From a virus, in the IMG/VR virus record IMGVR_UViG_3300003177_000005, positions 32,001 through 96,000 of that record: a stretch of DNA of 64,000 nucleotides. One strand, written 5' to 3'. A program made the translations under genes and the position numbers. The notes beneath the pieces are model-generated. The model saw only the letters and a list, made by a program, of their open reading frames with translations, searched no databases and was not told the DNA's origin. This document shows positions 1-64,000 of this stretch, one piece after another. Position 1 is the stretch's first letter; each line of letters opens with the position of its first letter.

Positions 1-1442
1 AATATACCAACACCTGTATTCTTTCTTTCTATTATAGCTATTAATTCAGGATAATCTATAAACCATTTAACCAACCATTTAAGAAACTTGTTTAGGTTAA
101 CATCATTATAACTTCCAGTACATACAGTTTCACCACTATAATAATCCATAATATAAAATGCAATACCATCTTGACCAACAGCTTCAGATGTATCTAAACC
201 TAATATACAAGGTCTACCATTTTTATATTCTTCTTTATCTTTATACCATCTAACTACAAGATTATAATCTGTAATTTCAATTTCTGGATCTTTTTCTACA
301 TTATTATTTAATTCTTCTAATAACTCTTTAGTAAATGGTGACCTAATACTACCTAAAGACCAGATGTTTAAGAAGTCGGCTTTAGCATCATCCCCTTCAG
401 AAATTGCCTTAGCTATTCTTTCAGCCAACCATAGATCAGAAAAACCTAACTGGTTATGGTTATACTCTAAAAGAACTATCTCGGTAGCTCTTAATAACTT
501 ATCCTCGCTAGCTGGTTTATTTGATTTAATTAACTTCTTTAATTCTTCTGGATTTTTAGCATCCATAAATTTTTCGTTCCATCTAGTAGATGCTTTATAG
601 ATTCTATAAGCATATTTCCCTGGTTTAGATTTTATATGTCCAGCTGTTGTTGAGAAAATAATACCATAAGGACTATTGTTAGCTTTTGCCGCATCCATAG
701 CTGCTGTTAGTGATGCTAACATAGCTGGTATAGTAATAAAGTTATTATCTATATAAGCAAATTCATCTATATAGTCAACAGGTGCTGTAAGACCACGACC
801 AATCTTTAATGCACCTTTTTCGTCCATCTGTGCTACATAACCATTTATAATGTTTTTTAAAGCTTTTACAGTAATATTCTCTGTATTATTAGAATCTTTT
901 TTAGTTCTAAGTTTTAAAAATTCAGGCAACTCATCTATATTAGCTTTTGTTTTTTCTACAAGGTCGACTCTATGTGTTGTATCTTTACCAAGCATCGACA
1001 TCTTACTATTAGCCATCCAAAAACTACATAGACCACCCAGTAATTGTGTAACGGAAAATGTCTTTCCTGTTTGTCTTGGTTGTATAAGATATGTTGTAAT
1101 GTGATTAAAGAATAACCAAAACAAAGATATGTTTGCTCTATTAGCTATAAATTGTCTAGGTGTTGTACCAGCAATAGCAGGAGCTCTTGCAATTTCTCTA
1201 AAATAATACCAAGGGTTTTCTTTTATTTCTAGTGCAATTTTTAATTTAGTCCTTAAACTATTGGCATTATCAAAAGGATCAACTCCTTGTAAATCTGGGT
1301 TATGTAATGCTAATAAAAAAGTGTGGTTTTCTAAACCCATCTGTTTTAAAACAGAAGCTGTTTCTATAAATGTTTTATTATTTGTTTTATAATCTGGTAT
1401 AGCTCTTGGATATTTCTTCCAATCTTCTAAAAATAAGATCAT
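1..1442 (-). CDS. terL: Terminase large subunit, phiKZ-type (runs off the left edge; missed by ORF track)
   Basis: Own translation from ATG at 1442: MILFLEDWKKYPRAIPDYKTNNKTF...LALHNPDLQGVDPFD; Walker A IQPRQTGKT and GRGLT...YIDEFAY Walker B; AAGGA RBS upstream. Confidence 0.88.
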   Translation of the reverse strand, partial: MILFLEDWKKYPRAIPDYKTNNKTFIETASVLKQMGLENHTFLLALHNPDLQGVDPFDNANSLRTKLKIALEIKENPWYYFREIARAPAIAGTTPRQFIANRANISLFWLFFNHITTYLIQPRQTGKTFSVTQLLGGLCSFWMANSKMSMLGKDTTHRVDLVEKTKANIDELPEFLKLRTKKDSNNTENITVKALKNIINGYVAQMDEKGALKIGRGLTAPVDYIDEFAYIDNNFITIPAMLASLTAAMDAAKANNSPYGIIFSTTAGHIKSKPGKYAYRIYKASTRWNEKFMDAKNPEELKKLIKSNKPASEDKLLRATEIVLLEYNHNQLGFSDLWLAERIAKAISEGDDAKADFLNIWSLGSIRSPFTKELLEELNNNVEKDPEIEITDYNLVVRWYKDKEEYKNGRPCILGLDTSEAVGQDGIAFYIMDYYSGETVCTGSYNDVNLNKFLKWLVKWFIDYPELIAIIERKNTGVGI

Positions 1443-1500
1443 TTTCTTTCCTTTAACTTATTATTTTATATTCAAGTAAATAACTTTTATTAATATTTTA

Positions 1501-1534
1501 TTTTTTATGAGTTTTGGCCAAAACTCATAAAAAA
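1501..1534. repeat. Perfect 34-bp palindrome between divergent genes
   Basis: ttttttatgagttttgg|ccaaaactcataaaaaa. Confidence 0.9.
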
Positions 1535-1552
1535 TTAACATAGGAGATCAGT

Positions 1553-2263
1553 ATGGCAAGAATAAACACAACACTAATTAAGTCTAGCTTAAAATATGCT
1601 AGAGGTTTTAATGATGATAGTGGTATTTACTTTAATCTAGGTAATTCTAACAGAGATGAGTTAAAGATATATATCAAACCTTTGGTTAAGATATTAAGAG
1701 GTAGTAATGAAAAGTTACCAAAAGACTGGAGAAAAACAAAAAGTGGAAATTTAGTAACACCAATGTTTAAAGCAAGTATTTCAAAACAAGTCATTGGTGA
1801 AGATACTCCATTAAAAGATACTTTTGAAACACTGTTTATTACTATAAATGATAGTAAAAAGATTGTTTTACACCTTGGAGTTATAGAAAAGTTTAATGAA
1901 CTTAAAGACCAAGATGAAACTATTGTTGGAAGTGAAGCTAAAAAAGGTATCAAATATCGAATAGTTAATACTGATAAGCTTTTAAATACATTTTGTGAGA
2001 AAAATCTATTTGTAGTCAATGGGAAGGCTTATGTAATAACCGTAAGTGGTTCAGATGTAAAAATTTATAGTGCTGTGAGTCGAAGATGGTTAAAGAGGAT
2101 TTATAAAAATGGTAAAAGTTATTATGTAATCCCTGTATTCAATCACGGTAAACTTATTAAATTTAAGAAATATGATTTTGATGTATTAAAAAAAATATAT
2201 GAAAAATTTGATAAACCAAGTTTTTTAACTAGAATTAAAAAATTAGTTAAAAGGAATAAATAA
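1553..2263 (+). CDS. Hypothetical basic protein
   Basis: 236-aa ORF, AGGAG RBS, no recognised motif. Confidence 0.75.
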   Translation: MARINTTLIKSSLKYARGFNDDSGIYFNLGNSNRDELKIYIKPLVKILRGSNEKLPKDWRKTKSGNLVTPMFKASISKQVIGEDTPLKDTFETLFITINDSKKIVLHLGVIEKFNELKDQDETIVGSEAKKGIKYRIVNTDKLLNTFCEKNLFVVNGKAYVITVSGSDVKIYSAVSRRWLKRIYKNGKSYYVIPVFNHGKLIKFKKYDFDVLKKIYEKFDKPSFLTRIKKLVKRNK

Positions 2264-2268
2264 TTTAA

Positions 2269-2571
2269 ATGTCAACGATGGACTGTGAAAAAAAGATATT
2301 GGACTATTGTGGTGAAAAAACAAAACCAATGTCATTTACATACTTAAACAAGAAGTATGTATTATACACTTTGGATACAAGACTAATAGTTGCCCAATGT
2401 GATAATTTAAAGCAAAAATGGTTTGTTAAATATGACAATAGTGTTTGGTTTATAAAGCTTGATGATAAAAACATTATTTTACTAAATAGGATTATAATTA
2501 AATATCGAGTTTACTATAAATGGTATAATAAGTTAAAGAGATGGGTTAAAAAAGTTTATAGGATAAGATAA
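2269..2571 (+). CDS. Hypothetical protein
   Basis: 100-aa ORF abutting previous gene. Confidence 0.6.
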   Translation: MSTMDCEKKILDYCGEKTKPMSFTYLNKKYVLYTLDTRLIVAQCDNLKQKWFVKYDNSVWFIKLDDKNIILLNRIIIKYRVYYKWYNKLKRWVKKVYRIR

Positions 2572-2582
2572 GGAGTTAATCC

Positions 2583-3797
2583 TTATCTTATCACTTTGTC
2601 ATTGACCTTAAATAGAGATATATTGTTTATTATCGAAGAACTCTTTATACCTAAATTATGCTTCACCTCTTTAATCATCTTACTTTTTATTTTTTTTACA
2701 TTATCGTCTTTTATTTTACTATTTGTCCATATAAATTTAATGTTCTTTAATACATCTACTACATTATTATCTAAATCTGGTATTATACCTCTTTTTATTA
2801 ATATGTTATTATTAACTTCTATTATTTCTTTTAGGATACCATCATATCGTATTTTTTCTTTTAAGTAATTATCTGAAATCACTCTTAAATTTTTTTGTAA
2901 AAGATTAAAACGAGTCATAGGGAATATAGATTTTGTTAATTGTAAAGTTTGACTATTATATAAAACTGAATAATCACCAACCATTTGTTGTAAATTAATA
3001 AAATTCTGACGGTAGGCATTTTGAACTACACCTATTTTGTCACCATCCTCATACGAGTCAGTTATATCTGATGATGAGACTACATCACCTTTATTTTGTT
3101 CTATTTCCCTTAGTACTGATGTGTACTCTTTCATTAATGATGTTAATCTATTATATCCATCTGTTAATGCGTATAATATACCTTCTACATCACATTTATT
3201 AAATGCCTCTTTATGATGGTTATCCCCACCATTTCTCAATTTATCATTTATATAAAGTATTAAAGCATAATCATCGATAACTTCTTGCCAGTTACGAAAT
3301 TGTTTTAATTTAAAGTGCCCTGACATTTTATTTATAACTGTCTTATGAACATTTAATGGTAACTGATAATTCCCAAACCACTCACCAACTTTAGAAGAAA
3401 TAACCTTATATGCAAAAATTGAAAATAATTCTGTTTTAGCAGTATTAGTTATATGTTCTGAAAATTTCCTTTGACTATAATAAGCCATTAATCCAAATAA
3501 AACTACATTATAGACATTAGAACTAACCTTAAAATTTTTATTTACTTCTTTAAAATGATAAATATCTTCTTGTAGTTTATCTATATCTTTTATTTTCATA
3601 ATCTCGTTAAATAGAACTCTAAAATCTGTTACAGAGAACCTAGTTATAACAAGTCCTAAATATCTAGAAGATAACCACTCTATATGATCCTCATTTCTAT
3701 TAACCCAAGACATTCTAAATCGTCCTATATCTTTTAAAAGTTTTTCATCTATTTTTCTACCTATATGTTCTTCTAATAATTTAAACAATTTACACAT
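2583..3797 (-). CDS. Conserved phiKZ-like core (probably virion) protein
   Basis: Motifs VNRNEDHIEW..YLG and NFKVSSNVYN recall a conserved phiKZ-family protein near terL; start moved to ATG 3797 behind GGAAAGGG. Confidence 0.6.
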   Translation of the reverse strand: MCKLFKLLEEHIGRKIDEKLLKDIGRFRMSWVNRNEDHIEWLSSRYLGLVITRFSVTDFRVLFNEIMKIKDIDKLQEDIYHFKEVNKNFKVSSNVYNVVLFGLMAYYSQRKFSEHITNTAKTELFSIFAYKVISSKVGEWFGNYQLPLNVHKTVINKMSGHFKLKQFRNWQEVIDDYALILYINDKLRNGGDNHHKEAFNKCDVEGILYALTDGYNRLTSLMKEYTSVLREIEQNKGDVVSSSDITDSYEDGDKIGVVQNAYRQNFINLQQMVGDYSVLYNSQTLQLTKSIFPMTRFNLLQKNLRVISDNYLKEKIRYDGILKEIIEVNNNILIKRGIIPDLDNNVVDVLKNIKFIWTNSKIKDDNVKKIKSKMIKEVKHNLGIKSSSIINNISLFKVNDKVIR

Positions 3798-3950
3798 ATA
3801 AACCCTTTCCAGTTGTATCAATCAAGATGTATTTTTTCCATTAAATGAAGTCTAAACACTCTAATAACAAACAGAATTAAAAAAATATATACTAAAGGGT
3901 TTAGAATTTAATAAACTATAAAGTTTAGGCTTCATCATTTTTTTCTCCTG

Positions 3951-4003
3951 ATGAGTACTTCCCAGATACTACCGTATTTTGGTAGTATCTGGGAAGTACT
4001 CAT
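3951..4003. repeat. Perfect inverted repeat, 23-bp arms, 7-nt loop
   Basis: atgagtacttcccagatactacc-gtatttt-ggtagtatctgggaagtactcat, between divergent genes. Confidence 0.9.
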
Positions 4004-4029
4004 AACTATTTTAAAAATATATAATTTAA

Positions 4030-4467
4030 ATGTCAAATATAAACAAGGAGTTTTTTATGTGGTTATTTTTTTATGGTATAGTTATACTCGCTATAACTTT
4101 TTTATTAGGTGTTTTAAAACTTATTCCCGATAATGTTTTATTATTAATACTTGGTGGTGTTTTAAGTGTAGATTTATTTTTGTATCTATTTAAATTTAAA
4201 CATAAGATAGATATAAGGGTTTTCAATAATAAGAATTCTAAACTTATTAATAGTCCTGGATGGATAAAACATAATGCAATATTTACTTTAATAATTCTAG
4301 TTATTTCCGCTGGTTGTTATGACCTATTTATTTATAATAAAATTAATATTATACATTACTTTATTCTTTTATCTATAATAAGTATTTACTTTAATATTTA
4401 TTTAATAAACCAAAACAGGTTTGCAGCACTAAAACAGTTAAAGGATTTAACTAATGACAAAAAGTGA
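4030..4467 (+). CDS. Small multi-pass membrane protein
   Basis: About four hydrophobic segments; true start possibly ATG 4057 after AAGGAG. Confidence 0.7.
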   Translation: MSNINKEFFMWLFFYGIVILAITFLLGVLKLIPDNVLLLILGGVLSVDLFLYLFKFKHKIDIRVFNNKNSKLINSPGWIKHNAIFTLIILVISAGCYDLFIYNKINIIHYFILLSIISIYFNIYLINQNRFAALKQLKDLTNDKK

Positions 4468-5596
4468 GTATGAGAAATTAGTTGATAAATTAAAAGAATG
4501 GAATGCCCTTTATGAAAAGGGTAGTCCTATAGTTGATGATATTGTTTTTGACTACAATTATGATTTAGTAAAAGAGTATGAATTAGAAAATAATATTAAA
4601 AACAAAGATTCCATAACTAATATAATTGGTACTGTTGATAAATCTAAAAAGATAAAACATAAGCAAAGAATGTATAGTCTAAAAAAGACTTATAATAAAA
4701 CTGATGTAGTAGAAATGTCGAAAAAGGATATGCTGGTCATTATGCCAAAATATGATGGTGTAGCTATAAAACTAATTTATCTTAATGGGGAACTGACAGA
4801 TATATTAACTAGAGGTAATGGTAAATATGGAATAAGTTTAAGGCATTTAAAAAGTAAACAACCTTTCAAGAAGTTTAAAAAGTGTAGTGACGACATTACC
4901 GAAGTTGTTGGTGAACTTGTTATCAGTATACCCAACTTTAAACGAGTACATAAAATAACAAAGAGGGAGTTTATTAATAATAGAAGTCTTGTAAGTAGTG
5001 TTATAACGAATAAGAAAAATATGGACTTAGCCAACTATTTGAAGTTTAGACCTTTTGGTATTGTAACGACTAAAGAGTTTTCAGTTTATAGTAATGAATT
5101 AGATTATTTAAAATCTGTTTTTAATGTTAAAATCCCTTATAAGAAAACGAATGTATTAGGTTGTAGTGAATTAGACTTATTTCCATTAATAACAACATTA
5201 ACTGCTGAAACAAGTAGTTATCCAAAAGACGGGATAGTTTTTAGTTTAAACTCTCTGAAGTATTGGAATGAATATACTCAAAAATATCCAAAGTTTAAAC
5301 TAGCTTTAAAAGATAAAGCTAAAGTAAAAGAAAGTGTGCTTTTAGATGTTAAATGGAGAAAAGGTGCAACAGGTAGAATTACACCAGTTGGTATAATAGA
5401 ACCAGTTATAGTTGACAATGCTCTTATTTCCAAAGTTAACCTTCATAGCTATAAGACTATTAAAACTTTGGGTTTAGCGATAAATGACACCATTATGGTT
5501 GCTAGACAGGGTGGTAGCGTCCCTAAGATAGTTGAAGTTATTTATGATGTAGATAAACAAGATAAACGAATAGAAATAAAAAATTATTTAGAATAA
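4454..5596 (+). CDS. ligA: NAD-dependent DNA ligase, short form (Ia, adenylation and OB domains only)
   Basis: YEKGSPIVDDIVFD (Ia), KYDG, TRGNG, EVVGEL, DGIVF, GRITPV, RQGGSVPKI; 380 aa with no Zn finger/HhH/BRCT. Confidence 0.9.
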   Translation: MTKSEYEKLVDKLKEWNALYEKGSPIVDDIVFDYNYDLVKEYELENNIKNKDSITNIIGTVDKSKKIKHKQRMYSLKKTYNKTDVVEMSKKDMLVIMPKYDGVAIKLIYLNGELTDILTRGNGKYGISLRHLKSKQPFKKFKKCSDDITEVVGELVISIPNFKRVHKITKREFINNRSLVSSVITNKKNMDLANYLKFRPFGIVTTKEFSVYSNELDYLKSVFNVKIPYKKTNVLGCSELDLFPLITTLTAETSSYPKDGIVFSLNSLKYWNEYTQKYPKFKLALKDKAKVKESVLLDVKWRKGATGRITPVGIIEPVIVDNALISKVNLHSYKTIKTLGLAINDTIMVARQGGSVPKIVEVIYDVDKQDKRIEIKNYLE

Positions 5597-5694
5597 CTAT
5601 TAGTCGTTAAACCGACTAATGGTTTAAAAGCTTATCGTTTCTTTTTTTTTCTAATCTTTTGACCTATTAATGAATACTTAAAGAAAGGCATAAT

Positions 5695-7335
5695 ATGTTA
5701 TTAGAAGACATAATTTTAGAGAAGCGTGGTTTGCTTGATAGAAAAGCAGACTTATTAGATAAGAGTTATTCGAGACTTATTTCAATATTAGACAATAATA
5801 CAATAACCAATATGGATAAAACTGTTGAGTTATTAAAAGAAAATCTAGATGATGATAAATGTATAGTTTTAAATACAGATTTTGATGTTGATGGTATGAC
5901 TTCTATGGCAATACTACATAATGGATTAAAAGAAGTTTTTGGTTTTAAAGGTGAATTAATTATTATTAATAATAATAGAGAACTTGGCAGAGGTATAAAC
6001 AATACAACTATGATGGAAGTTGAAAACCTTTCTAAAATTAAGAAGATAGATTTATTTATAACTGGTGACCACGGAAGTACAGATAAAGAACAAGTTAATA
6101 AATTAATGAGTATGGGAATTAAATGTATTATTACCGACCATCATCTTTATGATGAAGAGAGTAAAGTTGAAACACCTTATTTCATTAACCCTATATTTGA
6201 GAATAACCAATTTAAATTTATCTCTGGTGCTACAGTTTTATATGTTCTTTTTTATAAATTAGCTAAAGCTTTAGATAGTGATAAATATTTACCTATATTA
6301 CAACTAGAGTTATTACCATTAGCGGCATTAACCACTATATCTGATATGATGGATATGAGAGAACCTATTAATAGATGTTTAGTACATAATGGTATTAAGG
6401 TTATGACTGTTAGTAAGAAAATAGTTTTTCAAGAGATGATTAAAACTGTTAAGTCTAAAAGAGTTATAACTTCTGGACAATTAGGTGCTATTATATCACC
6501 TATCATTAATTCAGCTGGTAGAATGAATAAAAGTATGTTAGGTATAAGGTTCCTTATTTCTCCTGATACTGAAGCTAAGTTTAACTATGAAAAATTAAAA
6601 CAAGTTAATAAAGATAGAAAAGAGTATCTTGAAGACATTATGAAAGATGTAAAACATAAGGTTGATTTCTATAGACAAAAATATAAAAATATTAATGTAG
6701 TAGTATTAGAAGAAGGTGGTGGTATAGCTGGTATAGTTGCTAGTAGATTAGGTGACCAATATAGTAAACCTACTTTTGTTTTAACTAAAGGAGAAGATGG
6801 ATATAATTGTAGTGCTAGAGCTATAGTTGAAGGTGTTCATATTGAAGAAACTGTTAAAAAGCTTAAAGAGAAAGGTTTAATTTTAAAAGGTGGTGGTCAT
6901 AAAGGGGCTGGTGGTTGTTTAATACCATTAGATAAATTAAAAGATTTTTTAGAAGAACTCAACAGTATATTTGAAGGAATAACTAACGAGGACTTTAAAG
7001 CTGATGTGATAGAGGCTAATAATTTTAAACTTTTAGATTTACATAAAACTGTATTTAAATTAGAACCATTTGGTAACTTCTTTCCAACACCTATGTTTAA
7101 GCAGACTTTTAAAATACTTAGAAAAAATAGACTAGGTATGACAGAACATATTAAATTTATAGTAGAACGAGATGGTATAATGACTGATGCCTTATGTTTT
7201 AATATGTTATCTAAAGCTGATAAATTTAAACCTGGTGATGATATAACATTAATATTTAAAACAGAATTAAAAAGTGATAATATATCTTTAATAGTTGATG
7301 ATATAGAACTCGTAAGGAAAAGTGGTAAGACTTGA
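5695..7335 (+). CDS. recJ: RecJ-like DHH ssDNA exonuclease
   Basis: DFDVDG, TGDHG, ITDHH, SGA, INSAGR, GGGHKGAGG, LEPFG motifs. Confidence 0.92.
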   Translation: MLLEDIILEKRGLLDRKADLLDKSYSRLISILDNNTITNMDKTVELLKENLDDDKCIVLNTDFDVDGMTSMAILHNGLKEVFGFKGELIIINNNRELGRGINNTTMMEVENLSKIKKIDLFITGDHGSTDKEQVNKLMSMGIKCIITDHHLYDEESKVETPYFINPIFENNQFKFISGATVLYVLFYKLAKALDSDKYLPILQLELLPLAALTTISDMMDMREPINRCLVHNGIKVMTVSKKIVFQEMIKTVKSKRVITSGQLGAIISPIINSAGRMNKSMLGIRFLISPDTEAKFNYEKLKQVNKDRKEYLEDIMKDVKHKVDFYRQKYKNINVVVLEEGGGIAGIVASRLGDQYSKPTFVLTKGEDGYNCSARAIVEGVHIEETVKKLKEKGLILKGGGHKGAGGCLIPLDKLKDFLEELNSIFEGITNEDFKADVIEANNFKLLDLHKTVFKLEPFGNFFPTPMFKQTFKILRKNRLGMTEHIKFIVERDGIMTDALCFNMLSKADKFKPGDDITLIFKTELKSDNISLIVDDIELVRKSGKT

Positions 7336-8166
7336 ACGATACACCCATTTATAAAATGGGTTGGTGGTAAAGGTAGTATACTTAATACGCTTATAAAACA
7401 TATACCAGAAAACTTTAATAATTATTACGAGCCATTCTTAGGTGGTGGTTCTATGTTCTTTAAGTTATATGCTATGGAACGATTAAAGAAAAGAGATGTT
7501 GTTTTATCTGATGTTAATGAAGAACTTATCAATACTTATAAGGTTGTAAAGACAAATCCATATCAATTATTAAAGAAACTAAAAAAACATAGTAAGAAAC
7601 ATAGCAAGAAATATTACTATAGAATAAGAGAGTTAGATAGAAGAAAGGATTTTAAAAATTTTAAAGATGTAGATAGAGCTGCTAGGTTCATTTATCTTAA
7701 TAAAACTTGTTTTAATGGTTTACATAGAACAAACCAAAAAGGACACTTTAATGTACCTTTAGGTAATATGAAGATTAAACATTTGGTAGATAGAGAAAAC
7801 CTACTTAGAGTTCATCGAGCTTTAAGGCATGTTACTATAAAACATAGTAGTTTTGAAGATATAATTAAAAAAGCTAAGAAAGATGATTTTATTTATTTAG
7901 ACCCACCATATATACCACTAAATAAAACATCTTCTTTTACTAATTATAATAAAAATGGTTTTAATCTAGATGACCAAAAGAGATTAAGAGATTTACTCTT
8001 GGATGCTAGTAATAGAGGTGTTAAACTTCTAATTAGTAATTCTTATACTGAACTAACTAAAGAGCTTTATAAAGACTTTAATATTAAGGTTATACAAGCT
8101 AGGAGGAATATTAATAGTAAAGGTCATAAAAGGAATAAGGTAAATGAAGCCTTAATCTTTAATTAA
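7336..8166 (+). CDS. dam: Dam-family DNA adenine methyltransferase (start codon unclear)
   Basis: PFIKWVGGK begins right after the recJ stop in the same frame; EPFLGGGS, YLNKTCFNGL, YLDPPY, ISNS motifs. Confidence 0.9.
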   Translation, partial: TIHPFIKWVGGKGSILNTLIKHIPENFNNYYEPFLGGGSMFFKLYAMERLKKRDVVLSDVNEELINTYKVVKTNPYQLLKKLKKHSKKHSKKYYYRIRELDRRKDFKNFKDVDRAARFIYLNKTCFNGLHRTNQKGHFNVPLGNMKIKHLVDRENLLRVHRALRHVTIKHSSFEDIIKKAKKDDFIYLDPPYIPLNKTSSFTNYNKNGFNLDDQKRLRDLLLDASNRGVKLLISNSYTELTKELYKDFNIKVIQARRNINSKGHKRNKVNEALIFN

Positions 8167-8251
8167 AATCATCCAACATATACCCTTATATAATTTAAGT
8201 AGTGATTAGTTATCGCTACTTAAAAAATAAACTTTTTCGAAAAGGATTAAA

Positions 8252-9328
8252 ATGTACAAAATTAAGGTTAACATCATAGGTTGTGGGGGAGCTGGTAGTA
8301 AACTAGTAGAGACATTCGCTAAATACTACGACTCTAAGTTAAAAAGTTTTGAGAGTGAAATCTCACCAATCGTTGTATTCAAGAAGTATGATTTAGATAC
8401 TAAAGAAGGAACTATCCCAACTACTGTTATTGAGTCGCCATTAAAGAATGGTCAAAAACTATATGGGTCTGGTGGTGAAAGAATTAGTAACTTCAAAGAG
8501 ATAAGAGATGCTGTTGCAAAGAATGCTAGTAAAATGGTTGAGGTTGAACCTACAACCATTAATATGGTAATATTTGGAACTGGTTCTGGTTCTGGAAGTG
8601 TTATTGGTCCAATAATTGCTGACCTAATAAAAAAGAGTGGTGGAACTGTTGTGGTTCTAGCTGTAGTAGATAGTTTTTCAAAGAAGAATACTATAGCTTC
8701 TATTGGAAGTCTTAAAACACTAGAAGGTTTAGCAGTTAAAAATAAATATGTTTTACCTGTTATGGCGTTTGAAAATATGCCAACAAAAGCCGAGTTGTTT
8801 ACAGTTAATAATATTGAAACTAATATAGAAAATGCTGATAACAAACTGTTAAGTAAGTTGTCTTTAATTTTACCATTCTTAACTAAACACGATGATTTAG
8901 AAGTTTCAGACTTATTATCACTGTTCAATCCTGAAAGAGGAAATAGTTTAAAAATTTCTAATGGAACAAAAAAATTAGATATAGCTTTAAATGGTGATTA
9001 CTATTTATCAGAAAATGTTGTTTCTGTTAAGTCTATAAGTCCTCTTGGTCATAACTATAGACCTAAGTTCCATAACCTATCTGACTTTAAAGTTGATAAG
9101 CCTAATAGTTATGCTAATGATATAATTAATCATTTCATTAGTAATACTAAAGACTCTAATGTTGCATTCCCATTAGAAATTATTTTAGCTGACCTTGGAT
9201 TTGGCGGCTTAGTTAGAACTCTGGAAGAAAAATTAGTAAACTTTAACGAAGCTGAACAAGCTCGTACAGATACTAATAATGCAATCGATATTGATTTAGA
9301 AGCAAGTGAAGATGGAATGTTTTTCTAA
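8252..9328 (+). CDS. phuZ: PhuZ phage tubulin
   Basis: IIGCGGAG, GSGGER, tubulin signature GTGSGSGSVIGP, acidic C-terminal tail ending EDGMFF. Confidence 0.9.
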   Translation: MYKIKVNIIGCGGAGSKLVETFAKYYDSKLKSFESEISPIVVFKKYDLDTKEGTIPTTVIESPLKNGQKLYGSGGERISNFKEIRDAVAKNASKMVEVEPTTINMVIFGTGSGSGSVIGPIIADLIKKSGGTVVVLAVVDSFSKKNTIASIGSLKTLEGLAVKNKYVLPVMAFENMPTKAELFTVNNIETNIENADNKLLSKLSLILPFLTKHDDLEVSDLLSLFNPERGNSLKISNGTKKLDIALNGDYYLSENVVSVKSISPLGHNYRPKFHNLSDFKVDKPNSYANDIINHFISNTKDSNVAFPLEIILADLGFGGLVRTLEEKLVNFNEAEQARTDTNNAIDIDLEASEDGMFF

Positions 9329-9635
9329 ATCAGGTCAACAAAAGAAATGTAAGATGTTATTTTACGATGTGTTAGGTCCAAATGTTGGACCTGACATTAT
9401 CGAAAATAATATACTTTGTTTACTTAACGATGTTGATTTTTTTAATGTCTTAAAGAAGTCTTACATTGAAACGGATGCAATAGTTCATAACTTCATAGAA
9501 ACTGTAGTATCCATTATAATGGATACTTTTATAGCTAGGTTTACTAATGTGGATTTTAATTTTATAAACGTAAGAGTTAGTAAAAGAAGAAAATATATAT
9601 TAGTAGAAGTCTTTGCTTATTACATAGAGATTTAA
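9306..9635 (+). CDS. Hypothetical protein
   Basis: 109-aa ORF in operon downstream of phuZ. Confidence 0.6.
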   Translation: MKMECFSKSGQQKKCKMLFYDVLGPNVGPDIIENNILCLLNDVDFFNVLKKSYIETDAIVHNFIETVVSIIMDTFIARFTNVDFNFINVRVSKRRKYILVEVFAYYIEI

Positions 9636-9646
9636 GGAGTATAAAA

Positions 9647-10249
9647 ATGCGTCTATTAAAAACACAAACTTATAATATTGATACTTTGGTAACTCTTATT
9701 AATGAAGTTTTAAGGCTAAATGATTTTCAAGATGTCCCTATAGACCAAGGTTTATTTATAGAACTTCGTAATGGTATTCCAAAGTATGTTGGGTATAAAG
9801 ATGATTTTAAAGAACCTGGGGTAATCTTTATAGACCGTAATAGTCAAAGGCAAATCTTTTTTAAAGCTAGACAAATACTAGTAGGTGAACTAAATAAATT
9901 CTTTTATTTTCAACATGAGTTTAAAGAATTATTCAATGTGGAACTTAAAAAAAATGAGATATCTAGAAATAATAAACTTCTACTAGAAGTAGTAGAAGAT
10001 CGACTTATTAAATTAGAACCACAACCTACATACATAGAAGAAGGTATACATGAGTTGGTAAAAGATTTCTATAATAAACTGTTAACTGATATACCAGAAT
10101 TGAAAACAAATTTTATTACTTTTAATGCTGACACTTATTTTCTAACTGTAAATGTTTATGAAAATTTAGCTAGTTATAGATTTAGGAAATATATGTCAAT
10201 CTTAAAAGAGGATGAGAAAGAATGTTACAAGTTACATACCCAGATTTAA
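9647..10249 (+). CDS. Hypothetical protein
   Basis: 200 aa, AAGGAG RBS. Confidence 0.75.
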   Translation: MRLLKTQTYNIDTLVTLINEVLRLNDFQDVPIDQGLFIELRNGIPKYVGYKDDFKEPGVIFIDRNSQRQIFFKARQILVGELNKFFYFQHEFKELFNVELKKNEISRNNKLLLEVVEDRLIKLEPQPTYIEEGIHELVKDFYNKLLTDIPELKTNFITFNADTYFLTVNVYENLASYRFRKYMSILKEDEKECYKLHTQI

Positions 10250-10653
10250 AAAAGCTGGTAGATGAATTTACAGTTGAAATAGAATGGGAAGAATATATAA
10301 ATAGTGATATACCAGATCTAAAAAGTATGGTTTTTGATTTAGAATATAGATATAAAGAACAAGAGTATAAGTCTTTTCATGTATTTAGGATTGGAAGACC
10401 TTATGAGATTAATAATGAAACATTTGTTACTTTAGCTAAACATCTTAAAGCTGGAAAACTTGATGAACGAAATCCTTTAGTTACGATACTTAAAGATTTA
10501 GTTAATAAGGACGGAAATGATATACTTGTGGAAAATGATTATTTCCTAAACAACTATCACAACTTATGTTGTCTTGCTACTGTTTTAACAGTTATAATAA
10601 GGGACGATAGTGTAGACATTAAAATAATAGAAAAAGGGGTAATAGGATGGTAG
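10222..10653 (+). CDS. Hypothetical protein
   Basis: 143 aa, overlaps neighbours. Confidence 0.7.
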   Translation: MLQVTYPDLKKLVDEFTVEIEWEEYINSDIPDLKSMVFDLEYRYKEQEYKSFHVFRIGRPYEINNETFVTLAKHLKAGKLDERNPLVTILKDLVNKDGNDILVENDYFLNNYHNLCCLATVLTVIIRDDSVDIKIIEKGVIGW

Positions 10654-11117
10654 GAACCAAGATAACTCTTATATCTCTAATAAGAGAATATAAGAATAGT
10701 CTTGAAAGTGTTATACTACTAGATAGTATCATATCGATACTCAATAATGGTATACACGAATTAGACTATCCCGATGAGGTTATAAATAGTCCTGATTACT
10801 TAACAGCTATGTTAAGTTCAGAAACTTTTTATTTAGAACTTAATGAACTAGTTAATAAAAAAGCCAACTTTTATGCTATAGAACATATAGTTATTAAAAA
10901 GGAAGTTTATATAAACTTAACATTAAAGATTTTATATGTTATAGCAGATGTTTTAAATGCTACACAGTTAAGTATAAAAAATTTAAAGAACATTTTTTTA
11001 CATAACTTAAATGGTGCACTAAAATTTCTAGAATACACAGAACTAACATTAAATGTTACAATACTTAAAGGAGTCTATTATGGAGAAAACTATCTACTGC
11101 CCGAAAAAGTTAACTAA
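10647..11117 (+). CDS. Hypothetical protein
   Basis: 156 aa, AAGGGG RBS. Confidence 0.7.
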   Translation: MVGTKITLISLIREYKNSLESVILLDSIISILNNGIHELDYPDEVINSPDYLTAMLSSETFYLELNELVNKKANFYAIEHIVIKKEVYINLTLKILYVIADVLNATQLSIKNLKNIFLHNLNGALKFLEYTELTLNVTILKGVYYGENYLLPEKVN

Positions 11118-11307
11118 ACGGGAATTAAAAGCCTTAAATTATGGATTTACTCATCAAGACCCTATTATACTAGCCCAACTACCTAAGAATGCTTTAGAAG
11201 CTATGATAGAGATGGAAAGACATATGGATGATGATGAGTTAACACCAAAGGAAGGTGTCGACAAACCTATACGACAATTAGGTAAATTTTTAAGAGTTGA
11301 AATATGA
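11080..11307 (+). CDS. Hypothetical small protein
   Basis: Start moved to ATG 11080 behind AAGGAG. Confidence 0.65.
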   Translation: MEKTIYCPKKLTKRELKALNYGFTHQDPIILAQLPKNALEAMIEMERHMDDDELTPKEGVDKPIRQLGKFLRVEI

Positions 11308-11762
11308 GTGATGTTAAAGATTTATCATTTTATAAGACTCCAACATTAGATGGTATATGTGAAGTTTTTAACGAACTAACATATAATTTGGTTAAACAGT
11401 ATAAAAGAGAAGGATTAAGTAAAGAGGAATATAACTTTGAATATTACAAAGTAATAGATTATAGTTTTTGGACTTTTATAATTAATCTGGTTTCTGATTA
11501 CATTATTACTAATGATATACAATATGAAAATATAATAACCGATAACTTAAGATATGTAGCCAACTTACCACAAGAAGCTATAAGAGACATACATATATTT
11601 CTTTATGATAATAGAGAAGTTATTGAAAAGAATGCTACTGACTATGCATATCAAGTATATAATTATATATCTGAAGAAGAGTATGGTATAGAAGAGATAT
11701 TTACATCTTCGGTTGATCCTAAGACTATATCAGTCACAGTTGTATACTTTCCTGTTAATTGA
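11304..11762 (+). CDS. Hypothetical acidic protein
   Basis: 152 aa, ATGA overlap with upstream gene. Confidence 0.7.
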   Translation: MSDVKDLSFYKTPTLDGICEVFNELTYNLVKQYKREGLSKEEYNFEYYKVIDYSFWTFIINLVSDYIITNDIQYENIITDNLRYVANLPQEAIRDIHIFLYDNREVIEKNATDYAYQVYNYISEEEYGIEEIFTSSVDPKTISVTVVYFPVN

Positions 11763-11784
11763 TAATGAAAAAAAGGAAAAATTA

Positions 11785-12165
11785 ATGTATGAGAATTTAG
11801 AATTGGATAAAACATATTCTATTAATTTAAAACCTAATAGTATTTTGGGTAATGAATTTTTAGGGGCTGTTTATCAAGGTGCTGTATCTTTAAGTAGTAT
11901 AAAAAATAGTATTAACCCAAATATAGACTCTATTATATCAGCGTTAAAAGAGGTTGATAATATAGATACTGTAAGTAAAACATTCTTAACCTTTAGAGTT
12001 AATGATGAAACATTAGCAGTTAATGTGGACTGGGTTAGTTCTGTTGAGACTAGTGATGACTCTTTGATTTTAACTTTCAATAGTATAACAGCTGAAGAAA
12101 AAGAACTAATACTTTTACAGATAAAAGAATTAGGATTCTATGGCGATAGGTTAACAATAAACTGA
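11785..12165 (+). CDS. Probable SH3-fold protein of the type found beside the DNA polymerase in phiKZ-like phages
   Basis: YSINLKPNSILGNEF..AV...V and LAVNVDWV pattern; position near polymerase; start at 11785 behind AAGGA. Confidence 0.5.
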   Translation: MYENLELDKTYSINLKPNSILGNEFLGAVYQGAVSLSSIKNSINPNIDSIISALKEVDNIDTVSKTFLTFRVNDETLAVNVDWVSSVETSDDSLILTFNSITAEEKELILLQIKELGFYGDRLTIN

Positions 12166-12176
12166 TATAGTAGATG

Positions 12177-12584
12177 CTAAACATCTACTATATCAAGTTC
12201 TATATTTAAATCTATTTTTTTTCTTATGTTTTCGGTTAGTGTCTTTAAACTCATATTGTTAGTAAAACAGAACTTAACCATTTTTAATCTTTTAACATTG
12301 TAATTACTTACTAAACTATTTAAACCATCTAGTGCCGAGTTGATTAATCTATAATCACAATTATCTGTTTCTTTTCTTTTATATGGCATAAAAATAATTC
12401 TATTATTACTAGTCTCAAAATAAACTGGTCTACCTATATCTAATTCAAAGCTTGAAACCGATTGATTAAATTTATAAGCTAATTCTGGATCTTTTGAAAA
12501 AAGTTCTCTTAATAATTCGGTATTAGGAAAACCTTCCATATCTATTGGTAAAACATAAATGGTATTCTCTTCTTTTTTAAACAT
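12177..12584 (-). CDS. Degenerate macrodomain-like protein
   Basis: IYVLPIDMEG..ELLRELFSKDP, IIFMPYK...YRLINSALDGL..VKRLKM parallels the macrodomain at 22917 but lacks GxG motifs. Confidence 0.5.
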   Translation of the reverse strand: MFKKEENTIYVLPIDMEGFPNTELLRELFSKDPELAYKFNQSVSSFELDIGRPVYFETSNNRIIFMPYKRKETDNCDYRLINSALDGLNSLVSNYNVKRLKMVKFCFTNNMSLKTLTENIRKKIDLNIELDIVDV

Positions 12585-12765
12585 CGTTGCACCCACTCCT
12601 TAAGATTTCAATAAATAGAAAAAATGAATGTATTAGGTTATTTACAATACTTTTTAAATTCTTCGAAATTGTCAATTAATCTTTCTATATTATACTCTTA
12701 ATCTACTAATAACTTATACATTTTAAAAAATCTTTTTTAGTCGCTAAAATCATCAAAAAAACATA

Positions 12766-12902
12766 CATATATTATTAATATAGTGAATGACATCACTATA
12801 GTTGTCTTACTCTTAAGTAAGATTAGTTATACTGTGAAGTATAACACCCTGTCTTATGGTGGATTCCATACACCTAAGACGTAACCTTATAAGGAGGGAA
12901 TT
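12766..12902 (+). promoter_or_regulatory. Promoter plus four-hairpin structured 5' leader, copy 1
   Basis: CATATATTATTAA, then P1 tatagtga/tcactata, P2 tcttac/gtaaga, P3 gttatact-GTGA-agtataac, P4 gtctta..ggtg/cacc..taagac, then AAGGAG. Confidence 0.8.
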
Positions 12903-13121
12903 ATGGAATTAACTAAAATTGAGCTACATAAGCTCATAAAGGCTGGGGAACACCTAGCCATAAACCTATTAATAAATAGATACGGCTATGATGCTTTCGT
13001 AGCCAGATACGGTAGGGAGATTGCGGGTCACCGCATCTCCCTTCGTGATGTGGGAGCTGAAGTTTACGAAGCTCACCACATCACTAAAGAGGTGGTTATT
13101 GAGCCTGTAGAGGCTCAATAA
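12903..13121 (+). CDS. Small hypothetical protein in leader cassette 1
   Basis: 72 aa, strong RBS, visibly more GC-rich than flanks. Confidence 0.75.
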   Translation: MELTKIELHKLIKAGEHLAINLLINRYGYDAFVARYGREIAGHRISLRDVGAEVYEAHHITKEVVIEPVEAQ

Positions 13122-13158
13122 CTATCCTCGCCGTATCTTATTAACTATTTATTTTTTT

Positions 13159-15297
13159 TTATTCCCTACCATACATTTCTTTTATGGATAGTTTGTTCTG
13201 TCTAAATATACCTAATGTCTCTAAAATCATATAGTAACCTGCCATAGTAGTATCTAGTAGTTTACTATAATCAACAAAATCTTTTAACTCATCTGGTATA
13301 CCTATACTTTCGGCATATGTCATCGGTACTCTAAATTGTTTTAATTCCTTTTTATTATTAGCTCTAAGGAAATTATCAAGTCTATCTAGAAATATACTAT
13401 TACCTTTACCTTCTTCTTTAAATGTTTTTATAGTACTACTACTAAACTTCACAGTTGGTATTGTAACTACTTTATATTCTGGTTCAGGGGCATTACCGTA
13501 TTTTTTACTAAAAACACCATTCCATAATAGATGTTGAAAATATGTTGAATTTTTGACACCCTCACTATAAGCTTTAGCAGGTTTTATAGAACTTACTCTT
13601 AAAAAGTTATAATCAGCTTTTTGTACACGCTCTATTAGATATTCTTCCATATCTATAACTTTATTAATAACCTTATTTATATCTAAACTACTCTCTTGTT
13701 CTATAGATGTCAAGATATATTTCATAAGGTCTTTTTGTCCTTCTTTAATCTTTTCTGGGAATGCTCCACCCAATAAAGTAGGACCTTTAATCTCAGGTTT
13801 ATAAGAATCAAAAACAAACCCTTCCTTAATGTTTACCTTAGCGTAATAGTTTTTAGAAGCATATATAGCCATTAAAGGCCAGTAATACTCATTTTTCATC
13901 TTAAGTAAATCTCTTTTATCTGGTTGGACATTCATATTGGTAGCTAATGTTTTTAGGTTATGATCAATAGCTTGCGTTACAAATGTCATAATAATAGCCG
14001 AAACAGCTGTTGCATCTTTGGTAAACTTGATATCACCAAAATACCATTGTACCCAATCTTGATAAGTTCCACAAGTTGAATCAGTATCAGATAGTACTAT
14101 GGCATCTCTTACCATAAGTTTAGTGTCAGCAACATTAGGTGGTAAGATAACTGTTCTAAAGAATGTATCTATTAATAATTCTTGTTCTTCAATTTTCTTA
14201 TAGATATGTAAAGCTGTTGTAGCCAATTTATCTAACAATACCATATCTTCTATAGCATCAAATTTAACATCTTTACCTTTTACATCTTCAGATACAATAT
14301 GGAATAGTAAGTTAATGATAAATTCAGGCATATCCTTTAATAGCTTAACTTTATCTTCTCTACTTCCTTCTATACCAGAAACTGGTTTTATCATATCAGT
14401 TACTAGGGTCTTTAAAAAGGTTGGGTTAAATTCTCTAATATTATAAAGGTTATTAACATAAGCAATCGCTGCTCTTTCTACTGGGGTTAATTTCTTTATA
14501 TACTTAAGTATCTCCCAATCTTTTTCTCTATTTTGCCAATATTGATGAGCAGGTTCTAATAGTGATTTTGCTAATTCTTGATAAGTTGGTATTCTAAGAA
14601 CCAATTTATCTAATGTATATTTAACTTTATCCATATCTATAAATGTTATTATAGAAGTTATATAATCCATAACTAACTCTGGAGTTCTGAATATATAATT
14701 AGATGCCACCATAACTTCTGTTAATGCATTACCTATACCTGCAACACAACGAGTAACTGATGTTAATCCATAGTGAGCTGATGCGTTATAAAGAACATTA
14801 AATACTGATGCGTATGCTCCTGATAATGAGTTGTTTAAAATCTTCTTACTATTTTGATAACCATTATAAAAGTCATATAGTTCCATTTTCTTTTCAGCAT
14901 AAAACTTCTTAGCCTTTTGTTTCGCATCGTTTCTTTCAGCAACGTTTTTAAATGTATATGTAGCGTCTATACCAGCTTCTTTATTAGACGCTATATAAAC
15001 AGTCATAGATGGTGCTAAGGCATTACCCTCTTCAGACGCCTTTCTTAAATAACCTAAAAAATTCCCTCTTTTCTTTACTTTATCTTTTACTTCATTTCTC
15101 TCATAATATTCTATCTCTGGGTCTCTAAAACCGTGATCTTTTAATGCTTTTCTAATAATATATTTAGCTTCTTCACCTACTATTTCATAGCGAACTTCTA
15201 AAAACTTTTTATACATCTTAATCATATTACCTAATAGATCCAGATGTCGCTTATATTCATTCGATGGTAGGATAAAAGGGTTATTAAATTTAGACAT
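13159..15297 (-). CDS. Family B DNA polymerase, phiKZ gp50-like polymerase-domain subunit
   Basis: QNSKKILNNSLSGAY (motif B), LSDTDST (motif C), KNYY, LKMKNE; 712 aa without an evident exonuclease domain. Confidence 0.88.
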   Translation of the reverse strand: MSKFNNPFILPSNEYKRHLDLLGNMIKMYKKFLEVRYEIVGEEAKYIIRKALKDHGFRDPEIEYYERNEVKDKVKKRGNFLGYLRKASEEGNALAPSMTVYIASNKEAGIDATYTFKNVAERNDAKQKAKKFYAEKKMELYDFYNGYQNSKKILNNSLSGAYASVFNVLYNASAHYGLTSVTRCVAGIGNALTEVMVASNYIFRTPELVMDYITSIITFIDMDKVKYTLDKLVLRIPTYQELAKSLLEPAHQYWQNREKDWEILKYIKKLTPVERAAIAYVNNLYNIREFNPTFLKTLVTDMIKPVSGIEGSREDKVKLLKDMPEFIINLLFHIVSEDVKGKDVKFDAIEDMVLLDKLATTALHIYKKIEEQELLIDTFFRTVILPPNVADTKLMVRDAIVLSDTDSTCGTYQDWVQWYFGDIKFTKDATAVSAIIMTFVTQAIDHNLKTLATNMNVQPDKRDLLKMKNEYYWPLMAIYASKNYYAKVNIKEGFVFDSYKPEIKGPTLLGGAFPEKIKEGQKDLMKYILTSIEQESSLDINKVINKVIDMEEYLIERVQKADYNFLRVSSIKPAKAYSEGVKNSTYFQHLLWNGVFSKKYGNAPEPEYKVVTIPTVKFSSSTIKTFKEEGKGNSIFLDRLDNFLRANNKKELKQFRVPMTYAESIGIPDELKDFVDYSKLLDTTMAGYYMILETLGIFRQNKLSIKEMYGRE

Positions 15298-15364
15298 TTC
15301 TAACTCCTTATTATAATCAGTAAATAGTAAAATGTATAGTAAAATAAATCATTTCTTTTTTATC

Positions 15365-15495
15365 CATATATTATTAATATAGTGACTGACATCACTATAG
15401 CTGTCTCATTGTAGAGATTACTCTTATCGTGAGATAAGAGACTCTGTCTTATGGTGGATTCCATGCACCTAAGACATAATTTATAAGGAGTTATT
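15365..15495 (+). promoter_or_regulatory. Promoter plus four-hairpin structured 5' leader, copy 2
   Basis: Same promoter/P1; P3 ctcttatc-GTGA-gataagag; P4 nearly identical to copy 1. Confidence 0.8.
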
Positions 15496-15975
15496 ATGGT
15501 AAGATTTGAAGAAAAAAATTGGCAAGAGATTCTATGGATGCCTTCTTCGCCAATTGGTTTCGGAGAAGAAGGTGATAACACTATAAAGTTTTGTAATGTA
15601 GATGTGTTTCATTTACAAAAAAAAGACTTAGAGATAGGAGAGACTGTTATTTGTGACCTTAATGGTCACATAGTGACTATCACAAATAACAAAGAAGAGG
15701 GGTTTTTATATACCCTCTTCGTGGATGAGGTCTATAGAATAAAAGCTTATCTGGGTATAAATCTAGAGGACCTAATTTATGATGAAGTTATCCTAAAAAC
15801 GCACAAGGACATTGTGAATTTTAAAGTGGGTGACATTATTTCAAGAATAATAGGTGGTAGAAATGTTGTAGCCAATGAGTTTGATGGCGACACAGTTGAA
15901 TGGGGTGAAGAAGTATATTATGCCAAAGGCATAAAAATATATCTAAAAGAAGAGCCAAAAAAGGAGGTTAACTAG
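15496..15975 (+). CDS. Hypothetical acidic protein in leader cassette 2
   Basis: 159 aa, AAGGAG RBS, followed by T-rich terminator-like tract. Confidence 0.75.
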   Translation: MVRFEEKNWQEILWMPSSPIGFGEEGDNTIKFCNVDVFHLQKKDLEIGETVICDLNGHIVTITNNKEEGFLYTLFVDEVYRIKAYLGINLEDLIYDEVILKTHKDIVNFKVGDIISRIIGGRNVVANEFDGDTVEWGEEVYYAKGIKIYLKEEPKKEVN

Positions 15976-15998
15976 CTCTTCTTCTTTTATTTTTTTTC

Positions 15999-17270
15999 CT
16001 ATTTACAACTTTCTTTTATTTTTTCTAATTTTTCTTTCTGTTCTTCTAGAGTTTTTTCCATAAAATCTTTTCTTAAATTATCTAACATCTTACTTAAACT
16101 TTGTTCAAACTTATTAGTATATAGACTTATATTATTATATTCACTTACCATTATTTGGACTACAGTAGAGATAAATTTAGTCATTACCGAGATAAAGACC
16201 TTATTCGAACTATCAGTGTTTATTAACTCAGATTTTAAACCTTCAGATAGAAGCTCCTCAAACTCTTTAGTATTTTTCTCAATTTTCTCTGACTCAGCCT
16301 TAACATCTTTAAAGGATTTTGTTAAATCATCTACTGCCACCCGATCTATCTTCTTAAATTCTCCACTAATTTCTTTTGGTGGTTTTAAGGTAAAATCAAT
16401 GTTCTTATAGACGCCTGGGTCTTTTGTTATTATTTTTATAGAAAAACCTTTATCTGTTACAACTATATTTGGAAAGTAAATAAAATGTTCCTTGTCATTT
16501 CTATGAGACTTATTTATATTTTCTTTTATTACAGCAACTACATCTTTTAAAAGTTTAAGACTATTGTCTAAATTCTCATAAATTTTTTTATGGTTTTCTA
16601 TATCTTCGATAAAATTATCGAATCTTTTTATTGTATCTAAATTTATTTCTCGTATTGTAAGAGTAATGGTGGAAAAGAACAATTGCCTAATACTATCTTG
16701 GTATTTTTTCATTTCGACTTTTAATAGTTTTTCATACTCTTCTTTATTCTTTGCACGACTCGTTACATCTTTTTTGACATTAGAATGCATTACCTGAAAT
16801 TTTTTATTCATCTCTTCAAATCGTCCAGTGACTTTATTTTGATCTAAGTAAAGATCAAATGAGTCTTTTTTAAGACCATAAAGATATGGTACACTCAAAT
16901 CTTCCATATAATAAATAAAATAATGACTTAAATTATAATGCTCAAATAGACATAATAAATCTTGGGTTGTCATATTTATTTTAATTTTATCCTTAAAGAT
17001 TTCACTCAACTTTTTTCCATTAATAGTAATTTCCGATAGAGATGAACTTATAGTTTTCTTTTTACCAAAAATAAACTCCCAAATTTTCTTGAAAAAGCTC
17101 TTAATAACTTTCCACATATTACCTAAGAACCCTTCTACATCATTATACTCTATCATACCTTTGCTATTAACTTGTCTAATTAATACTTGATTTTCAGTAT
17201 TAAGTTCTAGTAAATCTAATTTCTCAATTGTTGATTCTAAATCAATCATCAATTTTTCTATTTTATACAT
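15999..17270 (-). CDS. Probable internal head protein (phiKZ-like processed paralog family)
   Basis: Acidic N-terminal segment, then ..DVE-GFLGNMWKVIKSFFKKIWEFIFG amphipathic helix typical of phiKZ-like head proteins; helical remainder. Confidence 0.55.
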   Translation of the reverse strand: MYKIEKLMIDLESTIEKLDLLELNTENQVLIRQVNSKGMIEYNDVEGFLGNMWKVIKSFFKKIWEFIFGKKKTISSSLSEITINGKKLSEIFKDKIKINMTTQDLLCLFEHYNLSHYFIYYMEDLSVPYLYGLKKDSFDLYLDQNKVTGRFEEMNKKFQVMHSNVKKDVTSRAKNKEEYEKLLKVEMKKYQDSIRQLFFSTITLTIREINLDTIKRFDNFIEDIENHKKIYENLDNSLKLLKDVVAVIKENINKSHRNDKEHFIYFPNIVVTDKGFSIKIITKDPGVYKNIDFTLKPPKEISGEFKKIDRVAVDDLTKSFKDVKAESEKIEKNTKEFEELLSEGLKSELINTDSSNKVFISVMTKFISTVVQIMVSEYNNISLYTNKFEQSLSKMLDNLRKDFMEKTLEEQKEKLEKIKESCK

Positions 17271-17374
17271 TTTAAAACCTTTTTTTATTTTCATTTAACT
17301 AACTTTAAATCGAATAATTTTTATCTATATATTGTTAATTTGTCATTGACATATTTTTTTTAAAGGGGTTAACA

Positions 17375-18241
17375 ATGAGAAAAGCTTTCTTATTAATCGC
17401 AGTGTTACTAATCACTATAAACTTTAGTGGGTGTAAGTTCTTGCAAAAAGGTAATGAGGTTATCTATATAGATAAGACAAGTAATAATGGTTGTGGTAGT
17501 TGTAGTACTGGTTGTAGTGATGAATGTAGTCAACCGTGTAAAAGTGGTGATGGGGGGTGTGAACCATCATATTGTATAGGGGGTAAAACTTGGTTTGATA
17601 ATAACGAAGATGGTCTTTTTAATAGTGGTGATAAAGTTCTAGCACATACTGACTTCAATGTAACACTTAACGATAGTGTAATTGAGTTTAATTCTGATAA
17701 AGATGGTAAGTGGGAGTATTGTGGTGTAAAACCAGGTGATACCGTTAAGTTAAGCTATAAAGGGACTTATGTGCCAACAAAGAAAACAAAAGATAATCTA
17801 TTAAATTCTGATGGTGTATCAGATTTACTAGAGATGATTGATTGTAATAACAGACATCTAGATATTGGTGTTAAAGTTAAAACTGTTAATACAGCATCAG
17901 TGAAAGTTACACAAAGAAAATATACCAAATGTGGTTGTGGTGGCAGATATGATAGTGAAGCTAAATATGGTTATACTAATATGGTCGTTACTGGTAAGAA
18001 CATAGTTGATGTCATCTTCACTACTGATCAACCATTAACAGCTTTATGGAATAACCATAGCCGTTATATTAAAGATTTTAGTTATCAAAATCTAGGTACA
18101 AGATTCCATTGGCCTAAAAATAATGAAGGTGGGAAAGGTGGTTATTGGATTTACAGTAAACAAAGTAATCCAGCTGTGATACAAGCAATTGTAACATTTA
18201 AAGATGGCAGTAAAAAAACCATAAATGTAATTAAAGGGTAA
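17375..18241 (+). CDS. Lipoprotein with Cys-rich linker and SdrD B-like domain
   Basis: Signal peptide with lipobox FSG-C; CGSCSTGCSDECSQPC; IGGKTWFDNNEDGLFNSGD...SDKDGKWEY..VKPG...LDIGV. Confidence 0.7.
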   Translation: MRKAFLLIAVLLITINFSGCKFLQKGNEVIYIDKTSNNGCGSCSTGCSDECSQPCKSGDGGCEPSYCIGGKTWFDNNEDGLFNSGDKVLAHTDFNVTLNDSVIEFNSDKDGKWEYCGVKPGDTVKLSYKGTYVPTKKTKDNLLNSDGVSDLLEMIDCNNRHLDIGVKVKTVNTASVKVTQRKYTKCGCGGRYDSEAKYGYTNMVVTGKNIVDVIFTTDQPLTALWNNHSRYIKDFSYQNLGTRFHWPKNNEGGKGGYWIYSKQSNPAVIQAIVTFKDGSKKTINVIKG

Positions 18242-18243
18242 CT

Positions 18244-18669
18244 ATGTTTTATTCATTAGATACAAACAATGAAAAGTTTTTAAAATGGTTAGAAGATTTT
18301 GAAGGTGTAGTAAAAAATTTTAATAAAAATAATATTTTTCTTATTATAGATATAATTATTACTAATTTAAAAAAAGAAAACATGAATCAATTGTAATGAA
18401 TAAATTAGATAAAAAACTTTGTGATTTGACAGTTAATAATTGTTATAAATACAAGGTTTTTGGAATTGAAATTAAAAAATTAAATAAAAAAAAACTACAT
18501 AGTTATAAAAGATGAAGAAGAAAACTTTTTTATATATTCATATAGTGCTGATGAAGATTTAACATCTGTATTAGAACTAAATAGAATAAAAATTCTCGAC
18601 TATTTTAAAGAACCAAAGGTTTTAAATGCTGATAGTCTAGAAAGTCTTAAAGAGTTTTTAGAAATATAA
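18244..18669 (+). pseudogene. Hypothetical gene broken at two poly-A runs
   Basis: MFYSLDTNNEKF... continues to ...LKEFLEI only with indels at A-runs near 18370 and 18490. Confidence 0.5.
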
Positions 18670-18672
18670 ATA

Positions 18673-18708
18673 TATATCTAGTTATGGATTTTACCATAAC
18701 TAGATATA
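18673..18708. terminator. Probable bidirectional terminator
   Basis: tatatctagttatgg/ccataactagatata stem between convergent genes. Confidence 0.7.
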
Positions 18709-18737
18709 ACAAAGATTATTGGAAATTATTTTTTTTA

Positions 18738-19128
18738 TTAAAAGTCGAACTCCAAATTATTACCCATCTCATAATTGGTGTTTGTTGTATCGAAGCTACC
18801 TCTTTCCACATTACTGAAATTAACATTTCTATCTACTAATTTCTGTAAGAAAGTTTTATCATTCTTTTTATAAATGTTGTCTAAACCGATAGCTGTCATT
18901 CTTTCGTTAGCATAGTTCTTAACAGTCATATCTAACATCTGATCTGTCATGCCCATAACTGGATAATCTTTAATTAATTGTTTAGCAAATTCTAATTCAA
19001 TGTTAACAGCCTCATCAATCATCTTGTAAACATTATCAATTACTTTAGTGTCTATTTTATTTTCTCTTCTTATCGTCTTAAAAATGTTCGCAAACAACGG
19101 CAGGTGGGAGTTTATCTCATCTCTTGCT
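18738..19128 (-). CDS. nrdB: Ribonucleotide reductase class Ia beta subunit, exon 2
   Basis: Begins a-gca-aga-gat-gag (ARDEINSH, second ExxH-type iron ligand region); ends TNYEMGNNLEFDF. Confidence 0.88.
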
Positions 19129-19815
19129 CCTTTATGTTCATATACAGACGCAACTCTGTATACAGTTCTCTTATGAACTTCTACATGTTTCCATATAGAG
19201 CAGACTATATCAACACCTTCAACATTACTTGGTCAGGTGACTGCTGTTTCGGACATCATTAGCTTATGTCCTACTCCCAAAAGGGATAGTCGTTAGGCTT
19301 TTATTTATTAAAACTAGAGAACGCTACTATTTACTCAGGAAATGTAATATCTGGAAAATCATTATCTATGATTTACAACATTATAGTTACCTTTTACTAA
19401 AAAAGTTGTTGCAACTAAACGATGTATAGTTTGAGTTTTGGTTTTGTACTTACCATTCTTATAATAAGTTATAGAAAGACTATAATAACCAGAACTATCT
19501 ATACATGGTATTATTTTTTTAATACGTTCTTTTATGTATATTTTTCCATTCAATACAAAACGTCTCTTTGTGCCATAAACATTTCCTTTTTTGTCAATAT
19601 AATACCCAAAACTATCAGGTATTAAACGAGTATCCTCTAACATAATTACATCCTTTCATTTTTTTTCATTAAAGAATATAACATGTTTTAATAAAATTTA
19701 GCACGGTAAGTTACCCACAGCTTCAACTGTTTGGGCTTTCTCCGTTTAAGCAGTTTTCGACATACAATTTCTTGTATGAAGCACTAACTGTTTTCCTTAT
19801 GCGAAAACAGTGTTA
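19129..19815 (-). mobile_element. Group I intron in nrdB (687 nt)
   Basis: 5' splice U paired with G in P1 (cauuaa/uuagug), P3 acugcu/agcagu, R element CCUAACGACUA, S element GAUAUAGUCU, terminal G; splicing gives AFI-ARDE and a 339-aa NrdB. Confidence 0.88.
19362..19643 (-). pseudogene. Truncated NUMOD4/HNH homing endonuclease within the intron
   Basis: YYIDKKGNV..GYY..IHRLVATTF..VVNHR then stop, before the HNH Asn residues. Confidence 0.75.
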
Positions 19816-20444
19816 ATGAAAGCAACCATATCTCTAGCACCAATAAATTTACTACCCATATTAAAGATAAAAGCAAATCCTGTTAAGAAATAAACACCTT
19901 CTAAAGCAACAGAAGCAGTTGCAGATAATAACATACCATTTGTATCATCTCTATTTATATGTCTTAGGAACTGTTCAGCTATCTTTTGGTTTTTTAAACT
20001 TAAAGGGACATAAAGTTTATCAGCTTCTCTAACTGCATCTGCATTACCAGCTGAATCTAATAGTACACTATATGATTGACTATGGTTAGTCTCTTGAGCT
20101 TGTTGTATCGTTATTGTAGACTTTACTATATTATTATTTACTTTTGCTCTAAAATCAGCTAGATGGTCTTCTTGTATAGCATCATTGATTGATAACTGAG
20201 CAAATACTTTTTCATAAATATTTTTCTCATTATCAGTAGCATTAGATAAAGCTAATTTTTCACCAGATGTATTAACTTCTCCAGGAAACCAAGTATCTGC
20301 CAGCATATTATCCAAAATCTTTTTACTCCAACTATACCTTGGTCTATTAAAATCTCTAAATCCTTTATTCTCTTTACCATTCTTTAAAAGTGTTTCTTCT
20401 AGAGAATCAACTCCGTTTTTATTATAGTATGATTTTCGTTCCAT
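19816..20444 (-). CDS. nrdB: Ribonucleotide reductase class Ia beta subunit, exon 1
   Basis: WFPGEV, LSINDAIQ, QETNHSQSY, LEGVYFLTGF motifs. Confidence 0.9.
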
Positions 20445-20572
20445 TGTATACCTTTTTTTTTATTTTCTAGTCAATAAAACAGTAATAATGAAAAATTAAA
20501 ACGATGCTTTTTTTATCCACTTATTATTCAATTGAGTATATTAATATACTACATTATTAAAAGGAGTTAGAT

Positions 20573-21208
20573 ATGGCTAAAGTTACATATGATAACATCC
20601 CAGGGTTAACACTAGAGTGCGATGTTTTTCTTGGTAATGGAGCAGATGATAAAAGACCGTTAGAAGAAAGAGTTAAGGTAAAAGGTCGTTTAGGTTGGAC
20701 ATTTAGAAATGGTAGACCAAGAATTAATGTTTTCTGGGATAAAGTTAATAAAGATATTGATAAAGAGGTAAATTTCATAATTGCCCCATTTAATCCTGTA
20801 CCGTGTATGCAGTTTTTAGAAAACGTTATACATTATTATACTATTAGTTTAAAGAATAAAAACTTTAACAAAGCAGTTAATGTTATACACAAAAATGTTC
20901 ATGATGGTAAAGAGTTTAAACAAGCTGAAACTAAATTTAAATATGAATACCGTAATGGTGTTTATTATCCAACATTAGTTATAAAATGTTTAAGACATGG
21001 TCATACAGCTATAGCTGATTTATCAGTTGATAAAAATTGGTATACATATGGGAAAAGTATGTTTAGTCAAACAGAACAAAATACTTATGATGCTATAGGG
21101 TATCTATATCTGTCTAAGAAAGTTTTAAGCAATATAATTAGTGGTAAAACTAATCTTAACAAAGTTGAACAAGAAACAACAACAGATAAATTATTAAAGG
21201 AGATATAA
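20573..21208 (+). CDS. Possible ChmC-like (Whirly-fold) nucleic-acid-binding protein
   Basis: LGWTFRNGRPRINVF..IIAPFNPVPCMQFLE and C-terminal helix YDAIGYLYLSKKVL resemble, from memory, a conserved phiKZ-family protein; tentative. Confidence 0.35.
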   Translation: MAKVTYDNIPGLTLECDVFLGNGADDKRPLEERVKVKGRLGWTFRNGRPRINVFWDKVNKDIDKEVNFIIAPFNPVPCMQFLENVIHYYTISLKNKNFNKAVNVIHKNVHDGKEFKQAETKFKYEYRNGVYYPTLVIKCLRHGHTAIADLSVDKNWYTYGKSMFSQTEQNTYDAIGYLYLSKKVLSNIISGKTNLNKVEQETTTDKLLKEI

Positions 21209-22150
21209 ATGGAAAAAGAAACAATTGGAGTAATGGATATAAAAAGTAGTATACCTTATTTAAAAAGGTTATTACACACAGAACCTTTTTATCCTGATAT
21301 GTGTCAATTACACTATGTATGTCGAAAAATATTAAACTTAGGAACTGATTATCAAGAAGAATGTTCTATTCAAGATATTTTATATTATTTAAAAGTCTTT
21401 TTCTATAAGATAGATGAAATAGAAATAGAAAATGGTATTAATAGTTTATTTAATGGTACAGTTGCTATTTTAAATACAATGAAAAATATTCGTAAGAATT
21501 TTAATACTACAGACTACGAAAGACTGATACATTTTGAACTTGATGCTGTTTATAGAGTACTCTATTATTTAAATCAAGAACTAGAACGTTTAAAACCATT
21601 TAGACCTGGTAAAAAATATTATGTTTTAGAGGGGGTAGATGGTAGTGGTAAGAGTACTGTAATAAAAAAGCTTAAAATTAAATTAGAGGATATTGAAAAT
21701 GTTTTCTTTATGGACGAGCCAACACTTTTAGCTTTTAGTATTAAAGATTTAACCGTTTTCCCACAATTGAGAGAATTATGGTTCCTTTTAAATAAAGAAT
21801 ATCTAAAAGATAAAATAATTATATCGGGTCGATCTTATATTTCTGGTATGGTGTATAATAATTTGTTAGTAAGAAAAATAAAAATAGATAAAGTTTATTG
21901 TTTATTACCAGAACTAAAACTAAATAAAGAGTTACTCGAAACTCGCGGCCATCTAGATGAATTAGATAAAAAATATCTAGAAAGACAAGCTGATTTTAAT
22001 AATAAGTTTGTAGAAACAATATGCAATAATGAAAGTATTAAAAAATATAATATTTACTCGATGGCTGAAAAAGAAAACTTAACTGACTATCAAGAAGAGA
22101 TAATTAAAGATATAAGTAAAAAAGTTAAAAAACATAGCAAAGGAAAATAA
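21209..22150 (+). CDS. tmk: Thymidylate kinase with ~135-aa N-terminal extension
   Basis: YVLEGVDGSGKST P-loop, DEP, ISGRSYISG. Confidence 0.75.
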   Translation: MEKETIGVMDIKSSIPYLKRLLHTEPFYPDMCQLHYVCRKILNLGTDYQEECSIQDILYYLKVFFYKIDEIEIENGINSLFNGTVAILNTMKNIRKNFNTTDYERLIHFELDAVYRVLYYLNQELERLKPFRPGKKYYVLEGVDGSGKSTVIKKLKIKLEDIENVFFMDEPTLLAFSIKDLTVFPQLRELWFLLNKEYLKDKIIISGRSYISGMVYNNLLVRKIKIDKVYCLLPELKLNKELLETRGHLDELDKKYLERQADFNNKFVETICNNESIKKYNIYSMAEKENLTDYQEEIIKDISKKVKKHSKGK

Positions 22151-22917
22151 TGAGTGGACTAGAAAGAAAAACAAGAGTTGATGATCAATTAGTTGTTGAA
22201 CATATAGATCAAGACTGGATTAAAGGTGATTTTAAAGATTTAAAAAAGTTTGTTGCTGATATTGCAACTCTATCTTATGGTAATGATGAAGCTAAAAATC
22301 CAGAAAGACTTTTTGATAGGTTAAGAGAACTTAAACACGAAAGTATTTTAGAGTTTGTTAACTTATACCCATTCTTACCAGAAAAGAAATGTAATTATGC
22401 TGGAAGTAAAAGAATCAATGCTTCATTAAGACATTTGAGCGATGAAAGCTTTCAATCACATTGGGATTTAGAAACTAGTTATATTGGTAAAGAGGCTTTA
22501 TATAATACATATATGAAAAATGTTTTTACTTTTAAGATAACTGCACCTATATTTGTTATAAGACAATTTGTCAGACATCGTATCTTATCATTCTTAGAAT
22601 TAAGTAGAAGATATGTTGGTAATAATAAAGTACCATTTAAGTTCTATATACCTAACAATGTTAATACGGTATCACAAATAATAATGAAAGAAAGTAATGA
22701 AGAAAGTGTAAGACACTATGAACAATTACTATCAGAGGGTGTACATACTCAATTAGCTCGTTCTGTTCTAGGGACTAATCTTATGACTACTATTTACGTA
22801 CAAGGTACAAAAGAAGAGTGGCAATCATTCTTAAATCTTAGAACTAAAAAATCAGCTCAAGATGAAATAAGATATGTTGCAGAGATGATAGATGAAGTTG
22901 TTAATAAGAAACAATAA
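22150..22917 (+). CDS. thyX: Flavin-dependent thymidylate synthase
   Basis: HESILE, RQFVRHRILSFLELSRRY, ARSVL, LR...AQDEIR. Confidence 0.92.
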   Translation: MSGLERKTRVDDQLVVEHIDQDWIKGDFKDLKKFVADIATLSYGNDEAKNPERLFDRLRELKHESILEFVNLYPFLPEKKCNYAGSKRINASLRHLSDESFQSHWDLETSYIGKEALYNTYMKNVFTFKITAPIFVIRQFVRHRILSFLELSRRYVGNNKVPFKFYIPNNVNTVSQIIMKESNEESVRHYEQLLSEGVHTQLARSVLGTNLMTTIYVQGTKEEWQSFLNLRTKKSAQDEIRYVAEMIDEVVNKKQ

Positions 22918-23351
22918 TGAAGATTGTCATTAAGAAAGATGAAAATATTCTAAGAGCACCATCAGGTTTCGTAGTAATTCCTGTTAATGGTGTTGGTGTT
23001 ATGGGTAAAGGTCTAGCCTTACAATTTAAACAAAAGTTTCCTATTGGTTATAACTATTATAGAGATGTTTGTAATAGTGGGGAATTTGATGGTAAGTACA
23101 TTGATGGTTGGGAAGAGTTCATATTTTTTAAAACAAAAGAACATTGGAGAGACCCTTCCATTATGGAAGATATAATAAAGGGTCTTTATGAACTTAAAGA
23201 GGTTTTAATAGAAGACTTCCTTATGGACGATATTAATATACCAAAGATAGGTTGTGGTTTAGGTGGTCTTGATTGGGTTTTAGTAAAGAATGCTATAATC
23301 CAAATATTAGGAACAGTGGAAAATGAAAAAACACTTTACATTTACGAATAA
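22917..23351 (+). CDS. Macrodomain protein, DarG/TARG1-like
   Basis: PVNGVGVMGKGLALQFK, FKTKEHWR, PKIGCGLGGLDW. Confidence 0.88.
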   Translation: MKIVIKKDENILRAPSGFVVIPVNGVGVMGKGLALQFKQKFPIGYNYYRDVCNSGEFDGKYIDGWEEFIFFKTKEHWRDPSIMEDIIKGLYELKEVLIEDFLMDDINIPKIGCGLGGLDWVLVKNAIIQILGTVENEKTLYIYE

Positions 23352-23360
23352 AGGTGCAAT

Positions 23361-23777
23361 ATGAGAGGAATTATAGTTGCATTAGCAATTAAGTTAATGG
23401 AAAATAAAGAATTACTTGGTTTAGCTGAACCAATGAAAAAAGGTGGTGTTGTTACTATAGACCCTGATAAAAAATATGAAGACTTCTATTTTGCTACTAG
23501 TTGTCTTTATAAAAATCTTAGAGATCGACCAGCTATAGATGATGTCCTAAAAACTTTTTTTAAGAAACATAAGATTGATAAGGAATTAGTTTTCTGTTTG
23601 ATTAATCATCATATTGAAAAAACTAATATCGATTGTAATTTATTAAAAGTTGAAAAAGATAATATTTGGAGAGATAGTGAGTATGTTTATAAATTACTAG
23701 AAGGGTTATATAATGGTAGTATTAATAAACCTAATAGTTATTTAAAACGCAATGGAGTTAAACGATGGTACAAATAA
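23361..23777 (+). CDS. Hypothetical protein
   Basis: 138 aa, AAGGTG RBS. Confidence 0.7.
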   Translation: MRGIIVALAIKLMENKELLGLAEPMKKGGVVTIDPDKKYEDFYFATSCLYKNLRDRPAIDDVLKTFFKKHKIDKELVFCLINHHIEKTNIDCNLLKVEKDNIWRDSEYVYKLLEGLYNGSINKPNSYLKRNGVKRWYK

Positions 23778-24245
23778 GAAAGGTAATGAAATGAGAAATA
23801 AAATTTTTAAACCTAGCTTGTAAAATAGCAAGAATAATTAGGTTAGAAATCAATCATTTATCTGATTCTGAACAAACTTGTTATATGGTATCCACAGGTT
23901 ATAATTGCGAAGATAAAAAAGGGGATCGTCCCTGGTTCTTATTTATTATAGATATAAAAAAAAAGATGGGAAACATTTTCTATTTAATTTAGAAAATGTT
24001 TCCTTACATAGAACAGTAAACCTAGAAGATAATTTATGTATTGTTGGTAATTACATGTATCAGTATAAAATTGATACTAATAAGATTCCTGGTTTTGATA
24101 AAAAAAAACTCTTAACACATACTACATAAAAGTAGTATCTAGTAATAAAAATCGTAAATAATTTATTAAAATATTTTTTATTTGGTTATGATATCACTAT
24201 AGGTACTCTTAGGAGTTAAAAAATTAATATTATAAAGGAGTTAAT

Positions 24246-24548
24246 ATGGTATTAAAAATTGTAGAAGTAAAAACAAAATTAATGTTCGTTAAGGAGTTTA
24301 ATGTTTTTATAGATGATAATAAAATAGCTAATGTTCGTTGGAGAACAAAAGCTAAATTATCATCTATGTTGGCAAGCTTTAGATATGCTGGGGACATTAA
24401 CTTCAAAAATGCTAGACCAACAAATAAAGAAGAGGTGGTTGGCATAATTAAAAAATATGTTTTAGAAACATATGTTAATTTAAAGACAACTAGTAATAAA
24501 GGTTACAAGATAACATCAACTGATGTTAATCTTTTACCTGAAGATTAA
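24246..24548 (+). CDS. Hypothetical protein
   Basis: 100 aa, AAGGAG RBS. Confidence 0.7.
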   Translation: MVLKIVEVKTKLMFVKEFNVFIDDNKIANVRWRTKAKLSSMLASFRYAGDINFKNARPTNKEEVVGIIKKYVLETYVNLKTTSNKGYKITSTDVNLLPED

Positions 24549-24609
24549 TTTCTTCAGACCTTTTTTTCTTTTCCCCAGTAACACTTTTTTAAATTCATTA
24601 CTTTTTTAT

Positions 24610-24643
24610 ACAGATATAATTAAAATAGTGATGATGTCACTAA
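24610..24643 (+). promoter_or_regulatory. Promoter-like box plus TAGTGA..TCACTA hairpin
   Basis: cagatataattaaaa-tagtga-tgatg-tcacta, same architecture as leader P1. Confidence 0.6.
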
Positions 24644-24763
24644 TTTAGTTTTATACAAATAAGTAATGTTATATTATACTAGGATAACAACTAGAGGTTA
24701 TCTCCATAAAGTAGTATAATATCAAGGCATGAAATGTTTGTATTAAAACACCAAGGAGTTAAA

Positions 24764-25474
24764 ATGACAACAATTAAAAATAAGAATATGGAACTAACAC
24801 ACGATGCTAATAAGGGTATCTTAACAATTAATGATACTTTTCATACCGTTAAATCTAAAGATGAGATTAAGATACTAACAGTATTATTATCAGATAATCC
24901 AATAACAAGAAGTAAAGTAAAAGTTGGAGTAGACAAGAAAATATTTAGAGTTAGTTTTTTTAAATTAAAGATGAGTTTAACAATGAATATCTTTCTAGTT
25001 TTGAAAGAGTTAGACTTACTTAAACTTGAAAATAAATCACCAACATCTTTCATCTTAAATGTTGGGGATAAAAAATTTAATATGGTTTATGAGGATAACC
25101 TATTTAAATTAAAAAGTCATCATAGACATAAAAAAACTTTAAATACTGTTAAATTTAAAGAGATTAAAACAGATCGTGTTAAACTACCAGATATAATTGG
25201 GAGTATTCAAATTAATGGTTATGAACTTAAAAATGAAGAAATAGCTAAAATCCAAATTTACTTAGTAAATGAGATAAAAAAAGCTATTGTAGAACAAGGT
25301 AGTTTTAGTATTTCGGGATTTGGTTCATTTACTTATAAACAAGCATATGTTAAAAAGAATCAATATATGCCAGAGACAGGTTGCAAAAACGACATATTAA
25401 TTAAAGCTAATGTTCGATTTAAAGCAAGTAAAGCATTAAGAGATAAATTATTAGAAAAGACTGAAGGGGAATAG
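24764..25474 (+). CDS. Protein with C-terminal HU/IHF-like DNA-binding domain
   Basis: SFSISGFGSF...PETG...VRFKASKALRDKL; ~150-aa unknown N-terminal part. Confidence 0.75.
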   Translation: MTTIKNKNMELTHDANKGILTINDTFHTVKSKDEIKILTVLLSDNPITRSKVKVGVDKKIFRVSFFKLKMSLTMNIFLVLKELDLLKLENKSPTSFILNVGDKKFNMVYEDNLFKLKSHHRHKKTLNTVKFKEIKTDRVKLPDIIGSIQINGYELKNEEIAKIQIYLVNEIKKAIVEQGSFSISGFGSFTYKQAYVKKNQYMPETGCKNDILIKANVRFKASKALRDKLLEKTEGE

Positions 25475-25906
25475 ATGTTAACAAAATTATATAATGAATT
25501 AAAGATAATCATCAAGAATTATGATGATTACTATTCAAAAGATAAACAGTGTCTAAATTATCAAGATACTGTTGAATTAGATAAGTACCTTATAGCACTT
25601 GTTGGAAATGTCTTTATAATAAAGCATCGAAATCCAATAACTAATTCTGTAACTATGGATGTAGTTATTATTGATGAAATAAAGAAAGTAATCGATAATG
25701 AAGATACTTTTCAAAACTTTATTTTATCACTTGATGGTACACAAAAGGTAAACGAGTTTACCAATATTAAAGTTGAGGAAAATCAAGTAGGAGCTGATGT
25801 TGATGATATCTGTAAAGAAAAAAGATTTAAAAGATTAGTAAACACTATTTTAGATTTTATGTTAGGTATGGCAACAACTTACCTTATTTATCAAATGTTA
25901 TATTAA
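25475..25906 (+). CDS. Hypothetical protein with C-terminal hydrophobic anchor
   Basis: 143 aa. Confidence 0.65.
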   Translation: MLTKLYNELKIIIKNYDDYYSKDKQCLNYQDTVELDKYLIALVGNVFIIKHRNPITNSVTMDVVIIDEIKKVIDNEDTFQNFILSLDGTQKVNEFTNIKVEENQVGADVDDICKEKRFKRLVNTILDFMLGMATTYLIYQMLY

Positions 25907-25918
25907 AAAAGGAAAAAG

Positions 25919-26206
25919 ATGAAGAAAATTATTGTGTTATTAGTGTTAATAAGTAGTATGGTATTAGGTAATGAGTTTAAAGTAACAAATGAGAATGGTC
26001 TAGTAATATACAATACTCGTTTTCAAAAAGTTATTGTTAATAAGGCAAATTTTAAAGAGTTCATAGCTCTTAAAAGATTTAGAGTTGCTTTATATAGAAT
26101 TGAAGGTGTCTATACTAAGTATAATTGGATTTTATTGGTTTTAGATAAAAATGGTAAATCAACTTATCAGACTCTAGTAAATGTTAAGGAGATTCCAAAT
26201 GAGTAG
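25919..26206 (+). CDS. Small secreted protein
   Basis: MKKIIVLLVLISSMVLG signal peptide. Confidence 0.7.
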   Translation: MKKIIVLLVLISSMVLGNEFKVTNENGLVIYNTRFQKVIVNKANFKEFIALKRFRVALYRIEGVYTKYNWILLVLDKNGKSTYQTLVNVKEIPNE

Positions 26207-26570
26207 TTTAGTAATGGTCTATCCAGATACAAAAGCAAAATTAAAAGAACAGTTTACTATATTTAAACGAAAAAAATTTGGGACCATTTATAATGGTAAC
26301 TTAACTGAAATTAAAAAAACCATAGAAGACACTAATATGGTAGCTATGGAAATAATTCCATTTGTTCAGGTATATGGTAGAGATACTACAACAAGCGAGA
26401 TAGTAGCTAATGATGATTTAGAAGAGTATTCTGCTAAAATCGCTAAACGATATCTTTGTGTAGAACCTTATAGAAGAAATACATATATATTACCTGGGCC
26501 TATTAGTGAAGTTGTAGTTGATGATTTAAATAAAGCTGTTTTAGATTTAATAAAAGAAGATTGGAGATAA
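26199..26570 (+). CDS. Hypothetical protein
   Basis: Start moved to ATG 26199 behind AAGGAG. Confidence 0.65.
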   Translation: MSSLVMVYPDTKAKLKEQFTIFKRKKFGTIYNGNLTEIKKTIEDTNMVAMEIIPFVQVYGRDTTTSEIVANDDLEEYSAKIAKRYLCVEPYRRNTYILPGPISEVVVDDLNKAVLDLIKEDWR

Positions 26571-26574
26571 AAAA

Positions 26575-27717
26575 ATGAAAAAAAAAGAAAATACAGGTAA
26601 ATTTAATAATGATACAGTAGGTATCATTGATGATGGTTCATTAGTAACCTTTAAAGAGTATAAAGAGACAAAGTCTAATACATTTGCTGGTTTACCAAGT
26701 ATCACTATTGATTTAGAACATCGTAGTTATATCTTCTATCTTAAAGATGCTAACATTCATTGCTTTAACGATGATAAATACGAAGACCGATTAAATCAAT
26801 TATCTTTGTCACCAACATTCTTTTATACACTTAGAGCTAATCCTACAAAGAAGGATATAATTTATTTCGATGGTTTAGGGTTTAAAAATATTTTGTTAGA
26901 ACCAGTAGAAGAACCTATTATTAACAATCTAGACCTTGATGAAGTTTTAGAGGGTATCCTTCTTAGTGGGGATAAAATAAATGTTGACTTTATACTAGGA
27001 CTAAACCTGCATCTTACGGATAATCCGAATGAGAGAATAAAGTTTATAAATTTTAAAGTAAAACCAGGTTTCGAGGTTGAAGCTGAGATAGTTATAAAAG
27101 ATGTTTCTTATATGGAAAAAGGTACTTTAGTATATACTAAAGAACTTAGAATTACTTTTACTAGAGATAAATATGACAATATAAATACTTGTTTGGGTGA
27201 ACCCCTTAAAATGATGAAAAATGTTAATACTAATATGGACAATAGTATTGGGCGTCAAATTGGTAGTCAAAGTATAAATAGCAACACTCAGATTTTGGTT
27301 GACAGAGAAGAGGTTGCAACTCAAAACTCTAAAGAAGAAGTATCAGACCTAATTACAGATGAAAATATTACTGAAATTAAAGAAGATTTTAAAGAAAAAG
27401 ATGAAATGTATCTACCTAGTTCTGATGCTGTTCCCAAAGAAGAATTAAACCCTATACTTATACCAGATATACCAAAGGGAGAAGTTAAAATAAATAATGG
27501 TGGGTCTGACCCTTTATTAAGTCAAGAGTGGGGTAATGAAGGTGCAAGAGAACCGATAGTTGAACCTAATGAAATTAAGGATTTCGAACAAATGGATAAT
27601 GTAAACCCTAACACTATGAAAAAAAATATGATGACCTTTAAGGGTCTTGAAGAAAAAGATCTTATTAAAGAAGGTGGGAAAGAGATTTCTTACATAATTA
27701 AAAAGTTTTTAAAATGA
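26575..27717 (+). CDS. Hypothetical protein with acidic, likely disordered C-terminal third
   Basis: 380 aa. Confidence 0.75.
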   Translation: MKKKENTGKFNNDTVGIIDDGSLVTFKEYKETKSNTFAGLPSITIDLEHRSYIFYLKDANIHCFNDDKYEDRLNQLSLSPTFFYTLRANPTKKDIIYFDGLGFKNILLEPVEEPIINNLDLDEVLEGILLSGDKINVDFILGLNLHLTDNPNERIKFINFKVKPGFEVEAEIVIKDVSYMEKGTLVYTKELRITFTRDKYDNINTCLGEPLKMMKNVNTNMDNSIGRQIGSQSINSNTQILVDREEVATQNSKEEVSDLITDENITEIKEDFKEKDEMYLPSSDAVPKEELNPILIPDIPKGEVKINNGGSDPLLSQEWGNEGAREPIVEPNEIKDFEQMDNVNPNTMKKNMMTFKGLEEKDLIKEGGKEISYIIKKFLK

Positions 27718-27737
27718 AAAATAAAAAAGGATAACAG

Positions 27738-28202
27738 ATACTAGCACCAATAAAAAGAAAAGAATTCTTTAGAGGATTTCAAAAAACTATTGAGGATTTC
27801 TTTAAAGAGAATAATCTTCATTATATTCCTTTCGCACTAGATCGCGTTATTGGAAATGTATACATTAAGTATCTAACTAAAGAATTGGAGATATTTGTAA
27901 ATCTATCTGAAATGTTTAAAGATGGTAAGGTTAATATCAAAATAGGTCGGACTCGCATGCCAGTAGAAGATGCCACAAAATTAATCGAAAACCTAGAAGT
28001 GATTATTAAAGATTATGTCGCAGAGAACACTAAGGTTATTGATTTAGATAATTGTGACGTAAAAGAGTTCGTAACCAAAGAGACAGGTTATCAACTCATT
28101 GATGATACAATAGTGAATGAACAAAATCTCTTAACATTTATGAAAAATATTGATGGTAAGGAAAAGAGATTTACCTTGGATTTAACAGAAAAATTAAGCT
28201 AG
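27738..28202 (+). CDS. Hypothetical protein (frame open upstream of TTG 27885 to an ATA behind AAGGA)
   Basis: Open frame ILAPIKRKEFFRGF... precedes the tracked ORF. Confidence 0.5.
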   Translation: MLAPIKRKEFFRGFQKTIEDFFKENNLHYIPFALDRVIGNVYIKYLTKELEIFVNLSEMFKDGKVNIKIGRTRMPVEDATKLIENLEVIIKDYVAENTKVIDLDNCDVKEFVTKETGYQLIDDTIVNEQNLLTFMKNIDGKEKRFTLDLTEKLS

Positions 28203-28249
28203 AAGATAATACTCTACTTAAAGTTGTTCCTACTTATAGATACATAATA

Positions 28250-28468
28250 ATGGGTAATAAAAAATATAATCAAAAAGCATTTGTTCCAATTAAGGGTAAG
28301 TGCAATTTTGATAAAAAGTTAGAAACAGAAGTGACTGTTTTAACTATTAAAAAAATTATAGAATTTTTCTTCAGCTCAATATTGGTTATTAGTATCATAA
28401 TAGCTATCAATGTTTTATTCTTTAAAGAAACTGATGAGGATGCTTATAAAAACAGAAGTAACTTTTAG
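28250..28468 (+). CDS. Small membrane protein
   Basis: 72 aa, one hydrophobic helix. Confidence 0.55.
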   Translation: MGNKKYNQKAFVPIKGKCNFDKKLETEVTVLTIKKIIEFFFSSILVISIIIAINVLFFKETDEDAYKNRSNF

Positions 28469-28476
28469 ATGTATTA

Positions 28477-28520
28477 CTAGGTGTAGGTTTAAAACCTACA
28501 CCTAGCTTATTTTTTTTTAT
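28477..28520 (+). terminator. Intrinsic terminator
   Basis: ctaggtgtaggtt/aacctacacctag stem followed by T-tract. Confidence 0.8.
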
Positions 28521-28592
28521 TTCATTATGTTTTTATACAGATATAGTTTAAATAGTGATTAAGATCATTATATTTTAATTAAGGAGAGAAAG

Positions 28593-29156
28593 TTGTTTAA
28601 ATTAAAGAAACTAACAACAGGGAAATTCATAGAGGTGCTAAACAATGCTGTTATAAACTATTGTCAAAGTACAATTGGTGACTTTAACGAAAGTCAATTG
28701 TTTTACGATAAGTTTAATAATAATGGCAAAAGTTTTATTCAGTGGGAATTTACTTCCCAACATATTCTAACATTAAATTTAACACTACTTTTACAAAATG
28801 GAGTAGTAAATTTGACAGAGAAAAGAGCAGACCAAACTATCCTACCTTTAGAACTAATTCTAAAGTTAGAAGATATAGTTTCTAAGCATTTAGAAAAGGT
28901 AGATTTTGATTTAAAAAAATTAGAAGACTACTTAAAAGAGGAAGGTTTTACAATTGGTCATATCAGTCTCTATGGGGATGTATTTAAACTCGCATTTACA
29001 AAATGGTTTGATATGGTACCAAGACATTATAGAATAAATATTACTAGACTTATAGTGGGTTTACCTGTATTATTAGAAAGTGAGGTAGAAAATACTGGTA
29101 GTAATGAAATTAAAAAAGTAATCAAAAAAATAAATCAAATGCGACAAGAGGACTAA
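28593..29156 (+). CDS. Hypothetical protein, paralog of 32602..33216
   Basis: ILPLELILKL and INITRLIVGLPVL vs IIPLELENKL and INITDLVVGFPTL. Confidence 0.7.
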   Translation: MFKLKKLTTGKFIEVLNNAVINYCQSTIGDFNESQLFYDKFNNNGKSFIQWEFTSQHILTLNLTLLLQNGVVNLTEKRADQTILPLELILKLEDIVSKHLEKVDFDLKKLEDYLKEEGFTIGHISLYGDVFKLAFTKWFDMVPRHYRINITRLIVGLPVLLESEVENTGSNEIKKVIKKINQMRQED

Positions 29157-29591
29157 TGTTATGAACAGTTTTATACAAAACTATTTACCAAGGATTTTGT
29201 CTTTGGTAATATTTTAAGTATTACTAAAAATAAGTCAAAACAAGAACAAGAGAGAATACATATTTTTATCGTTTCTCTAATTGCTAACTTTTTCTTTACA
29301 GCATTACTAAAAGATTATCTACCAGTTCCAGAAAATACAACCGAGTTTGTTTTATTGTCTGTTATGTGTATAATTGGTTTTGTTACTATTATGGTAACAT
29401 ATGAAAGTAAAATTAAATAAATGGTTACGGAAGTAGGAGCATTTGAGAAGAAGATTGATTATGTATAAATTAAAAGAAAATATTAATATTTGATACTAGG
29501 AGCCGTATGGTTTCCTAGTAACATCTTTTACTATTAAAGTAACCTTTATTTTTTTATTTTCGACCTTTATTATTGATAAGATAAAAAAAAA

Positions 29592-29601
29592 GGGGGGGGG
29601 G
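29592..29601 (+). repeat. G10 homopolymer in RBS position
   Basis: A9-G10-ttacta-ATG. Confidence 0.85.
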
Positions 29602-29607
29602 TTACTA

Positions 29608-29943
29608 ATGAATGAGTTTAATAACAAAGGTATATCGGAGTTAAAGGATTTAATTTATGTTAATACAAGAAAGTTTAAAGATGACAAGAAAATACTTTTT
29701 GATGTATTAGTCAAAATACAAATGGAGATACTATTAAAGTTAGCCCCATCAAAGGATATCGTAATAGAAGATTTAAATAATATTTTAAAAGGTGATTTTG
29801 CTGTTTATGATGATCCATTTACAAATATAAATGAAATTATTCTAGAAAATATTTATGATAATAATTTAGATTATAATAAAGAACTACAGCGTTTAGCTGT
29901 TTTTTCATTTTTAAAATGTCAAAACGAAGGTATACTTGATTAA
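29608..29943 (+). CDS. Hypothetical protein
   Basis: 111 aa. Confidence 0.7.
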   Translation: MNEFNNKGISELKDLIYVNTRKFKDDKKILFDVLVKIQMEILLKLAPSKDIVIEDLNNILKGDFAVYDDPFTNINEIILENIYDNNLDYNKELQRLAVFSFLKCQNEGILD

Positions 29944-30018
29944 CTCTCAGTTTAGAGAGTTAATCAAAATATTTTCATAAAGATATTTTTTAATTAATAT
30001 TAGAAAGGACTTAGAAGT

Positions 30019-30351
30019 ATGGAAGAGATGTATATTAAATCGTTATATAAAGAACACGGTGATAAAGATGTTGAAAAGGTAAAGGTTAACCTATATAAGG
30101 ATCCTACAGGTTATGAGTTAAATATACCAATTAACTTAGTTTTAGAGGCTTTTAATAAAGAAGGTCGATTACTTTATAAAGCATTATGTAAAGATCATAG
30201 TTGTAAAAAAGATCATCCCAATTATTCAGAAAATGAGAAATGGTTTGACATTAATTATTACCAGAAACAACGAGAGGTTAGTAATTTTATTTTACATTTT
30301 GTTTATTATACATCACCTAGAAATGGTAATGTTGAATTTAAAACATATTAG
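30019..30351 (+). CDS. Hypothetical protein
   Basis: 110 aa, AAGGA RBS. Confidence 0.7.
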   Translation: MEEMYIKSLYKEHGDKDVEKVKVNLYKDPTGYELNIPINLVLEAFNKEGRLLYKALCKDHSCKKDHPNYSENEKWFDINYYQKQREVSNFILHFVYYTSPRNGNVEFKTY

Positions 30352-30365
30352 AAGGGAGATTAGTT

Positions 30366-30929
30366 TTGATAACTTCGAATAAAACAAAAGTATCTGTTAA
30401 AGATACCGAGATAATCTTAAAGAGTTTAGTCGCTAATAATAAAGGTACTAAATTAATTAGTAACATAGAAAAGAAAGGTTTTGAAACTATTACAGCTGTT
30501 TCTAGAAATGATGAAAATGTTATTTTTATAGTTTTTACTAAAGGTTTAAAAAATGATGATCGAGTCTCTATTAGATTCGATTTGATTAGGAATTTATGGA
30601 GAGTAACTTTTGTTGTTATTGGTAAAAGGAAACAACCTGGTGATTTTAAAAAACTATTAAGAGATAATTTAGTTATTATTAGGAAACAGAGTAAGGTTTA
30701 TCTTTTCGATTTAAAGTCTAATAAAAAATTTAATATTCATTTAGATTTACAATTAGAAATGATTAACAATATTAATTATGATAGAGAAAAAAGGGTTTTA
30801 GAAATAGTAGATGATTATGAAAATCTTTTAATTCTAAGATTTGAAGAGACTAAGATTAGTGGTTATACCCATAAAGGTTTTTATCTTAAAGAAATTATTT
30901 TAGGAGAAGAAGATGTTAAAAAAGTATAA
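30366..30929 (+). CDS. Hypothetical protein
   Basis: 187 aa, TTG start behind GGGAG. Confidence 0.7.
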   Translation: MITSNKTKVSVKDTEIILKSLVANNKGTKLISNIEKKGFETITAVSRNDENVIFIVFTKGLKNDDRVSIRFDLIRNLWRVTFVVIGKRKQPGDFKKLLRDNLVIIRKQSKVYLFDLKSNKKFNIHLDLQLEMINNINYDREKRVLEIVDDYENLLILRFEETKISGYTHKGFYLKEIILGEEDVKKV

Positions 30930-31473
30930 TAAAAATGGTTTTGTTATGGAAGAATACAACGATAGAATAAAGTTCTATTCTTATAATACTCCATTATATG
31001 TGAATGTTCTTTATATTAATTTTAAAGATATAGAAAAATATAGTTTTGAGATAGTTACTGTTCTTAAAACTCGCTGTATAATTAATCTTAAAATCAAAAC
31101 AGATCAAGGTATCCTACTAAAAGATTTTCAGATAAGTTTAAGAAAAGAAGAAACTAGATGGTATATCTATCAAATAGTAGATTTAAATAAACAAATGTTT
31201 GAGTCTTTTTTAGAGATTATCGCTCCTGATTTAGTCTTAGCATACACACCAAAAAAAGTGTTAAAATTATTTAGACGGAACTATATACATGTAGATACTC
31301 TTAAATTTGAACCAAATCTTTTCTTAATAGATTATGGTAACCCTATTTTTAACCAGATGACAAGAAAAATAAAAGAATTAGTTCTGTTTAATAAAGATAA
31401 TACAACTTTTATTTTAAAACAATATAAAGATGATAAAGCATTTTATCTAACTAAATTTTTAATAACAAATTAA
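30913..31473 (+). CDS. Hypothetical protein
   Basis: 186 aa, AGGAG RBS. Confidence 0.7.
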   Translation: MLKKYNKNGFVMEEYNDRIKFYSYNTPLYVNVLYINFKDIEKYSFEIVTVLKTRCIINLKIKTDQGILLKDFQISLRKEETRWYIYQIVDLNKQMFESFLEIIAPDLVLAYTPKKVLKLFRRNYIHVDTLKFEPNLFLIDYGNPIFNQMTRKIKELVLFNKDNTTFILKQYKDDKAFYLTKFLITN

Positions 31474-31488
31474 CAAAAAGGAACAGTA

Positions 31489-31866
31489 ATGATTTGGGAA
31501 TTAAAACCAACAAAAGGAAGACCTAAAATAAAAGATTTTATCTATGATAGAATAGGTAGTGAAACGGTTATACCAAATGAGACTAATGTTTTTAGATACA
31601 TAACTATATTGGCTAAATACGAACTTAAAAAAGATTATAAAGAACTAACTATAATCAAGAAGACTAAGTGTACCTTCGAAGCAAAGATAGATAAAGAGTT
31701 AGACCTTGTTATAACAGCCGTTAAAGCAACAGATGAACTTATGTTTAGAACATACTATATTATCAGATATAATAAAAAATATTATATTTGTAGTAATTCA
31801 AAGTATGATAATTTACTAATGAAGTTCATACTAGATCATAGAGCTAGGGTTAACGAAATCAGTTAG
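31489..31866 (+). CDS. Hypothetical protein
   Basis: 125 aa. Confidence 0.7.
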   Translation: MIWELKPTKGRPKIKDFIYDRIGSETVIPNETNVFRYITILAKYELKKDYKELTIIKKTKCTFEAKIDKELDLVITAVKATDELMFRTYYIIRYNKKYYICSNSKYDNLLMKFILDHRARVNEIS

Positions 31867-31875
31867 ATTTTATCA

Positions 31876-31910
31876 ATATATTTTTTTAATTAGTGAGAAA
31901 TATCACTATA
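31876..31910 (+). promoter_or_regulatory. Promoter-like box plus TAGTGA..TCACTA hairpin
   Basis: atatatttttttaat-tagtga-gaaata-tcacta. Confidence 0.6.
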
Positions 31911-31931
31911 TTTTAATTAAGGAGTTAAAAG

Positions 31932-32609
31932 ATGTTTATTAAAGACATAGAATGTCATATCATTTGTTTCCAAAGTGCTGGTTACTATTACTATGGGGAA
32001 TATGTTATTAAAAAAGAGTTTAAAGGTTTGGAGAGTTTCACTGAGTTTTTAAAGAGTATTGATGTTTATTCTATAAGAACTGAATTATTAGAAATGGTAA
32101 AAAATAAGAAAATACCTGAAATGATAAAGGTTGATAGAAAAATAATTAGGGGTTTATTTACTGATAATCTTCTTTCTTCATTAGAAAATAAAGAACTCAT
32201 TAAACTTATTCTAAAAGATGAAGGTTGTCGTAAGTCTTTTTTATACCATTTTCTAAGAAATCCACATTGTCCAAAGGAATACTTAAAAGAAGTCTCTAAA
32301 AGGAAACTAGTCCCAAAAGACTTAGAGGTATGTGCATTATTAAGTAATGAAAACCTACCAAAAAAAGTTATCAATAAGTTTACACCAGAGGTTATGAATA
32401 TTTTCCATCCAGCTTATGATAAAAATCTCTTAGAAGGAGAAAACAGTTATAAGTATAAATTTAGAAAAGCGTTAAAACAATTACCAGACAGATATACTAA
32501 AATTCTCTGTCCAGATTGTAAGGATGTTTTTAATGTTAGGGATTTGAATTTATTTAAGAGATGCCCAAATTGTAGAGATGTAATTAACAAGGAGTTAAAA
32601 GATGTATGA
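31932..32609 (+). CDS. Hypothetical protein with C-terminal zinc ribbon
   Basis: CPDC...CPNC. Confidence 0.72.
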   Translation: MFIKDIECHIICFQSAGYYYYGEYVIKKEFKGLESFTEFLKSIDVYSIRTELLEMVKNKKIPEMIKVDRKIIRGLFTDNLLSSLENKELIKLILKDEGCRKSFLYHFLRNPHCPKEYLKEVSKRKLVPKDLEVCALLSNENLPKKVINKFTPEVMNIFHPAYDKNLLEGENSYKYKFRKALKQLPDRYTKILCPDCKDVFNVRDLNLFKRCPNCRDVINKELKDV

Positions 32610-33216
32610 TGTTGAATTTGATTTACTCTATGAAAAAAATCTTAGTCCAGAGCTGTATATAGCAAAAGAACTAGACTACGAAAGATTCTATAAAGGTTTA
32701 GACCGTATAGTAACTGAATATTTAAATAAAAAATATCCTGATCTAGAAGTTAGTATAAAAAATAACTACAATTTTGGACAAGTACTTCGAGTTTATAAAC
32801 TTAGTGAAAACAAAAGGTTGGTGGTAGTAGAGTTATCAGCTATATTTAGATATGGTAAAACTGTCGTAAAGGAAGCTATAGAAAACATAAGGATAATACC
32901 TTTAGAACTAGAAAATAAACTAGCTGTTTACATCAAAAAGAATATCGTGAAGTCTCGAAAAAGTGAAAAATGGCTTATTGAAATTTTAAGTCAATATGAT
33001 AAGTTTGGTAAGAGTTTAATTACTAATGAAAAAAAATTATGTTTGATAATAAATAGTTTTCTTATTAATATTACCGATCTTGTAGTTGGGTTTCCTACAT
33101 TAGCAACACCATTTAACACATATTTTGATATTACTTCATTTGACTTTGAAAATGATAAACTTAAAGAAAATTTCTTATCTTTAAAAGAAAATCCAGAGGA
33201 GTTAAAGAATGGGTAA
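32602..33216 (+). CDS. Hypothetical protein, paralog of 28593..29156
   Basis: Shared PLEL and INIT.L.VG.P.L motifs. Confidence 0.7.
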   Translation: MYDVEFDLLYEKNLSPELYIAKELDYERFYKGLDRIVTEYLNKKYPDLEVSIKNNYNFGQVLRVYKLSENKRLVVVELSAIFRYGKTVVKEAIENIRIIPLELENKLAVYIKKNIVKSRKSEKWLIEILSQYDKFGKSLITNEKKLCLIINSFLINITDLVVGFPTLATPFNTYFDITSFDFENDKLKENFLSLKENPEELKNG

Positions 33217-33949
33217 TTTTACTAATGAGAGTTATAAAAAAGGTATCGAAAAAGTGAACCTTGTATTTAGAGGTTTAATCGGTATATTTACTTTTGTATT
33301 TATTTTAACTTTATTAAAAAATGTTAATGTTGAATTTATTAGCTTAGAACTAATGTCTTGTTGGTTTCTTGGTATTACAATTTATCAGACATTTAAAACT
33401 GATGCTGATGATAGGGAATTTAATCTTTTCTTATTATCGGTTTATTTGGGTTTAGTTATGGTCACTTTTTTAGGAGATAAACAAAATGAGGATATTTTAA
33501 GAATACTCGAATTCTTATTAGTTTTCTATATGATTGTAACTAATCTTTATTACAATCTCGTTGAATATTTTACATTGTTTAATTACAAAAAAGTTTTATC
33601 CAATGGTCGTAAAATAAGTACTGTTTTATTTAGTTACTTATTACTTAACATTTTACTGGTTATTTTAAATAAAAATATCTGGCATTATGAATTTTTAATA
33701 TATGGTTTAACATTTATCAATTTATTAGTTTTAGTCGGTGTTTATGCGTCGATTTTATTTAACCTTTATAAAAGGGTTAACGGTTTAAAAAGCTTTGAAA
33801 ATGAAGTAATTAACATTGTTCTATTTATTAATGTTTATGGTATGGTCATTTTCTTTGGTGATGTTACTAATTTAAACATACTGTTTAATACAACTTTAGG
33901 TTTACTATTTTCGCTAGTTTTTATTACGCTAAACATAAATGAAGATTAA
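33209..33949 (+). CDS. Polytopic membrane protein
   Basis: About 8 hydrophobic segments in 246 aa. Confidence 0.75.
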   Translation: MGNFTNESYKKGIEKVNLVFRGLIGIFTFVFILTLLKNVNVEFISLELMSCWFLGITIYQTFKTDADDREFNLFLLSVYLGLVMVTFLGDKQNEDILRILEFLLVFYMIVTNLYYNLVEYFTLFNYKKVLSNGRKISTVLFSYLLLNILLVILNKNIWHYEFLIYGLTFINLLVLVGVYASILFNLYKRVNGLKSFENEVINIVLFINVYGMVIFFGDVTNLNILFNTTLGLLFSLVFITLNINED

Positions 33950-34012
33950 AAGATCGAAAGTCTTTACTACTTACCGATGTAAGTAGTAAAGTAAACATAA
34001 AAGGATTCAAAA

Positions 34013-35375
34013 ATGAAAAAAAGGTTAAACAAAATAAAGATATCAGGTAAGCAATATGGCTTATCTGATAAAAAGGTTTTAAGTTGGTTAGAGTACAAAA
34101 AAGGTAAAATGAATGAACCATTTAGAGTTTTAGATACATATTATTTCTCAGATGGTGGAATTTTAGTAACTGATATAATGTATGATTCAGTTCATACTAT
34201 AAAAGAGTCGGATATGCTACAAGAGTATAAAACAAATGTAGTTGAACTAAACAAAAGAGATGACGAACTCTTTATTGTTGAGGAAGATAAGAACTTTCCT
34301 AAACTTTTTAATATTAATAGTAAAGTTGTTAAAGAAAAAATTGAGAAGGAAATTACTACCGGTATGTTAGAGTTAAAAAATGGTAGGTTTATAGAAAAAA
34401 AAACATCTTACTCCATTAATAACATTCTTAAAAACATATGAGAATCTTAATAACCAAACATTAACAGATTTCGCCAAATGGCTTGATAAGTTTTTTGATT
34501 TAGAGTACTTATATATCAATAGTAATAATATTGGTAGTATTTACATCATAACTGATTTTGAACAAGTGAAAAAACATGGTATTGAGTTACTTGAATTTGG
34601 TTTAGACAATTTACCAAAACGATTTTGCAAAGTTGGGTTTACAACTATAAGAAGTCATAAAGATAATAGTGAATGTCTTATAAACGGATATATGTTATAT
34701 AGTGTTGATTTGGACGAGGTGTTAGTTTCTTATACCGAAAATAAATATATTATTTATCAAAGTGATGAACCAAATTATAGCCATACGGAATATATAAACC
34801 CTCATTTTAGGCACATGGATACTACTTCAGTTTTTAGTGATAGGAGTTTAGAGAAGATAATAAATTTCTTTAATCTAAGTAACTTAGACATTATTTATGT
34901 GGACAATTATCCATATCTAATTGTTACTAGTAATATACTAAAACCAATAGGTACTGTTCTAAGTACTCTATATAGAGTCTTAAATAAAGGTGAATACGAA
35001 CTTAGAAGTAAGGTGGAGGATAAGTTTAAAACATCCATTACCTTGAACTATAGTGTTGAGGATAAAGTCGCAGAAAAGATACTTAATGCGATACACGATA
35101 TAAAAGTAAGAAAACTTCGTTCATATCTATTATCAAGAGATAATTCACAGTATAAACTAAATCATATTAATAACTGGGCAAAAAGACATAGTGATACAAC
35201 ATCTAATTTTAACTATGAAAAAGGTTTTGTAGATTTAATAATAAAAGATGATTTTGGACTTATAGAAGAAGATACATATTTGCCAGAGGTTTACTTACAT
35301 ATTACTAAAGAGTCTACATATTATACCTTTAGTAAAGAAAAGTTTAAGAATAAAGATTTTGATATTAAATTATAA
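34013..35375 (+). pseudogene. Single hypothetical gene split by frameshift at A9 (34395-34403)
   Basis: Removing one A joins 34013.. to an open frame (KHLTPLITFLKTYENL...) running into 34566..35375. Confidence 0.65.
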
Positions 35376-35384
35376 GGAGAAAAA

Positions 35385-36009
35385 ATGAAAATTATTACAG
35401 GATTTGAGGTATTCGATAAAAATGGTGGTTTACAACTAGGTGATGTTGTTAATGTATTTAAAACAGTATATTCAGGTGGAAGTATCTTTCTTAATAACTT
35501 AGCCTTTAATATTGTTGTTAAAAATAATAATTATGTATGTTTTTTGTTATAATGATAAGAATGATGATTTGGTCTATGTAGCAACTAAAGTTAAAGAGTT
35601 TTTTAGAAAAAGGTCTTGGAATCTAAATGTTTTACAAAAATATCTAGAAAAAGAAGACCTTATAAAGATAGCTAATTCAAATGTTGATATTTTTATAAGT
35701 GATACAATAGTTAGAAGAGATATATTCAATAATGAGATTAAGGAGCTGTTTAATAAAAATAAAAAACTCTTTATACAAACTCATAATATACCTTTAACGT
35801 GTTTAGTAGATAGTGAAGCAAAAGAATTTTTAAATGTTATTTTAAAACAACAAGCTCAATATGTAGATCGGTCTATTAGACTAATTCAAGATGAAAATGA
35901 TAAAACAGTTATCACACTTAACAATATCGAAGTATCAGATGATGATGCTAAAGAAAAACAATTTGATACTTTAAAATTAGCTAGGAATCGCAAAATAACT
36001 AATGTATAG
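35385..36009 (+). pseudogene. Degenerate RecA-fold (DnaB/KaiC-like) protein, frameshifted at T6
   Basis: MKIITGFEVFDKNGGLQLGDVV..YSGGSIFLNNLAFNI; Walker B-like VDIFISD; one-T indel at 35540-35545. Confidence 0.55.
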
Positions 36010-36020
36010 TAGATATAATT

Positions 36021-36632
36021 ATGGTTATGAAAAAAATACAACAAAACAAGTTTACCAGATTGCTTGATAAAATAAAAAACCAAATTAAAAATTATTGGTT
36101 GAAGGTTAATGGAAATAGTGATAGAGGTTGTCAACAAGTGAAAACAGATGATTTTTTAAATGATAATAATTTTCTTTTAACTTATTCCATTTTAAAAATA
36201 AAGGATAAAAGTTTAACTCATTTTATAGCTAATCATTGTTTACTCTTTCATAAGGGTGAAGGTTACTTTAAGGGTGGAAAATACTTTAAAAAGTCAACAT
36301 TTAACTATATGTGTCCCAAAGAACCTGAATATACAGAAATGTATATAAAAGACCAAGACTATGGGATTACTGATTATAAGTTTATAAACAGATTTGAGTT
36401 CTACAAAAGTATAGAGGACTATGAACTAAAAATTGAAATAACTGGTTACATATTAGATGGGTGTACTGATATTTATTTTGAAGTCATTGAGGTTGATGAC
36501 AAAATACTTATCATTACTAATGAAGATAATTTAATAAATGATAGTTGTAAAAGTTTTTTTAACATCAAAAAGAATGTTAAGAAAAGTCTCTATTTTATAA
36601 TTAAAGATTTTATTAAAGAAAACAATAATTAA
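36021..36632 (+). CDS. Hypothetical protein
   Basis: Up to 203 aa; start uncertain. Confidence 0.65.
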   Translation: MVMKKIQQNKFTRLLDKIKNQIKNYWLKVNGNSDRGCQQVKTDDFLNDNNFLLTYSILKIKDKSLTHFIANHCLLFHKGEGYFKGGKYFKKSTFNYMCPKEPEYTEMYIKDQDYGITDYKFINRFEFYKSIEDYELKIEITGYILDGCTDIYFEVIEVDDKILIITNEDNLINDSCKSFFNIKKNVKKSLYFIIKDFIKENNN

Positions 36633-36646
36633 AAAAAGGAAGTAAA

Positions 36647-37144
36647 ATGAAGTTTAAATTTGAAGAAAAGAAAGTATTCACAGTAAAGGAAGACGAATTG
36701 ACACTCCTTAATATTGAATACGGTGAATATGGTTTCGATATTGTTCCTGATAGAGTATTTCCCGATAAACATTTAATCCTAGAGGTATTATTAACAATAA
36801 AAGAAACACCTAAATATTTGGATGATGTTGAATTTAAGAAAAATATTGATATGTTAACTGACGGTCTGGAATCGTTAATAGAGGATGGGTTTGTTTTTGA
36901 AAATTTAGATCATAATGAAAATGATTTTAATTTTGTTTCAAATGAAGATTTAAAAGATATTCTGCGTAATTTAGAAAATGGTGTTCCTTATGGTAATATA
37001 ATAGCCGTACAAGATTTCATAAATATCACAAGAGACAAAACTGTTTTGGGTGAAGAGTATACAAAAATTTTAGATGAGGTTAAAAATAAGACTGTTACTA
37101 TTAATGATCTTAAAAATCGTAAAGAAAGTAGACAAACAGATTGA
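36647..37144 (+). CDS. Hypothetical acidic protein
   Basis: 165 aa, AAGGAAG RBS. Confidence 0.72.
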   Translation: MKFKFEEKKVFTVKEDELTLLNIEYGEYGFDIVPDRVFPDKHLILEVLLTIKETPKYLDDVEFKKNIDMLTDGLESLIEDGFVFENLDHNENDFNFVSNEDLKDILRNLENGVPYGNIIAVQDFINITRDKTVLGEEYTKILDEVKNKTVTINDLKNRKESRQTD

Positions 37145-37575
37145 GATAAAAAAACTGTACAATTTTTTAAATAATTTTATTGTAACCGCGTTAATATCAC
37201 CATTATTTTTGATGACAAGTTTAACTATTATTGATCTTGAAAAAGTATTAATTATTGATTGGGTTTTTCTACTATCTTCTTTTACATTGTTCGTAATTGA
37301 TGATATGTTCTTGAAACTTTAAGAAAGGAAGAAAATGTATGAAATAAAGTCAGATGATCCTAAGGAAGATATAATAAATATTATAACTACTAAGGAAGGT
37401 AAAGAGCAAGAGATAGCTCTTGGCCTAAAAGAAGAATATTACGGAGATAAGGAAAAAATAAAAGAATGTTCCAATCTGTAGTAAAATGGTTATATCTAGT
37501 TACATCTATAATAGATAGTAACTATATTTTGCATTTAGCCAGTTTAAGAGATAATATATTAAATGGGAGAGAAAA

Positions 37576-38055
37576 ATGTTTAAAGTAAAAAGAAAAGATT
37601 TAAAAGTTGAGTTCAAACTAATTAAAGAAAATAAGGAACAGTTAATTGTCGAAGTTAAAAATATTGATGTCTCTATAGTTAGATTAGTCCTATCTAGTAA
37701 ATATGCTAATGTTTCTCTATATGAAAATTTAATTAGTGTTGAATTTGCTAGGGAGTTAATGGAATTTATATTAACTCACGAAGATTTCAAAAAGTTTATT
37801 GGTACCGTATACGAAGATATTTTAAAAATGAATTTTATAGAACCTATTAAAGAAGAAAATTTTAAAGAAGGTTTTAGTTCTCTGAAAGATGGTATATTAG
37901 ATGAACTAGGTTATGATGACTTCTTAATGCCTGTAAAGTCATTGGTGTTAGCAGAAATGATAGTGTCTGGTATAGATGAAGCTAGACTAAATGAAAAACA
38001 ACTAAAAGCTCTTAATAATCTTAAAGATAAAATGATTATTGGTATAGATGGTTAA
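37576..38055 (+). CDS. Hypothetical protein
   Basis: 159 aa, GGGAG RBS. Confidence 0.72.
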   Translation: MFKVKRKDLKVEFKLIKENKEQLIVEVKNIDVSIVRLVLSSKYANVSLYENLISVEFARELMEFILTHEDFKKFIGTVYEDILKMNFIEPIKEENFKEGFSSLKDGILDELGYDDFLMPVKSLVLAEMIVSGIDEARLNEKQLKALNNLKDKMIIGIDG

Positions 38056-38085
38056 TACATAGTACTCTAATTAGAGTACTATGTA
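38056..38085 (+). terminator. Hairpin terminator
   Basis: tacatagtactct/agagtactatgta right after stop codon. Confidence 0.65.
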
Positions 38086-38117
38086 TAAGAATTATTATTT
38101 AAATCGATTTTTTTATC

Positions 38118-38249
38118 CATATATTATTAATATAGTGAATGACATCACTGTAGTTGTCTCAACTATGTTGATATTAGATATATTGTGAGATATATCGATC
38201 TTCTTAACTTTACACATAGGGGTAAGAGTTATTTTTAAAAGGAGAAAAT
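38118..38249 (+). promoter_or_regulatory. Promoter plus structured 5' leader, copy 3
   Basis: Same promoter/P1; P2 tcaac/gttga; P3 gatatatt-GTGA-gatatatc; divergent P4 taact-ttac/gtaa-g-agtta. Confidence 0.75.
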
Positions 38250-38806
38250 ATGTGGTGGAAGAGGGTTAAATATCTTGATGAACATAAAAAGGATAATAAA
38301 TTTAAAAACCTATCTTGGTATAAGGATGACATATATCTGTCGCCTTATGTACCATATAGGGAAGTAAAGGAAATCAAGTGGCTACTAATATTAAATCATA
38401 ACGATCAAATATTAGATACCCTTAATAAAGGGTATGAGTTGTTTAAAAGAGAGAGAGAAGTGGTGGTGACCACTCTCTCTTTTCTAAAATTGAAGCATTT
38501 CTAGCTCTAGATGACCAGAGGTTAGAAGTTGCTGATTTTATGGAAAAGGCTGGTTTCAAAGAACATGGGACCACCTTCCATAAGGGGTGGATAAGAGGTG
38601 TAAACTCTAAAACTGTCGGTGGTAACGACGGTTATAGAGGTTACTATAAACAAGAGGAGATTTTATGGGTGTCTCCTCTTGACGCATTCAAAACTTTATA
38701 CCTCTCAGGGTATAAAGAATACGAAGTGATGTTGGAAAAAGGTGAGGAGTGGTATGACTCCTTTGTATCCTCTGTAACAATAGTGGATGTTGTTTATGAG
38801 GCGTAA
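38250..38806 (+). pseudogene. Cassette 3 gene split at an (AG)5 repeat
   Basis: Deleting one AG at 38448-38457 gives FKRERSGGDHSLFSKIEAFLALDDQRLEVADF-MEKAG joining both ORFs. Confidence 0.65.
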
Positions 38807-38897
38807 GCCTCTGAAAGGATTTTTCTTTTTTTATTTAATTCCTTTCTTTTTTATACATATATTGTTTAATTAACCAAAAAATAACAAAGGAGGAGTT

Positions 38898-39671
38898 ATG
38901 GCATTAACAGCTATGTATATGTTACATAGAGTTTTACACAAAGATATCGATACCAGGATACCTGGCGGTGCAACTAATATAAAGATCAAGTACCATGGTA
39001 AGTGGTACAAACAAAAAGAGTTAAAAAAACTGTGGTCTATCAAAGGTAACAAAATTACCCATAGACCTAATTACAAGGTTATTAAACACCCTAAGAACAT
39101 AAGACGGTTACATGTTCTAAAAGGGCTAGCAAAGATATATAAATATGGTGACAGAATAGATAATGTATATGAAATTACTAAATTTATATTTAAAAAGGTA
39201 GACACATATAGTAAGTCTCACCACTATTTTAATAGGGGTAGACATAAACTATATAAAGTTTACAAAGAATTGGAGTACTTAAGAAGTCACTCCAAAAGGT
39301 ATTCCTCGTCTTATAATAACTGGACAACTCAAATAATCAGGATTGGTCAGAGTTTCCAACAAAATTATAATATGAGTATAAAAGAGTACGAACATTCTCG
39401 TGCAAATAGTAGGGACCGTCACTACTATACACACCAAGATATACGAGCTGTATCAAAAAGAGTGGCTCGTATAAAGAGAATGTTCAGAATAAAAGGTGAC
39501 TGGTATTATGCTAAAACATATAATAAATACCATCACCATAGTGAGTATATAGCTCGTATAGATAGAGCTAAAAAATATACTCATAAACGACACCATAAAA
39601 AACTAAACAAGATGTTATTATACCATCAGCGTAAACAGATGGAATACGCTGTTGCGTTGCGTATGGTATAG
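38898..39671 (+). CDS. Highly basic His/Lys/Tyr/Arg-rich protein
   Basis: 257 aa, GGAGGAG RBS, CATATATTGTTTAA box upstream, terminator hairpin downstream. Confidence 0.8.
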   Translation: MALTAMYMLHRVLHKDIDTRIPGGATNIKIKYHGKWYKQKELKKLWSIKGNKITHRPNYKVIKHPKNIRRLHVLKGLAKIYKYGDRIDNVYEITKFIFKKVDTYSKSHHYFNRGRHKLYKVYKELEYLRSHSKRYSSSYNNWTTQIIRIGQSFQQNYNMSIKEYEHSRANSRDRHYYTHQDIRAVSKRVARIKRMFRIKGDWYYAKTYNKYHHHSEYIARIDRAKKYTHKRHHKKLNKMLLYHQRKQMEYAVALRMV

Positions 39672-39776
39672 AGGATTTGAAACTCCTCTATCTTGTTTTC
39701 TTTTTTTTTTGTTTAAATCTTGATAGTTTTATACATATATAATTTATCTGTAATTAAAAATAAAAAAAGGATTAAT

Positions 39777-40286
39777 ATGATTCATTTAGATTTTTTCCAG
39801 GAAATGTTTACTCCTGGTAAAGTAACTGCAATTTTAGACAATGAGGATGGTTCTCAAACAGCCTCATTAGTTCTAGATACAGGAGAGTTAGTAGAAGCTC
39901 CTGTGATTGATGGTCTTAGTATAGGTGTTACTTATCTAGTAAAAACTGAAGATATAGTAACTGAAAGTGGTAAAGGTGTTGTCGAGAATCTTTACAAAGA
40001 AGATGCAAAAGAGATATATATTCTTAGCATCGACCTTAATCACAACACTAAGATAACAGATTATCTTAAGGTAGAAAAAGTTGGTCTACCTGAAGATGAA
40101 AATACAGAGTATATAGAACTAAACGTAGATGTTTTTGATAGAGAGATTCATACCCCTATAAATAAACTTCTACAAAAGCATCTTATTTATTCAGTATCTG
40201 TCCAAACAGATACAAAAGGAGATAATGATTACAATAAAGATTTGCTTGATAAAGCAGTAAAAGAGCAAATAAAGTTAGCAGCATAG
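39777..40286 (+). CDS. Hypothetical acidic protein
   Basis: Start moved to ATG 39777 behind AAGGA. Confidence 0.72.
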   Translation: MIHLDFFQEMFTPGKVTAILDNEDGSQTASLVLDTGELVEAPVIDGLSIGVTYLVKTEDIVTESGKGVVENLYKEDAKEIYILSIDLNHNTKITDYLKVEKVGLPEDENTEYIELNVDVFDREIHTPINKLLQKHLIYSVSVQTDTKGDNDYNKDLLDKAVKEQIKLAA

Positions 40287-40341
40287 TTTTTACTATGTTG
40301 TTAACATATTAATCATTTTATTTATATTATTTTTTTCTATT

Positions 40342-40745
40342 TAGTGATGGGCATCGTTTCCAGTCAGAATGATCAAGTAGGTATAATTTAGTTATATGCG
40401 AACCACATTCCCATACAGGAAAACTGCCCTAGTTTGTCTCGTAAGTTCTAGTAGTATATACAATATCTTTGCCTTTATGGTGTAAGTGCGATAATATATA
40501 TGGGGGATGTTGGTAACGCAACATCTTGGTTCTAGAGGCAACTTACCTCGATAGTGTCCTAAGCTGAGCATCCTATAGGTCTTCGGATCTATAGGGTGTG
40601 AGGTGGATGGGTCAGAGGAAAGTTGTAGACGAATGCACCAGTAACTGCTGGTGAAATCCAATCAGAAGTCGTGGGGGAAGTGGGGGTACGATCAAAGTGG
40701 CCCAAAGGGCATCCGCTTAGACAGCAAGATATCGCTAGATATCAA
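40342..40745 (+). ncRNA. Candidate large structured non-coding RNA
   Basis: GC-rich island with no RBS-supported ORF; hairpins catcctataggtc-TTCG-gatctatagggtg, gatgttg/caacatc, caccagt/gctggtg, gccc/gggc; long-range aggtggatg/catccgctt. Confidence 0.65.
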
Positions 40746-41145
40746 TCTATGTTATACTTATATATAAGACATATATAATACTTAAACTAAAGAGATCTAA
40801 TAATTTATATATAAACAAATAATAAACATATAAGATCTTAATAATATATAAAAGATAAATATAATAAAGGTCTATCAGTAATAATCCTAAAGTTATGTCA
40901 TAGACAGATATAGAGATCTTAATAATAAATAATAAATATAAAGATCTAAATAATTATAACATATATACATAAATAATAAAATATATAATAAACTAATATA
41001 TAGATAAGAAAATATCTTAATAATATAAAAGAGATCTATAATCATAGTTAATAAGACATAAAGGTAGTAAATTTAGTTAATACTACTATAAGATATACTA
41101 TGACATAGATAAGTAAAAGAAAGTTAAAATAGAGTATATTTTATC
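40745..41145. repeat. Very AT-rich non-coding tract with repeated AGATCT(T)AATAAT units
   Basis: GATC at 40794, 40834, 40915, 40943, 41033; A-skewed low complexity. Confidence 0.75.
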
Positions 41146-41180
41146 TATATATTATTTAGTTAGTAATGTCATATTACTAA
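41146..41180 (+). promoter_or_regulatory. Promoter-like box plus hairpin
   Basis: tatatattatttagt-tagtaat-gtcat-attacta. Confidence 0.6.
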
Positions 41181-41208
41181 AGTTAAAATTTAAATAAGGA
41201 GTTAAGTT

Positions 41209-41580
41209 ATGAAGGTTGAGTTAGTTAAGTTATCAGAGAGTATCAGTTCTGTTACTCCATTTGAGTTCTTTATGTTAAAAGAGAAAATAACAGATAGTTC
41301 TCTTTATATTTTTAAAGAAGAGAACCTTGTCGATATCAAAAGTAAGAGGGGTAAAGTATTAAATACTTCTTTTGTAGATATTAATTTAGGTATCAATGTA
41401 AATATTAGTTATTACGTTATGAAACAAGATGATATCTTTATTGTATATGTGATTGATTTTTTGGTTGAAAAGGTTTTAAGTGATGAGGTTTTTGTTAATA
41501 AGTTAGAGCTCGTTGAAAAAACATTAGTCAAATTTAAAGATGTCTATAATAAAGAAGAGTTTAAATTATTAGGGGTTTAA
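41209..41580 (+). CDS. Hypothetical protein
   Basis: 123 aa, AAGGAG RBS. Confidence 0.72.
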   Translation: MKVELVKLSESISSVTPFEFFMLKEKITDSSLYIFKEENLVDIKSKRGKVLNTSFVDINLGINVNISYYVMKQDDIFIVYVIDFLVEKVLSDEVFVNKLELVEKTLVKFKDVYNKEEFKLLGV

Positions 41581-41637
41581 GAAGATAATGTCTATAAAAA
41601 ACATCTTCTAAAAAGATTAGAGTTAAATTTATTTAAA

Positions 41638-41928
41638 TTGTTGGTAAATCTTAACTATTCTGTTAATAGTAAATTAATCGAAATTAGAAGGTTTGAGATA
41701 TTATTAGAATTATCTATGGTGAAAAGACCAATTTATAGAGAATTGATTTTTCCATTTAAGAACCCAGAACCAAAGCAGTCTTATGAGAAAGCGTCTATGT
41801 TTAAAAAAGGTCAAGAAGAAAAGAGACTTAAACTTGTAAATAACACTACTAAAGAAAGATGGGAACGGTTAGAACAAGGAAATATAAAGCTGCGGGTAAC
41901 ACCAGAAATGAAAGACGAAACAAAGTAA
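41638..41928 (+). CDS. Hypothetical protein (true start probably 41588 via an A-run indel)
   Basis: 96-aa ORF with open frame extending upstream. Confidence 0.5.
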   Translation: MLVNLNYSVNSKLIEIRRFEILLELSMVKRPIYRELIFPFKNPEPKQSYEKASMFKKGQEEKRLKLVNNTTKERWERLEQGNIKLRVTPEMKDETK

Positions 41929-41968
41929 AAGTATCTTTGTATCAAAAATTAAAAAACAGGAGAAAAAA

Positions 41969-43222
41969 ATGAAAAAAATTGAAGAGGTATTTCTAGAGTA
42001 TATTAAGTATGGAACTAACATTGAGTTATTATTTGCTGTGGGTGACTTAGAAAGAGTACCATTAATTAAAGTGAAATTTATAGAGGTAGAACTATTAATG
42101 CAGAACCATTGCAAAAAGAAGTATATGGTTAAAAAAGAGAAAATTGATATCAGAGCTATTAAATGGCAACCCAACTTTAAAATAGAAACTGAAGTATCTA
42201 AATTAATTAAAGAAAAAACAACTAAAATCAAAGATGTTTTAGGTGTTAAAATCGAAATTCAAGTAAACTCTTCTTTAAGAAATACATTCATAGCAATCTT
42301 AAATAAGGATGATGATGAAAGAAAAATGTGGTTAAATATTAAGGAAATGTTTATCGAAGATGGTAAACTAGATAAAAACGAAAAGTTAAACTATTTAAGT
42401 ATTATGGATCCATTGGATATTCATAGTGGTGCCAAAAACGAAAAGTTAAGAGATGTTATCTTATATAAACCGTTTTCTAAGAAAGATAAGAAAAAGTCGA
42501 AAATAGATAAAGTTGCTGTTAAGATAGAAAAACCTCAAGCAACATCAGTTTATAAAAACCTTATGAATCTAATAAAAGAACAAGCAGGTAAGAAAAGTGA
42601 AAAGGAAAAATCTAATAGACTTAAAGATATGATTACAGAAACCCTTGGTCATCTTTTTAATGGAAACGAAATTCATATGATTGTTCCTAAAACAAATCAA
42701 TATAAAGATGATTTTATTAATGACTTAGTTAAAAATACAGTAGCACTAAATGATATCAGTAATGATGTTCCAATTAGCGAGAATGATAGAGAGAATACTT
42801 TTATCGATATCGAAAAAGGTTTAAAAGAAAACGGTATTGACTCTTTAGATAACAATAGTACCTACCAAGATCCATTTCGATCAAAAGAAAAGGATACTAT
42901 TAAGGATGTGTGTAGTTTCTCGTTTTATGTAATCTTCCCTAACGGGCAAAATGAGTTTTTCGTTTTAAATAAGATAAACAAGGAGATGTTAATCGTAAAG
43001 GTTATTTCGTCAACTAAGTTAAGGGTAATGACCTTAGGTACTTTGGAGAGTCTATCTAAAATGACTCAAATAGATCTTAATAAAATATCTAAAATAACAT
43101 TACCTATGGAGATTTTGGAATATACTCTAAAAAACTATATTTGGGAACATCAAAAAACCAACCTTCTTATTAATCCTCATGAACAAGAGTTATTTAATCA
43201 TCTGGTTGAATTATATAGTTAG
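41969..43222 (+). CDS. Hypothetical protein
   Basis: 417 aa, AGGAG RBS. Confidence 0.78.
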   Translation: MKKIEEVFLEYIKYGTNIELLFAVGDLERVPLIKVKFIEVELLMQNHCKKKYMVKKEKIDIRAIKWQPNFKIETEVSKLIKEKTTKIKDVLGVKIEIQVNSSLRNTFIAILNKDDDERKMWLNIKEMFIEDGKLDKNEKLNYLSIMDPLDIHSGAKNEKLRDVILYKPFSKKDKKKSKIDKVAVKIEKPQATSVYKNLMNLIKEQAGKKSEKEKSNRLKDMITETLGHLFNGNEIHMIVPKTNQYKDDFINDLVKNTVALNDISNDVPISENDRENTFIDIEKGLKENGIDSLDNNSTYQDPFRSKEKDTIKDVCSFSFYVIFPNGQNEFFVLNKINKEMLIVKVISSTKLRVMTLGTLESLSKMTQIDLNKISKITLPMEILEYTLKNYIWEHQKTNLLINPHEQELFNHLVELYS

Positions 43223-43232
43223 TGGTTAAGTT

Positions 43233-43592
43233 ATGTTATTCGTTAATACAGGTAGTACAAGATTAGTATTCTTGACTAAAAAATATGCTATAAAAATACC
43301 AAGAATTTTCGTAAAACCTGATAATGGGTTTTACGGGAAAACCATCGGTTTCTTAAATGGATGGTTGGCTAACAGATATGAATACAAATGGTCTAAAAGT
43401 CAAATGTATGATTTTTTATGTCCTGTTAAGTATAGTTTTTTCTTTAGTATGATTATCGTGATGAAAAGAGCTGAAACATTATCTAGAGAAGAGTTTTTTA
43501 ATTTAAATAAATTCAATTTTGTTTATGAACATAAGTTAGATAGTTATGGTAAATTAGATGGCAAAGTAGTTGTTGTTGACTATGGAAATTAA
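43233..43592 (+). CDS. Miniature protein-kinase-like protein
   Basis: GSTRLVF (Gly loop), YAIKIP (Lys), ANRYE, EHKLDSYG, VVVDYG in 119 aa. Confidence 0.55.
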   Translation: MLFVNTGSTRLVFLTKKYAIKIPRIFVKPDNGFYGKTIGFLNGWLANRYEYKWSKSQMYDFLCPVKYSFFFSMIIVMKRAETLSREEFFNLNKFNFVYEHKLDSYGKLDGKVVVVDYGN

Positions 43593-43779
43593 AATTAGGA
43601 GAAAAAAATGACAATTGAAGAGTTAGTAAAAGTTTATGACAATGGTGATATTGGTACTAAATTAAAAGTAAGAGCTATGTTAACAGCTCGACACTACTTA
43701 AATAGTGTTGTCGTTAAAAAACCGTTACTATTACTACCATACTTTACTAAGAAAAAGTAAGAAACTTAAAGGAAAAATA

Positions 43780-44388
43780 ATGAAAAATAAGATATGGTTA
43801 ATTAAGAGGAAAGATGTTTTACACACAGGTTCTACAAAAGAGACAGTTTTCGGTATCTATAAGTTTAAGGATACTAAAAAACTTTTTGAAGGTTTAAAAA
43901 CCTATATGGAGAAGAATAATAGAGTTTATATAGAACTTTATTGTTTAAGAAAACAAATTCTTATACAGTCTAGATCATTTAGTAGTATCTTAAATTATGT
44001 AGGAAAGTTTAGAATTATGGTTTCTCAGTATCCAAAGTTAGATACTAGTTTTTTAGATAAGTATAATAAAAAGGTAGATAAACTCTTTAGAAAGATTACT
44101 GAAAATGGCATTGAAGTAAAAAACATTAACTTCGATAGAAACGCTCTAAAATGTAAGTTAACATTATTACTGTTTAACGAAGAAACTGGTTATTACACTA
44201 AAGAATTTTCTTATAATAGTATTATCTTAAGCGATAATAGTTTACTGTTTAAAGATAAGTTTCTCGAAAATAAAGATGTGTTAATTGGTTATAAAGAAGA
44301 AATAATTTGGAGCAAAGATAAAACTGATACTAACTATTACTTCTTTAAAGAAAATAAATTAGACTTAGAAGTTGCCGAAAAAGGCTAA
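43780..44388 (+). CDS. Hypothetical protein, paralog of 45002..45649
   Basis: YPKLDTSFLDKYNKKVDKLFRKITENG vs YPELNISFLDKYNKKVDKFFKKLTANG. Confidence 0.75.
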   Translation: MKNKIWLIKRKDVLHTGSTKETVFGIYKFKDTKKLFEGLKTYMEKNNRVYIELYCLRKQILIQSRSFSSILNYVGKFRIMVSQYPKLDTSFLDKYNKKVDKLFRKITENGIEVKNINFDRNALKCKLTLLLFNEETGYYTKEFSYNSIILSDNSLLFKDKFLENKDVLIGYKEEIIWSKDKTDTNYYFFKENKLDLEVAEKG

Positions 44389-44483
44389 TGATAATGAGGA
44401 AGTAGAAGAAGAAAATGACTTTACACCTATTCCTCATGACGAAAGTGAAATTATGAAATTAACTGGTAAGGTAGGGTATTAAA

Positions 44484-44987
44484 ATGGAAGAGAGAGTGAA
44501 AGAACTGATTTATTTAAGAGACAGTTTATTAAGAAGAATCCAAAAGTTCTACAAGATTATTAACACCGTAGAAGATGATCAAGTATTAGCGGATAAACTA
44601 AATAAAGATTTAGAAATTGCAGAACAAGATTTGCCAACTGATAAGGAAACTAGTAAAGCAATCAACGATCTTAGTAATTGTGTTAATTTACCTCATTTGA
44701 TTACATTCTTTAAAAGTTTGGTTATTGCCCCAAAAGGCAATAACCAAATAATTATGGATACTGATGATGGTAGTGTTTTTAAGATTAAAGTAACAACAGA
44801 AGCAATCGAAGTAAATATAATTTTTAGTGGTAAAACCTTAGAAGTTGAAAGTTTAGAAACATCTCCTGCTATAAATATTTTTAAAAGTTTTAATTTCAAA
44901 AGAAATACAGTTAGTGATAAAACAAGTCTTTTAAAGTATAGTAAAAATTTAAAAGAGTATATAGATTCACTTTGTAATAAAAAATAG
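44484..44987 (+). CDS. Hypothetical protein
   Basis: 167 aa. Confidence 0.72.
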   Translation: MEERVKELIYLRDSLLRRIQKFYKIINTVEDDQVLADKLNKDLEIAEQDLPTDKETSKAINDLSNCVNLPHLITFFKSLVIAPKGNNQIIMDTDDGSVFKIKVTTEAIEVNIIFSGKTLEVESLETSPAINIFKSFNFKRNTVSDKTSLLKYSKNLKEYIDSLCNKK

Positions 44988-45001
44988 AAAAAGGAAGAAT
45001 A

Positions 45002-45649
45002 ATGGAAAAGAGAGTATGGGTAATTAAAACTATGGATACCATAACTACAAGTGGGCCAAAAGAGGAAATAAAAGGAATATTTCCTTTTATAGGTGTTAAA
45101 GGTGTTTTTAAAAGTTTAAAAGAACATATGAAAAATAATACATTTGTATTTTTAGGCACTTATAATATGAAGAAACAATGTTTCCTTGACTTTAGACGCC
45201 TTAATAGTAAAAAAGATTGGATAGGTGCTTTTAGAATGTTGGTTATCGGGTATCCAGAACTTAATATAAGTTTTTTGGATAAATATAATAAAAAAGTTGA
45301 TAAGTTTTTTAAGAAATTAACAGCTAATGGACTTACTGTAAGAAAATTCACAACAGCACCTGTCGAATGTGTTAAGAGTACAGAATTTAAGTTTTTGTTT
45401 TACAATTTTAACACAGGTTACTACATTAAAAAAATAAAAGTCGAAGGTCAAATAAGCGAAGATGTTCCCTCTGAGATAAAAGATTTTCGTAGGATTAATA
45501 ACGAAAATATTATTGGTTATAGAGAAAAAATCCTTCTATGGACTGGTGATGAGATTAAAAAATATTATTTTATAGACAAAAATCTGAATTTGGATTTAGA
45601 AGGTGATACTGTTGAGTTTACATCTAATAAAAGTAGTAAAAAATTGTAA
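45002..45649 (+). CDS. Hypothetical protein, paralog of 43780..44388
   Basis: Colinear similarity along most of the length. Confidence 0.75.
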   Translation: MEKRVWVIKTMDTITTSGPKEEIKGIFPFIGVKGVFKSLKEHMKNNTFVFLGTYNMKKQCFLDFRRLNSKKDWIGAFRMLVIGYPELNISFLDKYNKKVDKFFKKLTANGLTVRKFTTAPVECVKSTEFKFLFYNFNTGYYIKKIKVEGQISEDVPSEIKDFRRINNENIIGYREKILLWTGDEIKKYYFIDKNLNLDLEGDTVEFTSNKSSKKL

Positions 45650-45661
45650 AAGGTAAAAGAA

Positions 45662-46501
45662 ATGAAAGTAATAGAATTTTTAACAGGGTATATTGGTGAG
45701 GACAATGTTGTCCTTTATGATGGAGTAATAGGTCAAGATATTATTGATAAACTATTTTCTAATGCTGGCAATAGTTATTTTAATAAATTAATAGAAGTGA
45801 TGGAATTGAAAAATATTTTTGAACTTCATTTATTTACTGATAAATTTCGACATATGATTTTATATAGAAAACTTAAATATCAAGATGATGTCGTTGATGC
45901 AATAGTAACTATACAAGGTAAGGATACTAGGATTGATAAAAGATTAAAAGATTTGGATAAAGAATTTAAATTTCTATTTACTCCAATCTATATTTATAAA
46001 CAACCAGTTAAAAAGGAAATGAAAATAACCGATAAACTGGAAGGTGAAGGTTTAGCTCTTTTATCTAATGATACTTTAGATAGTATTGTTAAAAAACTTA
46101 GTGTTAAATATGAAATAAGTCGAAATAGTGGTCAACATTTTTTCGATGAGGATGATAATTATTTATTTACGTCTTATAATGGAAAGTTCTTCGATGTTAG
46201 AGAAGATGGTCTTTTAGATACTGAAACAGAAAGAGAACTTACAAAATTAGTCTATAAAAGATTAAGTTTTAAAAATGTTCTTATAGATATAGAATCAGAT
46301 ATTATGATTTTTGAAATTTTTAATGATGTTGTTATTTTACATTGTAAACAAGATTATTCTGAATTATTAACTGATGTTAAAATAGAAAAGATGTTAAATG
46401 TATCTTATGAAGATATTGACCCACTATTAACTATAAATCCTAAGATATTATTAAATATGTTAGGTATAAAAAATAAAAACTATACAGGTTCTCAAGATTG
46501 A
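45662..46501 (+). CDS. Hypothetical protein
   Basis: 279 aa; stop embedded in hairpin 46481-46512. Confidence 0.75.
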   Translation: MKVIEFLTGYIGEDNVVLYDGVIGQDIIDKLFSNAGNSYFNKLIEVMELKNIFELHLFTDKFRHMILYRKLKYQDDVVDAIVTIQGKDTRIDKRLKDLDKEFKFLFTPIYIYKQPVKKEMKITDKLEGEGLALLSNDTLDSIVKKLSVKYEISRNSGQHFFDEDDNYLFTSYNGKFFDVREDGLLDTETERELTKLVYKRLSFKNVLIDIESDIMIFEIFNDVVILHCKQDYSELLTDVKIEKMLNVSYEDIDPLLTINPKILLNMLGIKNKNYTGSQD

Positions 46502-46530
46502 GAACCTGTATAAATTAATAAAAATTTATC

Positions 46531-46565
46531 TATATATTTTTTATTTAGTGTGAAACATCACTATA
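46531..46565 (+). promoter_or_regulatory. Promoter-like box plus hairpin
   Basis: tatatattttttatt-tagtg-tgaaacat-cacta. Confidence 0.6.
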
Positions 46566-46611
46566 GGTGTCCTTAATGGATTAATTTATTCTATTTTTCT
46601 AGAAGTTAAAT

Positions 46612-46743
46612 ATGAACAAAAAAGTTACGAGAGATGGAAACATCTTGATGGGGTTTAAGGGTGAAATAAATCTTAAACAAAAAGCTGTACCTTCTAAGAA
46701 GGTTTATAAAAGAAGACCTAAACATGGTCTTAAATTTTATTAA
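46612..46743 (+). CDS. 43-aa basic microprotein, ArfA/BrfA-like tail
   Basis: MNKKVTRDGNILMGFKGEINLKQKAVPSKKVYKRRPKHGLKFY (own translation; below ORF-track cutoff). Confidence 0.55.
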   Translation: MNKKVTRDGNILMGFKGEINLKQKAVPSKKVYKRRPKHGLKFY

Positions 46744-46754
46744 GGGGTTATAAA

Positions 46755-47446
46755 ATGGAATTAAATAAAGATGTATTTAAAATGTTTTTAAATAGTGGTT
46801 TAGTGATAGTGGACTTAAGTATTAACGAGTGTATGCATGGGTTATCTATAAGTACCCAATTAAAGATGAGAAAGTCTAAGATTACTTTTTTAATAGCTGA
46901 TTTGGAAGCAGAAAGATATAGGTTAATAGAAAGAACAATGGATATAAAGGAACTATCCATACTAAGAAATAGTCAAGGTTTTAAAACATCTTATGGATAT
47001 ATACCGCAATACTGTCTAGAACTACTACTACTATATCAGACGCTGGAGTCTCAATTGCTCTAATAGAAGCAGTATTTGAGGAATATAGAAGTGTTACTAA
47101 TGTGAATAACAAAATAATAGGGTTTTTTATCGAAACAGAAGTAAATAACAGTCTACATAAGGAAATTTTCAGGTTAAACGATAAGGTAAGTAATAAATAT
47201 TGGCAATCGATAGCAAACAAATTGGATATGTTAGAAATCCTTTTATCTAGAGATGTTACATTTGAAATGCATGATTTGTATAAGGACTCTCAATTGGATC
47301 TACCTATATACCAAAATGATAAAGGGCAATTTATAAGAAATCCTACTAAAGATGAACTCGATATGTACAAAGAAAAAAATAGTGATATATTAACCTCTTT
47401 TCTTTATGAACCATTAAAAAGTGAGATAGATGCTGAAAGAGAATAG
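46755..47446 (+). pseudogene. Single hypothetical gene split by an indel near 46985
   Basis: Adding one A gives KNILWIYTAILSRTTTTISDAGVSIALIEAVFEEY.. continuing into 47102..47446. Confidence 0.55.
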
Positions 47447-47928
47447 TTAAAGATTCCCAAGAGTGTAGATTTCTATAAATCACTAGTTATTCATGAAGTT
47501 TCAAAGAACAACTACACTATTGTTGATACTGAAACTAGTAATATATATATATAATCTTATAGTAACTTCGAATTTTATTAAAATCTCTAGCATTGCGAGT
47601 GGTAACAATTTGCGAATATTAGCTTTAAATCAGTCGATTGGTATTATAAACTATATTATTGTGACAATAGACTTATGCGAGAATAGTTTTTGGTCAGATG
47701 AGTTATTACAATTTGGGTCAACTATAAAAGAGTATATAGAAATACTCGTAAACAAAAGAATATAAGGATGTTCAATGTACTTTAATTTACATGCAATTTT
47801 GAAACTTTAAAAAATTAAAGGTCTATTTATTAGATGATGGACCTAAAGATTTATTAGCTAATAAAGCTATTAGAAGAGATGGTGTTTATACTGAGTATAG
47901 ATTAATTTTTGATTAAAGGGAGAACAAT

Positions 47929-48693
47929 ATGTTAACGATAAAGAAAACAGGACAGACGGTTACAAACAAAGAAATAAATCATTGCGATTTAGATAGTGTA
48001 TCTGAGAGACGATATACTGTTTTCAGAGTAGATACAGAAGATAAAAAATTCATAGAGTTCGTTTTTACGTATAGAAATTTTGTTTTAATTAATACTAACA
48101 TTGAAGAGATTAAGGGGCAAAGTTTATCAGTAATTCTGGATAATGATAAAGACAGTTACTCGTTCATTCTATTTACTGATAAAGGTTATATACGAATTAA
48201 TAATGAGAAGGTTTCATGTATAAATAGTAAAGAAGCTAGAAACTATAGTACACCTATAAGAACTTTACATGATCAAAATGAAGATCCGTGTTTTTACGAT
48301 ACTTTAAATAATAAGTTTCTAAATCTAGGTCTAGAGGAAATTGTGGATGAAGTTACAAGGTCCTTTATAGAGATGGATTTTAAAGAGGACAGTATTAATA
48401 TCGACTATTTTGTTAAGACAGACAGTAAAGTATGCGGTGTATATGGAGCTTTACTTAGAAACGAAATCGAAGATATTTCTTTAACACACAAAGATGGGTA
48501 TAAATCTCTTAGTTGCTATTTTAGTAACGATCATTTAATGTTTGATATCAGTGATTTTGATCAAGGTAGTTTTATGACTTTTAAAGATATAGAGGAATTA
48601 AAAACCATGTTTACAAGCGTTGAGAAGTCGAAAGAGTTAGTTGTAAATCAATTGGTTAAAGTAGATGATCAATTTTACACTATTCATGTTTAA
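47929..48693 (+). CDS. Hypothetical protein
   Basis: 254 aa, GGGGAG RBS. Confidence 0.75.
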   Translation: MLTIKKTGQTVTNKEINHCDLDSVSERRYTVFRVDTEDKKFIEFVFTYRNFVLINTNIEEIKGQSLSVILDNDKDSYSFILFTDKGYIRINNEKVSCINSKEARNYSTPIRTLHDQNEDPCFYDTLNNKFLNLGLEEIVDEVTRSFIEMDFKEDSINIDYFVKTDSKVCGVYGALLRNEIEDISLTHKDGYKSLSCYFSNDHLMFDISDFDQGSFMTFKDIEELKTMFTSVEKSKELVVNQLVKVDDQFYTIHV

Positions 48694-48708
48694 AAAAAGG
48701 AGAAAAAG

Positions 48709-49687
48709 ATGAAAACATTAAAAGAGATTCTAAAACTAAATGGTCTAAAGTTAGTACTGAAGGATGGTACAATTGAATTTGTTGATAAAATATTTAAAAT
48801 GGAATTATCAAAGAATTTAGTTTTTACTGGATTATATATAGTAATTGATACTTTTAATAAAGATAAAAGATTTATTTACTTTAACAATCTTTGATGTTGT
48901 AGAGTTCATAGAGACATTAGCTTGTTCAAGTAGTGAGAAAATGACAATAGAGATAAATGATATTGTAAATAAGCGTGTTTGGACTAAGGAGAATTTTTAT
49001 CAACTTATAGATTTACCAGACACAGAGTTATTAAATTACATAGAGTTCTTTATTCTTACCAAATATCCAAAAAGTAAAAAGATTAGTGACAAGCTATACA
49101 TCACTAAAAAAGGTGTTATTAAAATTGAAGACAAAGGGGTTGTCGAAAAGAAAATTAAAGGCTTAAATAAAAAAGAGAAAGTTCTAATTTTAAGAGAGAT
49201 AAACTTTATACTTATTAATAATGTGACAGACTTTGAGTTTTTTAAATGGTTAAAAAGAAATAAAAAAGAACTATCGTTATCTCTAGATATTAAAATTGAT
49301 AAGACAAAGGTGACAGTAACAAATCAAGTCGTTATAAAAGAATACACTTTTATCGATAATGTTATAGCTGATGTTAACATTAGTGTGAATGTACCAGAGT
49401 TAGATGTATTCAATGGGCTTTGGGAAACTAGAAACTTTAAAAAGCTTAAAGCTTATATATTAGATGTTAAACCTAAAAATTACACTAGTATTATACAAGA
49501 GTCTCGCGGTTATTGTAATGATAAGATTAATTTAGTTATTACTAAAACCAAAGAGACCGAGTTAGAAGTTGTGGAAAATGCTTATGAATATGAGGTAGAT
49601 GGTCTTTCGAACTTTGATTTGAATTTAGCTAATAAGGCTGTTAAAGTGGAAGATGGTTATATCGAATATCATATCAACTTTGATTAA
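48709..49687 (+). pseudogene. Hypothetical gene, probably split by a frameshift near 48890
   Basis: 61-aa ORF with strong RBS overlaps a 280-aa ORF lacking an RBS. Confidence 0.55.
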
Positions 49688-49699
49688 GGATTAAAAAAA

Positions 49700-50197
49700 A
49701 TGGATAAATATATAACAACAATCGTAAGGGCTATAAATAAAATCGAATCTGAAGAGGAATGTTTAGACGAAAAAAAAATTAAAGGTAACTATTTCATTAA
49801 GTCTATTTCTAAAGTTAATGAACTTTTATTTGATGAAGAAATAGATGATGAAGATGAAAAGACTATAACTGAGAAAATACTAATACTTTCTCAACTCTTT
49901 AAATGTGTAATCTTTAGTTTAATTAAAAGGTATGGAGTTAAAGAACTTCAATCGGTATTACCAAAGAAAAAGGATACATACTTAATTGGTAAAATCGATT
50001 TTAAATCAGATTATACAATTAACTATCCAGTAATGGGGTTTTTAAATGCAATGTATAACATAGAGGATACGTATAGTCAAAGAGGAACCATTTTAGAACC
50101 AATAGAGTGGTTTATTTCTCTAACAGATAAAATTCTTGGAGAATTAGGACATAAAGCTGTATTAGATAAAATTCTTATATCAGATCTAAATAAATAA
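49700..50197 (+). CDS. Hypothetical protein
   Basis: 165 aa. Confidence 0.72.
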   Translation: MDKYITTIVRAINKIESEEECLDEKKIKGNYFIKSISKVNELLFDEEIDDEDEKTITEKILILSQLFKCVIFSLIKRYGVKELQSVLPKKKDTYLIGKIDFKSDYTINYPVMGFLNAMYNIEDTYSQRGTILEPIEWFISLTDKILGELGHKAVLDKILISDLNK

Positions 50198-50242
50198 TGT
50201 AATTTTTAACATTATTTTAATTTTTAAAAAGGAGAAGAAAAA

Positions 50243-50956
50243 ATGAAAGATGTTACGAAAAGACTCATTGAGTTTACAGAAATTCAAAACGAGTTAAATA
50301 TCCACACATGTGGGGAAGATTGGAGAGACGGTATATGTAGTAAATCAGGTAAAGAAATAGACTGGTTTAAATGTACTTTAGTAGAACTAGGTGAGATGTT
50401 AGAATCAGCAGCTTATAAACATTGGAAACACCAAGAAGAGGATAAAGATAATATTAAAATGGAATTGGTCGATGTCCTACATTTTATATTATCAAACTTC
50501 ATAAGAGTTTACGATGTAAATGGGGTTAAAAGTGTTTTAAGTATAGGGCACTTTGATACAAAAGAGATATTTGAAGATATCCAATTAAGAGTTGATAAGT
50601 CTAGTGACGATCAGGTAATTTTTTCATTACTTCAAAATGTATATAAACTAGGTCGAAAATATAATGACTATACATTAATAGCAACTCTCGAAGATTTCTT
50701 TGCGTTAGCTACAATGTTACTGGGACAAGGTGGTATTAATCAAGTCCTTGATACTTATAAAGCTAAAGCTACTCTAAACGTGTTTAGACAAAATAACGGA
50801 TATCAAGATGATACATATCAGAAGATATGGGATGGTAAAGAAGATAACTATTATGTTGAACATATGCTTAAAACGAATAGTTTCCTAACTACAACAGAGT
50901 TATATAACGAATTAGAGAAATTCTATAAATCATTATTTGGAGAAAAAAATGAGTAA
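50243..50956 (+). CDS. dut: Dimeric (all-alpha) dUTPase
   Basis: QNELN, ELGEMLES..YKHWK, MELVDVLHF, KATLNVFRQNNGY..TYQKIWDGKEDN. Confidence 0.9.
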   Translation: MKDVTKRLIEFTEIQNELNIHTCGEDWRDGICSKSGKEIDWFKCTLVELGEMLESAAYKHWKHQEEDKDNIKMELVDVLHFILSNFIRVYDVNGVKSVLSIGHFDTKEIFEDIQLRVDKSSDDQVIFSLLQNVYKLGRKYNDYTLIATLEDFFALATMLLGQGGINQVLDTYKAKATLNVFRQNNGYQDDTYQKIWDGKEDNYYVEHMLKTNSFLTTTELYNELEKFYKSLFGEKNE

Positions 50957-51101
50957 AGTTTATGAAATTAAAGCTAATAAAGATGCAGTTGGTAATGAGA
51001 AATTAAAAACATTAATACCAGAGTTTAAAAATTTATAAAATTTTATTTATACTTAGGTTTAAATATTATGAAAGAAACAATAAAAAAATCAGGAGAAAAA
51101 A

Positions 51102-51617
51102 ATGAGTAATGAAATTAAAGCAGTAGAGTTAGAAGTATGTAATGTAGAAGAGGTTATCCCATTTAGTGTGTTTACAAGACATTTTAAAAATGCATTAAAG
51201 GCAGAACTAGTTGAACTATATGAATTATTAAAATTGGTTGAAGAGGGTTTTGATAAGCAAAAGACAGTAAATATCTTAGTACATGGTACTGGTGGTAAAC
51301 GTGTAGTTGATGGTTTAAAAGGTCTTAAAGATGAGGAGATTACTAAAGAACATCTAATTAACATTATTAAAGGTGTTATAAGTGATATTGAAGTTGTTGA
51401 TGTAAGAGATAAGAAAAACCTAGAATTGCATGGAATCGCAATTATAATAAGAGCTTCTATAACATCTGTTGCTAAACTAGGTAGTAAATTGGAATCATTA
51501 GGAATTAATTTAGAGACAGTAAATGCTGGAACATTATCTATAAAAGATGAGAAGATAAAAGTATTAGTACCTGAAGTTGTTGAACCACAAACAGAAGAAA
51601 CTAAACAAGATAATTAA
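51102..51617 (+). CDS. Hypothetical protein
   Basis: 171 aa, AGGAG RBS. Confidence 0.72.
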   Translation: MSNEIKAVELEVCNVEEVIPFSVFTRHFKNALKAELVELYELLKLVEEGFDKQKTVNILVHGTGGKRVVDGLKGLKDEEITKEHLINIIKGVISDIEVVDVRDKKNLELHGIAIIIRASITSVAKLGSKLESLGINLETVNAGTLSIKDEKIKVLVPEVVEPQTEETKQDN

Positions 51618-51710
51618 AAGAGTATTAAATGAAGAGGTTAGTTCCTCTTCCATAAAAAGCATAAGTTAAGTGATTTATGAGACATAAGTTTTTGTTTTTA
51701 TTTATCCTTT

Positions 51711-51742
51711 ACACCAGAGTAGTCTGTTGACTACTCTGGTGT
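51711..51742. terminator. Stable intergenic hairpin
   Basis: acaccagagtagtc/gactactctggtgt. Confidence 0.6.
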
Positions 51743-51791
51743 TATACTTGATAAACACATTTTTATGAGATTATTTTTTTAAGGTTAAAAG

Positions 51792-52592
51792 ATGGAAAAA
51801 GTTATACCAGGATATGAGAATTATGTTATAGACGAGAATGCTAATGTTTATTCTATAAAATTTACTCATTATTCTCATGGGATTAAAACAGTTAGAGATC
51901 GACGAAAAAAATTAATACACACTTGTATAAAAGGTGAGTATTGTTATGTATCATTAATGAAAGATAGTAAGAAGAAAAACTTTAAATTACATCATTTGAT
52001 GGCAAAAGTATTTATAACAAAACCTAAAGGTGATAATTGGATTATAGCACATTTAGATAATAATAAACATAATAATAAATTGAATAACTTAAAATATATT
52101 AAACAATCAGAAAATATACAATCAGCTTATGACGATGGATTAATAAAAGGTAAAGGTAATGGTAAGATTAAGGTTTTAGTAATAAAAGGAAATGATAAAG
52201 AATTTCCTAATTTTAAGAAGGAACAAAATGATTTTTACTCAAAGTTAGAATCAATTGTTAAAAAAACTGGTTTTAATCTTGACTTTATGAATCCTAATAA
52301 AGAAATAAAAAATATTAATATGTTAAAAGATTATCCGATTATTATAACATTTTCAAAAGGGTGCGAAAAACAAAAGACGATAAGAGAATTATCAAGTGAA
52401 ATTTACATTATAGGTATAGGATGTCATAAAGATGAGAAAATTAAAAATGTTTTTTATTTAATAAATAGTTGTGATAAAACAGTTAATCAAATTTTAACAG
52501 ATGAAAGTTTGAACTGTCATTATACAGTAACTAAAACAATGGAAAAAGATTTAACTGATCAACTACTCAAATTGAAAGATAAATTAAATTAG
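51792..52592 (+). CDS. NUMOD4-HNH endonuclease fused to an unrelated C-terminal domain
   Basis: IPGYENYVIDENANVYS, LHHLMAKVF, HLDNNKHNNKLNNL..SEN; C-terminal VLVIKGN..FY..IIITFSKG. Confidence 0.8.
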   Translation: MEKVIPGYENYVIDENANVYSIKFTHYSHGIKTVRDRRKKLIHTCIKGEYCYVSLMKDSKKKNFKLHHLMAKVFITKPKGDNWIIAHLDNNKHNNKLNNLKYIKQSENIQSAYDDGLIKGKGNGKIKVLVIKGNDKEFPNFKKEQNDFYSKLESIVKKTGFNLDFMNPNKEIKNINMLKDYPIIITFSKGCEKQKTIRELSSEIYIIGIGCHKDEKIKNVFYLINSCDKTVNQILTDESLNCHYTVTKTMEKDLTDQLLKLKDKLN

Positions 52593-52801
52593 TTATGTCT
52601 CTTCTACACTCTAATGTTATTGTCACTAGTGTAGAGTTTTATAATTATAAAAAAACTAAATAACTCTATTAATTGAGGATGGTATTAACCCCACCATCCT
52701 TACTCCGTAACTAAAGACAATTTCTTCTCCGATACTGTTAAAAAAGTTACACCGAACATTTTAACTCCTTTTCAAAATGTTTATCCGATATCTATTTTTT
52801 T

Positions 52802-52850
52802 CTCTGTAAACTGGTCAAATACCAGTTTACAGAGTTTATCTTTTTTTTAC
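52802..52850 (+). terminator. Intrinsic terminator-like hairpin
   Basis: ctctgtaaactggt/accagtttacagag flanked by T-tracts. Confidence 0.7.
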
Positions 52851-52898
52851 ATCTGACCACTCTATTTAAATGACAGAAAATAATAAAAAGGGAAAAGA

Positions 52899-55865
52899 AT
52901 GATTATCAATGTTACAAAAATAGATGGACGAAAAGAACCACTAAATATAGAGAAGATAAGAAAATATACTAAAGGGTATGTACCAGGTAATGATGAAAAT
53001 ATGGTAGCTGAATTAGAATCTGATGTTCAATTACATTTTAAAGATGGGATGAGCACAGCTGATATACATGATGCCCTTATACGAGAGTGTACACTTAAAA
53101 CTGATGTTGGTAAATTAGAGTGGGATAAATTTGCTAAAAACTTATTTGTTTCCAATTTTAAATATAGACTAAAAAAAGATAAAAATATATTTGATCTTAA
53201 ATCTTATATAAGAGAAAATAAAGATAGACTTAATGATCGTATACTTTCATATACTGAAGACGAACTAAATCTTTTAAAAGAAGAGATTAATGAGGATAAT
53301 GACTTTAAAGAATTTACTTATAATGGTATCGTTACATTACTTAATTCTTGGGCAAATAAAAAAGGCGATAGTATTATAGAAACTCCTCAATATCTTTATA
53401 TGGGTTTAGCTATGTTTTTGGCTAGTAATGAAGAAAGAGATAGTTGGGTTTATTGGTCTAAGAAGTTCTATTATGTTTTAACTAATCATTATGCATTAAT
53501 GGGTACACCAACAATGAGTAAATCTAGATCAAAAAGACCACAGTTATCTTCTTGTTATGTTGGTGCAACTCCAGATAGTATCGAAGGTATAATGGATGCT
53601 AATAAGACTATCTCTATACTATCAAAGTTTGGTGGTGGTATCGGTTGGGATTTTTCTCCAATACGAAGTGTCGCATCTGAGATAGATGGTTATAAAGGTG
53701 TAGCTGGTGGTTCAATTCCATTCCTAAAAATAACTAATGATGTAACATTAGCTGTAGACCAATTAGGTTGTGTGGTTAAGGATAGTTATGTAAAAGTTAT
53801 AGATGATATTAATGAAATTAATGAAAGAATTATTCCTATTTATAAACTAAAAAAGGGTGATTTGATTAAATCTTACAATCATACTTTAAATAAAGTTGAA
53901 TATCAAACAGTATTAGAAACATATGACTTAACAGTAGAGATTAAGGACCAGGTTTTAATAGTATTCGAAAATGGCGTAAAATATTTAACATCTGCTTGGC
54001 ACCCTGTTCCAAAATTGATAGATGGTGAATATAAATATGTTCGAGCTGATAGTATAAAAGAAAATGATATAACTGTTGGTGATAATGGTGAAGAGTTAAA
54101 AATTGTTAGTGTTAAACACGGTGAAGAAACCGGTAGTAAAACAAATGTATTTTTCGATATTACAGTTAAGGATAATAATAACTATTTCTGCGCATCGTTT
54201 AATTCGGATAATAATATTTTCGGACTTATTCACAATACTAGACCAGGGGCCTTAGCACCATATCAAAATACTTGTTCATTAGAAATTATTGATTTCCTAG
54301 ATTTAAGAAAAAATTCTGGTGAAGAGCGTAGAAGAGCACACGATTTATTTTTAGCAGTTATTTTAGAAGATAGATTTATGGAAGCTGTGGAAAATGATGA
54401 AGAGTGGTTGTTAGTAGACCAATATGAAGTTCCTGAATTAATACACGCACAATCTGGTGAAGTGTTTAAAAGTAAATATGAAGAAACTTTACAAAGATTT
54501 AGAAACAATGAGTTAAAATTAGGTAAATTAGTTAGTGCTAAAGATTTATGGAAAAAGATAATAAGAAGTTATTATGAAACTGGTTATCCATTCTTATTCT
54601 TTAAGACAACAGCTAATGAAAAACATATGGGAACTGGAACTATCCGTAGTAGTAACCTTTGCACAGAGATTTTTCAAGCTACAGCTCCTGCCGAATATGA
54701 TATGGTTGTTTATATGGAGACAGGAAATAAGATAGAATCTATCTATATACCTAGAACATCATTAATCAAAATAGGTGTAAGAAATAAAGATGGTAAGATT
54801 AAATATAGATCAGGAACAATTAAGGAGATAACAGCTGCAACAGACTCAGTATATGTTACACTTAAAAATCCAAATGATAAAGAAGATGAATGGACAGGTC
54901 AAGAGTTTATTTTAGAGAATATTCTAAATGCAGAGTTAGTTAAAGATAAAGTTTCCGAAGAGTTAGCAGTTTGTAACTTATCATCTATTAACTTAGCTAA
55001 GATAAATACAAAAGAAGCTTTTGAAGAAATTATACCTATTGTTGTTCGTATGTTAGATAATGTTATTGATCTGAACTTCTATCCAGTATTAGCAGCGGCT
55101 CTAACTAATAAACGAACTAGAGCTATTGGCTTGGGTGTAGCTGGTGAAAATGAACTAATAGCAGGTAAGGGTATACATTATGGTTCAGAAGAGCATAAAG
55201 AGTTCGCTAATGAGCTTTATGAGATGTTTGCATATTACACAATAAAAGCTAGTGTTGACTTAGCTAAAGAAAAAGGTAAGGCACCTGCTTTTGATGATTC
55301 TAAATGGGCTAACTTTGATCATAAAGAGTATAGTACATTAGCATCAAAGATTCCTGAAGATGAATTAGATATACCTAAACCAAAATACTTTATGGACTGG
55401 GTAGGTTTAGAAAAAGATATTAGAGAGAATGGTATGAGAAATATTTATCTTATGGCTATTGCTCCTACTAGTACTATTGCTAGTGTACTTGGAACAACAA
55501 GCAGTATCTCACCAATAATTAATAAGTTAACATTTGAATCTAATTCTAAAGATCATCTATTGGCTAAGTACCCATCTAACTTATCAGCTGAAACTTGGAA
55601 TTTCTATACAAATGGATTTAAGATAGATCAAATCGAAGCTATAAAGGTTAACGCTATTCGTCAGCGATGGATTGACCAAGGTATATCTTATAATGTTAGA
55701 GTATTACAAGGAGATGTAACTGGAACAGACTTACATAATATCTATATGACAGCTTGGAAATATGGTATGAAATCAACATACTATTTAAATAGTATACCAA
55801 AAGAAAAAGAAGAGGAGAAACAAAAATATAAAGAAGATCAAATAACTTGTGTAAACTGTGAATAA
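52899..55865 (+). CDS. nrdA: Ribonucleotide reductase class Ia alpha subunit with ATP cone and intein
   Basis: VTKIDGRKEP, QLSSCY, GGGIG, SSNLCTEI, AVCNLSS, AIAPTS, IDQGIS, KSTYY, C-terminal CVNCE. Confidence 0.95.
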   Translation: MIINVTKIDGRKEPLNIEKIRKYTKGYVPGNDENMVAELESDVQLHFKDGMSTADIHDALIRECTLKTDVGKLEWDKFAKNLFVSNFKYRLKKDKNIFDLKSYIRENKDRLNDRILSYTEDELNLLKEEINEDNDFKEFTYNGIVTLLNSWANKKGDSIIETPQYLYMGLAMFLASNEERDSWVYWSKKFYYVLTNHYALMGTPTMSKSRSKRPQLSSCYVGATPDSIEGIMDANKTISILSKFGGGIGWDFSPIRSVASEIDGYKGVAGGSIPFLKITNDVTLAVDQLGCVVKDSYVKVIDDINEINERIIPIYKLKKGDLIKSYNHTLNKVEYQTVLETYDLTVEIKDQVLIVFENGVKYLTSAWHPVPKLIDGEYKYVRADSIKENDITVGDNGEELKIVSVKHGEETGSKTNVFFDITVKDNNNYFCASFNSDNNIFGLIHNTRPGALAPYQNTCSLEIIDFLDLRKNSGEERRRAHDLFLAVILEDRFMEAVENDEEWLLVDQYEVPELIHAQSGEVFKSKYEETLQRFRNNELKLGKLVSAKDLWKKIIRSYYETGYPFLFFKTTANEKHMGTGTIRSSNLCTEIFQATAPAEYDMVVYMETGNKIESIYIPRTSLIKIGVRNKDGKIKYRSGTIKEITAATDSVYVTLKNPNDKEDEWTGQEFILENILNAELVKDKVSEELAVCNLSSINLAKINTKEAFEEIIPIVVRMLDNVIDLNFYPVLAAALTNKRTRAIGLGVAGENELIAGKGIHYGSEEHKEFANELYEMFAYYTIKASVDLAKEKGKAPAFDDSKWANFDHKEYSTLASKIPEDELDIPKPKYFMDWVGLEKDIRENGMRNIYLMAIAPTSTIASVLGTTSSISPIINKLTFESNSKDHLLAKYPSNLSAETWNFYTNGFKIDQIEAIKVNAIRQRWIDQGISYNVRVLQGDVTGTDLHNIYMTAWKYGMKSTYYLNSIPKEKEEEKQKYKEDQITCVNCE
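53769..54236 (+). mobile_element. Mini-intein (156 aa) in NrdA
   Basis: DQLG|CVVKDSYV...TSAWHP (block B)...FFDITVKDNNNY...LIHN|TRPGA; no endonuclease domain. Confidence 0.92.
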
Positions 55866-55940
55866 TACTAGGCAGGAAAACCTAGTATTATTCTAGGTGT
55901 TTTTTAAATATATTTCTTTGAGATAAAAGAAAGGGTTAAC

Positions 55941-56981
55941 ATGTATACTTTTTTAGATAATTATATGCGTTTTGGTAAAAAGGGTTTTAATAATATTGCT
56001 TTTCCTAGACGCATTCATAAAGCTAACATAGTACGCCTTAAGGATTATTATAATAGATATCCTAATAAGGTAAATAACAGTAATATATTTGCTAGGATGT
56101 TAGATTTTGCACCTATAAATATAGACGATTCAATTTATGATATATTAGATCAAATACCAAGAGCTACATCTTTAATTAAACACACATTCCCAGTAATAAC
56201 TAACTTTAAAAAAGATATTGTCTGGCAAAGAAAATTTATAGGTGGTTTTGCACAGGTTTTAACAAAAGACTATAAAAACAATTTCACATATAAAATAACA
56301 GAAGAATTAATCACTAATGATTTTAGAAAAATTGAACCATTAAAAGTAATTTATCATAATGGTTACAATAACTCATATAGACACCCTTCTAATTTTAGAA
56401 ATACAGAGACAATATTATATTTAGATATTGAGCTTATGTTAGTTCAGTATAAATTATGGAGAGATAATCAACTTTTAAAGAATGGTGTGTATACATCAGA
56501 CTATTATGTTTATAATGTTTTATTAGCTGATATCATACCAGAGTTTATAGATTTAACAGTTTTAAATTGCATCTTAAATAATAATGATAAACTTAAGTTT
56601 ACAAAACAACCAGCTTATATAGAAGATATTTCGAGTCATATTTTAAAATATGTTAAAGAGTATAAAAAGAAGAAATATTATTTATCGAATTATGAAGGTG
56701 GCGCAGTGGCTCAAATGCCAGTAATACATAATGAGGTTATGTCAGATATTTTTAAACTTGATACTGATATAAGTTTTCATAATTATATACTTTACATTTA
56801 TGCAATATTTCCAGTTATAGAATTTGTTTTGAGAGAAGATAAGAATTTTATAAATAAAGGTTTATTTAGTTCAGAATTTCTTTATAATGATATGTTTACA
56901 AATACAAGCGAATTAAAAGATATCGGAACTAAAGAATTTTTAGACAAATATAATAAAGTATTAGAAAAAGTAGGAGAATAA
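55941..56981 (+). CDS. Conserved phiKZ-like core protein upstream of the chimallin block
   Basis: 346 aa; NIVRLKDYY..VNNSN, PLKVIYH, LDIELMLVQYKLW motifs; synteny. Confidence 0.55.
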   Translation: MYTFLDNYMRFGKKGFNNIAFPRRIHKANIVRLKDYYNRYPNKVNNSNIFARMLDFAPINIDDSIYDILDQIPRATSLIKHTFPVITNFKKDIVWQRKFIGGFAQVLTKDYKNNFTYKITEELITNDFRKIEPLKVIYHNGYNNSYRHPSNFRNTETILYLDIELMLVQYKLWRDNQLLKNGVYTSDYYVYNVLLADIIPEFIDLTVLNCILNNNDKLKFTKQPAYIEDISSHILKYVKEYKKKKYYLSNYEGGAVAQMPVIHNEVMSDIFKLDTDISFHNYILYIYAIFPVIEFVLREDKNFINKGLFSSEFLYNDMFTNTSELKDIGTKEFLDKYNKVLEKVGE

Positions 56982-56982
56982 T

Positions 56983-57741
56983 ATGAGTTTTTTAAATTAT
57001 GCAGTTAGACGAGTAAAGGGCATGGGTATACCCCCAAGGCTTTTGTCATTGATTTTACAAAATACAGATGTAGCTAAGAGACAGTCTTTAGATTATTTAA
57101 TAAGGACAAAGCTTTTAGAACCACATATTATGAAAGATTTACTAAGTTCCTCTTCTCAAAATTTAGAATTAGATTTAAGTCAAGTTAATTTACGATATGC
57201 TGAAAATGGTGTCTATATAGAAGTTCCAGATAGTGTTTTAAAAAATAGAGACATATTAAGTTTTGTCTCATTAACAGTTTCTAAAACAGGTAATATAATG
57301 TCCAGTTCTGGATCTTTAACAGAGATTGTAACTGAAAGACTTTCTGTTTTGAGTGGAAGTGGTGTACCATTAGAATATGTTTTCTTAGAACGATTAACCG
57401 ATAATATATTTTTTTTAAGTAATTTAAATATTGTTGGTAATGGAACTTTAAGATTCGAAGTAACTAATGATAAACAACTAAAGGATTTAAATCCTACATA
57501 TCACCATAAGTTTGCTAAGTTAATAAATTCAGGTGTTAAAGCCTTACTGTATAATAGTTTTATTATGGACCTAAATGAAGGTATAATTTTTAATGGTAGA
57601 GATGCTGATTATATAGAGAATATAGTTAGTAAATGGGAAGGTGAAGATGAAACATATTTCGAAGAGCTCGGAAAAGCCAGAAAGATATTCTTAATGAATA
57701 ATCAACAGTTTATGGACGACTTAATTAATACATCTATCTGA
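56983..57741 (+). CDS. Conserved phiKZ-like core protein (gp52-like) preceding chimallin
   Basis: LNYAV...IPPRLLSL, FAKL..VKALLYN..MDLNEG pattern; synteny. Confidence 0.55.
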   Translation: MSFLNYAVRRVKGMGIPPRLLSLILQNTDVAKRQSLDYLIRTKLLEPHIMKDLLSSSSQNLELDLSQVNLRYAENGVYIEVPDSVLKNRDILSFVSLTVSKTGNIMSSSGSLTEIVTERLSVLSGSGVPLEYVFLERLTDNIFFLSNLNIVGNGTLRFEVTNDKQLKDLNPTYHHKFAKLINSGVKALLYNSFIMDLNEGIIFNGRDADYIENIVSKWEGEDETYFEELGKARKIFLMNNQQFMDDLINTSI

Positions 57742-57928
57742 TTTATTCAGATGGGTGTATTTTAATTTTACCCTTTTTTTCTATTATATGAAGAAATAAC
57801 TTCAGGATGACAATTTTTGATTGTCATCATTGCGGTGGTGTAAATCATACTTTTTTTACACCTATATAATTTAATTGGATTATAACTATAATCCGAGCTC
57901 GGAGTAAAATAAAAAAAGGATTAAAAAA

Positions 57929-59713
57929 ATGCCAGATATCAAGTTTACAGGTCTAGATGACCAAGAAACAACAAGTGGTGCTACAGCTAGCACAGGTACA
58001 GGAAGCAGTACAGGTAGTACAGCAAGTAATAGTGGTAATAGTGGAGCAACTTATACTGCACCTATTACAGACAGATTAACACTAGATCAAGATGATTTAT
58101 TTGGAAGAGATAGCAATGTTGGTCCATTTATAGAACAAATTGAAAATTACTTAAAAGAAAAAAAATTAAGTGATAGATTTAAATTCGCAGCTATAACAAC
58201 AACTTGGAATAAGAAAAGTTATCCAGGTATCGCTATGACTTTTACTAAACCAACAGGTATGGTGTATGGAACTGCTGTAATGTTACCGTTCTTAGATAGA
58301 TTAGTTTCTCTACAAGAAGCAGAACATCAAATGCAGAGAACAAAGTCATTTAAAACAACTGGTAGTTACTTAGATGAAGACTTCTTAGTAAAAGCTAAAG
58401 AAGTTATTGAAACAGAACTAAAACAGGTGGTAAGCAAGTTTATGAAACCAGTAGCCATAAACTATGAGACTATGTTCTTAGATTCTATTAAAGAGCACCT
58501 ATGGCTATTGCATAGCTTTGCTACAAAAGTAGATGAAGGGATGGAATTCAACATTGCAAAACCATTCAGAGACCCAGCAATAAAAGCTGCTGCTAAAGTA
58601 GAATTATATGCATCTCGAGATACAAAACCAGAGGTTCGTGCTGATTGGACGCTAACAACTAGTGTAGAACCTGAGACTCAAGGTGGTGATGGAGTAACAC
58701 AATTCCCGATCGCCAATACAAGCGGTTATGTTGATTATATCTTTACAGGTAACGACCCAGCGAAAAAACAAATACCAGGAGCTAAACCGTTTCTATTGAT
58801 ACCAGTGGTTTATATCACTGATGTTGATACATCTGTTAAAACACCTAACGGTTTTGCCTTAGGACTTGTATCAAGTTTCTTTGGTGTAGTTAGTTGGACT
58901 AAGTTAGCTATGATGGCGGGACAAGGTAATGGTACTCAAGCTATTAATGACCCAGGGAATATTAACCCTTTCTTACACGTTGATGCAAATAATAAACCAG
59001 CAAAAGCAGTTAAGATTGTATCGGACAAAAAGAAACCTGCTGGTCAAGTAGAAGCAGAATTAATGTCTTTAACAGCTGATGGGGTTGGTGGGCATGCTAA
59101 ACCATTAGTAGGGTGTCAAATCAGACTACAAGATAAATACTCTGTGCTTGCACAAGATTTATTGAAACTAGTTGTTAATACAGATTACAGTGCTGGACAG
59201 AACTTAGTTAAATCTTTAAATATTCTAACAGATGGACATTTTCCATTGAATTTCCCAGTTGATAGAATTGTTTATAAGAAGACAATTACAGTAACAGGAT
59301 TTAATGTTATTAATGAAACAAGAGTACCATTTGATATTCTTGATACAGCTTGGAGTGCAACAGTTAATGAGAAAACTTTCAATGCACATGTACAAGTTGC
59401 AGAATCTAGCCCTAATGCTAATGCAGTTAGACTTGATGAAGTAAAAACATTTAATAAACATTTAGACTCTGCTATCCTAACTGATACGGAAGTGAAGTTC
59501 ATCTTCCAGGAGACATTTGTACACGCAATCAAAAATGCATTAGTAAAAGCCGGATTTAGACCTACTAATGATAGATTAACCACACAGACTACTTATGGAG
59601 TAACTACTAATGTTACAGATTTTGTAACAGCAATGGTAACAGATAATATTGGATATGCGGCAACAAATACAACTACAGATGTTTATACACAGCCAATATA
59701 CAGTATTAATTAA
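57929..59713 (+). CDS. chmA: Chimallin (phage nuclear shell protein)
   Basis: 594 aa, low-complexity N-terminal tail, VRADW..., SGYVDYIF, IPVVYIT motifs, high-expression codon usage, directly upstream of RNAP beta' as in phiKZ gp54-gp55. Confidence 0.75.
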   Translation: MPDIKFTGLDDQETTSGATASTGTGSSTGSTASNSGNSGATYTAPITDRLTLDQDDLFGRDSNVGPFIEQIENYLKEKKLSDRFKFAAITTTWNKKSYPGIAMTFTKPTGMVYGTAVMLPFLDRLVSLQEAEHQMQRTKSFKTTGSYLDEDFLVKAKEVIETELKQVVSKFMKPVAINYETMFLDSIKEHLWLLHSFATKVDEGMEFNIAKPFRDPAIKAAAKVELYASRDTKPEVRADWTLTTSVEPETQGGDGVTQFPIANTSGYVDYIFTGNDPAKKQIPGAKPFLLIPVVYITDVDTSVKTPNGFALGLVSSFFGVVSWTKLAMMAGQGNGTQAINDPGNINPFLHVDANNKPAKAVKIVSDKKKPAGQVEAELMSLTADGVGGHAKPLVGCQIRLQDKYSVLAQDLLKLVVNTDYSAGQNLVKSLNILTDGHFPLNFPVDRIVYKKTITVTGFNVINETRVPFDILDTAWSATVNEKTFNAHVQVAESSPNANAVRLDEVKTFNKHLDSAILTDTEVKFIFQETFVHAIKNALVKAGFRPTNDRLTTQTTYGVTTNVTDFVTAMVTDNIGYAATNTTTDVYTQPIYSIN

Positions 59714-59731
59714 ACCTTAATTAAAAAACTA

Positions 59732-59776
59732 CAGTTAGTCAATTATATTGACTAACTGGTTACACTAATTTTTTTT
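59732..59776 (+). terminator. Terminator after chmA
   Basis: cagttagtcaat/attgactaactg then T-tract. Confidence 0.65.
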
Positions 59777-59791
59777 AATCAAAGGGGTAAA

Positions 59792-61264
59792 ATGTTACAC
59801 GGGAGCTATTTAGACCAAACTGCTATGTTTATGCATAGTAAAAATGTTTTTATTGTAAATGATGCTCCAGAAGGAGTTAAATCTATAGCTGAATTAAATA
59901 ATTATTTAGCAGCCGTATATAGTGGTGATACATTTAGTACGGTACCAAAGTGTAGTTGTGTCGGTGATAAAGCTTGGGTAAATAAAGGATGGGCTAACCT
60001 TGGTAAGTTTTGTAAGGATTGTCAAGATATAGTTAGAGACCCTTTAGAATTTCAAGGTGTTAAAATCTGGTGTCGTCGTTTAGAGGGTGCTGGGCGATTT
60101 ATTAATTTAACTTTTTATCAACAACTAGGTGATATAATAAATAGGAAAAACTTTAATACTCTACGATGGTTAACTGACCAACAATATAATCCCCCATCCT
60201 TAAAGGATAATGTTGCTTTAACAATGACTTATAAATCTATCAATGGATTTACAAGAAATTATACTTGGTTTACAAAGAATGTAGAGAAGATTTTAGTTGC
60301 TACAATACATAGTAGTTTCTTTTCTAAGAAAGATAAGCAAGATAAAGTAGAAAGTTTAAAATTACTACTACAATTTTTTAAAGAGAATAAGAGTAAAATG
60401 TTCTTTGATTATCTACCTTTAATAGGTAGTGACTTATTTGTACAAGAAATAAGGAAAAAGGGTAAGGCTGTTGATACTAATCTAGTTTCAGGTGATATTT
60501 TGGATATAGCTATCAAGTATCTAGAAGAGTCTAAGAAAACTTTAACACCTGAAAAAGCTGATATGATAACAGCAAGAGTTTTAGAAAAGATAACAGAAGT
60601 ATATAGAGAGATAGATAAGAAATTTTTATCTGGTAAAACTAAGATGTTGCGTAGACAAATCTACGGATTCTCTGCTACATATACTGGTAGATGTGTAGCA
60701 ACACCTCTTAGTGATAATTACAGATACGATCAAGTTGTTTTACCTTGGTCTATAGCTTTAACTATGTTTCGACCAGCTATAATAAACAAGTTAGTTAAAA
60801 AGAAGACTTATAGTTATAGAAAGATTGCCCAGATGATGGATTTAGCAACTACACATTTTAATAAAGAGATATACGATATAATGTTAGAACTAATAGATGA
60901 GTCATTTGACCCTAGAGGTATACCATCATTAATTAATAGAAACCCAACATTATTACCAGGTTCTATATTAATGTTATATATAGCTGGTGTAAATAAGAAT
61001 CCTAATGTTAAGGTTATAGCTATTTCGGCATTAATAGCTGCTTGGCCTAACTTGGACTTTGATGGAGATAACTTAAATATTAAACTTATAACCGATAGAT
61101 TATTATATTCTTTGTTTAAACGCTTTGAAGTTGAAAATAACATGTATAATATAAAAGACCTTTATAAGTTATCAGGTGGAGAGACTCCTACAAAGACTAC
61201 AATATCTCTTTTAGCAACTAGGTTATTGAGAAGTAGAGAGAGAAATAAAGAACTATTGTTATAA
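59792..61264 (+). CDS. Non-virion multisubunit RNA polymerase beta' N-terminal subunit (phiKZ gp55-like)
   Basis: Zn site CSC..CKDC, LSGKTKMLRRQIYG, GRCV, NRNPTL, catalytic NLDFDGD. Confidence 0.92.
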   Translation: MLHGSYLDQTAMFMHSKNVFIVNDAPEGVKSIAELNNYLAAVYSGDTFSTVPKCSCVGDKAWVNKGWANLGKFCKDCQDIVRDPLEFQGVKIWCRRLEGAGRFINLTFYQQLGDIINRKNFNTLRWLTDQQYNPPSLKDNVALTMTYKSINGFTRNYTWFTKNVEKILVATIHSSFFSKKDKQDKVESLKLLLQFFKENKSKMFFDYLPLIGSDLFVQEIRKKGKAVDTNLVSGDILDIAIKYLEESKKTLTPEKADMITARVLEKITEVYREIDKKFLSGKTKMLRRQIYGFSATYTGRCVATPLSDNYRYDQVVLPWSIALTMFRPAIINKLVKKKTYSYRKIAQMMDLATTHFNKEIYDIMLELIDESFDPRGIPSLINRNPTLLPGSILMLYIAGVNKNPNVKVIAISALIAAWPNLDFDGDNLNIKLITDRLLYSLFKRFEVENNMYNIKDLYKLSGGETPTKTTISLLATRLLRSRERNKELLL

Positions 61265-61274
61265 AGGAGTTAAA

Positions 61275-61871
61275 ATGGCTGTAATAACAACAGGAAATAA
61301 TATAGACCCTTTTTCAACTATCTTGGCATCAGCTGATCAACATCAAGCATATGCTAATGTTATTGCTGAACGATATAAAGGGTTACAAAATAGTATTGGT
61401 ACAATTAGTACAAGTGTTATGAATACTATTAGAGATAGTTTAGAATATGTTAATAGTTCAGAATTTATAAATACTGTTAAACGAGTAACTAGACTAGTAG
61501 GTACTCAAGTTGATGATAATATTATACATGTTGTTAATAATGTTAACTTGAACAATTTAACAACTAGAACTAGAAATACTATGATGGAAGAACCAACATT
61601 AATGAGATTATATCAAAATGGTATTTATGATGAAGAGTTAATGAAAGGATATGTTGATCCATGCCCAAGTATTAATAAACTCGAGGATAGACCAAGCTAT
61701 CAAGCTATAGTTAATGGTTTTAGTTATAGTACAGGTGAAGAAACAACACCAAGAACTATATATAATTCTACAGAAGAATTTGAAGAGTATGGAATAATTG
61801 ATAAGTTAACAATAAGTTTAAATTGGGACAATGTCTCCAAACTTATCTCTGATGGTGTAGATGTTATTTAA
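61275..61871 (+). CDS. Conserved phiKZ-like core protein downstream of RNAP beta'
   Basis: 198 aa; MMEEPTL.RLY..G, GYVDP, YQAIVNG, W near C-terminus; synteny. Confidence 0.55.
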   Translation: MAVITTGNNIDPFSTILASADQHQAYANVIAERYKGLQNSIGTISTSVMNTIRDSLEYVNSSEFINTVKRVTRLVGTQVDDNIIHVVNNVNLNNLTTRTRNTMMEEPTLMRLYQNGIYDEELMKGYVDPCPSINKLEDRPSYQAIVNGFSYSTGEETTPRTIYNSTEEFEEYGIIDKLTISLNWDNVSKLISDGVDVI

Positions 61872-61940
61872 CATCTCACTATCTTTTTATTTTTTATTTT
61901 TAACAAGTTATAATGAAGAAACATATAAAAGGATTATAGA

Positions 61941-62439
61941 ATGAGTATTAACAGGAAGATTAAACGAAACCAAGAGAATAATAAAAAGCAAGATGAATTT
62001 GCTAAGTCTCTAGAGGCTAGTACAATAATTGGTAGACTAAAAGGTTTATTAGGTGTAATTAAAGATGTATCAGATACAATTAAAAAATTAACTTCTTTAA
62101 CTAAAGTTGATGCTGATATTGAATTATTAGAAGGTTATACTGAGTCTTTAACTTGAGTCTTTAACTTCATTAATTAAAGATGTTGAAACCGTTTTAGAGA
62201 GATTTAAAACAGTAGGTATTTATGAAGTAGCAAAGATTTTGAAAGATGATATTGAAAAAACACAAGAGTTGGTGCAGATTAGTCTAGAAGTTGATTGTAT
62301 TGAAATTATAGTTAAAAGAATTCAAATGAACATTTTTGAAAAATTTGCTCCTAATATAACTGTTAAAGAGAAAGAAACACTTCAAATGTTAGATACAGTA
62401 ATGGATACTGCTGAAACTTTATTAGAACAAGGAGTTTAA
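61941..62439 (+). pseudogene. Coiled-coil protein gene interrupted by a 13-bp tandem duplication
   Basis: gagtctttaactt at 62142-62154 and 62155-62167; removing one copy joins both ORFs. Confidence 0.75.
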
Positions 62440-62442
62440 ATT

Positions 62443-63927
62443 ATGACCGAAGAACAAACTAATGATACCCAAGAGGTTAAGGAAGAACAAGAAGAAAAAG
62501 TAATATCTGTTAAAAATGGTTCAGTAGATGCTTTTTTGAAATTTAAAGAATTGAAAGAAATAGATCCTGTTTTGTTTGAAACTTTAATACCAAACTTAGA
62601 AGAAGAGAGAGCCAATCAAATAGTTGAAGACCTTTATAATAAAGGTCTTATAGACGAAGATTTAAAAAATCTAGATAAATTATCTGAAAAAGAAAAAGTG
62701 GCGTTTACAACATTGTTCTATTTAGATAATGTTGGTTATGATTTAAAAGGTAAATTAAAATTATTTAATCAACTATCGTTTAATGGTGAAAATGTCGGTT
62801 TACAATATGAATCAGTGAAAGGTAAAGGTGTTGTAAGTGGAGAAAAGGCTTTATTGCTTCTACAAAGTGAAACGGGTAATGGTAAACCTATAAGTAACTT
62901 TTTACCGACATCAGGATTAAAATTAAAATTAAAACCTTTATCTAGTAACGATGCATTAACATTTGAACAAATAGTAGCTGATGCAGAAGTAGAGAAATTA
63001 GCCGATTATACATCCGCTCTTTTATCATCAACTTCATTTTATATCGTAAAAGCATTGGATGTTTTATTAAAACGTCTCAAAATAGATACTAACTTGAAAC
63101 AGGGTAAAGTTAATCTATCAGAGCTCATTTATGTAGATGATATCGGTTTTGTTTTTGCTGCTCTATTTGCTGGTAAATATCCTAATGGATATGAAGGGCC
63201 AGTTTATTGTAAGAATGCCTTTGAACAAGAAGAGATAGTAAATGAAGATGGTTCTAAAACTAAAAAAGATAAATGTGATGTTAAAGGTCTATTGACAGTT
63301 AATCCATTATCAATGTGTTATACAGATTATGAAAGATTTAATGCTTCTAATATTGAACATATGGCTCTAAATAAAGTTGATGTAGCTGATTTAACAAAGT
63401 ATCAATTAAACCTTGATATTGAGTTTGAACGAGAAGTGAATATCCCTGTTGAAAATGGTAATGATTTAACTATCGTACTTTATAAACCGACTATTAAAGA
63501 ATATTTGAAATTTACAACATTCTTTAAAGAGTTCTTTATAAACCGACTAGAAAAAATTTATGAAATTTATGATGCGGAATATGATAAAGTTGCATTAAAA
63601 GAAAAAGTGATGGAAACTAATGTTTTATTTTCTATGTTAGGTTATATTTATTATGTTAAAAGTATAAGTATAAAAACAGATGAGGGAAAAGCCATAGTTG
63701 AAGATCCTAAAACAATTTGTACATTTATAATTAATAGTGTGCAGACAGAAGATATTCTATCTAAGATTAAGAACTCTATAGATGATTTTAAAAGAGAAAA
63801 CACTATAGCATTCTTTGGTACACCTTCTTTTGTTTGTCCTAAATGTAAAGAGTTAAATCAGGGTGGTTTAGAAAATATAAACCCACTTAACCCAATGGGT
63901 TTTTTCGTGAAAGCCCTCACTATGTAA
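62443..63927 (+). CDS. Conserved phiKZ-like protein, baseplate-hub/tail chaperone-like with Cys ligands
   Basis: YPNGY..C..C, FVCPKC, ends PLNPMGFF followed by short tail. Confidence 0.55.
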   Translation: MTEEQTNDTQEVKEEQEEKVISVKNGSVDAFLKFKELKEIDPVLFETLIPNLEEERANQIVEDLYNKGLIDEDLKNLDKLSEKEKVAFTTLFYLDNVGYDLKGKLKLFNQLSFNGENVGLQYESVKGKGVVSGEKALLLLQSETGNGKPISNFLPTSGLKLKLKPLSSNDALTFEQIVADAEVEKLADYTSALLSSTSFYIVKALDVLLKRLKIDTNLKQGKVNLSELIYVDDIGFVFAALFAGKYPNGYEGPVYCKNAFEQEEIVNEDGSKTKKDKCDVKGLLTVNPLSMCYTDYERFNASNIEHMALNKVDVADLTKYQLNLDIEFEREVNIPVENGNDLTIVLYKPTIKEYLKFTTFFKEFFINRLEKIYEIYDAEYDKVALKEKVMETNVLFSMLGYIYYVKSISIKTDEGKAIVEDPKTICTFIINSVQTEDILSKIKNSIDDFKRENTIAFFGTPSFVCPKCKELNQGGLENINPLNPMGFFVKALTM

Positions 63928-64000
63928 CACCAAAAGAAGGTGACCATATTTTAACATTACAAACCAAACATTCAGAAGCGTTTGATAAATTAGTGAATGA

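Follow-up and report, generated by a model that had tools for sequence, protein, structure and literature searches.

Structured leaders at the heads of putative early-gene cassettes in an uncultivated phiKZ/AR9-like phage

We identified four long, paralogous leaders in a phage record whose RNA structure looks to be under selection. On balance, these leaders probably head early-promoter cassettes similar to the promoter-early stem-loop (PeSL) cassettes of T4, their RNA structure being under selection because it protects the mRNA or aids its handling. In the arrangement that we propose, the four copies would head early-gene cassettes in a deep-branching, uncultivated phiKZ/AR9-like jumbo phage. 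Each would begin with an early promoter that is AT-rich and extended (TTTTATCCATATATTAT-N6-R), with the virion RNA polymerase (vRNAP) as its putative reader. The transcript itself would open with a hairpin, P1, common to many early promoters here, and in the long-leader subfamily only this would be followed by P2, a GNRA-loop P3, and P4. The coding regions of cassettes 1-3, which would come next, are unusually rich in hairpins, and selection would act on the sense-strand RNA fold rather than on the stem sequences.

A preliminary description of the window (the whole 64,000-nt stretch of DNA that was analysed) had reported a three-copy leader whose P3 stems differ around an invariant GUGA loop. 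Its observation is confirmed and its interpretation partly supported. A 35-nt core, TATTAATATAGTGAATGACATCACTATAGTTGTCT, occurs on the + strand at 12773, 15372, and 38125 with 0, 2, and 1 mismatches; these are its three matches across the whole 119,559-bp record, and 100 shuffles gave 0 matches (chance expectation 0). The P3 stems of copies 1-3 differ exactly as claimed. The number of copies has to be amended, as a covariance model (R1) searched against the record recovered exactly four long leaders (E 4.5e-23 to 3.3e-11; next match E 0.03), the fourth lying beyond the window, and only P2-P4 define this four-member subfamily. The proposal that the RNA is undescribed agrees with Rfam, which returned 0 matches at the gathering score and 0 even at E<=5. 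The features discussed below are as follows.

12755-12781, +: copy 1 promoter (PWM 17.5 bits; core ATATATTAT at 12767-12775, then 6 nt)
A12782, +: copy 1 predicted start, inferred from the motif
12782-12797, +: copy 1 P1, AGUGA-AUGACA-UCACU at the predicted 5' end (RNAfold)
12804-12823, +: copy 1 P2, GUCUUACU-CUUA-AGUAAGAU (stem UCUUACU/AGUAAGA)
12826-12845, +: copy 1 P3, GUUAUACU-GUGA-AGUAUAAC
12851-12880, +: copy 1 P4, GUCUUA-U-GGUG...CACC-UAAGAC
12903-13121, +: cassette 1 ORF (72 aa, GC 0.44, strong SD)
13159-15297, -: divergent family-B DNA polymerase (PF20286, E 3.1e-161; phrog_2927)
15354-15380, +: copy 2 promoter (PWM 28.2 bits; predicted start A15381)
15381-15396, +: copy 2 P1 (RNAfold and alignment)
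15403-15418, +: copy 2 P2, GUCUC-AUUGUA-GAGAU (stem UCUC/GAGA)
15421-15440, +: copy 2 P3, CUCUUAUC-GUGA-GAUAAGAG
15445-15476, +: copy 2 P4, GUCUUA-GGUG...CACC-UAAGAC as in copy 1
15496-15975, +: cassette 2 ORF (159 aa, orphan, hairpin-dense)
38107-38133, +: copy 3 promoter (PWM 28.4 bits; predicted start A38134)
38134-38149, +: copy 3 P1 (fold and alignment)
38156-38174, +: copy 3 P2, UCAAC-UAU-GUUGA with a GU..AU base
38177-38196, +: copy 3 P3, GAUAUAUU-GUGA-GAUAUAUC
38202-38227, +: copy 3 P4, UCUUA...UAAGA base; weaker, unlike copies 1 and 2
38250-38504 and 38540-38806, +: cassette 3 ORFs (84 and 88 aa, orphans, hairpin-dense)
20507-57896, +: span of the other family promoters in the window with a hairpin at the predicted start (PWM scan, +1..+26 folds), 9-mers starting at 20519, 24612, 28539, 31876, 41147, 46532, and 57862
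Genome 15634-15725 (G000:C1:15634-15725 = L122:235-326): fourth long leader; P3 is GUAAUCA-GCAA-UGAUUAU, without P4

The promoter and P1, described earlier as shared among the copies, are present in all of them but are not private to them, belonging instead to a family that is more widespread than P2-P4. The motif TTTTATCCATATATTAT-N6-purine has 21 PWM matches in 119.5 kb (20 on the + strand), and 19 of the 21 lie within ~150 nt 5' of a same-strand ORF. Conservation spans 28 nt, and the core ATATATTAT agrees at 9/9 positions with the AR9 vRNAP motif. The early consensus given for the AR9 virion RNA polymerase is AAATATATATTAT-(6N)-G+1, which the 9-mer, N6 spacing, and purine start found here reproduce (PMC5312081). 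The vRNAP promoters of phiKZ-related phages are described as extended, AT-rich, and highly conserved (PMC5312081, PMC11512511), and, as here, as standing in many copies, almost all on the same strand, before uncharacterized early genes. The upstream half differs, being AAAT in the AR9 promoters as described and TTTTATCC in this record. We infer that the virion RNA polymerase may read these promoters, that cassette transcription would be early, and that it would start at the A immediately 5' of GUGA, as predicted from the motif. The match at 57862 precedes a 594-aa ORF and a beta'-like RNAP gene (PF00623, 33.4 bits against a cut-off of 25.3), which fits early expression of the non-virion polymerase.

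Alternatively, host sigma-70 RNA polymerase could read these promoters, as it does T4 early promoters and PeSLs, using TATTAT as the -10 box with the T-rich upstream part replacing the -35 box. Such a replacement is typical of Campylobacterota-like hosts. The hexamer, 6-nt spacing, and purine start do have bacterial -10 geometry, as would suit a host needing no -35 box, and the site at 12775-12802 scores 9/12 in the sigma-70 scan. However, we regard this reading as unlikely, in that sigma-70-like sites in the region are no commoner than chance would give (34 against 31.1 expected) and the promoters have neither a TG extension nor a -35 box. Moreover, the 28-nt conservation and the 9/9 core fit vRNAP promoters as described (PMC5312081, PMC11512511), and the record encodes two beta'-like fragments and a phiKZ-type polymerase.

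The stem of P1, AGUGA/UCACU, is common to 10 promoters of the family and is 98% paired in their alignment (A5, 10 sequences). A fold of <= -3 kcal/mol was obtained for 10 of the 21 predicted +1..+26 stretches, whereas 9-18% of controls reach this value, and at 11 of 21 promoters a hairpin of <= -2 kcal/mol begins at +1 or +2. The preliminary description had held that the hairpins are kept by compensatory change, and for P1 there is almost none: a single double change in 10 sequences, a score reached by 93/500 shuffles. With so little covariation P1 could be a sequence element, and its nearly constant arm spacing (6 in 8/10 sequences) would suit a DNA operator or an initially transcribed element. 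Nor is it a general feature of vRNAP-type promoters, since only 2/19 of the AR9 early promoters checked have such a hairpin, whereas a +1 hairpin follows 10-13 of the 21 promoters here.

The near-invariance of P1 would be expected if the leader had no RNA function beyond the promoter, the 45-nt block acting at the DNA level as promoter and initially transcribed sequence, perhaps with a palindromic operator (AGTGA-N6-TCACT) that shuts off early transcription. P2-P4 would then be remnants of terminators or template-switching palindromes of replication or recombination. Terminator hairpins with 4-nt loops (e.g. GAGGC-GTAA-GCCTC) do stand directly 5' of several family promoters. Against this, no U-runs follow P2-P4, leaving the leader without a U-tract terminator, and hairpins unrelated to P1 occupy the +1 position at two other promoters (20535 and 57877). 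Together with the strand comparisons given below, these findings make a purely DNA-level account quite improbable.

The long leaders argue for selection on RNA structure. In the covariance-model-fitted alignment of the four leaders (31 pairs, 112 cells), which are paralogues from a single genome and thus not independent, 92.9% of cells are paired against 75.9% in shuffles, and double-sided change occurs at 14 pairs where 6.3 are expected, values that 0/500 shuffles reach in either case. When partners are slid by 1-3 columns as a control, 35-46% pair. The claim of compensatory change holds above all for P3, in which 8/8 pairs change on both sides, 96.9% of cells pair, and the loop is GNRA. The two strands of the record together hold 20 GNRA-capped hairpins of at least 7 bp, compared with 9.6 on average in 20 shuffles; the four P3s are among the 20 in the record, each at the same place in its leader. 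Fold stability of the whole leader gives z scores of -3.9, -3.3, -0.9, and -0.7 for copies 1 to 4, copies 3 and 4 being no more stable than shuffles as entire leaders.

Since P3 retains its shape and its loop although all of its stem pairs change, the long leader might be a specific riboregulator, a compact P2-P3-P4 fold bound by a phage or host protein, or by a small ligand, so as to time translation of the cassettes; we give this a small but real chance. Following the rule by which GUGA loops meet CU:AG receptors, the P3 loop might dock into conserved CU:AG pairs of P2 or P4, with a closing helix covering the SD and AUG. GYRA loops are known to have a class of helical receptors (PMC2275092), and the helix bases GUCU...AGAU and GUCUUA...UAAGAC are constant while the tips vary. 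RNAfold closes P2-P4 in copies 1 and 2 (AUAGUU/AAUUAU and AUAGCU/AGUUAU) by a helix that shows a U-A to C-G swap and contacts the SD or AUG. However, this helix is out of register between copies 1 and 2 and weak or absent in copies 3 and 4, copy 4 lacks P4, and SD occlusion (-70..+12 window) is ordinary, the four leaders falling at the 27th-60th percentile of 134 genes. The search of Rfam gave no relative, and the chain of hairpins runs on through the ORFs, which speaks for a structural feature of a general kind and against a discrete aptamer.

This continuation past the RBS also makes a leader-specific regulatory RNA, first proposed as a possible translation enhancer, protein-binding, or export signal, too narrow a description, since cassettes 1-3 are hairpin-dense over their whole length. 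Their over-folding is new here. The most strongly folded RNAs in the 119.5-kb record follow the leaders of cassettes 1-3; of 995 GC-regressed windows, the 12 most over-folded include 9 from these cassettes. The cassette 1 ORF is the most folded RNA of the record (MFE -119.5 kcal/mol; z -12.6 and -14.6). Helices of 8-12 bp line the cassette 2 ORF (z -6.2), and the two cassette 3 ORFs score z -4.8 and -5.4. Although the leader of cassette 4 is also long, over-folding is absent from its ORF (z +0.1). The over-folded ORFs are still coding-like, with positive frame-1 log-odds. One-step template switching can mimic compensatory change, and the minus strand of cassette 1 folds almost as well as the plus strand (-140.8 vs -159.2 kcal/mol), both of which would suit the DNA-level account. 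However, folding favours the + strand over the - strand by 18-40 kcal/mol across the cassettes, and the sense strand has more G-U pairs (cassette 2, 23 vs 12; cassette 3, 30 vs 6). The P2 base pair is G-U in 4/4 copies, a mismatch in DNA, and the over-folding and GC3 enrichment of the cassette ORFs (0.30-0.42 vs 0.18 in long genes) point to selection on RNA.

We hypothesize that the likeliest role of this structure would be protection or handling of early orphan mRNAs, whether at the 5' end, against endonuclease, or in longevity; a ligand- or protein-operated switch would be less likely. Stem-loops that stabilize mRNA from the 5' end are found in E. coli ompA and phage leaders, and B. subtilis has 5' stabilizers against RNase J. 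P1 resembles them: it is a short, stable hairpin that leaves 0-1 nt unpaired at the predicted 5' end, and it would recur on many transcripts of a single temporal class. It differs in being conserved in sequence and not only in shape, at a 5' end that is here a prediction. Folded, conserved 5'UTRs also occur on transcripts of the jumbo phages 201phi2-1 and phiKZ, for which ONT-cappable-seq is described as revealing structured 5'UTRs and 5'UTR-derived small RNAs (PMC11512511). Those described arise by premature termination 5' of a conserved tail gene (PMC11512511), whereas the present leaders lack a U-tract terminator, precede orphan genes, and are paralogous within one genome.

The modules of the leaders are mosaic, an observation that is new here: P4 is identical at 29/30 positions (97%) between copies 1 and 2, while the P3 stems of the same copies are 38% identical. 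This mosaicism is the kind of footprint expected from PeSL-like exchange and suggests recombination as the underlying process; in the contigs we saw no recombinant joints between repeats and no mini-circles. The promoter/P1 block and the helix bases GUCUUA...UAAGAY could supply the homology for such recombination, giving rise to mosaic leaders as in PeSL shuffling. T4-type PeSL cassettes are a published precedent for modular shuffling of orphan genes, described as repeated ~100-bp composite intergenic units of stem-loop, AT-rich region, early promoter, and SD that precede orphan genes and offer homology for shuffling (PMC2839356, PMC4122927). The earlier idea of a gene-swapping module gains indirect support from the mosaicism seen here. 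In those accounts, however, PeSL promoters are of the sigma-70 type and the stem-loop lies upstream as a terminator, whereas the promoters here are vRNAP-type and the hairpins lie downstream, in the transcript, and covary; the phage lineage differs as well (T4-type versus this phage).

As described, cassettes 1 and 2 (+) flank the DNA polymerase gene on the opposite strand, whose product is only ~31% identical to that of any cultured phage; a related phage has a polymerase 73% identical to it. The cargo of the leaders is indeed orphan, though not one gene per leader, as copy 3 would drive two ORFs. A T-rich tract follows each cassette, as had been proposed; the terminator scan gave no canonical terminator directly after cassettes 1 and 2, and cassette 3 ends in a GAGGC-GUAA-GCCUC hairpin and a T-run. 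BLASTP gave a single homologue of the cassette 1 protein, aligned over its full length (35% identity, 72 aa); for the cassette 2 protein the sole other match is a variant with 21 aa missing in frame.

An AR9-like early promoter joined to a modular, covarying hairpin leader heads several orphan gene cassettes with over-folded mRNAs in this phage. The element is genuine and has no Rfam counterpart; it combines features already known from jumbo-phage early promoters, PeSL-like cassettes, and structured 5' leaders. The preliminary description had placed the long leader at three sites, and a 35-nt core does recur on the plus strand at 12773, 15372, and 38125 (0, 2, and 1 mismatches), with no matches in 100 shuffles; these are its only three places in the whole 119,559-bp record, all inside the window. 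A fourth long leader lies outside the window. A covariance model built from all four (R1) recovered exactly these from the record (E 4.5e-23 to 3.3e-11); the next-best match (E 0.03) covered only P1, the hairpin at the predicted transcript 5' end.

12766-12902, plus strand: leader copy 1
12903-13145: cassette 1 ORF
13159-15297, minus strand: DNA polymerase
15365-15495, plus strand: leader copy 2
38118-38249, plus strand: leader copy 3, followed by two ORFs (3a and 3b)
Genome 15634-15725 (L122:235-326): leader copy 4, preceding a 208-aa ORF read, from several hydrophobic segments, as a putative membrane protein

The four successive hairpins (P1-P4) proposed for the window copies were seen in both their alignment and their folds. 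P1 pairs AGUGA with UCACU, P2 differs among the three copies, and P3 has, as described, an 8-bp stem distinct in each copy with a GUGA loop in all; P4 is almost the same in copies 1 and 2 and is different and weak in copy 3. Copy 4 carries a P1 with one G-U pair, a P2 akin to that of copy 1, another P3 stem again capped by a GNRA loop (GUAAUCA-GCAA-UGAUUAU), and no P4. We found no U-tract terminator within the leaders, no tRNA or tmRNA, and, in agreement with the proposal of an undescribed RNA, no Rfam match at gathering score across the 64-kb window or at E<=5 in 12600-15600 and 38000-41200. An apparent mini-ORF starting from an AUG in the P1 loop (MTSL-stop, copies 1 and 3) was dismissed as coincidence, copies 2 and 4 carrying CUG. 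In a contig of sequencing run X1, small indels occur in P2 of copy 1 (12811-12818) at about half depth; these probably reflect cross-mapping of the related copy 4 P2 and less probably a real variant.

Compensatory change was borne out in a model-fitted alignment of the four leaders (A7), all paralogues of one genome, in which 92.9% of cells were paired (n=112) as compared with 75.9% in shuffles (0 of 500 as high), and both sides had changed in 14 of 31 pairs as compared with 6.3 expected (0 of 500 shuffles). Sliding the partners by 1-3 columns dropped pairing in this alignment to 35-46%. The change was most complete in P3, with double-sided replacement at all 8 pairs and 96.9% of cells paired, while P2 keeps a constant base of G-U, U-A, C-G, and U-A beneath variable tips. 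Across both strands of the record we counted 20 GNRA-capped hairpins of at least 7 bp as compared with 9.6 expected from shuffles, and these include the four P3s, each at the same leader position. Taken as whole leaders, copies 1 and 2 were more stable than shuffles (z -3.9 and -3.3), and copies 3 and 4 were not (z -0.9 and -0.7).

Pairwise identity between leader copies, by module
P1 plus linker: 83-95% for all pairs
P2: 47-65%, with copies 1 and 4 the most alike
P3 stems: 6-69%, copies 1 and 3 being closest
P4: copies 1 and 2 share 97%; copy 3 shares 40-43% with either of them

The nearest relative thus differs from module to module, a mosaic that, on sequence grounds, would fit exchange between leaders at conserved blocks. 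No recombinant joint between repeats was present in contigs of 4 runs, which break at the repeated promoter.

That promoter is common to the copies, as had been proposed, but is not private to them. A promoter weight matrix grown from the copies (at least 12 bits) returned a family of 21 sites of the form TTTTATCCATATATTAT-N6-R in the 119,559-bp record, with 20 on the plus strand, 19 no more than about 150 nt upstream of an ORF on their own strand, and one inside a gene; the minus-strand site (41001) faces a GC-rich non-coding stretch, and another member lies upstream of a 594-aa ORF and a beta'-like gene. The 7th position after ATATATTAT is A or G in the matches. AR9 early promoters, which are read by the virion polymerase, are given the consensus AAATATATATTAT-(6N)-G+1 (PMC5312081), and the 9-mer and spacing of the present family are identical to it. 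The same source describes phiKZ-related vRNAP promoters as extended, AT-rich, and highly conserved, with a start 6 nt downstream, and a similar description is given for 201phi2-1 (PMC11512511); the extended AT-rich consensus and many genomic copies found here resemble both AR9 and phiKZ vRNAP promoters. Sigma-70-like sites occurred at chance frequency (34 found, 31.1 expected), and the leader promoters have neither a -35 box nor a TG extension. Because of the AR9-type 9-mer and spacing, the phiKZ/AR9-type polymerase, and the chance level of sigma-70 sites, we infer that the conserved block is a phage early promoter with predicted starts at A12782, A15381, and A38134.

We also considered a tandem early and late promoter, in which GACA-TCACTA-TAG would correspond to the AR9 late motif (AACA-N6-TA/G), and rejected it since regions upstream of genes show no excess of the late motif: of its 274 occurrences, 14 are within 70 nt of a start, where we estimate about 11 by chance. 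The family copy at 41147 lacks this late-like motif, and no late-promoter motif could be derived for this phage. Elsewhere, about 55 nt before two minus-strand genes are near-identical (AAAGTTATTTACTTGAATATAAAAYAATAAGTTAAAGGAAAGAAAATG; window 1442-1553 and genome 30541-30636), and ACTTGAAT is seen again upstream of a gene at genome 109656; the repeated unit may represent another promoter class.

P1 is the most widespread of the hairpins. Relative to the predicted start, stretches from +1 to +26 fold at or below -3 kcal/mol in 10 of 21 cases (9%, 12%, and 18% in three controls), and 11 of the 21 starts have a hairpin at or below -2 kcal/mol beginning at +1 or +2, so that the 5'-terminal position of P1 holds with respect to that prediction. 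The alignable AGUGA...UCACU variants (n=10) are 98% paired and include just one double change, at 41162, where A-U replaces G-C, as well as two G-U pairs, while promoters 20535 and 57877 bear unrelated hairpins at the same position. This could mean either a 5'-terminal stem-loop in the RNA or conservation of P1 as an operator or as initially transcribed sequence. Covariation within P1 was not significant among the 10 sequences, its score being reached by 93 of 500 shuffles; we favour the RNA stem-loop because of the two unrelated hairpins in the same place and the G-U pairs. The hairpin is a lineage-specific feature, since just 2 of 19 AR9 early promoters have one (mean MFE -0.7 as compared with -1.0 for random 26-mers). 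Among members with other architectures, the gene at 24612-25474 has an early-type promoter, the P1 variant AGUGAU-GAU-GUCACU, and a 150-nt leader, and encodes a 236-aa protein whose C-terminal DNA-binding domain is of the HU/IHF type (PF00216, E 7e-9). A short-leader member at L122:1008-1101 (genome 16407 onward) has P1 only, and the ORF behind it, in which a GGGH motif lies close to the end, appears by eye DHH/DHHA1 phosphoesterase-like; elsewhere, at 5695-7335, a profile scan confirmed a RecJ-like DHH protein.

The DNA polymerase lies on the minus strand between cassettes 1 and 2 (PF20286, E 3e-161), in the flanked arrangement originally noted, and belongs to the "divergent family B" polymerases known from phiKZ and AR9. 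Bacillus phage AgentSmith and PhiPA3-like phages match it best, and identity to any cultured phage is at most 31%; a 73%-identical polymerase (P0001) exists on a 3.7-kb contig. In AgentSmith the polymerase is likewise inverted with respect to its neighbours. The record, estimated as 46% complete, contains two beta'-like RNAP fragments, with PF00623 matched in two places (31 bits, above the cut-off, and 14.4 bits, below it) and no match to PF00562. The 594-aa ORF (57929-59713) carries a precomputed PF25677 (chimallin) tag; our own profile scans did not return PF25677, searches of PDB sequences and by tblastn against phages gave no hits, and its single-sequence fold reached a pLDDT of 32. At 52899-55865 lies a 988-aa ribonucleotide reductase large subunit, which may carry an intein because a weak HINT-type match (residues 314-446, E 0.004, below the cut-off) falls between its N-terminal and barrel domains.

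The cassette proteins lack Pfam and PHROG matches at the cut-offs applied, consistent with their earlier designation as orphans; at E<=1, the cassette 4 protein has one sub-threshold match to holin_BlyA (E 0.023), and comparison with the Atlas gave nothing above 0.84. Their ORFs are coding-like: SDs are strong, and frame-1 log-odds are positive, although these fall at the 1st-26th percentile of small genes. A homologue matches the cassette 1 protein over its full length at 35% identity. The messages of cassettes 1-3 are strongly over-folded and rank at the top of the record for folding.

Folding of cassette ORFs
Cassette 1 (12903-13145): MFE -119.5 kcal/mol, z -12.6 and -14.6 in two computations
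Cassette 2: z -6.2
Cassette 3a: z -4.8
Cassette 3b: z -5.4
Cassette 4: z +0.1

Among 995 GC-regressed, 240-nt windows of the plus strand, cassettes 1-3 hold 9 of the 12 most over-folded. The folds consist of local 7-12-bp hairpins in chains along the ORFs, and of the two strands the sense one is better folded, by 18-40 kcal/mol, and has more G-U pairs (30 as compared with 6, and 23 as compared with 12). GC3 is 0.30-0.42 in the cassette ORFs as compared with 0.18 in long genes, which selection for RNA structure superimposed on coding sequence would give; foreign origin is an alternative. Other structured stretches include an ORF-poor region at 40345-41001 (minus strand, GC 0.48), which ranks with the most folded windows and lies downstream of the sole minus-strand promoter match (41001), with an MFE of -87.5 kcal/mol at 40481 (GC-corrected z -2.8) and no Rfam match at E<=5 (38000-41200). 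Windows 9281-9520 and 3881-4120 are also over-folded (GC-corrected z -3.7 and -3.6), the latter containing a long, perfectly paired hairpin in the gap between genes that converge or diverge.

With regard to function, the leader could still have one of the roles first proposed for it, as a translation enhancer or an export signal. Sequestration of the RBS was rejected as a distinguishing trait because SD/AUG occlusion is ordinary: within a local window of -70 to +12, too short to take in the long-range helix seen in copies 1 and 2, the SD region had a mean unpaired probability of 0.38-0.58, or the 27th-60th percentile of 134 genes. The main rival reading is that the leader is a discrete switch or protein-binding element. 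We think it more likely that the RNA structure serves in a general way to protect or handle the message, because RBS occlusion is ordinary, the leader has no U-tract terminator and no Rfam relative, and hairpins continue past the start codon. In such a role, P1 would protect the 5' end, and the remaining hairpins would lend endonuclease resistance or message longevity.

More speculatively, the leader might mark 'armoured' immediate-early orphan mRNAs shielded from RNA-directed defences, or the 5' hairpin and GNRA module might be a transport handle, though we consider this improbable. In the former case, a phiKZ-like and possibly nucleus-forming phage would have orphan mRNAs under selection for folding from first nucleotide to terminator, evading Cas13, type III CRISPR, or abortive-infection RNases; to our knowledge, RNA-directed defences are the only immunity class to which nucleus-forming phiKZ-like phages stay open. 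In the latter, early transcripts would be recognised through the 5' hairpin and GNRA module and exported from the compartment of early infection. Protection of early transcripts and their export from the early infection vesicle are presented as an open question in phiKZ-like phages (PMC12908238), on which over-folding of whole early mRNAs could bear.

T4-type PeSL cassettes are described as repeated units of stem-loop and early promoter that flank orphan genes and mediate their shuffling (PMC2839356; PMC4122927). The orphan cargo and mosaic modules of this phage resemble them, whereas the leader promoters do not appear to be of the sigma-70 type. As regards the upstream stem-loop of PeSLs, a hairpin and T-run precede the promoter-family members at 28539, 38857, 39735, 46532, and genome 16392, but these hairpins are not conserved in sequence and none precedes copies 1 and 2. 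If our reading is correct, the motif is the early promoter used by a phiKZ/AR9-like phage that is very divergent and belongs to an uncultivated lineage, and the ATATATTAT-N6-R core extends far beyond Bacillus phage AR9. The leader would then be a new structured 5' element outside Rfam, whose compensatory changes within one genome are unusually clean, and the cassettes a non-T4 case of promoter-bearing units that carry orphan early genes and swap modules.

Relatives of the leader were sought in several collections. Among viral contigs, one 14-mer gave chance matches only, and promoter plus P1, close relatives of the DNA polymerase, and a variant of the cassette 2 protein each gave none. Metagenome contigs yielded no match to the promoter pattern and, by polymerase alignment, one distant locus (L121, 37% identity) that lacks the leader and whose polymerase neighbours are not homologous to those here. 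Genome contigs gave 21 single chance matches, and R1 had no match among 22 loci searched. In another assembly, of this phage or one nearly identical to it, the cassette 2 protein lacks 21 aa in frame (15589-15651) and the polymerase fragment also has an internal deletion, either through strain variation or through assembly collapse. Directly upstream of the ORF at 29608, a run of about 9 A and then about 10 G (29560-29607) may be prone to slippage or may have arisen in assembly.

Follow-up and report, generated by a model that had tools for sequence, protein, structure and literature searches.

A putative structured RNA bordering the most AT-rich DNA of a phiKZ-like jumbo phage record, and its likely relatives in uncultured phages

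Introduction

Among described phage RNAs, ROOL (∼580 nt) and GOLLD (∼800 nt) are comparable to the element reported here in being large, GC-enriched, intergenic and structured. A second point of comparison is given by replication origins that are primed by a transcript and carry G-rich hybrid segments or AT-rich unwinding tracts, as in ColE1, T4, T7 and mitochondrial DNA. In ColE1/pMB1, RNA II is a folded transcript of several hundred nucleotides that runs towards the origin and forms a persistent G-rich hybrid, from which RNase H cuts the primer. Transcription from the mitochondrial light-strand promoter runs into two adjacent G-runs (CSB II), whereas T4 oriF and oriG and the primary origins of T7 combine a promoter with a downstream AT-rich unwinding element; in either case the transcript remains hybridised and primes DNA synthesis.

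Nucleus-forming jumbo phages are reported to lack both an identified primase and a mapped replication origin. In the sections available from two preprints of October 2026 (PMC13648687, PMC13648698), chimalliviruses are described as having no identified primase or sliding clamp and as carrying an RNase H-clamp subunit on the polymerase, and one of the two raises the possibility that replication starts from RNA-DNA hybrids. Within those sections the word 'origin' occurs 0 and 3 times, respectively, and no passage refers to a replication origin.

Here we describe a GC-rich island in the window, by which we mean the whole stretch of 64,000 nucleotides that was analysed (bases 32001–96000 of a 119.5-kb IMG/VR record). 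The island very probably serves as template for a structured plus-strand RNA. It has the general character of the ROOL and GOLLD RNAs, both of which, however, are much larger. Like ColE1 RNA II, the predicted RNA is folded and ends in G-tracts at an AT-rich edge; in contrast to RNA II, to which it has no sequence or Rfam similarity, no antisense partner of the RNA I type is seen, and the phage has its own RNA polymerase. The arrangement of two G-runs, G5-N4-G5, followed by AT-rich DNA recalls CSB II and the T4 and T7 origins, but those origins are not known to include a large folded RNA domain that is conserved, and the G-run in the family to which we compare the element varies from G3 to G6.

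Results

The phage and its neighbourhood

The record is 46% complete and has a GC content of 28.1%. Its genes include those for a family-B DNA polymerase of the divergent type (PF20286, E 3e-161), part of a split RNA polymerase β′ subunit, a nuclease resembling RecJ and an NrdA that carries a HINT-like insert, and this combination points to a phiKZ-like (chimallivirus-type) jumbo phage. The polymerase is ∼31% identical to those of cultured phages. Its nearest relative in a set of 5.8 billion proteins is 73% identical and lies on a 3.7-kb contig, the next being at most 38% identical; the polymerase alone has no close relative in the viral contigs. Neither PF00075 (RNase H) nor PF01807 (DnaG zinc ribbon) was found in the record, which, given its incompleteness, is uninformative.

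The proteins encoded around the element, of 188, 417 and 123 aa, have no relatives. Because these neighbours are ORFans, similarity and synteny searches failed and no syntenic loci could be collected. There is no turn of the GC skew at the element. No RNA run is among the sequencing runs listed as carrying the element; the only ones are four DNA runs from two samples of one study, one of which is possibly the source of the record, and its sequence is identical in all four, leaving no variation to test.

A GC-rich island with a strand-specific fold

A preliminary description of this DNA had noted a sharp GC island, and the composition bears this out. GC content is 0.41–0.49 across 40400–40800, against 0.13–0.30 in the flanks, and the island contains the highest-GC 150-nt interval of the 119.5-kb record (0.52, more than 5 s.d. 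above the record mean of 0.281, s.d. 0.045). The surrounding intergenic gap, 40287–41208, holds no plus-strand ORF of at least 40 aa, and the stop-to-stop frames in all six reading frames of the gap are short, none being protein-like. An 89-aa minus-strand ORF over the element, which had been named as a possible objection to an RNA, has no match in a Pfam search and no counterpart of at least 60 aa over the element in five related loci.

The predicted minimum free energy (MFE) fold of 40342–40745 has an energy of −126.4 kcal/mol on the plus strand (z −3.19; 1 of 100 shuffles equally good) and −92.2 kcal/mol on the minus strand (z −1.54; 4 of 100 shuffles equally good). In raw terms the plus-strand energy of the island is the third lowest in the record for 200-nt intervals. 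After correction for GC content, by regression over all 200-nt intervals of the record, it falls outside the 12 most over-stable intervals, so that the main signal is GC enrichment, together with the strand asymmetry, rather than excess folding. The parts of the element and the adjoining tract are as follows.

40345–40430, plus strand: 5′ domain, a predicted branched hairpin of ∼85 nt (MFE fold of 40342–40745), specific to the window
40487–40493, plus strand: 5′ box GUGCGAU, corresponding to the opening 7 nt of the family box (K)UGCGAUCACU, without the CAC half
40502–40527, plus strand: hairpin of 9 bp with a GUAACG loop, opening with a G5 run, from predicted folds
40531–40537, plus strand: UCUAGAG motif, identical in the G023 element
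40538–40626, plus strand: hairpin A, long and imperfect, with 36 predicted pairs, 9 of them G-U, and a 14-bp UUCG tip at 40569–40600
40636–40653, plus strand: hairpin B, in which a stem of 6 bp (CACCAG/CUGGUG) closes a loop of 6 nt; aligned by the covariance model to model hairpin 3
40673–40686, plus strand: G5-AAGU-G5 tract, with equivalent tracts in relatives
40687–40743, plus strand: 3′ extension, specific to the window, ending in a 6-bp hairpin GAUAUC/GAUAUC (40728–40743)
40745–41208, no strand: AT-rich tract without an ORF, GC 0.16, in which AGATCT occurs five times alongside further short repeats

G-U pairs, noticed earlier in stems of the plus strand, occur in the predicted hairpin A, whose folding energy is −45.6 kcal/mol on the plus strand as against −22.5 kcal/mol for the reverse complement. 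The C(UUCG)G-capped stem at its tip, earlier given as 13 bp, has 14 pairs, of which 3 are G-U. Two competing long-range pairings had also been proposed for the 3′ end. Both exist in the sequence: 40601–40609 can pair with 40710–40718 (9 bp, 2 G-U) and 40555–40564 with 40715–40723 (9 bp, one bulge). The MFE fold, however, uses neither, and the relatives described below have no alignable 3′ extension that carries them.

The plus strand of the 119.5-kb record contains eight runs of five or more G, three of them inside the element. One G10 aside, G5-AAGU-G5 is the only pair of runs of four or more G within 10 nt of each other in the record, and it lies 60 nt upstream of the lowest-GC DNA of the record, the 300-nt intervals with GC 0.14–0.16 at 40751–41200 that adjoin the island. 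The palindromic hexamer AGATCT is under-represented in the window (9 sites against 23.8 expected), and five of the nine sites fall within 245 bp of the AT-rich tract. A terminator scan finds no terminator at the end of the element, and none of the U-run type follows the last hairpin. The TATATTAT box that had been placed upstream of the island occurs at chance frequency: 29 matches are found where 24.4 are expected, and 16 of 100 shuffles reach 29. Sigma-70-like sites likewise occur at chance level (12 against 13.5 expected).

Comparison with known RNA families

Rfam 15 yields no match anywhere in the window at gathering score. With the threshold relaxed to E ≤ 10, a search of 40200–40900 returns only a 13-bit junk match and no large RNA family, a search of 40530–40750 returns nothing, and nine related loci are equally without a match. 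The proposal that the island belongs with ROOL and GOLLD, as a compact or novel representative of that class, therefore finds no support: neither ROOL nor GOLLD is matched in the window at gathering score or locally at E ≤ 10, and the island is only ∼400 nt long. The rest of that earlier proposal, a structured RNA on the plus strand of a phage of the nucleus-forming type, is supported by the phiKZ-like DNA and RNA polymerase genes, by the strand-specific fold, by the scarcity of ORFs and by the likeness to a covarying family.

The element contains GAGGAAAGU, GGUGAAA and CCGCUUA, which we take to be RNase P-like motifs. No RNase P model matches at E ≤ 10, which leaves the idea of an RNase P RNA unsupported as well, and the three motifs, searched for as a gapped pattern, occur in no other viral contig. 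The earlier statement that the element is neither a tRNA nor a tmRNA agrees with the ARAGORN results (0 genes in the window and in the whole record, which thus has no tRNA gene) and with the empty Rfam searches.

A family of related elements

Sixty loci of related polymerases were gathered from the viral contigs with an alignment query, and 50 records were scanned; loci L015, L031, L034, L035, L041, L042, L056, L057, L060 and L064 were left out. A scan of the 50 records for G5-N(1-8)-G5 matched eight. Five sites, in G023, G018, G005 (two copies, G005a and G005b) and G020, share one layout and lie in GC-rich, ORF-free islands of ∼250–350 nt; those in G046, G034, G027 and G015 look different.

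RNAalifold applied to MAFFT alignments of these elements gave wrong helices, with the stems out of register, and for this reason we used a model seeded from a single sequence, followed by re-alignment. Model R1 was built from G023 alone and R2 from G018, G005a and G005b; these and a later model, R3, were all built without the window sequence, and they were run on sets drawn from the viral contigs, not from metagenome_contigs, genome_contigs or the cultured phages. R1 finds G018 at E 4e-9 and both G005 copies at E ∼1e-3, the latter in a small search space; its matches in G003 are a coding repeat. R2 recovers G023 at E 1.4e-15 to 2e-15 and, over the 50 records, adds G002 (6.3e-7) and G024 (7.2e-5), so that 5 of the 50 records match. 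A pattern for the conserved box, run over all viral contigs, gives 32 loci, five of them already known; R3 adds one of the other 27, L144 (E 2.7e-9), and misses G020. In all, eight related elements in seven contigs have covariance model support (G018, G023, G005a, G005b, G002, G024 and L144 among them), and one more, G020, is recognised by eye only.

Sequence searches were less productive. In a collection of 50,697 phage records, blastn gave no match to the window element or to those of G018 and G005b, and no member of the family matches a cultured phage in this way. Against the 50 related records the window element had only short chance matches; a repeated 14-mer proved to be coding sequence, from ankyrin-like repeats. 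An exact 17-mer pattern had three matches, all coding and by chance, and a pattern of the G-tract together with its 5′ context was matched by G018, G023 and four unrelated loci only. A literature search found no description of such an element. The family, absent from Rfam 15 and delineated here, is so far seen in a handful of uncultured AT-rich jumbo phages.

From 5′ to 3′ its members comprise a (K)UGCGAUCAC-type box, CUAG, a small hairpin, a long hairpin of 19 bp with a 7-bp closing helix, a short hairpin, and G-tracts, after which there is usually an abrupt step to very AT-rich, repeat-bearing DNA. The box, (K)UGCGAUCACU, is present in all eight elements other than that of the window and is followed in these members by a (U)CUAG/UUAG motif; a hairpin loop with the sequence GAACGWAGUGA is conserved in several. 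A short hairpin directly precedes the G-tract in all members.

The helices are supported by covariation. In a six-sequence alignment, A8, all 32 pairs change on both sides, including the six of helix 3, the short hairpin, and 93% of cells can pair, as against 34–44% when the partners are slid; none of 500 shuffles reaches the observed values. The alignment had itself been adjusted to the structure of the model, a procedure that tends to raise the number of pairs. Its 192 cells comprise 140 Watson-Crick pairs, 34 G-U, 2 A-C, 11 other combinations and 5 gaps. The excess of G-U over A-C indicates selection on the G-rich single strand, as expected of an RNA and not of a duplex site.

The genomic settings of the elements vary. 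Those of the window, G023 and G018 follow a gene on the same strand, and in G023 and G018 a hairpin-plus-T-run terminator stands between that gene and the element; no gene of matching orientation lies upstream of G005a, G005b, G002 or G020. The two G005 copies lie antisense between minus-strand genes and would thus need a promoter of their own. A 10-nt motif, ATATC[TA]A[AT]AT, is found 31–54 nt upstream of the box in six of eight members, and this motif and the antisense placement together suggest that the element has its own promoter. The elements G005b and G002 are head to head with the start of the DNA polymerase gene; across the members, position relative to that gene is not constant. The DNA that follows G005a and G005b is only moderately AT-rich. 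No conserved partner protein is encoded next to the element.

Relationship of the window element to the family

The window element has its principal parts in the family order and on the same, G-rich strand, hairpin A (40538–40626) being followed by hairpin B (40636–40653) and by the G5-N4-G5 tract (40673–40686). It has GUGCGAU, UCUAGAG and GGGAAGUGGG in common with the family, together with a short CCAG/CUGG hairpin and an AT-rich repeat tract immediately downstream. The G-tract reads G5AAGUG5 in the window, G5AAACG5 in G023 and GGGAAGUGGG in L144. A stretch GUGUC..U.AGCU resembles G005b, with which the 3′ strand of hairpin A also aligns in sequence, against the 3′ strand of the G005b hairpin A. 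Hairpin B is the counterpart of the short hairpin of the other members.

Local alignments scored against dinucleotide shuffles give z values of 4.65 for G005b (1 of 300 shuffles as high), 3.44 for G005a (0 of 300) and 2.73 for G018 (1 of 300), compared with 3.1–4.8 between accepted members; alignments to G023, G020, G024 and G002 are not significant. The profile models score the window element poorly. R1 gives 12.8 bits (E 0.57 in 91 kb), R2 gives 16.6 bits (E 0.032 in 70 kb, fourth in rank behind a generic hairpin) and R3 gives 13.3 bits (E 0.11–0.19), tied with a chance match and with hairpin A out of register. The element is nevertheless the only R3 match in its own record under default filters, not a significant one, and the best nhmmer match there, yet at E 0.81.

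These scores are understandable, since hairpin A of the window carries an extra 32-nt UUCG-capped tip and its linkers are longer, although to account for the scores is no proof of membership. Overall the window element differs from the rest of the family in being ∼60 nt longer, and in its 14-bp UUCG tip, its 85-nt 5′ domain and its other 3′ end. The 5′ domain has no counterpart in the relatives, where the terminator of the upstream gene or AT-rich DNA is found in its place. GUGCGAU is followed by AAU in place of CAC, and UCUAGAG comes 38 nt later, past an extra hairpin. The upstream 10-nt motif is lacking (only ATATCU is present), as is the second G-tract, GGGUGGGnGUGGGAG in the relatives, where the window has its 3′ extension.

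On balance the order of parts, the shared motifs and the G005 alignments argue that the window element is probably homologous to the family. For the fuller statement, that the island encodes, or serves in cis as template for, a structured non-coding plus-strand RNA of about 260–400 nt that is a divergent member of a small family in related phages, we regard the case for and against as evenly balanced.

Discussion

Tentatively, we favour the view that the element yields an RNA acting in cis at an origin of replication, as a primer or in an R-loop. No other reading is as specific while accommodating every feature; it stays tentative in that only the sequence setting is observed and each later step is inferred. 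The phage RNA polymerase would transcribe the element towards the AT-rich tract, and the folded 5′ part would keep the G-rich 3′ part free. The latter would then form a persistent RNA-DNA hybrid, perhaps with a G-quadruplex, at the edge of an easily melted tract, and RNase H would trim this hybrid into a primer for the primase-less polymerase. The element would in this way act as the RNA arm of the origin, in the manner of ColE1 RNA II, the T4 oriF/oriG transcripts and the mitochondrial CSB II primer. Several observations are consistent with an origin: the G-tracts lie 5′ of the lowest-GC DNA of the record, AGATCT sites cluster there, two of the related elements (G005b and G002) are found beside the polymerase gene, and one genome has two copies; the reading would also fit the two preprints, which describe a polymerase that carries RNase H and no identified primase. 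Other observations count against it: the GC skew does not turn at the element, the distance to the polymerase gene differs between members, the DNA beyond G005a and G005b is only moderately AT-rich, and RNase H (PF00075) was not found in this 46%-complete record. Extended to the relatives, the proposal would make these elements dedicated origin RNAs of chimallivirus-like phages, with G-tracts that lock an R-loop or hybrid G-quadruplex beside an AT-rich unwinding tract bearing iterons, and with the polymerase-bound RNase H producing the leading-strand primer; in this wider form it is slightly more tentative.

Much of the same evidence could be accommodated by a stable non-coding RNA that acts in trans as a scaffold, sponge or regulator, perhaps kept in the phage nucleus or exported from it, and that has nothing to do with replication, the AT-rich tract being then the promoter region of the following genes. 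The covarying structure with its G-U bias is what such an RNA would show, a promoter of its own is suggested by the upstream motif together with the antisense position of the G005 copies, and the conserved loop GAACGWAGUGA resembles a candidate binding site; moreover, a review (PMC13282480) reports that PhiKZ expresses non-coding RNAs. This explanation nevertheless leaves the G-tracts at the 3′ edge, and the extreme AT tract with its repeats in most members, unexplained, and no conserved partner protein accompanies the element; we consider it doubtful, if still a serious candidate. The edge itself could instead be the functional feature, with hairpins and G-tracts that halt the phage's RNA polymerase or shield the upstream transcript at its 3′ end, and an AT tract that restarts transcription. 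A GC-rich structure followed by AT/U-rich sequence would suit such a role, as would the same-strand gene upstream in the window, G023 and G018, and G-quadruplex-dependent termination is known in mitochondria. Yet G023 and G018 already have a terminator before the element, four other members (G005a, G005b, G002 and G020) have no same-strand gene to terminate, the end of the window element shows no terminator-like site, and a conserved multi-helix structure of 150–400 nt exceeds what a terminator needs, all of which makes a boundary element unlikely.

Two further explanations dispense with a functional RNA. The GC island and the AGATCT array might be bound as duplex DNA, serving in packaging (pac), in the manner of a centromere, or as an origin that binds protein and involves no RNA; arrays of GATC-bearing hexamers mark the P1 pac site, the array in the adjacent tract is palindromic, and the loop of the window hairpin B is the reverse complement of that in G023, which a duplex site working in either orientation would lead one to expect. 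Selection at the level of the single strand is, however, indicated by the 34 G-U against 2 A-C combinations and by the twofold difference in folding energy between the strands, and the stems change in sequence yet stay paired, so that a purely DNA-level site seems to us improbable. That the island has no function, being a decayed foreign gene of higher GC content or a chance stretch whose likeness to the family is coincidental, would agree with the failure of the models to reach significance in the window, with the unexceptional GC-corrected fold and with a neighbourhood full of ORFans. Against this, six frames contain no protein-like ORF, the 89-aa frame being without a Pfam match; five shared features keep their order, and both G005a and G005b align significantly with the element; two samples carry one and the same sequence; and its position beside the most AT-rich tract matches that of the relatives. 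We regard absence of function as very improbable.

If correct, the origin-primer reading would account for replication in these phages in the absence of a primase, and would provide the first mapped origins for the group. A covarying RNA with G-tracts at the most AT-rich DNA offers a concrete molecule, and a place, on which the idea can be tested, and even if the origin reading is wrong there remains a structured RNA family that is absent from Rfam 15.

A minor point concerns the predicted hairpin at 40502–40527, between the 5′ box and UCUAGAG, which may be either an insertion specific to the window or the displaced counterpart of the small hairpin that follows CUAG in the family.

The AT-rich tract and a high-scoring hairpin

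Features of the window referred to below:
3930–4065, intergenic hairpin of ~23 bp, near-perfect
38250–38806, segment containing a pair of small ORFs, 84 and 88 aa long
40745–41208, AT-rich tract with no ORF, GC 16%
52899–55865, ribonucleotide reductase large subunit gene, with a HINT-like (intein-type) insert at residues 314–446

The AT-rich tract adjoining the GC-rich element (40342–40745) carries five AGATCT sites together with further short direct repeats. AGATCT is scarcer than expected across the window (9 observed against 23.8 expected), and five of the nine sites fall within 40793–41037. All three exact matches to AGATCTWAATAAT are located in the same tract.

Against R2 and R3, the covariance models of the RNA family in related phiKZ-like jumbo phages, the intergenic hairpin at 3930–4065 scores as high as the element or higher. 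We attribute this high score to its being a long hairpin, and to nothing more.

Loci in other viral records

A GAACGWAGUGA loop is conserved in several family members, on a hairpin 3' of the first G-tract of the family layout, and may be a protein-binding loop. The hairpin is carried by loci L087, L097, L089, L144 and L090 (phage record G005 twice, G018, L144 and G015), of which G015 has no model match.

Two further loci, L118 and L119, contain G5-N-G5 followed by a C5 hairpin and have a GGATTCGAAATCC stretch in common; the 3' end of L119 is tRNA-like. Neither is related to the RNA family of models R1–R3. Hairpins pairing a G-run with a C-run also occur inside long non-coding regions 5' of PhuZ-like tubulin genes at L083 (G046) and L085 (G034), and the family element of G023 likewise lies 5' of a PhuZ-like gene.

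Other features of the record

On both strands, the 200-nt windows whose folds are most over-stable in the entire record lie at 12780–13160 (GC-corrected z of −5.9 and −5.2). They overlap a 72-codon ORF that is GC-enriched and has a ribosome-binding site, immediately 3' of the divergent family-B DNA polymerase gene. A G10 run occupies 29592–29601, the sole site in the record, besides the element, with runs of four or more G so near each other.

A second GC bump at 38250–38806, milder than that of the element (GC 0.39–0.41), is coding; the first of its ORFs, of 84 aa, weakly matches an HNH-endonuclease PHROG (E 0.0036). The match of the ribonucleotide reductase insert to Pfam PT-HINT, at E 0.004, falls short of the PT-HINT cut-off.
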